Shown in pieces: positions 1 to 64,000 of a DNA stretch of 64,000 nucleotides. Origin of the DNA: Bugula neritina (Eukaryota; Animalia; Bryozoa); NCBI GenBank assembly GCA_964035545.1, contig OZ037771.1:5799190-5863189 (forward strand), written 5' to 3'. Every line of letters starts with the position of its first letter. Within the stretch, counting starts at the first letter, position 1. The position numbers were made by a program, and so were the translations under genes. The notes under the pieces were generated by a model, which worked only from the letters and a program-made list of their open reading frames with translations, was not told the DNA's origin and made no database searches.

Positions 1-226
1 TACCATGGATGTTGTTATTATTGATATTATTGCTATTAGTATCATCTGTTGCTGTTAATCTGTAGCTTAATCAGCCATGTAATGAACTAGCCTACTAACC
101 TCTTTAAATTATTTCATTCCTAAAGAAATTATACAGTTGATTTAGGATGACTATATGTATTGTATGTGACTATTTTGACTGAAAACATTGTCAAGATCGT
201 AGCTGTAACCTGAACTTGAATTGTAG

Positions 227-430
227 ACCTTGCAGATTGGCATATCTGCTCTTGGGGCGGTTCTCTTTGGAGTCTACTTGGTGTTTGACACCCAACTGAT
301 GCTTGGAGGCAGACATAAGTATGCCATTTCTCCTGAGGAGTACATCTTTGCAGCTCTTAACCTATACCTTGACATCGTGAATCTGTTTCTCTACATTCTA
401 TCTATCCTCAACGAAGGCAGGAGGAATTAA
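227..430 (+). CDS. Protein lifeguard / TMBIM (Bax inhibitor-1 family), terminal coding exon; gene starts upstream of the window
   Basis: Acceptor ttgtag at 221-226, then TLQIGISALGAVLFGVYLVFDTQLMLGGRHKYAISPEEYIFAALNLYLDIVNLFLYIL...*. The DTQ...SPEEYIFAALNLYLDI motif is characteristic of Lifeguard (GRINA/FAIM2-type) proteins. AATAAA at about 485 and 992. Confidence 0.95.
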   Translation, partial: TLQIGISALGAVLFGVYLVFDTQLMLGGRHKYAISPEEYIFAALNLYLDIVNLFLYILSILNEGRRN

Positions 431-1521
431 CTCACATTCCCTACTATCTGTCTATACATCTGTTTTCTTTCTCTAATAACCTAAATAAAAATAGCATAAC
501 AAGTTGGTTGCAGTATTTTGAAGGTTTTATCACATAATTTGGTCGACAATGTCAGCTGTACAGGGCCTGGTTTATGATTCTTACGTATGGCTGCCGTGCC
601 TGTTGCATAAGTTTCAATAACTATGTGACTTAAATATTTCACAGCTAAATTAGTTACCATCTTTGCAACGTGCATCATATGTATCTATCAACTGTAGAAC
701 ACAAGTTAAGCATTGCTAAGTGCTAGCTTATGGTCTACCTCTATCATCTGTTAGATTATAGTGCCTTCAACTGTAACACCAAATATTGTGATGGAAAATT
801 AAAATGCTCACCAACTTTATGCATTTCTCTGTGTTTTTTTGTGTACCCAGCATTGAAATAACTCTACTATTTTTGTATTGTGTAGCAATGAAAATGAAAC
901 ATATACTGAAATCATTTATCCTGCCTGTTTATATGTGCATGCAGCTATATTTCCATATGGAGTTGTTTCCTTTTTTGTGAAGATGTGATGAAATAAATGC
1001 AATAACTATTCTATACTTTTGGGATTTTTAATTTCAAGGAATTGTTTTTTTGTTGTAAACTTAACTTATAGCTTGTCATTACAAGTTATGCTTGTTCATT
1101 TTTCAGTTGGCTAAAGAACCACAACTACCTATAACACTATGAACTAGCTGCTACAAATATTAATAATGTGAACTGACTACTCTAAATGGTATCAATGATG
1201 TTTATCGCATATCGCCAGCTGACCACTGAATACTTGCTATTTCGTACTCTTCCCATTTACTTTTCATACACATGCTATGTACATATATTATATTGATACT
1301 TAGCACAATTCACTTACCCTTGCCATCTACATACATTATACTTCAAGTGTGCTATATACTTACTATGGATATACCCAATGCATTATGCTTAGTGCGCTAT
1401 ACACTTGCTATGTACATATCTGACACCACTTGAAACAATAATTTTACCTTGCGCTCAACAAACCTATTGCTTATATGCATGGTGGTACTTTATGCTGAAC
1501 TGCATGTATATAATACAGATA

Positions 1522-4500
1522 ATGTCTACGTTGGGGTTATGTTTGCTTTCGGTAAGTTGGGTTTGTGTAGTGGCAGAGTATGGACTTGGAGTGATTAACC
1601 GACGCTGTCAGTTAAATGACACATTCGACAATCATAGATGCCAGATAAACAGTGGTAACCTTCTCTGTAATGCTGTTAATTCACCTCAATTTTATCGCTG
1701 TCAAAAGTAAGATGTTGAAAAAATGTATTGTAATTTCAATTTTCAATGCACCTAGATTGCTTCTACAAGCGCACATTATTATGTGGGATTTGTTAATATT
1801 TGTCAGTTATAGTGTTGAAAACTGCTGTAAAATATACTGTTTTTCTCTACAGCTTTCTTGCAACGTTTGATAATTCTTTGTTATGTATAACTCTAAGTCT
1901 AACTCACAGCATCATATGCTACACTAATTTCTTTGTCTCAAAAGTTTGCTTGTCTCTCCAGAGAATCGATGAATGGTGAGACCACATTCAGCTTTCTCTG
2001 GAGTTTGAGTGGCTCCATCAGCTACAGAACTCCTCTATCACCCCTCGAGACACTTGGCAGCCAAGTATTCGTTAACTCAAATCCACCACCACCTTACAAT
2101 TCTGCCAACTCTACCCGGTAAATCTTTACTTGTTTGTAGAATATATGCAGGCATTGAGTTTATACTTTTCTTGCATATGAAAAAGGGATTAAATTAATTT
2201 TAGCATTGAGAGTAAATAGAAATTTTAAACCGAAATAGTTGTATATTATTTAATCCAAAGTTTATTTGCCTTCTAAAATATTAGAAAATAATGCACATTA
2301 ATGCTGTTCAATTTAGTTTAGGTGTATCTTGAAAAATACAAATGCAATTTTTAATCAGAACATGAATTTGCAGATGATATATTTAGTTAGCTTTGTTCTG
2401 AAGCATGTTTCATATAAAGATACAGTTTTCTGTGTAGCCTTTGGACTATATAACATTAGGGCCTGGCTACACACTCGTAAGAATCACACGAAATCGTCTA
2501 TTTTACATGAAAACACAAGACGTACGATCAAATTTGAGAATTTATACAAAATCGTGTTCGCTGGGTGCACCCACAGAAGTTGATGAACAAAAGAGTTATT
2601 AAGTACTACTTGATTGGCCAATAGAATTTAAGCAATAGTGACTATTTCAGTTCTACCACATTTCTGTGACTGGCCATCTTAATTCTGCTGTTTTTATCCT
2701 GTGCAAGACCCATTCACGGACTATTAATTATGTGTTTTGTCCAACGGATGTGTGGCTGGTCATAACGAGAGGATAACTCATGAAAATATTTACACGAATT
2801 TTGTGTGAGTTTCACAAGTGTGCGGCCAGGCCTTTAGTGTGGAATATCTGTTAGAAATTTATTTTGGGTAGTCATACATTCTATACAGTACAGTGGAATG
2901 TGTGAAAACAGAGCGTCAGGAGCAATGTAATAATGTCCCTTGTGACATTTGTAACGCTGGTAATATGTGTGGAATATGCTCATACCCGAGATGCTCAACT
3001 AGAAGCACTCACAGCTACTGTTCATCAGGTACTGCACTTGTTATCATTTTCTCACTTTGTGACTGATTCCTTTAATCTTTTACTATATTTTTGAGTACTG
3101 CCCGGTATTACTCAGTATCTTCAGCCTTTCACTGTGTTAGCCTAAGGCCACACTGCTCGTATTGTGGTGGCTCGTGGAGCTACCAGCAGCACAATACGCA
3201 AGGTCGCGTATTGACCCGGAACTATGTACTCAGCCAATTAGCTAAGTTGATATTGAGTAGCAGTAGTTAGCTTCGCGCTACTAGCCAGTTGAGGATAGTG
3301 CAGTAAATTAAATAGACGTGTGTATTGTTAACTGTTTTATATCAGATTTTATTATGTATTCTTGTACCCAAATACAACGATATCTACTCGACTTATCACG
3401 GTGAAGTTTCTCTAGCAGTAAATAGACTCTCTTGGTTACACATCGACCCTAATTCTGAAAAACATAACAGTATTTTCGCAAGCGAAAATCTAAACCACAA
3501 GTGGAAAAGGTGTCCACTGTATGTGTTAAGAAAATATTCACACTTGTCGCTCAGCATTCTAAACGCAAGTGCGAATCGTCTCTGTCGTCGTCACCTAATT
3601 GGCTGGTAGTTATTTAGTGAGCTCACTTTTCTTAATTTAGTGCTACATTCCAATAAGTTGGGTTTTATTAAAAGCGAGTAGAGTTAAAAATGAAAACTGT
3701 AGCGTCAGTGAAATCTAGCTGGGGGCAGCTAGATTTTGCTGACGCTACAGTGGACACCTTTTCTACTTGTGGTTTTAATTTTCGCCTGCGAAAATATGCA
3801 CAGTGTGGCTCTAGGCTAACTCTCTCTTTTTCTCGCTCTCTCTCTCTCACTGTATTACTGTATTACTCTCTCATTGTATTACTGAATAACTGTATTACTG
3901 AATAATGCATCTATTACCGTATCCATTTACCAAGTTTATTAACAACTCTATTTGGTTTTTTGTAGCATATGAAGGGGCGCCAGTTGAATGCCAGGACTAT
4001 GGGCTCTGCGATTTCTGTGCTATCAAGGCCTGCCCAGCTGATGGGTGTACAAGTAGCAGGTGTGTCAACTGCACCTGTGCTTCAACGTCTCAGATTAGTA
4101 GGTGTTTCTGTCTTTGAATTTTATTCTGTAAAATATTATTTTTCTGTCATTTGCATTTACAAAGTTCTGGTTCGCTTCAGCCATTTACTGTTGTGTAACA
4201 CCAAACTGCTTTTGGCTATATACAAGAATGCTTGCACTGAACAGTCTTAATTCCTTAATTACTTGTTTGTTCACAAAAAGAGATTTTTAAATATAAGTCA
4301 AGTCCGGTAGGTAAGTTGAAGTATATGCATAATTTTTTTAAAGATTAACATGATTGGTCGCTGTTATGTATAAGAAACAAAAATAATGATGCATCGAATT
4401 TCTCTAACTTCATTTAGATGGTCTATGACTCAGAAGCCAAGTCAAGCTAAATACCAGTTTTACAATTTATTTTAACATCAGTATGTTTGTATTTAACAGG

Positions 4501-7500
4501 CAGTGCTTGCACGGCGGAGCAGTGTAAAATCTGTAGTCAGCCTGGCTGTTATCTGTGTAATACTGGCAGATTCAACTGTTTGGCTCAAGCGGTTACAAGC
4601 TGTGATCATGATGAAGTATGCAAAGACCCGCCTACTGTACCCAAATACCGAGTATCTTATAATATAGTAATATCACATCTGCCGAACCTTAAGGTAACTA
4701 GCCCATGGTCTGCAGAACCCAGGCATGTTGGTCATACTTTATCAACTTTTTGAGCTATATAGACATTGTATTGGCTCTACCGTTTAGTTTTTATTCTGTC
4801 TGGTAACCATGCGATTCTGTTATGATAGGAAATTAAAAGTGGGATTTTCGACACAATGTCTCGATACTTAGAGAGCATTTCCATTAAACAAGTGCCTCAG
4901 CTGCAAAAAATAGATGCATTTAAGACTGGGTAAGTGCGGCCACCACATTTTTTTGGTCAGTTTGTATGGTTTATTTTAGCATTTCAGGAGCAGTAGTGGA
5001 GAAATTGAGGTAGCCTAAGCTCTTTTATTTTATTGTTAAATTTTGGTTTGAGGCGCGGGTTGAAATTCTTGCAAGAACATAACTTTTTATGCTACATTTC
5101 TAATCTAGAACACAAGCTTTTCTTAATTTCTTCATTACTGCACCTACCTCTAGAGCTCATCTACACAGAGTTGCATAATAATTAAATAGAATCTGAAAGT
5201 TTCTGCACTCTCCTAGAACTTGGAATTGATGTTTGTATGTTATAGGCAGAACTTTCCCGTTCTCCACTCTTTCACATTTGACATGAGCTCTCAGTGTTCG
5301 CTGCAGAACCTGGAATTTATCAACCAATTGGTGACAACATCTTCACATTTGGATCTTGTAATCATATGCAAACCTGAAAGAAATATTCTCAGCCTAACAG
5401 GTATTTTTGTAGCAGAAGTGTAAAATAATTTTGCCCCCACTGGGATTCGAACCCGAGACCTCTGACTTGCAAGCAAATGTGCTAACCATTACACACCAAA
5501 GACCACTGAGTAAACTCAACACTACAAGAAGTGTTATGTTTAAGCAAAACTCCTGACTTAATACATATGTGCATTTATAAGATTTACTGTTTTGAAATGT
5601 TTTTAATAGCTCTTCTTAATAAATACTTATTATTTTTGACAGAAAATAAATTCAAATACACCGTTTTTGCCTCATTGTCTCGCAGTATTATTAAATTGGC
5701 AATATTATGTGTAATACTAAGTGTAACTATGTGTAGTTTTTTCCTCTCTTCTACATATTGAAACACTGTTTTGGGAAAATAAGCCTAACAAAAACTACTA
5801 TACGTAAAATATTTTATTAATCGTGCTAATATTTACTATATGTCGTTACACTATGATTTGTTGGCAATATGTGCAAGTTAGTGATTGAATACAAATTGCT
5901 TGCGTTCAGATATACTGCGTTTGTGTTTTTGTATTTGAGTTTAATTTTGTGACGTGATTAGCATTTGAAACAAAAACATTACAGGTCAAATGAATACCTA
6001 GTTATAAATATATTGTTTGTCAAGCAAGTGGTAAATTATAAATATATTACAGGTATTAGAAAACACGGAAGTAGGTTGAGAAAACTGGTGCTGATTGGCG
6101 TAACTGATGCCTTTCAGCTAGACTTCTGCTTATTCCCAACATATTGGGTCAACAGCGTACCAGCTAAAAAGTTGCATATTGTTGCTCCTTCAGTGAGAAT
6201 AGAGTGCGGCTGTCTCACAGCTTTCTTTAGAAAGTTTGGTAACGTAAATAACTACAAATAAAGAATTTTCGGTGCAGCATCAGTTGTGAATTTGAATAAT
6301 ATATTGTGAATAAATTATTTCATTATATATTTTAACCTGAATTCAGTAGATTACCATTCAACAGCAGTAGTGGAGAAATTGAGATAGCCTAAGTTCTTTT
6401 ATTTTATTATTAAATTTTGGTTTGGGGCGAGAGTTGACATTCTTGTGAGAAGATAACTTCTTTTGCTACATTTGTAATCTAGAAAACAGGCTTTTCTCAA
6501 TTTTTCCACTACTGCACCTACTTTTAGATTACAGAGAGATAATAGAGCTAATGGTTCTATTATGAAAGACACCTGAGGCTCAGTAATTGTACTCAGATTA
6601 CCTGATCATCACTTCTGTGTAAATTTCACTTTAGACCTTTCAAAGACTTCCCTACACAACAAATCAATATATACATGGTTATTTTACCACGCTCCTTTAA
6701 TTTATAAAGAAATCGGTATCAACAAGAAAGCTGAAAGTTTGAGTGGATAGTAATTAGTAACAACCTAATTGCTCAGTGAATAAAAATGTGTTGTATTTCG
6801 TCTTGACCTTAGCTTTCAAAATCAAGAACGCCGAGTCATATGGCGGGGACAGATATATAGAGTTTGAAGGCAGTGATGCGCTCAAGTGTGGAGATGGTAG
6901 CTCTCTATTTCAGCATTCATATAGCTGTGACGCAGATAACTACACCCCACTGCATGGTGTAGACATCAATATCGATATTACACACAAATGCTCAGCCGCT
7001 GGTCGTAAGTAAATTTATTATTCAGGTATGAGCTGTGCCGGTCCTACAATATTTCTAGTTGTTGCTCCCAACTACATGTCTATTATTTGTAATTTTACTA
7101 CCAGGCTGTTCTAGAGAAGCCATGAATTATAAATCAATCCTCATAGATAGCTGTTGATTTGGAATAGTCCATGCACACTTTTTTAATATTACATCCAGCC
7201 TTTCTGATGGCGGATATTATAATATACAATATTACAAGTAAGATGCTAGTGGTGCTTGTTGCAGAGTTGTGTCTCCTTAACTGTGACTGTGAGGTTGACT
7301 ACTTGAGTTGTAGTAATGGGCCCACTGTACACTCTCACAATGCTCATGTTGATGTCATCATTCAAGGTAGGTAGTTATATACCTTGAATAGTTGATACAC
7401 ACACACACGCGCGCACACACACACACGTACGCACACACACTCGCACCTGCGCACACACGCGTACGTCTCGTACACTTAGTACCCAAAATATACTCCTCAT

Positions 7501-10500
7501 TTAATTGTCTGCGCAATTTTACTAAGAATTGTCTCCTCAAACTATTATCAGGAATATTATAAGAATAACTCAACGTCAAGTGTTCTTATATTACTATATC
7601 ACATTCTACTCTGGCTTAGCTGACAACTTATACACACTATTTCTAGTAGGCAAATCCGGTACTGCATTGACAGCATTTAAGATATTCAGGATTTTACTGC
7701 CACATGTTTTGCAGCAATTCAAACTTTTAGTCCTGCTAGAGCCCATACTAATACTTACAGGTAGTAAACAGTAGTTTAAATAAAACTAAATACCAGGCAA
7801 GCTGCGCTATTTGCCATGATGTTAATGTTTATTGCTATCTTCTGGTAGATAATTTATGGTAGCTTGAAAACTTCCCTATGCTGTAGTGTAAACGATGTGT
7901 CCAATGATTTAGGCACTGACTATGGACACATTGGAAGGTTGCAGTCCAACTGTTTAGCCAACCTAACCAAAGGCTCTAATGCTGACACCATCAGAAACAA
8001 ACAGATCAAGCTGCTTCTTATTGAACTTGTGAATCTCACTGTAAGTGCTAGCAAACTGTGTTTGCTTTTTGTCAGGTAGAATAAACTTGCCTTATACAAA
8101 TTCTATTAGTCTGGATGCAATCTTTAATATTTATAGGGTTAAGCCATCATTATCTAATAGTGATGTAAGTTGGAGCTAACCTAAGATATCAATTTGTGTC
8201 ATAGTTTGGCCCACTTAAGCATGCTGCGACATAAGTTGTCAGCTTATTACTCAGGCAGCTTCAACCTGTTTCATCATGCTGTTCAGTAAAATTGAGATGT
8301 CCAGCTGTACTATAACAAGGACTGTATCCAGTATTATGAACAGTCCTTAACTTTTAGACAGGCTGCTTATTGTTCAACCCTTGCGCGTGAAGCTTCCCTA
8401 AAAAAAATGCAATATCAGAAAAGTTTTAATATATAAAAATATATATCTTTACTTTGATTTTCAACTCATGTTTCATTTTCAAAATATCATTTGAACTATA
8501 TTATATGTCTTTCTCCACTCTTCTTTTATTGAGAATATATATCTTAAATGCAGACAATAGACGTAGCAGCTTTTGATAACCATGCTGAGACATTCTTCCA
8601 ACTACACCTGTACAACCTGACTAGCCTCGCTAACCTGCCCACTGGATTGCTTCAGGGGGTTGTTAGAGCAGAGCTCATTGAAATCACCTTCACTTCAATT
8701 TCAAACCTAAATGCTTTCCATGGTGCGTTCACCCTTACAGTTATGTTTCAATTTGTTTCTATACTTAGTCACATTTGTGCTAACCACTAGTGTACCCATC
8801 TATGTGTAGCAGTATAAAATGAGCAAGGTGTAGCTGATTCAAACATACATAAAAACTTCGTAGGCAACCAAATTTTATACCCAGGTAAATTTTATAGACA
8901 GCGATGTAGAAGTTTTAATAGTCGTATTAGTTTAATTTTGTAATCAACGTTGATTTGGGGCGCAGGTTGAAATTGCCATGATAGCATAACCTCTTTTGCT
9001 ACAGTTCTACTTTAAAACACATGCTTTTCTTAGTGTTTCCATTACTTCACCTGCTTCACTTTTAGCTGCAATAGCAGTTAATAAAATAATATAACATAGT
9101 TGTTGTTAATAATTGAGTTATGTAATATTCTGTCACATGCTGCCATAGTATATCATTGAGCAGCTGATATCTTCTCAAAGTAAGAGCTGAACCCAAGAAA
9201 TTGTTTATTGCAGGGTTGAAAAATCAGCTTTTGGGAAAACTGTGGCTGAATGACAATAAAATATCTTCCATCAGCAAAGAAGCGTTTGCCGGTTTACCCA
9301 GTCTCATACATCTCAGACTTCACAACAATGAGCTGACGTCTGTACGTAAGCTCACCTTGCCACGACCTTCATTCTACAAGTGTACTGCGTGACCCCGTGT
9401 CTATTGTATGACATGATATTAGTAACACTAAGTATTGGTAAATGAATTTCAGCTGCTTTAGTTTTCTCCCTCTATACATGTGATACAAGTATGGAGAGGG
9501 AACATGTGACAAATGAGTTCTTAGGACGTAGAGACCTAATCACAGTTCACCTTGTGGTGCAGTCAGGATTTCAAGGCTATGAAAGCATTTCCCTATTATT
9601 TCAGCTAATTTTTGGGGCTAATTATTTATGTGCATGGCCAGAGGTGTAACTTCGCTTTTCAAGCAAAAAATGTCACAATTTAGAATAATGATTACAATTG
9701 CTTCAGTATTCCAGTATTGTCAGGTACCAGAATCATCTCAAACAAAAATATCACATCCGATATGTTATAGTTTTTGTATAACTGTGGCATGAGTGTAACA
9801 CTTACAATATGTTTTTCAAAAATATTGTAGATTGATTTCTGCAATCTCAGCTCTTTCTTGTGGACAGCTTTAGAGCAGCCCATATTTATGGAAGATGTAG
9901 AAAGTCCACAGGCTATTCAGTTAGTAGATACTTCTTATACTTTGTATGTAGTTAAAAAGTAGTTCTGTGTTTGTAGCTATGTGTATGTATTCAGATGTAT
10001 GTGTGTATATAGCTGTGTGTATATAGCTATATGTGTGTATGTAGATATATGTATGTAACTGATGCGCGTGGTGTAATAGTGAACCATTCATCTGTTTGAT
10101 TCCCTTCAGACTAAAGACTATGACATTGAGTGGTAACAACTTAGAGTGTTCATGTAAAATGGCTTACTTTCGACGATTCACTTCTCAATCAAATGAGACA
10201 AACTCTTATCAAACATTTCGCATCATGTGGGAGGTAAGCTGACATGTTGTCATGCAGCTAGAATTACCTGTTGAAGATATATCTGGGCAGTAGAGTAGTC
10301 CAGTAAAAAAGGGCAAGTAAAAAATTCTTTCATATTGGAGTAAGTCCGAGTGTACTCACGTGCTTCAGCTAAAGATATTTTTTTATTTCATAGATCAAGG
10401 TCACTCAACTTGTATTATCTTCCCTTAGCAACTAGCCAAGACATCTGAACCGAAGTGCAACATCAATGGCCTGTCTTATAGTCTGTCAGAGTTTCCTTTC

Positions 10501-13500
10501 GACTCCAAAACTTGCATAAACCCTTTGAAGTTGGCCTGCAATTGTATGGTTCCAGGTGAGAAGACAATTTCTAGTTGTTTTAGTTACTCTGCCTTCTCTC
10601 CAGTAACTGGAACACTATAATTATAGTGAATAAAAACCCATGTCTAAATCATGTTTGAATTAAGGCATTTTTTTAGTAAAACTATTTAAAATAATTTAGG
10701 ATTCTTGCATTTTTTGGGTGGCAAATAGAAATGCATAAAAACAATTTGAAAGGTGCACCTTCTAGCATTCATGATATATGTGTTTCTGTTCTTAGAGACA
10801 GAAACAGCTTGTGGGTGTGGCTACTGCACTAACAACTCTACTTGTGATCTGGAGAATGGCGTCTGCAGATGTCTAGACAAGTATATAGGTCCTTCCTGTG
10901 AACACAGCAGAGAGGTGTTTCCTGTTTGTGGCTTCAATAACTCTCTCAGATGTTACTCCAGTGCCTCGTGTTAGTGTCTTCTTCTCAGTGTTTATTGCAG
11001 TCAGCCATAGTTTCAAGGGCTTGTTTTTAGACAAATAACATTTTATAATTTGGGAAGACAAGATGCTTAGATTTTGACTCTTGCAAATGGAGATTTTGAT
11101 ATTTTTCGCACATAGTTCAGTATATTATGCAGGATTTGTGTTTTCTATTACAGGCAGCTACTTACAGTGTAATTGTCTAGACGGGTGGACAGGTGCTCAG
11201 TGCGATTTTTCGGGCGTATGCCATCCCCACCCTTGCAAATCATGGCAGACGTGTAAAGGTGTTGGTTCTTACGTTAACTATGAAATTCTCACTACTGAGC
11301 TGAAGAATGTTGTGAAGACCGCCTACCACTGCTACGGTATGTTTATAGTTGACTAGTCAACATGTGCAGCTAATGCTCTAATTCTAGCGTCCTGTCCACA
11401 GCTTTTATTGTACGCTGTCAAAATTCAACAAAATTTGTAGTGATGCATAGATCGCTCAATGCAACACAAAGTTTGGGGTTGCCAAGTTCAGTGGTTTGGT
11501 GAAGTTTTGAGTTTGGGTTGGAAGTTTGGTCAATGATGTGTATACAAACATTGCACCCGTGACTCCAAACTTTGTGCTGCATCTAGCAATCTTCTGAATA
11601 CTACATCTTAGCATATATTCTAAATTGAGGAAATTCCATGGTCTTACTGGGACAACTTAATATTGCTAATCATCTATTAAGTATAGTTGGTTTAATAGTT
11701 GTGTTATTTGCTGACTGGAAAAAGTTAAATTAAAAGTTCTTTTTTGCAGAAATAGATAATAGTTTACTTTCTTATAATACATAGCCATATAATTGTTATG
11801 ATTATTATAGCATGCATATCAGGATATTTTCTGCTTTTTGGCCTCAGGCTTATAAATTGATGAAATCAGCAAGACGTATTATTATACTTTTTCAGATCAA
11901 GAACTTTCAGAGGAGCAGATATTTGGGACCACAAAGTTAGAATGTAATATAAAGAAAAAAGATAGCTGTTCCTTTGTTGAAGGCAGCAGTTGTATTTCCA
12001 AGGATGGGTCATACTGTGGCTGTCCAATTAATCGTACCCTTGATATGTCTACTTACTCTTGTGAAAGAGCCCCGGGTAATCCTTGCATGAATATATATTC
12101 TATAGAATATGTCTATATACTGATGTGATGCAATGATTGCAGTGTAATAATTATGTTTACATAATATGATAGTCTACAGTCTACATTGATGAAGATGGTG
12201 GAAGGCTTTTTATTAGAATGACTTTTATAATAAATGTAGTGGTGGCAGTGGTAAAGGTAGAGGTGGGGAGGTTAATAGCAACATGCAAGTAAGGCAAAAC
12301 ATTGGGGTTGAAAATAGATACTGGAGAAAGCATATACAAGAAAGTGCATGATATGATATGATATGAAAAGGTGATATGATATGATAAGGTGATATAATAT
12401 GATAAGGTGATCTGATAAGGTGATATGATATGATAAGGTGATATGATATGATAAGGTGATATGATATGATAAGGTGATATATGATAAGGTGATATGATAT
12501 GATAAGGTAATATAATAAGCATATGCTGCATGTGTTCATGTATTTGTAGTAAAGTGCTTAGAGAATGCAGACTGTCTGAGACTGGGTCTCCGGTACATAT
12601 GCACTCGCAGTGAAGCGTTGGACAGAGAGTATGGTGTGACAGGAGAATCTCCCAAATACTGTGTCTGCAGCAACCCAAACTTGGTATGACGTCACTGTCT
12701 AGATTCTAGAGTGACCAGTAATCTCAGGCTACATCGTTTATAGTACATTTTAAGTCAGGCATCAACTTACTTGATTGGTGTTCTCTTTCTTATAGATTCA
12801 ACTTTTAATTATTCGCACCCTGTAATTGTGTTTTCGGCTCTTGCATATAATATGCAGTTCTTATTTAGTTCATTGCCAATAAGTCGCCGCACATTTATAA
12901 AAGGAACTAAGCTTTAAATTTTTCTCTTTAATTCTCGTTATAACATATTATATGGTAAACATTATATAATAAATTTATTGCGTAGCGTAATTTATTTATA
13001 ATAGCATGCAAATGAATTAAGATATACACAACTATTTGAAATTTTTTCTAGTGATGATCATTTGTGTTTCTTGCTGTTGTAACAAGAATTTCTTCAATTT
13101 TTCAATGGCTTGTTAAGATTTATCAATAATTTTTCAAAATGTTTGAAGTTATTCATCCATGATTTTTGCTCTCTATTTAGGTTCTTTCTAATATCTTATT
13201 ATCACTGTCATTATGCTACATTATTTACTTCTAATCACACACACACAAACACACATCTTTTGATTGTTCTCTTATTGCAAGTCCTTGACATTCAAAATAT
13301 CTTTTACTGTTATAACTTATAATGTGAATTAATAGCTTTGTTCTGAGGGTGTGTTTGTTGATTATAGCGCAATTCACTAGACGGTTCGTGCACCACAGGT
13401 GAAGTAATACTCAGACCCCCAGCTACAAATGCCCCTTTTCAATGGAAGCCTCTGTATTCCTACTTTCTAATAGGAGCTGCTTCTCTCCTCTTTCTGGTGT

Positions 13501-15866
13501 TCTTACTTTGTGTGGCTTCTTGTCGCAGTTCTACAAGGTCAGACCAGTCTTCTATTCTAACTAATTTATACTCTGTGCTCAGTATAGAATGCTTTAAAAC
13601 TTTGACCTTATGTAGCTAAGTGTTGTTGCATGTGTAACCATAGCAGCAAGTCACATTCATACCCTTTGCTTTTTTAGAATTCAGGTCTAATTTTATGTGA
13701 AAGTCAAAAAACACCAAAATAAGCACGAGTCTTATGTGCAGCCTGTTGCACGAAACACTCAAATGACCTGCAGTATGGATGTTGAAGTGACGTCAAGTCT
13801 TTTACTCTGTTTCCTTTACTCAATAAGCTCTTCTGCGTATATAATATATTTTTTTATTAGTCTGTCTCAGCACAGAATAAAACCATTTAGAATATTTTAA
13901 TAGGTGAAGATTGGTAGCTATAAAACATAAAGACTAGTTCAGTAGTTTAGAATGCACCTTTACATATTAAAGGTTGTATGTGGTGTTTGAAGTTTCTACT
14001 GATGCTGATAAATTGAGTTCTGTCTAACATTATTATAAGTTTATCTGCATTAATTTATAGAGAAGGTGCTTACAATGAGCGTGTGCAAAAGTTGTTTGGC
14101 CCTAATGCTGATGGACTGGGAGCCACACCGCTTAGTAAGTTCTCTCTTCCATATAGTAGTGTAAGTAGATGGTAAGTTCCTTTTTCTAGTAGTGTAAGTA
14201 GATAGTAAGTTCCCTTTTCTAGTAGTGTAAGTAGATAGTAAGTTCCCTTTTCTAGTAGTGTAAGTAGATAGTAAGTTTCCTTTTCTAGTAGTGTGAGTAG
14301 ATAGTAAGTTCCCTTTTTTAGTAGTGTAAGTAGGTAGTAAGTTTTCTTTCTACTGAATAGAGTAAGTAAGTATAGTAAGTTTCCTTTTCTATAGAGTAGT
14401 GTAAGTCTATAGAAAGTTATCTTCTCTATAGAATAAGACAATGTTTATTATAACTCAATGTCTATGAAGTATGAACATGAAAGTGCCGTCACTCTCAACA
14501 CATAGGCTAAACTAAACCAAGAGGTATTGTCTGAAATCATGGCAGGATTATGTTTTCCATTTTCAGCTTCTGTGCCCTTTTGCTTCATGGAAAAAAATTT
14601 TTTTTCCTCATCAAAATTCTACATTTGGGTTGTTGCAGGCGGCAACAGTTGGTCAATTTTATTGTTCGAGTAATAATGTTGATACAGTAATGAGAAACAA
14701 GTGCCAGTAGGCTAAATCTGTCCAACATTTACTCTAACTTGCAGCCGATGATATGAGAGCAGAGCTGGAAGCCTTAGCGCAGCAGTCACACTTCAGTTTA
14801 GGAGGGGAGTCTTTAGGGGCCTCCTCAGTCGGGTCCAGGGGCAGCAGAAGAAGTCGTTCTAGTGCAGGCAGCAGTGCTTCAGCTGCCAGAAAGAGACATA
14901 GGAGACGAGTGGTCAGTAGTTATTAAAATACAATAACTTGGTATCACATTAAGAGTTCATTTACAATATGCTACCTTCATATCTGTATTTTATCGTGTTA
15001 TGTATTCAGGGCTGGTTCGGTTGCTGCAAGTCTTTTCAAATTGCTTTTTTCATTTTCACGCACCCTTTTCCTTTTGAATTTCTTTTATGTAATGATTTTT
15101 TTCCGTCAAGTGGGAATTGTGATAGTCTATGTATGTTGTCTGTTGAGTCACTTAAATAAAGTTGTGTTCACCTGTGTGGATTTACTGAGTTGGAGTTGTG
15201 TTTACCTGTGTGGATTTACTGAGTTGGAGTTGTCCTCACCTGTGTATGCTTTCAGAAAGACAAGATGTTGATGAATTCTGCTCTTGCAGCCTCAATGAAC
15301 CCATTCAGCGGGACGGCAGAGGCAGAGTAGGTTTCTGTACAGTTCCTAAGGCTACATTATTTCAACGTTTTCACTGGCTTTATGTAGCATTTTAATGAGG
15401 CATTCTTGCTCTACTATACACAAATTTTTTATACCTTTTTTACTATTTGCTGGTATAAAATGTTTATTAATTTTTTAGTAGTTTTTACTAGCTCTTTAAA
15501 CCCTTTATCTCATTGCATATAGTTTAACTTAAATTATAATTTTTTAAATGTTAACAGCATTGTGTACTACTTTACAGCATTATGTACAAACAGAAATTGA
15601 TGACTCCAAATGGTAAATTCTACAGCCCGCTGTACGGCAATGTTGACCCGTACAAGTCAAACAGGTAAATGCATACAGCTGAGTTTGGGCCAACTATGCA
15701 AAGACATTTACTTTAGACTCACCATCAATACTTTTAATCATCAGTTGCTGGAAATGTTTTGCATGTTCCTAATATAATTTAGTCTCACATTTACTTATTG
15801 CTATCATATGTACATATTTTAGTATCCAACTTCTAACATAAATGTTTTAGGAGAAGCAAGTCCTAG
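1522..15866 (+). CDS. Orphan type-I membrane receptor, paralogue 1: signal peptide, Cys-rich repeats, LRR/LRRCT/LRRNT/LRR/LRRCT, EGF-like x3, Cys modules, TM, Tyr-motif tail (about 1190 aa, 26 exons)
   Basis: Phase-consistent GT-AG exons: 1522-1706, 1962-2117, 2889-3028, 3966-4097, 4500-4693, 4829-4929, 5246-5400, 6053-6238, 6813-7004, 7265-7366, 7913-8040, 8554-8722, 9214-9341, 9831-9919, 10110-10233, 10429-10555, 10796-10969, 11154-11336, 11896-12075, 12550-12683, 13368-13537, 14061-14134, 14745-14911, 15256-15326, 15578-15664, 15851-15866. Motifs: MSTLGLCLLSVSWVCVVA (signal); LGKLWLNDNKISSISKEAFAGLPSLIHLRLHNNELT (LRR); LSGNNLECSC (LRRCT); CRCLDKYIGPSC and CNCLDGWTGAQC (EGF); YFLIGAASLLFLVFLLCVA (TM). 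AATAAA at about 16023 and 16074. Confidence 0.85.
2459..2833. mobile_element. PIF/Harbinger-type (Tourist-like) MITE
   Basis: Imperfect TIRs of about 40 bp (GGGCCTGGCTACACACTCGT… / …ACAAGTGTGCGGCCAGGCCT) flanked by a TTA direct repeat on both sides. Confidence 0.8.
3139..3817. mobile_element. TIR MITE (family shared with 54024-54369), interrupted by a solo LTR
   Basis: Ends AGCCTAAGGCCACACTG… / …CAGTGTGGCTCTAGGCT; interior aligns closely with the intact copy at 54 kb. Confidence 0.85.
3163..3469. mobile_element. Solo LTR (307 bp) of an LTR retrotransposon
   Basis: Begins TGT, ends ACA, flanked by a 4-bp GTAT duplication (3159-3162 and 3470-3473); absent from the homologous MITE at 54 kb. 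Confidence 0.75.
4988..5146. mobile_element. Short (about 160 bp) MITE family; further copies at about 6362-6520, 8898-9055 and a degenerate one near 20480-20585
   Basis: TIR GCAGTAGTGGAGAAATTGAG / CT(T/C)AATTT(C/T)T(T/C)CA(T/C)TACTGC and a shared core tttggggcg…gttgaaatt…cttttgctaca. Confidence 0.7.
5430..5510 (-). mobile_element. tRNA-derived SINE head; second copy at about 30465-30540 (+)
   Basis: Pol III A-box (TGGTGTGTAATGG) and B-box (GGTTCGAATCCC) followed by AGTGGGGGCAA in both copies. Confidence 0.7.
11448..11595. mobile_element. Small hairpin MITE-like element
   Basis: Inverted arms GCAACACAAAGTTTGGGG / CTCCAAACTTTGTGCTGC. Confidence 0.5.
12348..12512. repeat. Minisatellite with about 18-bp unit (GATATGATATGATAAGGT)
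   Basis: Direct tandem copies within an intron; the source of the repetitive HIISPY ORFs. Confidence 0.9.
14133..14430. repeat. 33-bp minisatellite starting at a splice donor
   Basis: Unit AGTAGTGTAAGTAGATAGTAAGTTCCCTTTTCT, about 8 copies with decaying ends. Confidence 0.9.
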
Positions 15867-16543
15867 TCATCATGGTATAGATGCTCTGAATCATTTAAAC
15901 TTCCTTCTTACTCCTCTATTTCTAAGCCTCTTCTCTTTTCACATTCCTTTGTATTTTATTCTTACTATATATTGTTCAAACATCAACATGGTCATCATGT
16001 GGTATTTTTTGTTTTGTTGTAAAATAAATCATTTCAGCTTCATAACTGTTAAGTAATATTTGGTCTAAAATGAAATAAATATTATTTCTTTATTTCTAGT
16101 AGTTGTATTATTTGTAGCAGCCTAAAATTATTTTCTTTTTCAATTAATTTGTGAAAAAATCAGAGGAGTGTTTGAAGCAAGCTTTACATGGATTAAGATA
16201 TGCTGATCAGCTCAACTTTGAAGTAAAAGTAAAATACTTACGTAACTTAATGTTAGAGATAATTAATTTTCTTTTAAACGAATTGATTGACTGCAAAAAT
16301 CTCTGTCAAATAATCCTGGTGTTTTTAAAAGTTTAGCCACCTATTGGCACTATAATACAAAGCAGTAAAGAAAATTTAGAAACAAGCTTTCTAGCACTTA
16401 GAATTTATTGCCAACAATATTCACATTGTGTGGTGAGCCAAGTTTATAAATGCTTATAATTGTTGCACGTAAATACTGCAGTTTAGTAATAAATTTGCAG
16501 TCTGGACAGAGAAGATTGTGCCCTTATAGCCGTATAAAACACA

Positions 16544-19500
16544 ATGCATCAGTTGCACGATTACACAGTACTCTTTCTTGGTAGCATTATTTTGCTCATG
16601 AATGAAGTACTTTTATTTGACCATTCGTATATTATATCAGAATGTATAAAAAGCAACAGCACTGGAGTAGAAATAGACTGGAACTGTCATGTGACCGACT
16701 CAAAGATTGTCTGCGGTACGAGTTACTCACCCCACTTTACCAAATGTTACATGTTAGTAAGTCAGCATTACTAAATCTTAGCAGCTGTCTGCTCACAATT
16801 GATGCTTTATAGAAACAGATTAAAAATGTTATAGAGTGTATCATCGGCATATTAGACCATCATTACATTTCCATTGCTTTGCACTATATACATGAATTTG
16901 TTGTTGCGCTTTGAATGAACTGATGGTTTTGATTTCATTTCATTCAACTGTTTCCAAACACAGAATGAAAAATCCATACGCATAATAGTTAATACGAAAC
17001 TTGGAAACATAGTGTATTAGTTATAGTATGTGTCTATAGCCTACAACGAAATATTTTCACATTTTTGTGTGTGAAGGGTTCACATCAAAGCTGACTCATT
17101 ATAACTACACAATCTAGTTCGAATTTAGGTAACATAAATTTTATTGTACAAAAAAATCTCCTGCAACACTTTATCTGCATTGAAGAGTAAAAAAATATAG
17201 CACTTATTTAAAATGTAGCAAAAAATGAAGTAGGGAAATATCTTTTGGAAGCTGTCTACCTACAGCCAATAAGTGCTCATCTACCCTCACATATGTATTA
17301 TGTGATTTGATCTGGGGGATTTTTCAACTGCTTTATAAAAAATATTAGGTGCATATATGTGCTTCTACTTATTGCAAGATGTGATTGAAAGTTCTAAGCA
17401 AGACTGGTTAAAAAACAATGACACTTCCATTTGGGGAATTTTGATGGGGTATTTCATGCGTAAGCTGAGTTTAATAGCTTTTTACACATGTTTGAACTTT
17501 AGCTTTTTTAAAAAAACTGCGGTATAGAACACCCTAGCAACGCTTATAAATACATTTTACTTTTTTTTTCGCTCAAACATCTTTCCATTCTTTTTAAACA
17601 AGGTATAGTTTTATGTAGATCTGAGACTAGCAATGGAGACTTTACTCTTCACTTTGTCTGGTCTCTGAGTGAGAAAACTCACACTGGTATACATAACTTG
17701 GATATTCTACATAAGGATATCTTTCAGAACTCTACTCCACCTCTGCCTCATAACACGTCATATGGTACTGAGTAAGTATAACATATCATATGGTACTGAG
17801 TAAGTATAACATATCATATGGTACTGAGTAAGTATAACATATCATATGGTTCTGAATAAGTATAGTATATTGTAAGTATGATGTAATATATGATACTGTA
17901 AAAATAGAATGTACATATGTGATGTAACATTTGACTTTTAAAGGCATCATTCATTATTAAAGCTTGTTGTTTTACATAAATATTATTCAGTATTTCTTTC
18001 AATAAAATAAAATATTTTGAAGTAATAAATGATTTTGACAACGCTAGAAAAAATATTTACCATATCACTTCTGTATTTTTAGACCAATCACATGCACTCC
18101 TCGCTTACATTATGGATGCACATGCCCGAACGAACTCTTATGTCATCATTGCTTTCCGGGCAAAGAATGTGGCGATTGTTGGCCGGGTCTAGCTAACGTA
18201 CCACACTGTGACAGTTATGGCGTATTCCAACATCGCATGCTTCCCAGTAGACCTCCTATAATTATGACACCGTCTGTTAGCGAGACAACTCTATCTTTCT
18301 GTGAATACTGCTTACTCTGTATTAGGAGTTGTCTTCACTCTCCCTGTGGCTACTGTGACAATGCTGAATGTCCTGTTAACTTTATAGAGTCTTGCAAAGA
18401 TAACAGCAGCAGTTATTCTACATTGCATTCTAATGAGACTGTGAGACTATGTGTTGTACCATTCAGTAAGCCTGTTTTGCCTCCACTGACTGCTCTATGC
18501 TCTCACTTAGCCATCTGTGAATACTGCTCTTATTGTTACGGTTGCGCTCATGATTGCGGAGACTGCGATACTAGCATTTGTGAAAATTCGAATTACTGTG
18601 GCACCGATTTTAGCAGAAACTACCAGCATGCAGTTACGGTTACTAACTATACACTCTGTGCCTATTGTGAATTTTGCAATACATGCGAGGGCTTCACCTG
18701 TGGTGATTGTAACTTAGAGTTTTGTGCCCCTGTTGGTACTGTCTGCACTTGCGAACTTAGCAGATGTATGAAACCACCTTGCCATACCTGTCACAGTACC
18801 ACATGCTATGCATGTCAGGTGGATATTAACAGCCCACAGTGTCTTGGGGATTGTCAATGGGACATTAAAAGCATAGCCAAAAGCTATAAAGTTGGCTATC
18901 ATGTGGAGATAACTGGACTAGCTGCATCAGTATGTATAGCTTCATGTTAAACCTTTTCTCGATATCGCAGTATAAAAAAAATTATCTTAATAATGATCGA
19001 GGCATGGTTTGTTAGTTTGTTATTTTACTTATATAACATTTCAAATGCAGTTAGCCGTTGATCAATTGCCTAATTCATATGTTATGTTCACAAAGATCTC
19101 TGAATGTGACCTCAACATGATATAATAATATTATGATAATTATTGTAAATGTGCAAAAGAGTGTTTATTTAATGAGTTTTCTCACATTTATATAAATAAA
19201 TATATAATCACAACCAACCAAAGATATAACACATATAAGATCTAGACCATTACATGAGTGAAAAAGTATAAGTTATAGTTTAAGCTTTAACAGAGCCCGC
19301 CAGTAGCTTTAAGCTCTCTATTTGGTATATATTGCTTTGTTATTTTTAGCAACTGAAGATATTTCATTTTTCCTGGTTGTTATATATTGTAAAGTGTAGA
19401 TAATGATATATAATGTAGGTTATATGAGTACTTGCTCGTATTATATAGTATGATTTAAATAATAATATAATATGATATAGTATGATACAGCAGATATAAG

Positions 19501-22500
19501 ATTGCTTATCTAATACCATTCTGCAACATGGCATGTTGGTTTTGATGATACATCAAGTTTTTCTTTTCAAGTCACTAGAAGCTGGACTGTTTGATGTCTT
19601 CGCTGAATATTTAGAGACTATCTATTTGGAGTTGCCCTCACTCACTAAGACATTGGCTCCCTTTGAAACAAGGTTTGATGTTAGTGAATTTTGTAAGCTT
19701 CTGTATCATAATCATACATATCTAGATTAAAGCCACACGAGATTGAACTTTACTGACTGATTCTTAAATTTCCATATTGAGTATTTAAGCAAAACTGAAA
19801 AGTGAATGTTTTTTAGCTGTAACTAAACAGTCACATTGATTTTGCTGCCATTTACAGGCCAGTGTATCATATGCTTTCCTCATTTACCCTCAACAACTCG
19901 TACGGCGGATGTTCACAGCTTGAAAGTTTTCAACTGTTTAGAAACATCAGGTTGACTTCCTCTTACATAGACATCTCAATACTCTGTTCACCAGACGAGG
20001 AACCATCATCTTTTCTGGCTGCATCATTGCTAGAAGGTAGGTATACATGTATTACAGAATAAATCTTCACTAGAAGTTAATTATTCTATGTCATAGCTCT
20101 CAACTAATGGTATTCATACCATAATAACTCATTACTAGAAGTTACTTATACTGCATACTAATAACTCTTTTCTGGAAGGTCATTGTATTATATAATAACT
20201 CTCAACTAATGGTAGTCATACATTAATAACTCATTACTAGAAAGTATTTATATTACAGAATAATTATCTATAATTAAAAGGCAGTTATACATTTATACTA
20301 TTGTAAAGCATTAAGTAAAAGTAAAGTCACATTTTATTTGAAATGATGATATTATGAAAAAATATTTAGATTAATATGATTAAATATTTTAAAATTTATT
20401 GTCGTTTCAAAGTTTTATGCCGTTCCATGACTATTTGTGTGTAAGGATAAAGAAATCTCAGTAGGCTAAATTCTGTACAATTGTTTTTATGAAGTTTAGT
20501 GGGAGGCGCAAACATACTTCCCTTTGTCAAAATTCTCATCAAAAACACAAACTGTTCTCAATCTTTTCATTACTGCATCTACTTCTCCTCAACTGCCATA
20601 GCTTATGTGCAAAGGTTTCCAACTGTCTATTTTAGATATAAATGTGTTGAAACAAACTAGACAGCTGAAATTTGTTGACGTATTTTCATTCTTTTCCTTG
20701 GATTTGTGTGCTATGCACAGTTTCTATTCTAATGGAATAGCTGGCCGTGAACTTTGGGTAAGCATTTAACAAGCCTACATTTTTCTGTTTTTAACCAGCA
20801 AGAGGTCAGTTACCAGAATATGACCTTGAACTATTGTGAGGTTCTCTCAACACTGATTCACAGCAATTATATAAGACAATTTTACAGCTATAACTTATAT
20901 TTCCCTACTGAACAGTAAAACAATTGCAAAATTATTAATATATAGATATGTCAAAGATAAATTTATATAAATTCACATCACACTTGAAATTTACTGAAAA
21001 ATTCGCCAGATTTTTCCATATAATATATGTACGTATGTATAGAGGTTGTACGCTACATGCTATATACTAAATGCTATATATGTCATATATGCTGAATGCT
21101 ATATATACATATATATGTTATATGTGATATATGCTAAATACTGTATTTATGCTATACATGTGGTATATATGCTATATAATATAATGATGCAGTGTTATAC
21201 TTTATATACAGTTAAGTTCCAGCACTCTAGTGAAATGTTTACCCTGTGACTCCACATATATCAAAATGTTCAGTAAGTTTTACAAATAACTCTAATAGTA
21301 TGCCTACATTAGGATGTTTCGGTGAAAAGCAAAGCTAATAAAACAAGTTATCACAAAATTAACCCCTTCAACTGGGACATTGAGAGTTTTTTCGCTAGCA
21401 AAATGTTTGTGTATTAAGAAAGAATCAAGTAACACTTCCCAAAACTTTTAATAAATTACATTTAAAACAGTGATATTTGCTTTTTTACCCACAAGTACAT
21501 TTTTTCTGAACTACTCAAGTAGTTTTTAAAAAGTTATGCTCATCTAAATTATTCTGACGGTGCTTAAAGTTGCTTTTTAAGAGCAGTTGCAACTAAAGCA
21601 GCTGTGTTTTACAGAACCACCCCAATGTAATGAGTAAAATTATGTATTACGTAAAAGTTAGCTAGAAGCTTGTTTGTAACATATTTTATGTTAAACTAAT
21701 AAAATCTACTAGAAATGATAATTACATAACTTTTATTTGTATTTGATCTAGCACTATCATGACTATCTTCTAGTTAAGTTGTAAGTGATAGCGGTTGATC
21801 TACAGTGACATGCTTTATCTCCCGTAGTATTGCCTGCGATCAGCAAAATATTTGGTTTGTATTACCATTTATGTTTTGATGAAGAGCGCTTATTTTAGTT
21901 AATATTTCTGACCTCAATGTTGCAATAAATATATTCAGTTGAAAATGATGGAGAAAGTAGCATCGGGTTCTATCAACACCCCTCTCGTAAAATTCTACAA
22001 TGTGACGATGGAACACAACTAACTAAGGTGAATCTGCCTTGTGAGTCTATGGCAGAGGTCACTGTAACATCATGGACAGACAGGTGCCTTGAGTCAGGTA
22101 TGCTCCATTATGTTATATACACCGTATACTCTATACATTATACAACTGTTTGTTCCTATTGCTTTAATGTATTCTTTTTGAAATTTAAAGCTTCCGCAAA
22201 ACTATCATTTTTGCAGTAATTAATTAGTTAAAATTTGTCTCTTTTGCTACTAAAGTGTACACTGTTGTTATAGAAAGGAGTTGCTTTGAGAAATGCAACT
22301 GCCACGTCCCTCACTTTGAATGTTCTTCTGGACCTCTGGTGACAGACAAGGACACTTTCTTCGCTGTAATAGTTGACAGTGAGTATAGCCAATAGCAGAC
22401 ACTTATGGGAAGAAATAGAAGAGATTATAGAATAAAGCAGACAAAAGGCTCAATAAGCTTATATTGTTTTAATTTAGTCTCATGGTAATAGCAAGACTAG

Positions 22501-25500
22501 AATAGCTACAAGATAGCAATGAATGAGATAAAGTAAGACCAATAAACAGTTTATTGAGATTTCGTTTTTTGTTGACTAATCCTCTGTAATAAATTGTATA
22601 GTAAATGTGCTACAGTTGAGTATGTACATGTGCTATGAGTAGATGTGTATGTATAGGATATACATTCACAGTACTATGTATGTGTATATTGTAGAGGATA
22701 TACATCCGCAGTACTATATGTATGTGTGTAGACTGTAGAGTCTACATTTATATACTTTACTTACATGTACATGTATATACTCTACACTGTAGAGTGTTAT
22801 GATATGTATTATTTTTATTGTTTGTAGATGAAAACTTCTGGCATTTGGAGACGCTACAGAAAGGCTACCTGCGTAATCTTACTACCAACAAACATTACGC
22901 ACTGTTTGGTAGAAAACTGTTGAATATAGTCATCACTTCTTTAGAATCTCTAAAGGTATTGAAACAAGTTTGCTGTCTCTATCTTTTCAGAAGAGAATAT
23001 TTTAATAATGTTGCCAGGGTATAATAGTGAGAGCGTATATAATAGTGAGAGAGTATAATAGTTAGAGAGTATATAATAGTGAAAGAGTATAAAGGTATTA
23101 ACTTTGCGGTCTTTCCTCGAATTTGCCTTAATTTTGTGTTTGCAGCTTGCTCTCTGGCCTCATTGAAAATCTTTAACAATGTACTGTTTTTAAGAGTATA
23201 GAGAAAGATGCATTCAAGGGTTATGAAGCTATAAGTCAGGAGATGAAGATATACAATAATATTCACCTCAAAACACTCCCTCCATCTCTGCTCAAAGACT
23301 TTTACAAGGCCATCAAGATTGACATCACATTTAATGGGATTGAAGACATGACATTCTTGCAAGGTGAGAATGCAGTCAAACCTCCAGGTTACAGCTGCTT
23401 AGTTAGCCAAAATAACATTAAGTTTCTAAAATACTATTATATTTACTAATAGTTAGATTGGGAATCCCTTAGGGAGACTCATTTACCTATTATTAGTTAT
23501 TTCAGGTTCGATAAATCATGAAGCATATTAATTTTTAAAAAGCATCAGTTTTTATATAAATTAATTTCCACAACACTTCTCAACATTTTTCAAAAGTTGG
23601 CTTTTTATTGCTTGCGAAAGTTGGCAAATTTTTATTCTACAATTGACTTTTAACTTTTTCCTCATGACTGTTCAGTCCTTTTGTTGGATGCTTTTGGTAG
23701 TAAAGTGTTATAGATGCTGTAATGGCTAAACACCCACTGATGGTATGTCATGTTATTTGTAATAGCAGAAGTCTTAAGTTTGTCTACAGGATATTAGCAT
23801 AATGTCAACTATTGTTTCTTAAGGTTATTCAATATATTACACATTCTAAAATATACTATATTGCAATTTGTACATCATATTTTGTTGTAGTAATATACTG
23901 TAGTATAACTACATAATGCAAATTTTTCTGTAGGACTGAGGAGTAGTGTTTTATCATTTCTCTATTTGAATGACAACCAGATAACTTCTGTAGACAGGCT
24001 GGCTCTGATTGGTCTCTTTAACTTAGAGGTGCTGAGGCTACACAATAATAAAATATTTAATGTAAGTATTTCAGCTGACAAGTGCCTGGTGTAGCTACTC
24101 AGTGTTCCAGTGGCTATTATAGCGGCAATGCATCGCACACATGCTATAGTTTATTATCATGTTTATTAATATGAAAACTGCAAACATGTTGCAATCTTAA
24201 AATAAAATGCTGAAACAATAGAGAGTAGAACATCAAAAAATAAATACCCATTGTTTTACGATGGCTCCTTATAATAATTGTTGTATTCTCAACTACCTAA
24301 TGTTCCCATTTTTAAATAAGAACAGCAATAATTTATAGTAATTTGTAATAAATAGCGATTATTTGCTATGCATTTCTATGCAATGGGGTTGTGAATTGGG
24401 AATACATAGTTGTCAGATCTTGTGGAATGCTTTAGATTGACTTTTGTGAACTTAACACGTTTCTATGGACACCAGTTGAGCAAAACCTGTTTGCAGATAG
24501 CCAAGGTCAATCAAGGACATTTCAGTGAGTAGGTTACTTCCACAATATTATTATACTGTTTGTTAGACTCTTTGTATACCACCTTGTCATTCCAATTTCT
24601 TTAGAGGTTGTGGTTGAGTCAGTGAAATGAATGGTTAGTTTAAAATTGCTTAAATTTTATGTTTTTATGCAAAGTAGTAGATTTTATTGCCATTATTACT
24701 GTTTCAAGTTTTCAGATTGAAGTATTCTTCAAAACACAACTCAAATTTTTATCTAACAAATTAGGAAACCACTTGCTGATGATTTTTAGTTAACATTTAT
24801 TTATTCCTGATTACCTATCAGCTTAATTTTGGCCTGTGTTCTTAAGGCACTGATAACTGGAAAGGGTTGCAGATTAACATGTTGATATTTTGTCTGGAGT
24901 TGTCTTCTCAAAACAGTGGTAATATACCAACCCCTTCTAAGTATAAAATATGTTATAACTTTAGTACTGGTAACTACCATTAAAGATGCTAGCAGTCTAA
25001 CCCCCTAGACACACTTTGCCGTACCGTAGGCTGTAACGTAAAATGTCAGCCATTTTAATGTGTTCATGCTGAAGTTCCCAAAGTGCGCTATTGTGTATGA
25101 TTCATGACACCTCATTGGACATCTATATTCAATGAATTCACGTGGACGTCTTCTTGTCCAATAGGAACCCGCCGCAACATTTTTCAATCAAGCAGTGCTT
25201 GATCCTAACGTACAGCATCACCGTATAGGAAGCTAGGACATTTGTAAAAATGGCTGACATTTTACGTTACGCCCTAGGGTGTGGCAAAGTGTGTCTAGAG
25301 GGGCACAACAGTCAATTGCATAAACTAGCATACTATCATAGAGCAAATGTTGTGTAATGACTAAATTTGATACCTCATGTTAATTTAGTGAAAAAATGAT
25401 GACGTTGAGTGGAAACCCGCTCAGCTGTGGCTGTAGTATGGCATTCTTTAGGAGGTTTACTGATCCTTTGCCAGAAGACTACTTGAATGAGCCACCATTA

Positions 25501-28500
25501 GTACTTACTTGGGAGGTAGTTACTTTACCTATTTGTGTAGTCGTTAGTATTCTGTATACAGTAGAGCTTGCACTCTTATGGTTACCTACCCGTGTAGAGT
25601 TGACACATGACATGTGGTCAGATCAGCGTATTTCCTTTAGAATTTCTTGGAAAGCAATTTATACAGTGCATATAGTGTCGGTGCCAAAAGGGTTTGCACT
25701 CTTTTGTAGTTGAAACAATTATTTTTCAACATAATATCATATCTAAGTCATTTTATTTATTTATATATTAATTACTTCTTAAAAAAGCTGTTTTTTGGAA
25801 ATACATAATAGTTCAGGTTTTCAAAGCCTATGTTACAGCCTCTGCTTTATACAGTCTTTCTTTTTATCTATACTATTCGGCAAAAAATTTGCAGTCATAT
25901 TTTATTTTTTTGTCCATTTTCAACAGTAAATAATGTGCAGTATACTCTCTACTTAATCATTTCAATCTAATTTCTGGTTACATTGTATTTCTTACAAGTA
26001 ATTGATCTATATAAGACTTTCATACAATCTATTATTTATCACTATTACAGAACCAAAAACAAATACTTTTGCATGTTTCAATACTAATAAGTTTGTTATT
26101 CTTTTTATTTATTAGCAACTTTCTGGTACGAAAGTCCCCACTTGCTCATTTGGGGGGACAAATTTAGTTCATCAGATTCGCTTGACTGACTTCACCATAA
26201 AAACATCATCATGTGTGAATCCTAGAAGACTGAGCTGTGGTTGTCAAGTTCCAGGTGCTGCCTGCTGTCATACTACCTGTACCTGTTTAGTATATTTAAG
26301 TTTCTATGTATTGCATAACGCTTATCTATCTGAGTATATTATAATATAGTACAATAACATGCATGTCTATGTATAATATAATGTATTATATGATCATCTG
26401 AAAACTTAAATATTGCATAATGTAATATATATCATCTAACTATATCTTGATATTGTCTAATATAATGCATTATACATGTTTCTACAGGGTGTGTACTAAT
26501 ATAATGTAATACTATCTAAATATCATTATATTGTATAATACACTATAATGTATTATACACATTTAATAGCTGTATTCGTATTACTGTTTGTATTCTTATC
26601 TATATACACTATTATGTATTTATTTTACAGATTGTAGAATAATTGAAGTTATTTTTGAGGTAATCTGTAACTTGCTTGTTTTGCAGAGACTGAAATAGCC
26701 TGTGGATGCAGTTATTGTGCTAATGGTGGGACATGCAACCGGCTCACCCACTCTTGTGATTGTCCTAGTGGCTATACTGGGGCATCATGTTCCATCTCTG
26801 AAGAGTCTCTACCCAAGTGTGGAGTAGCCGATACACTCATCTGTAGAAATGGAGCTAAATGTGAGAATTTAAAGCTTTGTTTACTAAAAAAACTAATTTT
26901 AAATTGTAATTATAGCAGCACTCGATCGCTGTATAACAAGCTGGTCTATTAACCCACAGAAATTATTAAAGTCAGCAAACTACTAACATTACGTTTCTGA
27001 GTTTTGCATTTTGCAAATGGATTTTTTATTTGATGTTTGGAAACAGTGACATCGAATGAAACCCCAACCGTAAATTCGTGCAAACCGCAAACAGAAAATC
27101 ATCCGTAGGAGCATTATATATTCGCATTATATAAAACGCAATATGTAACAGAATTAGGTAACAGGTTTGCAGTCAATAGACCTTTTTCAGAGGTCTCCGA
27201 TATCCAATTTACAATTAAGAGTTGTGTTCTCCCAAAGTGAATAGGTTAAACCTTTGTATAAAGAGCAAACTCGTTAAAACTTTAAATTTTGGCTGCTACT
27301 TAAAATTTTAATTATGCAATAGAATTGTTCTTTTAGGAGATAGATATTTTGATATAAGCACAATTATTGGCAGTTCAAAAAAAGTTTTATAGATATTTCT
27401 TCATGAAAAATTTTGAAGAAAATAAACTTGAAAGCATTTTTGTGGTTTTTGTTACTGGCAATGCTGAAGAAGCACTTCAGCATTGCTCAGTAACCAAAAC
27501 CACAAAAATACGTTTAGGTTTATTTTGTTCAACCATTTTCATTTTAAGAGAACACAACTCTTAATTGTAAGGGGGGCTATTGGGAACCTCTGAAAAAGGT
27601 CTATTGACTGCAAACCTGCTTCCTAATTCTGTTACATATTGCGTTTTCATAGCTCTGAAAAGGGTTTATTCAATTCAATTAAATTATATTATAAATACAA
27701 GCATGTAATGAAATATGTAGTTCATTAGCAAAACTAGAAGAAAGATCTGCTTTCTCAAGAAATTGTTTGAGCATATAATACATTTCAGGCAAATGCCATT
27801 TTTTCAACAAAAGTTTAAAAATTATGTTCTAGTACTCAAATAAAATTGTTTCTGGAATTTTCCAAGCTAATGTTTTTATAATGATAGCCCACTAAAAGTT
27901 AAATTCACAGCCTAACTTAGCTTAAAATACTCTAACTAATACACACATGACACTTTCAGGCGTAGACAACATGTGTGACTGTCTAACTGGTTGGGTAGGA
28001 GTGGAGTGTGACCTTAGCGTGACCTGTACTGTGCCGTTTCCATGCAAGCCGTGGCAGCAATGTGCCTCTCTGCTGTCACTAGTTGAGGCAGATAAACTCT
28101 CGTCTAAGATGCATGAGTTTCTCCATACAAAGCTCCAGTGTCTAGGTAATGGTTATTGTTGCTACATAGTATATATTTTGAGAGTTGTCTACACCATCTG
28201 GGTATGTATTTTGTGTGAGTTGTCTACACTATGTGGGTATATATTTGGTGTGATTTGTTCACACCATGTGGGTATGTTTACAGTATATGAATATATTATA
28301 TTATTACAATATTTTGCTTTAGTTCATTATATTTTATCCTATTGTATTGTATTGTAATTCATTTTAATTATGATATTGCATTATACTTTATTATACAATA
28401 ATATACTATAATACATTATATTATTTTATATTGTGTCATATCATATCATGCCTATATCATATTATGTATTATACTATATTAAGTATTAGATTCTATTATA

Positions 28501-29037
28501 CTATAATTATTATATTTTTTATTTTGTGGTTTATTTTACTTTATTATATTCTAGTTAAATTTTGGTAAACATAGATATCATAAAATTACAAGCTGGATAC
28601 TTTATTCATATATCATCTGTTCTATAAAAAGTTATTTATTCTGAACACAGACCCTGTGAACTATCCATGTCCATTATTTAATAATGCAAAATTATAACAT
28701 TATAATAATGCATATTCACCTACATAATATAAGATTGAAATTGCTTCTGTAGACATCTCTCTACTGATGACTCAAACTTTTCCTTCCACTTCTTTGTATT
28801 GCTCAAAAGAAGACAATTCTGATTGTGAAAAAGTTGAAAACTCTATCTGCACGCAATTTGAAGATTACCATCTGTGTAGATGCCCTCTATATATACCTTA
28901 CAGCCAATCTCATACAAAGTGTTCCAGTAAACTACCTTGTAAGTAGAGGTGTATATGTTGGTTAAATACAGTGTAAATATGTGTGTGGGTGCATGCATGT
29001 GTGTGTATGTGATGACTTATTACTGCATTTCAATAGG

Positions 29038-29129
<92 letters not shown>

Positions 29130-31231
29130 GTGAAATGTGAGAGAGCTAGAGATTGCTATGCCCTGAGTGGACCACACACCTGTGCCTCTCCCCATCAGTT
29201 TGAACACCCGGAACAGGCAGCTGAGGAGGATCAGGAAAAAGAAGAGGATCATGAACATGAAGAGTTCACAGAACATCTCGTTAAATACTGTCACTGTATA
29301 AATGAGCAAAAGGTAAGAATTAGTGCTTCACTCTTCTCAGACTTTTCTAACTTATTTCAAACAGTAGTACTCGCTAGTTAGCTTGTAAATGTGTGTTCTA
29401 AAAGTAGAAGCAATGAATTTTTCTGTTTTCTTTTTCATTCCAATGTTGCAAAATCATATTAGCTCTTGGCCTTCATACAAATGTTTGAACAACAGTTTAT
29501 ACACATTTCTTTACACAATCATGCAACACCGTTCTGCACATATGCTATTACCCTTTTAGAGAGACTTGTTTTCCTTACAATGCAATAGAGATGATGAAGA
29601 TCTAGACGCGATAAGTGTAGCAGCCCTTGATTGGAAACTCTGGCATGTGTTACTCATCATTGGCTCTGTGACTGTGACGTTTATATTAGTGGGCATCACT
29701 GCAGCGTCATATGGTCGTATTGGCAATGGGTAAGAAATTGTCTACACAATTACATAACTGTTACCTTCTCTGTAGACTAACATCATGTGTTGTGATTCAT
29801 TCTTTTGGCTTTTTCATTATTCACATTTTTTTCACTCTCCATTTTATCGAGGTTGGTGCAGTATTAGCGAAATTGAGAAAAGCCCGTACTCTAGATGTGA
29901 GAAGTAGCAAGATTGAAGCTATGTTCTCACTTAAGAGTTTCAATCAGCGCACCCAGCGCACCAACTCAGACTTTATTAAGAGATTTAAATAACTTTAGCT
30001 AACAAAATTTTTTTCCGCTGCTCTTAAATTATTTTATTATTAGTAGTTTTCTACTCTTTTTGCTTTGTATCCTAAAACATTCTTAGATTGAGGCTTGACA
30101 TATTGGATGAAAAGTTACAGAAACGCTTTGGAATAAATGCCTTGTCGCACCTGCTAGGTAAACGTCGCTCATCTGAAAACCCACGAGCTAAAGCGTCTCA
30201 AGGTGAGCTATCTAAGCCGGCTGCTAGAGATTCATGCAGCAGCCATATTGTACTACATGAGGCAATTAACGAGAAAAATTAATTCAGTTTGCTAAATTAA
30301 AAACATGAATTGAAACTCAGAAAGCGTGCTCACTATAAATGGTAACCATCAAATTCAAGCAAATTCACACTCACTGTTCAGCATGTTATTCGCATGAAAT
30401 CTGCACTCAACAGCTCATTTTTGGGTAAGCCAAGTTTTCTGCACCCAGTCTGTGCTGGAAATCTGTGTGGTGTAGCCCTATGCTTTGCGTGCCAGTTTGC
30501 AAGCTGGAGGTCTCGGGTTCAAATCCCAGTGGGGGCAATGAGTTTATATAGTGTTCTACGGTTGCTTGACGTGTATTGATAAAGTTGTTATTGTGAACTA
30601 TTAACAAATTTCATGATATGATTCACGGCCTTCTTGTATTGTACATCACGTGACATCTTTTATGTATGTTCAGTCCGCAGTAGCAGAAGTTCAGTGAGGA
30701 AACACAGCTCGAGACTAAGGAATGACAACCACTACTATAAGAAGTCAGATACTCAGCATAGCCCGAGTGAGCCTTTCCCAGCCCAGTCTGACCTTCAACC
30801 TTCCAGACTCCCGTCTACTATAGAAAATTCCAGTCGAGTTACTCAAGCTAGCAATCATCGGCACAGCAAAAAGAAGGTAACATATTGTACTTTTATTACA
30901 GGCATATATTATATTATCTCCCATCTTTACAAAATAACCCAAAAATATGCTATGAGATTTTTTACACTTATCTTGGATTTTTAATTCATATTTATTGTAA
31001 CAGTCTTGCTACCCCATCGCATATATACATATTTGTGATAATGTTTTCTTAACAGTTAATAGAATAAACAATTGAGTATATAATAATGTGTCTACACCAT
31101 GATGTGGGAAGGGGGGTTTAGCCACAAGCTCGTGTGTCGACTAATTTCAAGTTCTGGTCATAATATTTGTACAGGCTAAGAAGAAGCGGCATAGCCCTAG
31201 AATGTCAAATTCAACCACTAGCTACGTTTAG
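16544..31231 (+). CDS. Orphan type-I membrane receptor, paralogue 2: same architecture, tail ends ...STTSYV (about 1330 aa, 23 exons)
   Basis: Exons: 16544-16752, 17619-17771, 18083-18929, 19572-19672, 19858-20036, 20636-20757, 21212-21272, 21939-22097, 22274-22378, 22828-22955, 23195-23363, 23934-24061, 24436-24524, 25389-25515, 26116-26254, 26687-26860, 27960-28145, 28753-28938, 29131-29312, 29560-29729, 30087-30202, 30674-30876, 31175-31231. Exon-by-exon homology to paralogue 1, e.g. IDFCELNTFLWT vs IDFCNLSSFLWT, MTLSGNPLSCGCSMAFFRRFT vs MTLSGNNLECSCKMAYFRRFT, ETEIACGCSYC vs ETETACGCGYC. TM: VLLIIGSVTVTFILVGITAA. Confidence 0.85.
17758..17862. repeat. 28-bp tandem repeat duplicating an exon end and its donor
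   Basis: TCATATGGTACTGAGTAAGTATAACATA x3 plus a degenerate fourth copy. Confidence 0.9.
24998..25305. mobile_element. Non-autonomous TIR element, possibly hAT
   Basis: TIRs of about 55 bp (CCCCTAGACACACTTTGCC…TAACGTAAAATGTCAGCCATTTT and its inverse); imperfect 8-bp flanks TAGCAGTC / CAACAGTC. Confidence 0.75.
27133..27670. mobile_element. Foldback/composite TIR element with about 100-bp inverted arms and an internal hairpin
   Basis: 27133-27232 is the inverse of about 27547-27647 and includes AATAGACCTTTTTCAGAGG; second hairpin at about 27435-27512. Confidence 0.75.
29039..29125. repeat. (TA)n microsatellite
   Basis: About 85 bp of pure TA repeat. Confidence 0.98.
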
Positions 31232-33663
31232 TTTGCAGTGGAAGTGCCATTACCTGCAGTGTGACAACTCCATAATTCGCTTTTTTGGAATTTATAATAT
31301 TATTTCTTAGTTGTCTGCTCTTACAAACTTTTGCATCTCTCCTGTCAGTATATAGCATTATGATTATGATTGCTGTAACTTATACTCATTTTATATATAT
31401 AACTTACTTTGTATTCTATAAGTTACTTACACAAAATAAATTTTTCATTGATGTCTGTAAAACAAGTCTATGAATTCTTTCTGCAACTACTGGATAAGAG
31501 CTCTTATCTTTGTCTCTGGTGGTTTATAGATATAATGTAAAATTTTTCTTGTAGCCTCAGGCAACTTGCATAGTTTTGAGTAAATTAAAAACGAAAGCAT
31601 ATTTCTCATAGTTCCACTCAATTGCCACATTCAAGCTTTTTATTGAGATTCTTAATCGATCAAACAAAGCAGTCATTTCTATTCTCGTATAAAATTTCTA
31701 GCCCAATGTTATGGCTACCTAGTCAGTATAAACTACAAAATTGATAGTCACTGTTTAACTTGTTCTTCCCTCAGCAACTCATATAATGCAAAACACTATT
31801 CATACTGATGATATCTTTGCGAGTGATTGAAAGGCAGCAGCAGTCATGCTCTCCTGTTCAGCTGGATGTAGCAAGTTTCTTACACTCACTGTCTGACTAG
31901 TACCCTTGATCTAGTGCTGTCACTGTCTGAGTAGTACCCTGGGTACATTGCTGTCACTCTCATTGTTAATAGACTCACATACACCCCTGAGTATTATTTT
32001 ATGTTAGCTATATATTAGAGTCTAGAGTCTAGACTATAGTTAGACAAATATCCAACATGGTTCCTTGATGACAGTTGTTGGATAAATGTAGTTTTCTTTA
32101 TATAAAAATGTTTAAATACAACTTGTGAATTATGGGAAATACTTTAAAATTGTAATTAGAACAATATTTTTTTAGGTTGTATAGTTGAGTATAATATTTT
32201 CAATAGCTTAAATTACATTTGTTGTTGCTTGGTACAAAATTAGGCTTTAAATTTTTTCAATTGGACACCATATAAAATATAGTGGTTCAAAATATAACAG
32301 CTAACTATAACAACAGCAATCTCGCCACAGCCTTATGGTAACTCATTTATTCTTTAACCTAGCCAACTAAGAACTACAATTTCGTTTGTAAATCCAGTCA
32401 ATTGTCAATATAAGATCTTGTCTACCCATTGAATTTTAATATTGCTGCCATATCAATTGACAACAGCGGCAGCTTCTTTCACCTGTAGAAAGAAACAGTA
32501 TCAGGTTTCAATTTCCTATCAGCAGAACTTTACAGATGAAAATTGAAATATGAAATTTTTATCTAAAAGCTTTAACTAATTATAAATTCTTTAGAAATTA
32601 TAGAATATTTATTTATGGCATGATTTACACTCAAATTTAAATTCATAAACTTTTATTTGAAAGGTTCACAGTAAAACCATCAAAAATATTTTTTAAAAAA
32701 TGCAGCTGTTACAAAAAACATGCATGGGAATTAGTAAGTTAGTAATGCAATTTTGAGCATGTGAGAGTGTTTTTATAAAGTGAACTTTAAAAAATAATCT
32801 ACTTCAATTGTAATATTGTCAATTTTATATTACCATATTACTATATTATCTTATTACTAAATTACCGTAATACCATAATACCACATTCACATTGTATTGT
32901 AACGTGCATACAGTGTATACTCTGTTTAGAAGAGTAGCCCTATGTTAGATGTAATATAATTATTATCTGCAAGCACTTGTTTTAAACTGCAAAAAAATGG
33001 AAAAATTTATGACGTGTTATATAACAAAAATAATTATTGATGACTGTTTGAAATATTGAAAATTATTGTATGAGAAAAATTATAATGCAACTAGTTTCCT
33101 GATATATCCCGACCTTCACTTCTTTTTCATCACTTATAATACTTGATGCCCACACAGTAAACCATGTTACAGCATCTATGAAAGTTTAACACTGTTTTTA
33201 TACCACCAAGCATTATTATCAGCCTGTAGAATACATCCAGTTACAATAACATTACATAATATTTCTTACCAATAGAGAATACTTGCTTTAGATGTATATT
33301 AGGCAATACATCTGAGGCTCGCGCTTTTCATGTATTGATACAATCAGCAAGTAGTTATACCTGCACAATTCACCTGGGAGATATGACGATAATATCTATA
33401 CCTTTGTAAATAGCCTGCATATAATGCAACGGCACACACTGTGACACACTTTATATATCATTATACAAACTCTCCTGTGAACAGTTGCAAGTCTCTAGGC
33501 AGACAGAACTGTAGGATCTACAAATACTGACATCGCATTATGGCAGCTCAGTTTTAAAGATTATTCATTCTTGTTGGCTCTTCTACTTTAAGAACTTTAA
33601 TATCTAGCTACTTAAAGAAACTAATGTTTTTAACTATACTGGATTATTATAACATTCTGTGAA

Positions 33664-36600
33664 ATGACGGCAAACCCAAATGAGTACATGACTTTCAATA
33701 GGAGAAAAATAATTATCTGTGAGAAAGATGAGCAGACAGCTAACAGAGCTAAGAGCTTAGCTACAAAGTCAGCTACTGGAATTGATCGGTGTAATAACAC
33801 TTTGTCATCTGCTGGTGTGAGGTCAGCCACCGGTGATCAATCTGCTAGAGTATTGCGGCACAGTTCCAGATCACCAGACCGTGGCAGCAAGAATGTCACG
33901 TTTGACCCTCTGCCACAAAGTCACACAATACTCGTAAAGTCAGCGGGTGCAAGCAGCAAGCGAGTAGCTGATAAAATTCACCACAGAGCTTCACCACCAC
34001 GAATTTCTCTGTCTAATAGAAACAGAGACATTGTAACAGGTAAAGACAGATCATCAGAACGTTGTGCTGCTATTAGTGGTGAGAGTGCTGATACAGCTGT
34101 CACTACCCGCAGAGTTCATAAAACGCTGCCAGAAGAGTGTACTGCAGCATATCAAAGATTCACATACCTGCCAGGTAAGAACACTGTTTCACTTCTGTGT
34201 GAAAATAGACAAATAGTTGACCACATGTAGGAAGGTTTAACTATGTCAAGCATAGAACATCATAACCTGTTGCTGCCAAAAGAGAGGCAATACAATTTTT
34301 TTACAGTTGAATATTCAAGACATGAGAGAAAGCACTACAATATACTTTTGCTAATGCCAGGGTGTTACTTACAATATAACGAAAAAGTTAAAAGAAGCCT
34401 TTAGTTTATAATAATTTGAATATTTTTTAAATCCATTCAGATGAGCAAAACCTGCAGTTTTAAGCCTAAAGATGCTACTGAATTACAAGACCACATTAAA
34501 AATCATTTATTAACAATTACTATAAAAATAAATCAAGATTGAACCAGTTACACATCAAAAAGTGTAGCTTCTTTATAAATTAAACCGTACCTATATTACA
34601 CTGTTTAAAATATGTCATGCATGTAAAATACTTTAGTCTAAGACGTAAATACATGATATCATAGACGCATAAACCTCATCAGATGTCCAAAGATTTTCAA
34701 CTTTCTGTGCTTTATGCAGTTTATGTGATGAATACATTGTACATGTATCACTCTAACAACATAAATATAATCATTTGGGTTGTAACATTCACTCTTTCCT
34801 GATTAATTAACAGATTTATTCTCCTTAATATAAAGCCACTGCACATCATTATGTGTTTTGGTATATTTTAATGTTTGAATACCTCATGAATTAGCTGTGT
34901 AAACGTAAAATATTTTATAAATAAGCACTTGTTAGGCAACTAGTTCAAGTTTCAGGATTGATTTGTTAAGATGGTTTCATCCCACTTAGTGGGATGACAC
35001 CGTTAAGATCATGGCAGTTGCTCATTCAAAAGATGAAAGGTGAGATTTGAGTCTTTGCAGGTCAAAACTTTACATGTGTGTAGCTATCACCCATCTGTCT
35101 GCTGTTTATTAATGTTATGGCCTGCTTTATTCATGTTGTAGCTGTAAAGCTGATCTCAGATGATACACCTTCATGGAAAGTTCCAATTCTTCAAAGACGA
35201 AATAAAGAAGTCATTGACAATTTTCTAGTGAGTCAAGTTACGGCAGCTTTTCATGCAGCTTATGTATAATTCTATATGTAATTATACTTTGGAATTCTAT
35301 GTAATTTTGTATGTACATTTTCCATATATACGTATAACGTATGTATATTTTTTATGTACTTCCAGTGTATTCCCTTATATGCTTTCTATTTAACTTGCTC
35401 ATTTGGCTAGATTGCCTGAAATTTCATGACTTGCTCCACATGCTACACTAAGTGTTTTCTAAAATTGTCTTAATAAAATAAAAGTAGACAGCTGGTAAAA
35501 TGGTCAAGGTATTTTTACACTGTAACAGCAAACTGCACTAATTTACAGAGCAAACTTATATGGGTGAAAAAGTTCAAACAGGTGTACTTCATTGCATAAC
35601 TTTTCACAGCAAAGAATGAAACTGGAAAAGCAACTGGTGAAACACAGTGTGCACTTTGAAGAACAAGAGAAGCCAACTATGATGCAAAGAGTCCCTAAAA
35701 CACAAAGCATGGCTCAGAAGGTTGTTTGTAAGATGGTTCCCATAATGCATAGCTTTTTGTAAACATGCACCAACTATAAGACTCTTTTGTCTACATTGCT
35801 ATTGCTGAAAACTTTTATGTACAACCTAACGTTATTTATTCAATGACAAGGTATCAGTACTCCAAATTTTTTGAGATAGGAGTTAGAATTAACAATTAAT
35901 CAACATTGAAGATTAGCATAATATAGCTTGCTGTAATTAGAACCCAGAAACCATATCTAAACTTCAATATATGAATTGAAGATCACTTTAAAGTTCTACA
36001 AATGGTTTCAACTTTTCACCTTAGAACTGTTTTCAACTACTAATTACATATGTTGTGTTTTATTTATATGACAAGCTTCACCAAACAAACTTTTCAATAT
36101 TTTTTCAATAAAAAGTACAAAACTGTTAAAAGTTAGCTGAAATTATTTGCCTAAATAAAATGTAAATTTGTTCTGTCTAGGTTAAAAAGTTTACTAAAAA
36201 CATCTTAATTATTTAATAAATTGTAGTATAGCTATTTGACTCAAAACCAGGGAAAAGATAAAATGTAAATTTGTTCTGTCTAGGTTAAAAAGTTTACTAA
36301 AAACATCTTAATTATTTAATAAATTGTAGTATAGCTATTTGACTCAAAACCAGGGAAAAGATAATATTCCAGTGAAAAGCAAAGAGCCAGATAACTTTGT
36401 GCAGCACTTAATACCTCCTTGGAAACAAGAGCTTCTGATTAGAAGAAAACAGCGTGAGCGGCTAGAGAGTCTCCCAGCGTGGCAGAGAGAACTTATCCTT
36501 AAGAAAAGAGTATCTACTTTAAAAGTTGGCCTAGAAGAAACGTGTAAGATGTCTGGTAGCAGTACCACCCAGCCATTGCTCTGGTCTAAAACGCCAGTTC

Positions 36601-36665
36601 CTCAGTCTACAACCTCAGCTCCCTGGTCTAAAGCAATGCTACGAACAACTGGCAGCTGGAAGTAA
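33664..36665 (+). CDS. Espin/forked-like PxWK-repeat protein A (putative actin-binding)
   Basis: Exons 33664-34174, 35142-35227, 35610-35727, 36373-36665, phases consistent. Motifs TPSWKVPILQRR, IPPWKQELLIRRK and LPAWQRELILKK resemble the espin/forked actin-bundling module peptides (IPEWKRQ, MPAWRRDLL, LAPWQRQVILKK). AATAAA immediately after the stop. The start codon is uncertain. Confidence 0.65.
36155..36364. repeat. Perfect 103-bp tandem duplication
   Basis: ATAAAATGTAAATTTG…CCAGGGAAAAG present twice with period 103. Confidence 0.9.
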
Positions 36666-37721
36666 ATAAAACAAGTGACTCAAAAGATTAAATAAACGAT
36701 CCAGTTTTTATATCGGCCTAATATAATATTCTTTTTTCAAGCATTTGTATGTTAGTCATCGCAGATAGTTACTCAAAATTGTTAACTTATATAATATATT
36801 TTTAAAACATAATATTGCCTGTAAGACTTGTAGCTTTAATGTAGCAGTTGCAGCATTATCATGTATATCAGTGGACTTAGCCACGCCCATTTGGTGAGGT
36901 TAAGCAAAGTGTAGAATAGGAGATCTTCTTGAAAATGTCATCTAATGCTGCTAATTGTAGAACAAGTGTGATTAATAAACCTGCTCTATTTTGTTTATCT
37001 GTTTGTTTTTTCTCTGATCTTAACATTGTATTTATTTATTTAATTTTAAAATAGTTGATTGTGTTTTTGCTATAACTTCAGGCTAGCACTATGGCGGCTG
37101 CTTACAAGTGATGCTAGATGCTTCAGGTGTAGTCATTCAATGAAATTTATTATTCAGTACATGTGTTTAAATATAATCAAATTTAATGGACTCTTCTATT
37201 TATATGAATTTGTTTCATGTGCTTATACCTAAATAATTTGGGATTATTTTTCATAATTTTGCTAGCTATGGAATTAGAACAAAATATTTCAAAATAAAGC
37301 GTTCTCTGTGAATAATTATACTTGTATTTCTACAACACACACCACAGTAATTGTACGACAATAATAACAATCTGAAGTGAAATAAAAATAAAAGATGGAA
37401 ATACTGCTATACTGTCTAACATTTATAAATATGCTCCGGTGATAATTGTTTATACATTATTAGTAATACGCTAGCAATTCAGCAGATATCATTTTGTATT
37501 TTAAATTGTGTAAATATTTTATGCATTTTAAAGTTTAGCTATCACTGTATACTGCCTAGTGAGATAACAAGCTAAAGCATGCACTTAGCTTTATATATAT
37601 AGTAAGTTGAGCATAACTAACTTGACTTAAAACAACATGAGAGACACAAATTATTACATATTCTTATTTGAAATGTAGGAAAATATTTTTTTTGTATAAG
37701 ATATATATTATAGCTGGTGAG

Positions 37722-40700
37722 CTAATCTGTATTATCACCACTGGGTTCACTTTCCTGATCAAGTTGCTCACTATCAAAAGCGGAGTTATTCTCTCCTGAT
37801 GCTTCATCTTGGTCACGTGACATTGTTACAGCTTCCTCTACTTGTTCACTTGATTGGTGGTTATGCATGCAATTCTATAAGAAAACACGTGTATTATTAT
37901 TCTGCACACAATTAAGGATGAATGAAAAGTATTATAACTCCTTCTCACAACTGTTAGTTAGAGCGGGCAGACAACTACTCACAGTCATTTCTTCCTCTGA
38001 TAAGCTACTCTTTTTTCTCAATAACACTTTTCGCTTCCATTCAGGTAAACTTTCAAACTTTTCTCTTTCTTTCCTCTTAGCCTCTTCTATCTTTTGCTGA
38101 ATTTCCTAAGTTATTATCATTAAAACAAAACCATCAGCTTTGTGATACACTAAGACTCTCAAGTATTATTTATATTCCATATCAGGTTGAGTGGACAATT
38201 CTCAATATTCAGTGTCAAAAATTTCCAAATATTATTACTCAGCTACACCAACTCAACATAAACGAACAGAGCGATAAATAACTTTATATTCGCACTCAAA
38301 GAAGCCTAACGACCCCCCAGTCCACCACCACATTCTATAGCCGAAGGTCACTACCCCCTATAGCCCAAGCTCACACATTCTGTAGTCCAAGCTCACAAAA
38401 TTCTACAACTTGAGTTCACCACATTCTATAGTCCAAGAGAACAACATTTTATAGCCTAAGGTCACTGCATTCCATAGCTTAGAAGTAATCTCACGACCAC
38501 ACTCTTTAGCCTAAGTTTAACACATTCTATAGCCCAAGCTCGCACATTCTATAGTCCAAGCAAACAACATTCTATTGCCTAGAAGTAATCTCATGACCAC
38601 ATGCTACAAACTACAAGTAAATAAACACAAAGCTGATCACCTATTTAAATATATGCGTGTCAAGTGCAGCATTCTAACACACATCAACGTATTTTACATT
38701 TCTCTCATCGCTGCTGACATCCCTATATGATTAGATTCATGCTCTCATGTGAATTCTGTAACCAATCATCACTTCTATAGTAAGTATGTAGATTGTAGTA
38801 CAACCTACATGTTGTAAAAACATGTGCAGTATTCAGTAAAAACAGCAGGATACAAATTACACACATTGTTTACTTCTAAAGATATTAGCTTTGCATATAA
38901 TGTAGTTACTATAGAATGCAAGGCTAGTGGCTCTCAATGCAGCTCTGCAAAATGATTTGTATTATAATTTATATAATAGATGATGCTTAGTTGTATCCAA
39001 TAGTAAATAAATTTTATTGTATAGAAAAGACCCTGTACTTGCAATACTTTAACTCATTACTATATCATTCCTTGACTTATAAAAAAATTTAACTTGCGGT
39101 TTGCATTTTAATGTACTAACTTCACCTACACATAAAGTGTGCTACTAGTTTCCTTAGCAAAATGACGCAACTATATTATATAGTACTTTATAAAGTGAAA
39201 GTACTACTCACACTGTTGAGTACATTTACTAACAACACCATTGAACACTATTATTACGAATACTGTTAAATACTATTATTTTTATATTACTACTCAATGT
39301 GTGTATGTATTATTCATATATATTAGTTGATAATCTCACTATGTAACAAAAATTAATGGCTGCACAAAGGCAACTGACTAGATTTAATGAATCGCTGCAC
39401 ATTTTTACCATCTCTTTGAGAGCTGCAGCCCATGGGCCATAGAGGCCTAATTACACTAAGATTAAATGTAGTACTGACATGTCATCAATGTTTTTAATAT
39501 AATTAATTTGAGGATATATTATGATTATTTGTTCCATTTCAATTGCTTTCTACATTTCAATTGTTTTATGCATTGTGTTTTTACTTATGGGCAAAAACTG
39601 CCCACTTTTTTGACACTATCTTATTACTAATAATTACGTTGAGTGTCCACAAAGTCTTGAAGAAACTTATCCAATTGTTGAAATATCCTCACCATATATG
39701 TGTCACAGTTCATGAGGTATTTCTGCATATAGCTGACACACATAGTTTGTGCGAACACCTAGATTAGTTGATTAAATATCATGAACGACTAGTGATAGTG
39801 TATTTTTTAAGTTCGATGTCAAGTAATGATAGTATTAGTATCATAAAGTGTGTTGGAGTTTAGGCTAGCAGTAGACATCAAAACCTTACAAAGCTCTTAC
39901 TCATGCTACACCCACCTCTTGCTCTTTTCTTTGGATTTCTTTCTTCTTCACCAGAGGCCTTTTCCACTCGGGAATTGCCTCCCAACGTGCTTCTTCTTTC
40001 TTTCTTGCTTCTTCTTGAGCCTGCAGTTCACGCAAACCCAGATTATTATGTGAGCTTAGCAGGATATGTATGTTACACATCACTTTATCCAGATTTAGTA
40101 GAAGCCATGCTGTTTTGTAGGCACGTTGCCAACGTCACTCATAATTGACGTTTTGCTGCATACTAAAAGATGCATGTGCGTCACAAGCAATTGCTGTAAC
40201 ACTTAGAGTACCTAAAGATTTTAACTCTTCTTATACCAAACCTCATAATATCAAACAAGTAGGTTGTGAAGACAGCATGACTATCAAGTTCTAGCACCGA
40301 CTCAGTAAGATGACTGAAACACAGTTAGGGTAGTGGTCTTAAGTTAACATATGAACATTTATCTGTCTGTATACTGAGATAAACTCAATTCAAAATCAAA
40401 CTACAAGTTGGAAACTTAAGCTATGCCAGGTTACACAGTATACGTTAAAATTATCTATAAGCAACCCTTAGTTGGGGTGACTGAGTGCAATAGTTTGGGC
40501 GTCGAGTTTGAAGTTAGGATTTCGAAGTTAAAACTTAAACCCGAGAACCCCAAATTACTGCACTCATTCACCCCCCAACTCAGGGCTGCTAATAAAATAA
40601 CTTGTATATGTAATATTACAATAGAAGTGTCCGCATAATATTATAATCATGCTTATATGAAGTTAATGTTGAAGATGATTTTTAAATTTCTTCTTTATTG

Positions 40701-41030
40701 AGATGTCATTCAACAATAGTGAAACACACATATTAACAAAAAGAACACCCTTAATTGATCCAGTATATTGGCTAGTCCCATATATGAAGAATTAAATATT
40801 TTACAAAATATCTTTAGATAAGGTTAAATAAACTATTTGAATAAGGGATTCTTATTGCATAATGTATTCTCAAATCTAACAAACTTTACCAGATATTCTG
40901 TAATCAGTTTCAAGTTTTTCTCTTGGATAGGCTTATATTGCCATTGAGGTGTTTCAGAGTCTATCAGTCTTACACCTTTCACGTGGAGGTAGTCAGTGAT
41001 GTTGATATCAGAGATGTCACAGACCGGCAT
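37722..41030 (-). CDS. Espin/forked-like PxWK-repeat protein B (inverted paralogue of A)
   Basis: Exons 41030-40890, 40020-39916, 38105-37983, 37874-37722, all phase 0 with GT-AG. Protein includes ...VRLIDSETPQWQYKPIQEKNLKLITEYL / AQEEARKKEEARWEAIPEWKRPLVKKK / EIQQKIEEAKRKEREKFESLPEWKRKVLLRKK / acidic tail ...SGDNTD*. Confidence 0.7.
38325..38600. repeat. Degenerate minisatellite (CACATTCTATAGCCCAAGCT-like, about 22 bp)
   Basis: About 10 diverged copies within an intron of gene B. Confidence 0.7.
40465..40587. mobile_element. About 120-bp hairpin MITE
   Basis: Inverted arms CCCTTAGTTGGGGTGACTGAGTGCAATAGTTTGGG / CCCAAATTACTGCACTCATTCACCCCCCAACTCAGGG. Confidence 0.65.
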
Positions 41031-42089
41031 CTACATACAGAGAGGAAGACATATTGCTGCCAACTGTCTAATTACTGCTAACCCCGTGTTGTAGGTACAA
41101 AGTATTCTATTAGTGTGATATACTAAAAGCCAGTCAAATATTGATGAAATTAAACATTATTATCTCTCATGAATTTAACAACTGAATCTATTATTCTAAA
41201 AACTTTTCTATTTTCCAGTGATATCAACTTAATGTTTACAAAACTAGCATAGTACTTGACATGATATAGGAAAAGTAAAAAACAACTTTTTACATTATAG
41301 ATAAATTTCTTATTATACTGACCTTGAAACAAGTTTTAGGCAGAGTTTTTAGTGCATTTAAGTAGATCTGGTCAATATTGAAACGCACTGCTTAGCAGGT
41401 GACAGAATTATCCCAGAGAAACGAACCCATGAAGCAGCATGCTCTATTATAGTCTAGACATGCGTTGTGCTTATTCTGATTTATTGATCAAATAGCTGAT
41501 GCTGAAGAATCATTATCGATATAATATTAATATAAAGCAACGAGATAAGAGATGTAAATTACTCAGATAATCAATGATTTGCATATACAACTATACTGCA
41601 TGATAGCAGGAGTATGCAACTCTCCAGCATAAAAATAAGTTGTGAGCGCAAGTTGAGTTGGAAAACAAAGTAGCAAATGAATTTGTTTTCCTTTTCCTGC
41701 AAATTTAAATTAAGGACATTTTTGCCAAATCAGCACACAAAAGAGAACGTCCAAATGAACAGGCATTTAGTATGAAATAATTGATTTACCATATTTTCAA
41801 TAGATGAGAACCCATCATTGTGCCCAAGAATGAAGATTAAGATCTTATTAATGCTTATTGATTGTGCTCATGTTTATTGAGGACACCTAATTACACCTTT
41901 CAACGAATTCACAGTAATCTCATTAATATATTTTACCAAATTAATTTATAACAACTAATCACTAGCTAGCAAATCAGAGTCAGTGTGAACATTAAAATCT
42001 AAGAATACATTTAGTGCTATTTGTGCTCCTTCAAATTAGCTATGAAATTGGTTTATGACAAACCAAATTTTGAATTCATTAAATATTTC

Positions 42090-42240
42090 AGTGTGTGTAT
42101 GTTTGTGTGTGCATGTGTGGGTGTTTGTGTGTATGTTTGTGTGTGCGTGGGTGTGTGCGTGGGTGTGTGCGTTTGTGCATGCGTTTGTGTGTGTGGGTGT
42201 GTGTGCGTGTATGTTAGTGTGTGTGCGTGTGTTGATGTGT
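42090..42240. repeat. (GT)-rich microsatellite
   Basis: Imperfect GT repeats. Confidence 0.9.
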
Positions 42241-42441
42241 TTAAACAAATTACAGATTGTTTTTCAGTCTTATAGTTAGTGACATGTTCTAAGAAATACG
42301 AGAATCAACCACTCAGCAAGTAGAGAACTTAATAGAAATTTTATTTTATAAACTGCAGAAATATTTTGTTATAAAATTTAAAAGAGGGCAATATGTACAG
42401 AAAAAATATACACAAGTTATGCTACACTAAGACCAGCTCTC

Positions 42442-45168
42442 TCATTTCATTTTATCTTGCACTATTTTTCCGTATCCACCACGACCATCATCAAAGTCAG
42501 TTCTGTACTCATCACGAACCTGCAACATCATAAAATATAAACTCAGCTGTGTATTAATACGCTCACTATAGGATATACTCACTTACTATACGATATACAC
42601 ATCAAGTATAAAATATATACACAATACATAAAAGATATATCCACTTAGTACAGACTTTCTTTATTTAGTATATTTTCACTATAAAACTCACTTACACAAG
42701 TTTACAGTTGCCATCCTGTGAGAAAACCCTTGATGGAAGAGGTTTTTGTTAAATCAGGCTAAGGACTTATTCATATGTGGCACAGACAATTATGACTGGA
42801 TGTTCTTCCTAGCATCACCAATGGCCTTTGTCGGGTTCAAACTCATGACTTCGTGTTTACTAGACAAAAGCTCTAACCCCTAGACCACGGCTGCTCCCTA
42901 TATTTTCACTATACAGTATTTATACTCAGTAAAGTTATTTCCAACAAGCCACAATAAGTTGACTCACCTGACCCCCTGACCGACCTCGGCCAAACTGCCT
43001 CCCTTCCACGAATCCCGCGTCCCAGTCCGTACGTACAATCCTGTCATCAAGACGAGTCCCGTTCACATACCTCATGCAGTTCTCCGCATCAGCCCTGTCA
43101 TAATATCTAGTATCTGCTAAGGAAACTTGCAAGTGATTTGAACATGACACAGATGAGTATTGCAAACACAATATTTTTTGTAAATGTTGCATCATCAAAT
43201 ATTTAATGCAGCTAAACAATGTCCAATATATTGTACATTTATACTTGGCATATTACAATTAGTTTGTTAGATATTACATAAGTAAATGGTCTGATGTAAT
43301 ATTTGTTATTGCAGACCAACAAAAACTAGCAGTTCTTTGTATGACAGCACAGGCACAATAGCAAAGCTTTCAGTCTATTTCATTTTCTGATAAGACAACT
43401 CCTGCATTACAATTTTTCTTCGTACAAACAGCCTGAAACATGAGGAACAAAACTGCTCTTCTAGAAAATTATTATGAAACTTTACAAAAAGAGAGTAAAT
43501 ACTCAAGACTTGGAAACCGTACATTATCTGAAGTACTTATATTGCCATAGAAAATCTTTTGCTATCAGCATTTTTATATCACCAAAATGTCTTTGATTTA
43601 TTGAATCAACTTTGAACAAAGATATTTGAATCAGGAAAACATACTCAACACCATGAAACGGCTGACCTCAGGTAAACACAATACACAAGACTAACTAAAA
43701 CAAAATAATATCTTTGATCCTTTTTTCCTTCCTGAATTGAAGAATATATATTCACAGGGTAAAAGATAATGAATCAATTAGAATCGGGGAGTCTTTAACT
43801 TTCTAGTGGTGCAAGAAGTTGTAAGCAACACGAGACACATGAAGAAAGTTCATTTTCAGCAGCTTTTGATTCAGATAATGTGTTTAAACAATGCACATGT
43901 TTTATGAGCATGGACATTGACATAAATTAAGAAAATTTCATGAAGCTAACACAGCTTTTATATCGACTGATTTATTTTGAAAAGGTCATCTAGTACTTAC
44001 CAATTCAAATCATATACTTTTCACTCCCCACCTCAACAGCTCAATTCACCTAGATTTTACTCACTAACTGATAAAAAGGATACTCTACAAAGCAGAAACC
44101 ACAAGGTGTCCTCTTATGCTTGTCTAAGCCCATTATTATTCGTTTAACATCTCCTCCCCGAGAGAACAACTCCCATATCTGCTCTTCAGTTGTGTAGAAG
44201 GAGAGGTTTCCTACGTACAGCGTGGTGCTGGCCTTGAGTTTCTCTTCCTGTAGGGTCCGGCTACCCTGTCATATGTCAAGAATATTTTTGACACACACCG
44301 TCAGTGCCTGCTCATTATTTCACAGTTTGTAATATCTACTAACAACCAATAAACATGGCAACATGCTTGTAGCATCTACTAGCTACGAATGACCATGCTT
44401 GTATAACCTGGTAGCAACCAATGATTCTAAACACCAATGTTATAGTGTAAATTCAAAGCAGGACCACCTTGTTTACGTGTCCATAGAAATAATATTACGT
44501 TAACATGATGTTAGAGTCGTATGCCCGATAACAATAGATTTCTTGGCACACTTTGTGAAACCATAGTTATTAACTTGAGAATTTACTGGCTGATGACATT
44601 GCAGTTGGGTTCAGTCAGGAACTGAGCCAAAGGTGTCAAAATGTAACCTGACTGGTGTTTACAAAGCGACTTGCTTATATTAACTGCCCTTCTAGTAGAT
44701 TGCAATGTATAACCAGGTGATCTGGGTTAATGAGTCAATAGAAAACATGGGCTCCCAAAATATACTCTAAGAAAATTAATTTGCATGAGCGAACAGCTCT
44801 AACATCAACATTTAGATTGTGTCTACAGCATTTTCTTGTATATTTTATTGTTACATATATGTATGTAAGGTAGTCCGGACTTGAGTACAAAGAAATACTA
44901 TTTGAAAAACTAAATGAATGTTAGTGCTGACCAGCTTACGTTTTTTTAGCTTATCATTAAAATTGACAAGTGGCAAGTTCTTATGCTAAAATATGCCAAC
45001 TTGAAGCAAATGTAGCCTGTAATCCATAAGATATAAAAACAAAACAGACTGAAGATGCCTCTACTTGAACCAGCATACCTTGAAGTGTTGGTCTCTGTAG
45101 TTACTGAGAAGAGTGGATTTATGCTGCACTTGTCGGGTTTCTGAGAAAGGGCTTTTCCACACATCCAT
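42442..45168 (-). CDS. NCBP2: Nuclear cap-binding protein subunit 2 (CBP20)
   Basis: Exons 45168-45079 (…[10 protein letters not shown]), 44265-44084 ([23 protein letters not shown]…TPCGFCFVE), 43106-42968 ([46 protein letters not shown]), 42519-42442 ([18 protein letters not shown]…*). Highly conserved CBP20 RRM sequence. Confidence 0.97.
42683..42898 (-). mobile_element. tRNA-derived SINE with a conserved central domain (V-SINE-like); 5'-truncated copy at about 56260-56422 (+)
   Basis: Head GGGAGCAGCCGTGGTCTAGGGGTTAGAGC…GAGTTTGAACCC; body TGGTGATG(C/T)TAGGAAGA(A/G)CATCCAGT…GGGTTTTCTCACAGG shared by both copies. The V-domain assignment is from memory and unverified. Confidence 0.7.
43107..44083 (-). 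other. U12-type (minor spliceosome) GT-AG intron in NCBP2
   Basis: 5' splice site GTATCCTTT (44083-44075); branch-site-like TTCCTTAGC about 10 nt before the terminal AG; no polypyrimidine tract; splits the Glu codon of CFVE/YY in phase 2. Confidence 0.9.
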
Positions 45169-47417
45169 ACTAAGAATATAAATGCTTGGTTTTATTCAGC
45201 TACCTATTTATCTCTGATCTCATGCGTTATTAAAAATCAATGCATTAATTTTTTTCATTTTTAGTAGCACTTATAGTTGTACTAAAATAACTATTAAAAT
45301 ATAAAATATTTTACTTAGAAATACCAACAGTAGATACTAGTACTAGCTACAATGACGAACAACTAAAAACCTTTAGCAAAATAGACTTTAGTAAAATTAA
45401 ATGTTCTCCTGGTTTAACAGGATCAGTATTAGTTGATTGTGGTTATAAATATTTAGTATCAGTCTGAGTCACAGTAGGAATACTACACCAGACCTTTGTT
45501 GTACTCGCAGTAGTACTCAGACTCACATTAGGGTACTGGCAGTAAGTACTAAGGAAGAGCATCAGTGAGTACTTACAGATACTTTAGCAAAAGCGAACAA
45601 TAGTGGTAATGACAAGGTTCCACCATTAATAAAAGCATAACGATAATTATTACTGCTACACTTAATCTTATGGTGATCATATTGGTATTCATTAGTATTA
45701 TGATTATAAGAATACGTACCAAGCAGTGTGATCAAAGCACTATAATTACTATAATTACAATATTCATTTAATCTTAATTACATTTTTAATAAAAATTGCA
45801 ATGAATAAATTTTTATAATTATTACTGAAAAATAAAAAACTATCATTATCAATGATAATCAATAATGATCCATCACCTAATGATAATATAAATATTGATA
45901 TAATTATTATGATAAAAAAAATAAATTATCATTATGTTGCTTTGACCACATTATCATTAAACTCAAATTATTAATCATCTACTTCTAGTTTTACTATTAC
46001 TGATCACCATAATTAAATTCAATATCACATAACCATAGCTGTAGTACTAATACTTGGTCTAGTGGTAGTAGTAGTACTAATACTTATTAAACAATAATAA
46101 ATAATTATAATACTGGTAAGTGTAATACTAATGCTAATACTAATGGTAATATTAATAGCATTGCCATTAGCATTAGCATCACTATTTATGAATGTATTAT
46201 ATTTATTTATTATCCAGTTTCATATTGATACAAATTAAAAAAATTATAACTTAACTTTAAAATATAATTATATTTATTATTATTCTATATTTATGATTTA
46301 TCAAGTTCAATAAAGTCAAAATGAAAATGAATATGAACATTACGATTATTACTAAATTCAATTGTATTGAATTTTCTTTCAGTCTTTGACTTTCTGTTTT
46401 CTGATTTCTAACAGTAACACTTACAGATTGAGGTTACAGTTAGTGTTACTGTTAAACTTAATCATAATGAGTTAGTGTTACTGAGAGTGAGTTGGTGTTA
46501 CTGAGTTAGTGTTACTTAAAGTGGGTTAGTGTTACTGAGTTAGTGTTAGTGTTACTCAATTTTTAATGTGTTATCAAGTGTAAAACTATGAGTATGACTA
46601 ACAGTATCAGTGAGTGTAACAGCAACACTAACTCCAACTGTAAGACTAAGACCAGGAGTAAGACCAAGTGTAATTGTAAGTCAGTAAGTCTGTAAGATTA
46701 AGCGTAACCTCAGCGCTCAGCCTGTAAATAAATGTAAGTGTAAGAGTAAGACTAAGAGTAAGTGCTACACTAAGTCTAAGTGACTAACAGTAACTCAGTA
46801 ACTGTAAATTAAACTTAAACCTAAAGTTAACTGTTAAGTTTTAGTTATTTAATTTCATTCTAATAAATAAATATTATCAAAATAAACCATATTTAACTTT
46901 GCCTAAGAGATTGTCATTTACTTTTACACTATAATTGTAATTGGAAAGCTCATACACATGTGAAATAATATAATTATATACTTATAATTATATTACTACT
47001 TCAAAAGTAACATTGTGATTGTAATCATTATGATAATCATTATGATTATGATTATCTTCATACACATTACACTGCTGATGTTGGTGCGATACTGATCCGA
47101 GTGAATGGCACGGATATTACCGAAAACCCTGCACATGAAAGTAGCATAGCCATCAGAGTTATCTCCTAAAACTGGTAGAATAACTCCCGGATAGCATAGC
47201 GATCCCTAAAGAACGCCAACCATAAGAAGCAGTATGGTGTGGAACAGTTACCCTTTTATTGATCATAAATGTATTAGCAATGGTGAAATATATTTATAAA
47301 GTGTTCCTAATTATAGCTGCTGCCTAGTCCCAATGAGTCAAGTTACCCATTGCAATGTTATTTGACTTTATTAGTAACTGCCTATGCTGCAAGCAAATAC
47401 ATAGTTTTTATATACAG

Positions 47418-48761
47418 TAGGGGTAACGGGGGGGGGGGGGGGGGGGCACAACGGGCCGAATTTTGCATTTGTTGCTCTCATTCGTCTGTTTTTCAAGTTA
47501 CTAGTTCAATAATCTCTAGTCTTAATGCTGCATCTGTTGTCTATTACAGGTACCAGTTTGTTGTTTCTATCTCTCTCACAACTTTCAGAATAATGAAATT
47601 TTCATGACGAAAAAATTGGCCCATTGTGCCCCGGTACCGGGGTACAATGGGCCACTGGGTGAGACACAACAAATATATTGAATTTTGCGTATTTTGTTAC
47701 ATCTGATCTTTATTTATTTAATATTACAAATAAATAAAGATACTCTTTCAGATCTACAGCAAGATTCATGTTTTAGCTGTACAGTTTATGCCACTACGGA
47801 TAGCAGAGGAAGGCAAAATCAAACGCACGTCACTCGGTTCTGCAGTGCCATTATCATGCATTACTGTTTAGAACTAAAAATGTTCTGTTATTTTCACCTC
47901 AGAGGAACGTTTATCCAAAAAAAACTTTAGTAACATGTGCTACAAAATTCTGAGTAGACTTTTTCCTATGAACTGTAGCTAAGGTGCATGCATGGCTGAG
48001 GTTTGTGACTGAAGTACGGAAGGGAGAGGGGGGAGCAAATGAGCAAATCACAATTTATTTTAGTCAAATACATGTATATTCCCTCAATGGTGTAATATAT
48101 AATGAATATCATAACTATCTACTAGTAGCAAGTAGCAACTGCAGAGTGTTTTGTATTATGTATAAAATGGCAAAGCTTTAACCTCACCAGATGTATATAT
48201 TAGGGGAACTTCACCTTGTAGTTTTGTAGTCTTACCATGATGTCTTTGATATTTTACAAAAAGGTCAAAAATGACTTTATCTATAGATTTTAGTAACATC
48301 TCAACGAACTTTTTGAGCAAACAAACTAATAACAGTGATCAGGGTGCAATAATCAGGTGGCCAATTGTGCCCCGGTCAGCGTGACCCATTGTGTCCCGTG
48401 TGGCCAAATTGAAAATAAATGTGCCTCAAGGAAAAACTATTTTCAAGTTTGCTGTCATACTAGTTAAGCAATGTAGAGACAAGCAATGGCAACAATAGTA
48501 GTAAAATATAGGGTTCTTGCATTTGAGTGTAAAAAGTTATAAAGTTTTAACGACATCCTAAAAAATTTACAAAAAGTAGGTAAAAACAGTTTTTTACTCG
48601 CCTTTTCAACATGCATGTTCCGCAAGTGTTGAAACTACAAAGGCTGAATAATTATGTCAATATCTTTTTATGAAAAAAATCACAACTCTAAGTCAATAAG
48701 TTCTCTCACAATTTGGCCGGCTTTTTGTACCCCTATGACTGTTGTGCCCCCGTTACCCCTA
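47418..48761. mobile_element. Non-autonomous DNA transposon (about 1.35 kb, TA target site; Tc1/mariner-pogo-like)
   Basis: TA|GGGGTAACGGG(G)nGCACAAC … GTTGTGCCCCCGTTACCCC|TA; internal repeats of the ATTGTGCCCC motif at about 47620-47655 and 48360-48400; no transposase ORF. Confidence 0.8.
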
Positions 48762-50207
48762 TACTCCTGCGCAGTTAGCCAAGATAATATAATATATAAT
48801 GATATATTATATATAAAATAATGTATATAATAATATTGCAGAAACACTAATGTATAAAAAAGTGTGATGCGGGAATTTATAGGTGGCATGTATTATAGTG
48901 TTATGGACTTATAACTACTACACAGTGTAGCGTAGACATTAAATAGTTGTAACACAATTACCATGCAATGCATGAGTACATGAAGATACTAGAAAGGGTA
49001 AGGCCACTACATTAGTAAAAGTTTGTTATAGATCGACATACTGTCTTCATTCTAATAAATGGTACAGGTATCAATGGAATATTTTAGCGATATAAACATT
49101 TTCTCAAAAACCTGTTTTGCTCTGCTTGTGACAAAACTGAATTGGGGTTATTTCCCCTGCAGTGTGTCTCTTTTTTTGCTGACAACACAAAAATATATAA
49201 AACTATAATTAATAAACATATACAAATGATCGAAAAAACTATGCCAAGCTGATTTGATTTAGACATACACATCGCACATACACTTTCATTGCATTTTATT
49301 AACCTGATTTACCATTTGAAAATACAACATCACTTTAAAAAATCTCAAAGCTACCATTCAATAAAAAATGCTGCATTTTAAACACAAAATGCACCCAAGC
49401 ACTATTAAACCAATTTTAAATAAACACTATAAATAAGTTAAAGTATAATCTATAATTATGCAAAAAATAAGTAATATGCATCGAAATATAATTAGAAACA
49501 AAATGGTGAACCAGACTGTGTAAAGGAAGAAAATAATATTTATTCTGAGATTGCCTTGTATCACATTCATAAAATCAGTGAAAAATTTGCTTAGGTAATG
49601 TATATGCACAACTGGATATTAAGTATAAGAGTGGTAATACAGCTGACAATAAGAATGAATAATAAAAATAACAATCATCACAGATTTAAAACTGAATGAA
49701 ATTTATTTACAAATAATAAATAATATAAACACATCATTATGTCAGCAGCAACACTGCAGATGTCTGAAGAATACAGTTTATATGCACTAATCAAAAGTAA
49801 ATTATTATACATTTGTAAAGCCTTGGACTTTGGTTCAAAACTGGAGTTATTTCCCCAAAAAGATAGTGAAACTCGTTTAATTAAACATACTTTTTAAAAA
49901 ATATGATAACATTTGACTAAGCATTGAAAGTGTTGACCCGCACCAAAGATATGCATATCACTTAAATGGACATAGTGGGTCAATTGAATTTGAAATTATG
50001 GTGTGAACCAGGCGTTAACTTGGCCAATACATTATTTGATTTGACTAGCTCTCTTTAATATGAGCAAAGTGTACTTTTTCCAAAAAGTCATAAAATTAGA
50101 AATTTCTCATTTCGCTTAGTAAAATAATTTAATATCTTAAAAATATTGGCATATTACGTGAATAGCCAAAATTCTGAGCATGTAAACAAGCCATGTTTAT
50201 GGACAAA

Positions 50208-53200
50208 TCAACTTTCAAACATATTTTCATGAGCAAGAGCTCCCCGCCTGGGGTAGAACTGATGATCCACAGAGTAGTGAAGCAAGTTGCTGAGGGAGGC
50301 TGTATATATATCGGCAAACCTATGGAGTCTCCTTGAGAAGTATGTGGGGTTGTGGAAAGTCCTGAATATACTTCCAAAGTGAGGGTTTATTAGGTCTTTC
50401 GTTCTTTTCCTGTAAATTCAATTTTTTTAGAAAAGCAAAACCCTTGCTTGAGTTTGCATCACTTTCTGTACAGCAAATCAGAAACTACAGCTGTTTAAAA
50501 CTGAGTCATAGGGTTCTTGTAATGCCAATCTTAATCTAACAATTGCCCGTATAATCTATAATGAAGCTTAACAGTTTAGTATTAGTGCTGATGAAGTAGT
50601 CAAGACATACTTGATGGTGATGAGCTCCATCTGCCAGGAGTTGAGCAAATCATCAGGAGCAATATCCTACAGAGGAGAACACATCACTTAAATATATCGG
50701 AGCTTGATTTACTCTCTGAACTTTCCAGTTATTCAGTCTTTGTTTAATATGAGCTAATAAAATTATTGTTTACAGTTTTAGGCAGCTTGGGTCAAATTAC
50801 GGTTAGTTAGCAATTACATTCAAACCTCAGCATAGCAAATGAAAACTAATAGAAAATCCTAACACGTAAGAATTGATAAACTTTGAAATTGTTAACAGAA
50901 GGTAAGTTTAGTGCTAACTAAGTACTAGTGAAGTACTAGTTAAGTACTAGTTGAGTATGACTTAAGTGTTAGTCAAGTACTAGTTAAGCTAAGTGCTAGT
51001 AGGATACTAATTGAGTATTAACAAAGGTACTAGTTAACTATTAGTTAGGTGTTAGTTGAGTATTAGTTAGGTACTAGTTAAGTACTAGTTAGGTGTTAGT
51101 TGAGTATTAGTTAAGTTAGGTACTAGTTAAATTAGGTATTAGTTAAGTTAGGTACTAGTTAAGTTAGGTACTAGTTAAGTATTAGTTAGGTGTTAGTCAT
51201 GTACAAGTAAAGCGCTAGTAGGATATTAATTGAGTATTGGTTGAGTACTAGTTAAGTATTAGGTGAGGTTCTAGTCAAGTATTCATTTGCCTGGTATTTC
51301 TCTATGAGATCCTGCAAGCCAACCATCAGAATAACATCTCTTTTAAATTCTTCTTTATTCAGTGCATTGATCTCATTCTGTCCAACATATCACACCAGTA
51401 TTCAGCAGTATAAACAAAATCCTAATTATCATTGCAATAATTCTTCCTATAAGAATATACGCATTTAGTACAGTGATAAAGTACTGTAAAAATCAATCCA
51501 CAAGCTTCAGCAGTATATATTGATGAAAACCCTTCGTAAGTAACTATTTCACCATTGAGTGACTACATTCTGCATGTCAGAATCATTCACAAAACATATT
51601 CATAAGCCACTCCTATATCATAAAATTTTTGTTTCTTGACATGTCTCTATGTAAGCGGGGCAGATTTTTTAGAGTCTCAAATAATTGGATGATATAAAGG
51701 TTTGACAAAATTAATCAAAATTAGTTTTCTTTAGTTTCATCTTTTACAGCAGTAAATTAATTTTTAATTAATGTAAAATTAACTTAAATAGCCATTTAAA
51801 ACATTTTTGTTGAGAAAAAATTATCGTAAGAGTATGAATATACTAAGTACAATGTTACAATGTTACATACAGTTAATTCGGGAATTATAGCCCCGGTTCT
51901 CCAGCCATGATGGAGGGTGGCGTCAGCCAAGTCCGTGTACACATGATCACCAAAGTATAGCACCTTGGAGCCGGACCAGCCAGTGAACCTCTGGAGGTCA
52001 AACAAGTTACCTTCAGAGTAGACACAACCTTTCTCTAACTGAGACACTCTGTGCCAGAGGGTTGAGTTCGTATCATGGTTGTACATCCGAAATGGTCTAG
52101 AGCATAGAGTTACAGTACATGAAAACTAAAATGTATTGCAAACACATCATATCGCGATAATATGTATATAGAGTAAAATATATATATAAAAATCAAGGAG
52201 CAAATACACTCATAGGTAAAATAATAGCATTATTCAAGCCTGTCCGAGGTGTCACAGAGTAATGAAGCAGTGGCACTTACTTGGCAGCTCATTTCTAAAC
52301 ACAACAGAATCACTACAATACTTGTGGAAATTTAAGAGCCCAGGAAATGTAAAATGGCAGGAAATATTACTTGATGTACCTTTTGTTAGAAATGAAAAAA
52401 TCCGGTTTTCTTGCATTTATGATGACGACATCAAACTTGTCTAGCCAATCAGCTCCAACCATGTAAGTCATGCCGGCATTTCTAGAGAACATAACATATT
52501 GTAAAGATTACAGATAACATTACAACCCCAAAGGTAGACTTGCAGTAACAGCAGCTGTACAGTAATAATCTCAGTAGTAGTAATAGTAGAGGTGGTGGTG
52601 ATGGTAGTGATGGTGATGGTAGTGATGGTGATGGTAGTGATGATGATGGTAGTGATGGTGATGGTAGTGATGGTGATGGTAGTGATGGTGATGGTAGTGA
52701 TGGTAGTGATGGTGATGGTAGTGATGGTGATGGTAGTGATGGTGATGGTAGTGATGGTGATGGTAGTGATGGTGATGGTAGTGATGGTGATGGTAGTGAT
52801 GGTGGTGGTAGAGGTGGTGGTGGTAGAGGTGGTGGTGGAGAGGTGGTGGTGGAGATGGTGGTGGAGGTGAGTATTAGTAGTAGTAGCAGCAGCAGCAATA
52901 GCAGTAGTAGCAGTAGTAATATTGGTGATGTGGCAAACAATGTGTGAATAAAACCTACATAAATGGGAATCCACTATTTGAGATAAGAAATAGTTTCTTA
53001 TCACGAGAAATCAGTCTGTCTAAGAGTTCAGCAATACGTGAACTGTTGGTTAGGTACTTCTCCAGGTTTCTGGTGATCTCTTCGTGAAGCTGACCAGATG
53101 TGTGTATACTTTGCACTGAGCTCTGAAATCACACGCTTAGTATACCAAGTTTACCAGCAAAGCATTACAATAAACCAACCAATGTGATTGGAGACAGGAA

Positions 53201-55987
53201 TCTTAAATTAAATGTAAAGCTGAGAAATTTTATATCATAGCAGCTTTCGAAAAAAATGCCAAAATTCAATTTTTCTGTACTTTTGTAGAGCTGTTTTACA
53301 AGAAACTGTAACATCTGTTATTTACTAAAGTATACATTTTATATAACATATCCTTAAGAATATAAAAAATATTACCTTGGGAAACATTTTGAAACAAAGA
53401 CAGCTCAATTTTACAGCACAAATACTCAGAGAAATGAATATATGTTAAACTATACCAACCAATAGAATAAATGTGTATCCCAGCATGAAAAGACTACGAA
53501 TGTAGATTTTGAAGGATAACATAGCTGACTATAAACAAATATAATTACAGAGTATAAAAATGGACTCACTCTAACATCCCAGAACACATATTCAGGATCA
53601 TAGGCTATGGCATTAGACTGAAAGAATTCGATCACTTGACTAATGAGAGATATCTCAGGTATGGTGAAGATGTCTACAAACTGATGCATCTCAGAGCCCT
53701 GAAACCACAGCATATAGGCAGAGTTGATCTCAGAGAACAAGGTACACATCAGTAGAGTACACATGTACTACTATTATTACTATATCTTTCACCTGCAGGG
53801 TTCACCTCTTTTCCAACACCATAGGACTTTGAGATGTAGAGTCTTAGTACTAATAACTCATCTGTAATTAGCCCTTGTGTGAAAAACTGATACTTGTGTG
53901 TTTACTCATTAGCACTTTTGTCCCTTTACTTCTTATTCACTACATGTTTTTGTTTCTGCACTTTTGTTTTGTCTCTTTTTTGATTAGTTTTTATGTATAC
54001 TTTTCTCTAATTTTATTTTCTGTAAGCCTAGGGCCACACGGTGCGTATTTTCGCATGCGAAAATTGAAATCACAAGTAGCAAAGGTGTCTACTGTGCGCG
54101 TTGAGAAAACGTTCGCACTTGTCGCTCTGCATTTTCAACGCAAGTGCGAATCGTCTCTGTCGTCGTCACCTAATTGGCTGGTAGTTATTCAGCGAGCCCA
54201 ATTTCTTTATTTAGTGCTATATTCCAGTAAGTTGCGTTTTATTGAAAGCGAGTGCGATTTAAAAATGAAAGCTTTATTTATCACGCATCACTGACGCTAC
54301 AGTGGACACCTTTGCTACTTGTGATTTTAATTTTCGCATGCGAAAATACGCACAGTGTGGCCCTAGGCTTACAAAGTACCCCCTTACATACATACATTAG
54401 ATGTGTATTTTACACATATTTCACCTTAAATACTTCAGTATCTACAAAATATCCTAAGTACTGATCGTACATATAATTCACTTTGACTTTAGTGTGAACA
54501 TATACTTTAAACTTATAACATCAGCTTGAGTGTATTACCGCGCCATGAAATTGATTCATTTGCTTGACTGGGACATGAAAGCCTGAATACTGCTCTAAAA
54601 CTTCATCCCAGGACAGCTTGTGAAGGCCCCGGTATACGGTATCTTTCTGAATATGGTGAAATGAGTCTATCTTCATTAGAAGACCCTTCAATAAAATCCC
54701 CCGACATTCAACATAAACTAACAACAGAGTTTTACTGGAAAATCAATAAAATACAGCATTAGAGCACGGAGGGAATCTTGGCCACCAACAAACACCGTAC
54801 ATAACTGTTTGTTGTTAACATGAATGGCAAAAATATTATATATTAGTCATTAAGACTCATACTTATATCTTTGAAAAACAAATTTTGGGAACGGAAATGG
54901 TGCTACTAGAATACATATAATCATCATTAAAAGGCACATACAATAATAATTCGCTATGAAATACATCATTCATGTAAAGATCAACAGTTCATTCAGTTAT
55001 ACATAAACTATGATTATTTTGTAAAATAAATTATTGTTACCTTTTTCAGGTCAAAATGTAAACCTCTGACAGCAAAGTCTGGCTGGTATGTTAACGTTTT
55101 GAGAATCTTTGGATACTAAAACAGTCACAAAACTGATGAAATTAAATGGAATTTTTTCATTTACAATAATAAAAGTGCCTAGTGTTGTAGGAAATAGAGA
55201 ACAAATTTAGTAACATCAATTTTAATTTTTCAATACATTAAAGGAGACGATACCATCTATAAACATGGATGGAAAGCTTAATGTATAATGGAAGAAATAC
55301 ATATACATGTATAATGCATACACGCACGCAATACACGCAGGTAATTCATACACGTGATACACACACTCACACAATATTCAAACTCACACACACCCATGCA
55401 TGCACACACGCACATATATACACGCTTGCTCATATATATTTCTGAAGAATATTAAATGAATACATTGATATTGAAGCTGCAGTGGCAATAACAAATTAAT
55501 ATGACAATTGACTTACATTCTTTGTTTGAAGAAGAGCTTGCTTGCCCATTTCAAAAATTGTGTGCAGCAAAGAGTCTGAGTATCCAGCTAGTGTGTAGTC
55601 ATAATCAAAGCCATAGACATCCACATCAGATAGATTAATTTCATTGTTAGCAAACACAGCCTGGTTATCTATTGTGGCAGGAAGTTCTGTATCTGAGATA
55701 TATAGAAATATGAAAATGAAACCGAAATATTATAACAAATCTCTAAAAGTTACAGTAAGCTAGTAAAGTTTGTATAATTAATTTTTTTATGCATGCAAAG
55801 AAAATATTTGAAGTAAAAATAAAGCATAAGTACTTTGGGCTTTCAGCAACATTCTCTCATAATGCTCAATAAATGGGGTAGAAGCAGTTGTATAGCTGCA
55901 TGGGAAGAGGGCTGGAAGTTTGGCACTGGTCAATGGTGGCCAGTGAGGACTAAGAACTGCATATGTTTTCTTGCAGACAGACACCAT
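50208..55987 (-). CDS. NT5DC3: 5'-nucleotidase domain-containing protein (NT5DC2/3-like HAD hydrolase)
   Basis: Exons about 55987-55834, 55692-55517 ([27 protein letters not shown] motif I), 55115-55041, 54686-54540, 53698-53570, 53123-52960, 52480-52380, 52096-51871 ([15 protein letters not shown]…[11 protein letters not shown]), 51377-51291, 50667-50612, 50409-50208 ([28 protein letters not shown]…[10 protein letters not shown]). NT5DC2 versus NT5DC3 cannot be resolved by eye. Confidence 0.93.
50905..51282. repeat. GTACTAGTTAA-type 11/16-bp minisatellite
   Basis: Dozens of diverged copies inside an NT5DC intron. Confidence 0.85.
52570..52920. repeat. (GTG/ATG/GTA)n trinucleotide-derived 15-bp repeat
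   Basis: GGTAGTGATGGTGAT units; intronic in NT5DC. Confidence 0.92.
54024..54369. mobile_element. Intact TIR MITE (same family as 3139-3817)
   Basis: Near-perfect TIRs of about 70 bp, AGCCTAGGGCCACACGGTGCGTATTTTCGCATGCGAAAATT…, flanked by TA on both sides. Confidence 0.85.
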
Positions 55988-57438
55988 TATGATAGTTTCC
56001 CACTAAAATAAAAAAATTATTATTCACAAGCATAGAAACAATGCCAGAGATTTTATTCTGAAGCTAAAATAATTCATTAGAACTATTTTTGGATCACTTC
56101 AATAAGGCATTATTTGGCAACAAAATTATTATATCTAAAAACTCATTTACATGTTTTAAAGTTTTATTGCTTTCAAAAATGTAATAAATAGAAACATTAT
56201 ATGTGACTTCACCAGATTTCAAAATTATTATTCATATTCAGCTTCGATCTTATACATTAGGTTTGGGCCCAGGCAAAGCCACTGGTGATGTTAGGAAGAG
56301 CATCCAGTTATAATTGCTCCTGTGCCCCAGCTGCAAAAGTCTTTAGCCCGATCTAACAAAACCCCTTCTATCAGGGGTTTTCTCACAGGGATGGTGACTA
56401 TAAACTTGCGTGAGTGAGCTTCAATCTTATATTATTCAAACCATAGTGATGCAAAAAACTAACTATTTTATAGGCACGTAATTTAAAATGAACTATTGAT
56501 ATCAGGTGAAGAGTTTATCAATTCAGCCTGTTTAATCAACTTGTCTAGCTGCATATAATGATAACGAGTTATTTTACAGAATATTTCGGATGACGATGTT
56601 ATATGCACTAATATTCTGTAAATCTTCAGTTGTGGGCTAGAAGTTGAGCTATGCTTGAAGAATAATAGGTATACTGCTTGATGAAATGAAAAAAAAAACA
56701 ATTAACTAATGGCAATGAGGAAAACTAAATACAATGGCATATATCAGTATGTCTTAGTTATAACCACAAAACTGTAAAGAGGTTTTAAATCAAATAAATT
56801 ATTCAGCTGTGACTTTTACAAACAGTTGATTAATAAAATCTAAAGTCAGCATCTGTTTACTTTTGAGCAGCAATAGTTCTGTTCTATGTCTAAAAATACT
56901 TTTTATGACTTGGCCTCCAAATATATATTAACTGAATTGATCGTTTGTCTTCTCTTTACTTTTTACTAAATTTTTGTTATGTCAATTTATGATACCTTAT
57001 CATTGAATTACAATTTCAATGTAATTTTTGTGTGATCACAACAACTAAATAATTATATGTTTTATTGAAATCAATAAAAGTAAAAGTTGTTTAAATTGTT
57101 ATAGTTTGATAAAGCATATTAATAACCTAATGAATTGTTTCTAATGCCATACCAGTTATAGAGCAGCAGCAAGCCAGCAACTAAAAACTGCAGCATAATA
57201 TACATATAAGTTAGTAAAAATATAAATGACTGTTAATCGTGCTAAGCATAACTTCAGTTTGAACTATATCATTATTCATTATTATTATCCGTTGTTGTAT
57301 TTATTATTATAAATATATTACTAAAACTATTGCCATGGGTCTATGAATGTGACAGTATCAGTATGAGAGTGCCAGTGTTGAATGATTATGAGTATATGAC
57401 AGTAGAACTAGATGTACATGTAGCGGAGTAAGTTTTAG

Positions 57439-58184
57439 TGGTGTCATCACAGATAGACACTTCCCGGTTAGACGCTAGGCTAAATTTCTCACTTAGATGC
57501 TTCCTACATGAAATCTTCCCAGTTAGGCGCTAGTTATTATTTTAGTACAATATGTAATGTTGTAATGTGCGTGACATTGCATCATGCAGTTATGTAACCG
57601 TTTTGTAATTATATTATTATAGTTGTGCGGTTTTCATTTGTGTCCTAAATCCCCTTTATCTTTGTGGGTTGTATATATGTTGTCAGTCTTGGAAATGTGT
57701 TCGTAGTGATTAGTTGTGCTTTCCAAATAAAGATATTTCAGTGAACTTTAAGTATAATACTATTACACAATATATATTCTATGTGCAACTTATTTGAATA
57801 TTATTGAAATATATGTATATTTAAATAAACTTGGATCAATTGCTTGTTATTCAGCACATAAATAAATTCCTTTGATCTGCATCAACTTATTAATTTTGCA
57901 TATTTTATACTTCTTGTTGTTTGAAAAGATATTTCATTGATAAGTATTCCTTAAAGATAATGTCTATTATTAATGTATTACTGGTTTCGTAAAAATTGGA
58001 ATATTATTCCAGATAATTCATGTTAGCTATTATAGCTATTAGCTATTCAGCAGTATTCAGCAATCATGCAATACAACAGTTATATAGGTATATATAGGTA
58101 TATTGCTATATATGATATCAAAATGAAACATAGCGTCTAAGTGAGAAGCGTCTATCTGGGAAGCGTTTATCTGGAATGTAACCG
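57439..58184. mobile_element. Degenerate TIR element with subterminal (T/A)TAGACGCT repeats
   Basis: CAGATAGACACTTCCCGGTTAGACGCT…TCTCACTTAGATGCT at the left end; the inverse AGCGTCTAAGTGAGAAGCGTCTATCTGGGAAGCG at the right end. Confidence 0.55.
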
Positions 58185-59548
58185 TTTTAGTTTCAACCTT
58201 ACAGTAACTGTGAGTACAACTGTGATTATCATTATGAACAAATTAGCCTTAGGTTTAGATCCATCATTTTTATGTTAACAAACAGTCATAAAATTTAAAT
58301 TCAATCATTAACAAATAGAATTGCAATGTAAATATTAAATTTAATGAGTATTATCAAAAAAGTTATAACTATCAATGCAAAATTGAATGCCACTATGATG
58401 CCTAAGCTTTAGGCATCATAAAAAAATTATGATCATGAAACCATAAAAACTAAAGAATAATAATAAAGTCAAACACACCACAATAAACATAATAAAAGTA
58501 AAGCAGTAAAACTAAAACTAAAGTAAATGCCAAAAAGCCAAAGCCCAAAACCAAAAACAATAACAATTATTATCATCATCATTGTGATAAACTCATGAAC
58601 TCAAATTATTCCACTTGGTCGTACTGTGTGACACTTACAGTGTAACGAGAATTTAATTTCATGAATTTGAAATTCAAATTGAAAATTAATAATAATAATA
58701 TTAATATAATTATAAATATTTAATTTTTTAATTTTAATTTAATAAATATAATAATAATAATATTAATTCATCATTCATCATATCTAGATAGAAATTTACT
58801 TTTAGTCATACCATACAAATAAATTACAACTCGCATAACTATATTGACAACTATTTTACTTCACAATTATTAGGAGCTCTATCAAGAATGGTAATTTATT
58901 ATAAATATATTTTTAATATAACTCTAACTAAGATATTATAATTATTTTTCACATTGAACGAGGATATTGAAATTTAAAGTTATTATTTGAATCGTCAATG
59001 TAAGAGCGATATGTTAATAGCCTTAAAACTTAAAAGCGGGTCAAAAAAATGTATAAAGCCCATTTTCTAATTCAGCTGTATCCGGGTTTAAACTACTAAA
59101 ATATGTATTGACATGTACATCATTGAACCAAGTATGTAATATTTTCAATGTGCACAATAACCTAAATGCGTGTTATAATAATATTATTTCATCTTGGATG
59201 CTTACTAATTAATTTTTAAAGTTTATATTGATTGCATGTCTCTTATTACAAGTTTTCAGATATAAAATATTAGTTTTTTTTAAGTTCAACTCTCTGTAGC
59301 AGACTATGTTGTATCGTAGTTATCTTTCCATACTATTATGCGCAAAGAGCACAACTAGAATATTATTATACAAATATAAACGAGTATAGGCTTAACAGAT
59401 TGGAAGCTGGTGGGCATAGCAGTGCCTGCAGAACTTGTGTGGATACAGAGAGATTGAATAGTGTGCTTGTGAACAATAGAATAGAGTGTATGTACATATA
59501 AAAAGCATGAGATTGGTAACAAGTAAATAAATTACGAATGTGCTAGAG

Positions 59549-59879
59549 CAGGGGTGCCCAACTTTTTCAGAGCGAGAGCCACTGAACTTTGTAAAATTTA
59601 GCTTGAGCTAGAAGCCACAGCATCAGTATTCTTCAAGTTATTACTTTATTCGAAATTCCTATGAATCATTATACAATGAAGTACCAATAATTATTGCAGG
59701 CTGCGTGTCTTGTAGGAGGTATGTAATAAAAAGATGCACATTAAAAAGGTGTTTTTTCTCCACTCGAATTTATTTACTTTATTTTTAAAATACTTTTATT
59801 TGTTATATCTTTGAGGGCCACATAAATGTAGGCCGAGGTCCACATCTGGTCCTGGGGCCGCCTGTTGAACAGAGGCCTG
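59549..59879. mobile_element. hAT (Charlie-like) MITE
   Basis: Starts CAGGGGTGCCCAAC, ends …GGCCTG; 8-bp target duplication TGCTAGAG / GGCTAGAG, close to the NTCTAGAN preference of Charlie elements. Confidence 0.85.
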
Positions 59880-60649
59880 GGCTAGAGAGTGCTCAGCTCG
59901 GGATCTTAGCCTAACACCTCTTACAGATCAAGACAGGAGCTAGAATTACCTCGAAGCCATGCAAAGCAACACGTTTCGATTCACTGATCCCAAATATTAC
60001 TTGGCGAGTTCATAATTAGTTGAAAACTCCCCTTACAACTATTATTGTAAAAACCTTTACAAATATAGCTACACATTGCGTGGCCAAATATATGCTGTGC
60101 ACCAAGAACCATCCTAAAGTAAGAGGATTAGTTTATTCTGTGCTCCACAGTGTCAATATAATGTATAATATTTTGAGGAGTACTTCATTAGCTCTAGCAC
60201 TTAGTAAACCACATCTAATAGATGATGCAGAAAATTCAAAGCCTCCTTTCTCAGAGTCGATCTGATGCTGATGCAAGGACGGCTCACTTTTATGCACTGC
60301 TCAGGTTTTGAGTTACATAAAGCAAGCTGAGCAAACATTTTTAAATGAATCTATTAACACATTTAAGCAAACTCAATCAATTTCTAAATTCAGCCAAAAG
60401 ATTTAAAATTTTATCCACATAAGCAGTTATACTTTTATTAGTTGTAATACTAAAATTATCTGCTTGCAAAGGCAGAATTGACAAAAGTATATCGGATAGC
60501 AATGTCAGGAAAAAAATATCACAATAAAAGCAATTCATGAAATATTCAACATTGCCTATTCCACAAAAAACATACATTGTTTTAATTAATATAATGTGGC
60601 ATCAAATTTGTGAGCCAGTAATACAAAGTATGCAGTTATATACATAATA

Positions 60650-60832
60650 TAGTGTACTTACATATGGTGTACATACATATGGTGTACATACACCTAGTAT
60701 AAATACATCCAGTATAAATACATCTAGTATGCGTACATCCAGTTTAACTACATTTAGTGCACATACATGCAGTGTAAATACATCAAATGTACATACATAT
60801 GGTTCTCATGCATCTACATAGTGTACATACAT
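60650..60832. repeat. About 16-bp GTACATACAT-type minisatellite
   Basis: Repeated gtgtacatacatatg / agtataaatacatc units downstream of the nuclear receptor stop codon. Confidence 0.75.
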
Positions 60833-60908
60833 ATTATCACGATAATACATTTAATGTAATTACATATAATATACATATATAATGCACATATATAAAGTAA
60901 AGTGTAAA

Positions 60909-63834
60909 TTAAGTTGATATTTGGGTAGCTTCCATCACGTCCACTCCTAGAATAGTACTTTGAGGATCAGCAACTATAATGTGTGGAGGAATATCGCACA
61001 CTGAATTGAATAAATCAGGATCTCCTCTAAGCAAATGCATTATCAGTTTGTAGGCTGGAATTGTTCCCGACTTCAACCTTTTTATAATTTGTTTGCGCAT
61101 AACTGAGGTCAATCTAAAAAATACAATTGCTTTAGAGAAAAAGAGGAGAATTTGCTATCAAGTCATATGACAGAAGAAGGAATAAACACAGGATATTCTC
61201 TCAGTTGTCAGCTAGACAGGGTACTATGACATTCCAACTAACTCTGGCAGCAAACAAAACTATTCCATTATATTTTAAGCTAAAAATTCGTAAGATTAAA
61301 ATGCGTTATCATAGTGAATAGCAAATTTTGGAAATTTGATTTAAGTATGCTTTTATAAAAGAAGGCAATGTTAATACACATAGAACTTTGGTGGGAGAAG
61401 TAGATACAGATATAAGCTTGATTTTGGGTATATAAGGGTAGATAAAAGTGTGTGTTTTGTTTAGATAAATGAACAAGGAGTTCCTCCATCTTATACGAGT
61501 AACTAGCCTGGTGCAGCAACTGTGTAAATTATTTCAATGTCTTCCAGCTCTGAATCTAACTTGCCAAACAGTGTTTTAAAACATCTTCATGTAATCATTT
61601 CCACCAAAATGAAGGCCCACAGTTCTTAGCCAATAACATAAACCATAAATCAAAAGTGTAGAGCCATAAATTGGCATGGTGAGATTAATATTAGCATTTG
61701 AAAGTGATTTTCACACAGAGGCCTTAGCCAATGGTCTACCAAACACAAGCGGCTGTGGAAAAATGCAAATACGCTAATGTTGAAAATTCAAAAATAAAAC
61801 GGAAAGGAAATTAAGGACTAGAATGTTATAACTGCTAAAAATAGAAAGAAGGATAGCCCTACCTATGTAAGAGCTGTGCCCCCTCCCCGGTTATAAGTTA
61901 CAAGGGCTAGGCAAAGGTTTACAGGTGGTGTGACCACCATTTAGTTGTAAATAATAACTCAGAAAGTAGACTGCAGTCGCCAGTTTTATGTTTGCAAAGT
62001 TGCATTTGTGTTCTGCCAATAGCAGTGAGTCTGAAACACAAACAAGAACGGCTCTAAAGGATGTCGTTTAAATTTCGTCATAACTAAGCCAGCTGACTGA
62101 GCAAGTAGGAGATGTTAGTTACTATCCGGGAGGGGGAGATTATATCTTAAAGCAAAAGAAAGCATGATAAAGCATAAGTAAATGCTGCTGCGGAGCCTCT
62201 ACTACCAAGTTTAGATTTAGAAGTGATATCACTTCTCTCAAAGGAGCAACTGCACAGAATATTGTGACTTTTCTTGTAGAAATATACATGAAAAATAATT
62301 TTAATAATAAATAGTTATCAGTACACTAAAGTCAATTAAAAGTATTTTTAGATTCTATACTTCATGACCGATACACTTATCCAACTTGCTAGTGACTAGC
62401 AGTGTGAGGGAACATTTTTAAAAGTCTTCCACAGATAAGTTTAGGGGAAAAGCTGGAAGGACTCCTACAGAATCTTATAACAAAAATTTTAAACCATTGA
62501 CTCGTAATAGAAACATTTAGATTTAGGAGTTATCCTTCCCAATTTGCATACAGTAAACGAATGTAAATAAACAGTGTTACACTCAGGCAACCATTTTTGT
62601 CTGATCGGAATTTGTTAATTTATTAACTGCAGTACTAAACAATATGACAAGCACAACTTTTCTTAGTTTTTTTTTGTAATTCTATAGAATCGAGCTGTCT
62701 ATATCTAAATAATGTGACTAGCCCATCACACCAAAAACACAACACTATATAATCCAATAGAAATACATCCAAGTGATTTTCGACTGTATTTTACCATAAA
62801 AGTTGTCCATTTATTAAGAAGAAAGTTTCAAGCAACTTCCACATTTCTTCCTGTTCACTTTTACTTCCTATTGCAAAGACGACAAAACTGAATTTCTAGA
62901 TACTTTAATAAACTAAAGCAGTTTTAACAAGGGAGTGAGTGAACAGCAGTGCGTTATGTACAGACAGGTCTCCCTTAAAAATTAAATAATATTCTAAAGG
63001 CAACTAAACCATCAGAGCTTAAATTGTAATAAATATTTTCTATCTTTGTCTTGGCCGAAAATTTCAAAAAGTGTGTTACTATGGCGATAGTAAATGACTG
63101 TTGTATATAGATCATAGAGCAGGAGAGGTTAGTATACTGTTAGCAAATAGAAGTAAGCAACACATGTATATTATATAACAGTGAACGTAAGTATCTATAA
63201 GCATATGGGTCATTTTACTTAACTTAGTACACACTCGATATTTCTAGTTTTTGGCTATTTTTCACAATTTAGCTGCTAATATATTATGTGTTTCTTGCTC
63301 TAAACTAAATAATTAAAGCTTTTTTAATTTTGCTTGGCCTTCTATATTTTTCTTAAATTTTTAGTAAATTGGGATATGCAGGACCATTATGGTTTTTTCA
63401 TAACAGTCTGCAACCTACCAATATGGCAATTAAATGCACTTTATTGTTGCAGGTTTCCCTCTCAGTTTTTTTCCTATACATATATTTGTAATAATCATAA
63501 AAAAAATACCACAACCTGTTAAATTTTTATGACTTTTAACCAATTTCAATTGTTGGTCCAAATTTGCTGGTGCTATTAAATAAAGTAAAATGACCCATAT
63601 CGGCTGTGAGTGTGCTGAGGTAACTTTGAGTCAAACAGAGCTACATGCAGTTAGGGTGGAGCGTAGCTGCCGGCATCAACAAGCCTGACCTTTGAACTTC
63701 GCTGAGTCTGAGAAGTAACTCTCCACATTTGGTAGGAAAGTCTGGAGAATGGGACGTAGTGTACAACATGAGGGCATCCAGCAGTCTGTTCTGGTAGGTC
63801 TGTATCTTATCCGGCTCTTTTAAACCTTTCACAT
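60909..63834 (-). CDS. HR39: Nuclear receptor NR5B (HR39 / FTZ-F1 beta-like), last two exons of the ligand-binding domain; gene continues beyond the window
   Basis: Exon 63834-63690 DVKGLKEPDKIQTYQNRLLDALMLYTTSHSPDFPTKCGELLLRLSEVQR joins in phase 2 to 61113-60909 …YKLIMHLLRGD…*. This matches NR5 helices 9-12; the AF-2-like LIMHLLRGD resembles HR39 LLMELLRGE. Confidence 0.8.
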
Positions 63835-63877
63835 CTAAACATCCCATCAATTAGATTATATACTGTGAGAGTAGCAA

Positions 63878-64000
63878 CACACTCTGTAATATATTCTGTA
63901 ATATACTATGTAATATACTCTTTAATATACACTATGTAATATACTCTGTCATACACTCTGTAATATATTCTGTAATATACTATGTAATATACACTATGTA
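63878..64000. repeat. TGTAATATACAC/TCT minisatellite
   Basis: Tandem 12-14 bp units running to the window end. Confidence 0.8.

Follow-up and report, generated by a model that had tools for sequence, protein, structure and literature searches.

In the genome of Bugula neritina (assembly tzBugNeri2.1), two adjacent genes, A and B, lying in the 64,000-nucleotide stretch of DNA analyzed here (the window) appear to be ancient tandem paralogs. The proteins predicted from them most likely belong to the class of the extracellular LRR-EGF type I membrane proteins, of which they would be a variant with an unnamed Cys tip, serving in adhesion or ligand binding. Bryozoan surface receptors are almost unstudied, and the pair provides a defined, conserved, low-copy candidate; by itself it does not open a question of long standing, since none of the results links it to immunity or colony fusion.

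Organization of the Gene Pair

The first-pass annotation of this DNA had described two head-to-tail genes about 680 bp apart, and open GT-AG models were indeed obtained for both, on the + strand, with 677 bp between the stop codon of A and the ATG of B (Table 1). The splicing of the exons, proposed there as a check, gave frames that stay open across junctions deduced from the sequence, and 46 of the 46 introns are GT-AG. At the exon 1-2 junctions, the phase-2 acceptors were set by the homologs L038 and L039, the 4-Cys module being then complete. Nearly all the intron positions and phases were said to be common to the two genes and their amino acid sequences to be strongly divergent, and both statements hold: 20 of the 21 B introns correspond to an A intron in the same phase and within ≤6 alignment columns (14 of them in the identical column), while blastp gave 29.8% identity over 978 aa (E = 9e-125, 404 bits), the top score of 20 shuffled controls being 22.7 bits. 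From the first LRR block to the TM helix, 46 of the 49 cysteines of A are conserved in B. The layout is the same in both genes and consists of a signal peptide, a 4-Cys module, a Cys-rich CxxC region, a degenerate LRR block and its cap, an LRRNT, an LRR block, an LRRCT, two full EGF modules and one partial, two EB-like modules, a TM helix, and a tail. These data support the description of the genes as an old, lineage-restricted pair encoding type I membrane LRR/EGF proteins.

Table 1. Features of genes A and B, in positions of the window; aa, amino acids of the predicted protein.
Feature	Span	Strand	Exon coordinates	Description
Gene A	1522..15866	+		26 coding exons, 1187 aa, type I membrane protein; open spliced model, exon-intron pattern common with gene B
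A exon 1	1522..1706	+		Signal peptide (from sequence only) and 4-Cys module Cx10Cx8Cx10C; aligns with B exon 1, four Cys kept
A exon 2	1962..2117	+		Conserved ~50-aa module, possibly one degenerate LRR turn; homologous in B, L038, and L039, phase-2 ends
A exons 3-5	2889..4693	+	2889-3028, 3966-4097, 4500-4693	Cys-rich region, 24 Cys, 6 CxxC; ends in first strand of LRR block 1
A exons 6-9	4829..7004	+	4829-4929, 5246-5400, 6053-6238, 6813-7004	Degenerate LRR block 1 and LRRCT-like cap
A exon 10	7265..7366	+		LRRNT-like cap; LRR-NT pattern at aa 483-496
A exons 11-16	7913..10555	+	7913-8040, 8554-8722, 9214-9341, 9831-9919, 10110-10233, 10429-10555	LRR block 2, about 7 repeats (repeat scan), and LRRCT
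A exons 17-18	10796..11336	+	10796-10969, 11154-11336	Two six-Cys EGF-like modules and one four-Cys partial
A exons 19-20	11896..12683	+	11896-12075, 12550-12683	Two six-Cys EB-like modules; Cys spacing as in B
A exon 21	13368..13537	+		TM helix, about aa 1026-1044; top Kyte-Doolittle window 2.63
A exons 22-26	14061..15866	+	14061-14134, 14745-14911, 15256-15326, 15578-15664, 15851-15866	~140-aa tail, basic cluster, Tyr motifs YSPL and YGNV; last exons least certain
Gene B	16544..31231	+		22 coding exons, 1288 aa, type I membrane protein; open spliced model
B exon 1	16544..16752	+		Likely signal peptide and 4-Cys module Cx13Cx8Cx10C
B exon 2	17619..17771	+		Conserved ~50-aa module; dN/dS 0.25
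B exon 3	18083..18929	+		Cys modules 1 and 2 with two extra CxxC repeats between them, then first LRR block 1 strand; 15 CxxC
B exons 4-8	19572..22097	+	19572-19672, 19858-20036, 20636-20757, 21212-21272, 21939-22097	Degenerate LRR block 1 and cap
B exon 9	22274..22378	+		LRRNT-like cap; LRR-NT pattern at aa 614-627
B exons 10-15	22828..26254	+	22828-22955, 23195-23363, 23934-24061, 24436-24524, 25389-25515, 26116-26254	LRR block 2 and LRRCT
B exons 16-17	26687..28145	+	26687-26860, 27960-28145	Two EGF-like modules and one partial
B exons 18-19	28753..29312	+	28753-28938, 29131-29312	Two EB-like modules, second with acidic/His insert
B exon 20	29560..29729	+		TM helix, about aa 1178-1196; Kyte-Doolittle 2.48
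B exons 21-22	30681..31231	+	30681-30876, 31175-31231	~90-aa tail, basic cluster, S-Y-V end (class I PDZ-type motif)

Domain Composition

The N-terminal Cys-rich CxxC region is present as first described, but it is not a uniform array of repeats: in the homologs, it consists of two conserved Cys modules flanking a spacer of about 30 to >477 aa, which is short, made of extra Cys repeats, or, in one species, mucin-like. Three homologs of B exon 3 were found among 1.84 billion proteins, module 2 being alignable, and A exon 5 matches the profile of the Cys module 2 of the homologs weakly (E = 3e-4). No match with exons 1-3 was found in Pfam, the PDB, or the ESM Atlas, and two JGI pattern scans gave no locus. 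The modules are named in none of these three libraries. The distal tip would consist of two unnamed extracellular Cys modules, the structures of which could be new; AlphaFold gave pLDDT values of 35.9 and 33.5 for the Cys region (two models). The idea that exon 2 might be the first LRR turn and the Cys region an island within the solenoid was not supported by HHalign (exon 2 vs. LRR, E = 0.15-0.5).

The two LRR blocks are internal duplicates, each forming a cap-LRR-cap unit. Block 1 was aligned with the canonical block 2 by HHalign profile comparison (probability 83%, E = 9e-6), and in comparisons between single exons of the two blocks the sequences are too short for significance. Cap 1 also aligns with LRRCT 2 in HHalign, clearly in A, the first CxC being degenerate in B, and cap 1 of A carries the LRR-CT1 pattern at aa 406-455. 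The LRR-NT test was based on a shortened, cysteine-only pattern after Dolan et al. (2007). In Pfam, A exon 13 matches LRR_8 (E = 1e-8) and block 2 of B matches LRR_4 (E = 5e-6), with LRR_8 and LRR_4 at or above the cut-off; block 2 of B also has a homolog, P0005, with 56% identity. The initial LRR assignment stands for the degenerate block, which the profile match with block 2 shows to be LRR; strict LxxLxLxxN repeats number only two per protein. When the profile of the LRRCT exon was compared with the PDB, it matched the LRFN and GPIb-alpha caps (E = 1e-4 to 1e-3), and the closest solved LRR and cap sequences are those of generic extracellular LRR proteins (LGR4/5, LRIG1, the Nogo receptor, LRFN, and GPIb-alpha). 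The predicted order of cap-like cluster, LRRNT, and LRRCT was recovered in both proteins with the PDB profile, HHalign, and the LRR-NT pattern.

Among the three EGF-like modules listed at first, two are complete, and the third is counted as partial because it has only 4 Cys and a ~25-aa insert. The EGF exons of B match Pfam EGF_2 above the cut-off (E = 1e-4), those of A match EGF_laminin (E = 1e-3) and EGF_2 (E = 0.01) below it, and a search for homologs of the EGF exon found none. The six-Cys spacing of the next two modules fits EB (PF01683); they have no Pfam match, and the top Atlas match of the B exon carries EB with a score of 0.88 (below the 0.9 level). The exons from the EGF modules to the TM helix encode these six-Cys modules, and no FN3 domain was found in them. 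The tails are of low complexity, and no Pfam domain was found in their exons of ≥20 aa; genome searches for TIR/TIR_2 list none in the window, which agrees with the reported absence of TIR and kinase domains. Since the tail motifs are short and not the same in A and B, they may have arisen by chance.

Copy Number, Conservation, and Selection

The search for family members across the genome, made with ten exon queries and covering also the 100 kb on either side of the pair, yielded two copies only, and the pair does not belong to an expanded cluster or family of recognition receptors such as that first envisaged. The neighboring genes identified are housekeeping genes. Homologous exons were found in a sister lineage of Bugula and in two or more further animals, the exon frame being identical in two more distant ones. 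B exons 2-6 are conserved in L037 with dN/dS <1. The comparison with the sister lineage covered B exons 2-6 (dS about 0.15-0.2) and gave dN/dS values of 0.07-0.17 for exons 4-5 (LRR), vs. 0.3-0.5 for the Cys exon; dN/dS was <1 in every segment compared (range 0.07-0.5). The Cys region, where dN/dS is highest, is also the part most rearranged across paralogs and species. Both genes seem to be old and to evolve slowly. In a DNA run from one individual, possibly the sequenced one, B exon 3 was recovered as a single contig with no difference within the exon among those listed, the introns of the neighboring gene A were heterozygous, and 7 of the 9 coding differences listed were silent.

Comparison with Known Receptors

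The extracellular LRR superfamily includes an "LRR_Other" class, which is an arbitrary grouping and not a family (Dolan et al., 2007, PMC2235866). A and B have the features of this class, namely a signal peptide (by inspection only), extracellular LRRs, LRR-NT and LRR-CT caps, EGF-type extras, and a single TM helix, with no TIR, Ig, or FN3, but they are set apart from it by the duplication of the cap-LRR-cap unit, the degenerate state of most repeats, the EB-like modules, and, at the N-terminus, two unnamed Cys modules separated by a spacer of variable length. The multiple-cysteine-cluster Tolls, defined by the presence of at least two LRRCTs and commonly an internal LRRNT (PMC8609888), resemble A and B in these ectodomain features and in being type I membrane proteins, whereas A and B have no TIR, an EGF and EB-like stalk, a Cys-rich N-terminus, and an intron-rich gene. 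No description of the same architecture was found among the papers searched.

Slit is a secreted protein with four LRR domains, LamG, and a C-terminal cystine knot. It resembles A and B in its tandem LRRNT-LRR-LRRCT units directly followed by EGF modules, but A and B have two units instead of four, 2-3 EGFs, a TM helix, and no LamG or cystine knot in the exons scanned. Vasorin has one LRR block, one EGF, and one FN3 before the TM helix; the LRR, EGF, TM, and short non-catalytic tail are common to all three proteins, whereas A and B have two LRR blocks, several EGF/EB-like modules, an N-terminal Cys region, and no FN3 detected. The first-pass view that the proteins are not a Toll, Slit, or vasorin is supported by the defining domains (TIR, LamG/cystine knot, FN3), none of which were found.

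HyLRR-1 has EGF modules and a TM helix. HyLRR-1 and HyLRR-2 of Hydra are LRR proteins without TIR (PMC6043800), a likeness to A and B in architecture only. Hydra is devoid of canonical TLRs (PMC1896004), unlike the Bugula genome, where TIR domains are present at nine loci, mostly full TLRs, including canonical LRR-TM-TIR genes; no membrane TIR-only partner was found among these nine short loci, in a search that is incomplete. The TLR ectodomains in this genome are encoded by single open frames of 370-460 aa, vs. 21-25 introns in A and B, which argues against descent from those TLRs. The canonical TLRs in this genome contradict two published surveys.

Possible Functions

A and B may well be constitutive cell-surface extracellular-LRR proteins working as adhesion or ligand-binding receptors. 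This reading is favored because there are two copies only, dN/dS is low, the exon frame is the same in two distant animals, the Cys skeleton is kept in paralogs only 30% identical, the closest solved LRRs are generic extracellular ones, tail motifs are present, and the neighbors are housekeeping genes. Low-copy conserved TIR-less LRR membrane proteins, such as Tartan/Capricious, FLRT, LRRTM, and nematode LET-4/EGG-6, act in adhesion or matrix organization. Among the three functions first proposed (recognition, allorecognition, or adhesion), adhesion or ligand binding fits best, and pattern recognition is less likely. The proteins might act at cell-cell contacts, or might organize the epithelial or cuticle surface. 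The LRR faces would bind a protein or glycan partner and the EGF and EB-like modules would form a stalk, while Cys module 1, kept at a distance by a spacer whose length depends on the species, might be a distal binding or spacing element; the output might pass through short linear motifs, of the tyrosine type for A and of the C-terminal PDZ type for B. Sensing of microbes is however also known for conserved low-copy LRR proteins, as in the case of Hydra HyLRR-2 (PMC6043800).

It seems rather unlikely that A and B are TIR-less pattern-recognition receptors or co-receptors of the HyLRR type, the LRR blocks of which would bind microbial products while a separate TIR membrane protein signals. The LRR-cap-cap-LRR-cap arrangement is similar to that of the multiple-cysteine-cluster Toll ectodomains, HyLRR-2 has been shown, in a chimera, to sense flagellin (PMC6043800), and TIR domains occur in the genome, but a split receptor is not needed because canonical LRR-TM-TIR genes exist there; in addition, the incomplete search of the TIR loci gave no membrane TIR-only partner, neither expansion nor any sign of diversifying selection was found, and A and B are intron-rich vs. 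the single-frame TLR ectodomains.

A and B are unlikely to be co-receptors or traps of host growth factors or morphogens; in that role, the ectodomain, which may be shed, would bind a secreted ligand or another receptor and modulate signaling without a signaling domain of its own. Vasorin, LRIG, and Windpipe are co-receptors or traps of this kind, and the LRR, EGF, and TM combination, the non-catalytic tail, and the conserved, low-copy state of the pair would be compatible with such a role, but no FN3 or Ig domain was detected, and the tails, which retain a basic cluster and bear Tyr or PDZ-type motifs, suggest partners inside the cell. It is quite improbable, albeit conceivable, that the pair represents a bryozoan receptor class not yet described. 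A new Cys-rich domain pair (disulfide- or metal-stabilized) would then lie ahead of the LRR solenoid or be inserted near its start, the spacer of ~30 to >477 residues setting the distal reach, and the class would recognize settlement cues, symbionts, or neighboring colonies and signal by tyrosine/PDZ motifs instead of TIR.

At allorecognition loci of the Alr and fuhc/fester type, the alleles are extremely polymorphic and the ectodomain is under diversifying selection. Bugula is a colonial animal, and the rearrangements and dN/dS values (0.3-0.5) of the Cys region could be expected if the CxxC region were the variable specificity element of a determinant or receptor for colony fusion, yet this is very improbable: no diversity of this type was found in B exons 2-6 or the one individual, dN/dS stays <1 in every segment, and, in the DNA run, B exon 3 shows no listed difference, although the introns of gene A are heterozygous, and 7/9 of the listed coding differences are silent. 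The allorecognition proposal is thus not borne out, in view of the purifying selection and the invariant CxxC exon. That the models fuse exons of more than two transcripts, or that the pair is orthologous to a known family such as Slit without being recognizable as such, is hardly credible, since the phases are compatible over all 46 introns, the intron positions are common to A and B from exon 1 through the TM exon, exons 2-3 occur in the same order in three other genomes, and a TM helix is present with no LamG, cystine knot, FN3, or TIR. Across species, the spacer lengths between the two Cys modules form a natural series.

Gene models and paralogy

The genome searched was the Bugula neritina assembly tzBugNeri2.1 (GCA_964035545.1; 216,009,554 bases, PMC11480708; 321 pieces), in which the window lies on contig C7. 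The models of genes A and B, two tandem genes encoding predicted type I membrane LRR/EGF proteins, were built from splice sites and reading frames, the first junction being set with the help of homologous loci; every intron is GT-AG and there are no internal stops. The stop codon of A is separated from the ATG of B by 677 bp, in line with the figure of about 680 bp in the first-pass annotation. The aligned proteins are 29.8% identical over 978 aa (E 9e-125; 404 bits vs. at most 22.7 bits for shuffles), and 20 of the 21 B introns have a same-phase A intron at the matching place, which bears out the near-complete intron sharing claimed despite strong amino acid divergence. The introns not in common are confined to the Cys region, LRR block 1 (the degenerate LRRs and their LRRCT-like cap) and the tail.

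No RNA run in the run index matched the A/B locus, which is weak evidence, since the index needs near-identical words and the introns of a sister lineage (locus L037) diverge by 10–18%. The sole matching run consists of DNA and contains no splice joints. The coding status of A and B rests on the open frames, the common introns and the dN/dS values below 1.

Features of the window and of other loci (window coordinates unless a contig is named)
Feature	Position	Strand	Description
Gene A	1522-15866	+	26 coding exons, 1187 aa
Gene B	16544-31231	+	22 coding exons, 1288 aa
Acidic/His-rich insert	29210-29275	+	gene B
Bax1-I gene, last exon	227-430	+	TMBIM/lifeguard-type
Low-complexity frame	33664-34230	+
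Low-complexity frame	36339-36665	+	PxWxxELL motifs
RRM gene exons	42420-44270	-	resembles CBP20
5'-nucleotidase gene exons	50300-56400	-	probable NT5DC type
tRNA-like element	5435-5507	-	gene A intron
tRNA-like element	30465-30537	+	gene B intron
MITE-like element	3440-3820		gene A intron 3
MITE-like element	54030-54370		nucleotidase gene
Canonical TLR genes	L044, L045, L046, L048 (contig C3); L049, L050, L051 (contig C2)		long LRR frame, TM helix, intron-split TIR
TIR_2 match	C17:2951-3241		497-aa frame
TIR_2 match	C17:9640-9933		1550-aa frame
TIR_2 match	C1:3015943-3016248		192-aa frame
TIR_2 match	C1:3055097-3055399		226-aa frame
L016	C3:3969055-3972156		2190-codon frame

Architecture of the proteins

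Single exons served as queries in the library, database and structure searches, the joined proteins being compared only with each other and with fetched DNA. A hydrophobic stretch at the N-terminus of each protein is a putative signal peptide, and a single strong hydrophobic helix lies close to the C-terminus. Pfam matches were obtained to LRRs (A exon 13, B exon 12) and to EGF-like modules (A exon 17, B exon 16), and the cap exon following LRR block 2, the later LRR block, resembles the LRRCTs of LRFN and GPIb-alpha. The repeats of block 2, previously termed canonical, show profile peaks at LRR-like spacing throughout, but only two per protein have the strict LxxLxLxxN form. The degenerate LRRs proposed in block 1 were upheld: block 1 and its cap match block 2 and its cap in HHalign (probability 83%, E 9e-6, 163 columns). 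From this match, together with the phase-0 intron at the equivalent site of both blocks (A introns 5 and 11), it follows that the ectodomain arose when a cap-LRR-cap unit was duplicated internally. The CxxxCxC cap between the blocks fits the LRR-NT pattern that Dolan et al. defined (PMC2235866), in a shortened, cysteine-only version.

Downstream of the LRRCT, two of the three EGF-like modules claimed have six Cys, but the third has only four. Two further six-Cys modules follow, whose Cys spacing is compatible with EB modules (PF01683); this candidate assignment of the pair preceding the TM helix, with an Atlas score of 0.88 and no Pfam match, is a lead only. The second EB-like module of B carries an acidic/His-rich insert of about 16 extra residues, absent from A.

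The exon-by-exon domain search recognized no domain in either tail, which agrees with the description of the proteins as receptors without TIR or kinase. Both tails have a basic cluster. YSPL and YGNV occur in that of A, and the last residues of B, S-Y-V, form a class I PDZ-type ending. These motifs might have a functional role.

The cysteine-rich region and its homologs

B exon 3 has three relatives among 1.84 billion proteins, and a profile search added none. P0001, encoded at L037 on a JGI contig, is 86% identical and most likely comes from a cryptic sister lineage of B. neritina. P0002 (L038, ENA marine metagenome) and P0003 (L039, Logan run) are both animal; their loci also contain exon 2, whose intron phases agree with those in B. 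A fourth homolog fragment, P0005, corresponds to the LRRCT exon (56% identity) and has the same ENA biosample as L038. The range of the exon homologs extends beyond Bugula, and the hosts of L038 and L039 are presumably bryozoans.

In B and its relatives, exon 3 opens with Cys module 1; at its end stands Cys module 2, which has 13 invariant Cys in the alignment, and then comes the initial strand of LRR block 1. The spacer between the modules amounts to about 30 aa in L039 and two extra CxxC repeats in B; in L038, it comprises at least 477 Cys-free residues (40% Ser+Thr) and includes an assembly gap with open frames on both sides. The Cys region of A is a shorter form spread over three exons. 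The Cys modules had no matches in Pfam, PDB or Atlas, and AlphaFold gave no usable model of the region. The novel element consists of these two unnamed modules.

Copy number and selection

When ten exons distributed between exon 1 and the EB-like exon were used as queries, the genome yielded only A and B besides generic EGF matches, these counts being lower bounds, and no extra copy occurs within 100 kb on either side. The receptor cluster or family which had been proposed thus reduces to the pair.

Between B exons 2–6 and L037, dN/dS amounts to 0.25, 0.41, 0.07, 0.17, and 0.37 (dS 0.14–0.27), as calculated by the Nei-Gojobori method on small counts from a single pair. Constraint is weaker in the Cys exon (B exon 3) than in the LRR exons, and the Cys exon is under no net positive selection. 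In the DNA run X1, which represents one individual and whose contigs drop variants, B exon 3 lies inside one contig with no listed differences, the 3' introns of A are heterozygous, and seven of the nine coding differences listed are silent.

Possible role and Toll-like receptors

Two surveys (PMC8609888, PMC10279657) reported B. neritina to be without TLRs. However, at least six loci in tzBugNeri2.1 combine a long LRR frame, a TM helix and a TIR sequence, and Pfam confirmed the TLR identity of L045 and L046: canonical TLRs exist in the assembly. Since the assembly carries these loci, the A/B pair is no stand-in for missing TLRs. TIR_2 matches were also found in four uninterrupted frames on contigs C17 and C1; these genes are not TLR-like and could be NLR-like, transferred or contaminant.

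A and B belong to the broad class of extracellular LRR proteins with other domains and, by the defining tests of the TLR, Slit and vasorin families, to none of the three, as the first-pass annotation had supposed. Compared by architecture alone, they might work in a similar mode to vasorin and to HyLRR, the Hydra LRR proteins without TIR. The literature search found no paper describing their layout. Because there are two old copies under purifying selection, with a Cys skeleton that is fixed and tails that have only motifs, there is about an even chance that A and B would act constitutively as adhesion or ligand-binding receptors. Among the main rivals, a microbial sensor devoid of TIR seems rather unlikely, and a growth-factor co-receptor or trap ranks just after it. 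A role in allorecognition is very improbable.

Neighboring genes and other elements

The Bax1-I exon lies about 1.1 kb upstream of A. Downstream, the minus strand carries the RRM gene, resembling nuclear cap-binding protein CBP20, and other housekeeping-like genes; the probable nucleotidase gene was recognized from translated motifs. The two low-complexity frames, the second of which gave a weak Phostensin_N match (E 0.005), are possibly exons of a phostensin/taperin-like gene. The inverted tRNA-like copies, detected by eye, are probably a tRNA-derived SINE or MITE, and the two MITE-like inverted-repeat elements appear by eye to be related. The L016 frame, which is uninterrupted and consists of tandem EGF-like repeats, is unusual given the intron-rich genome.
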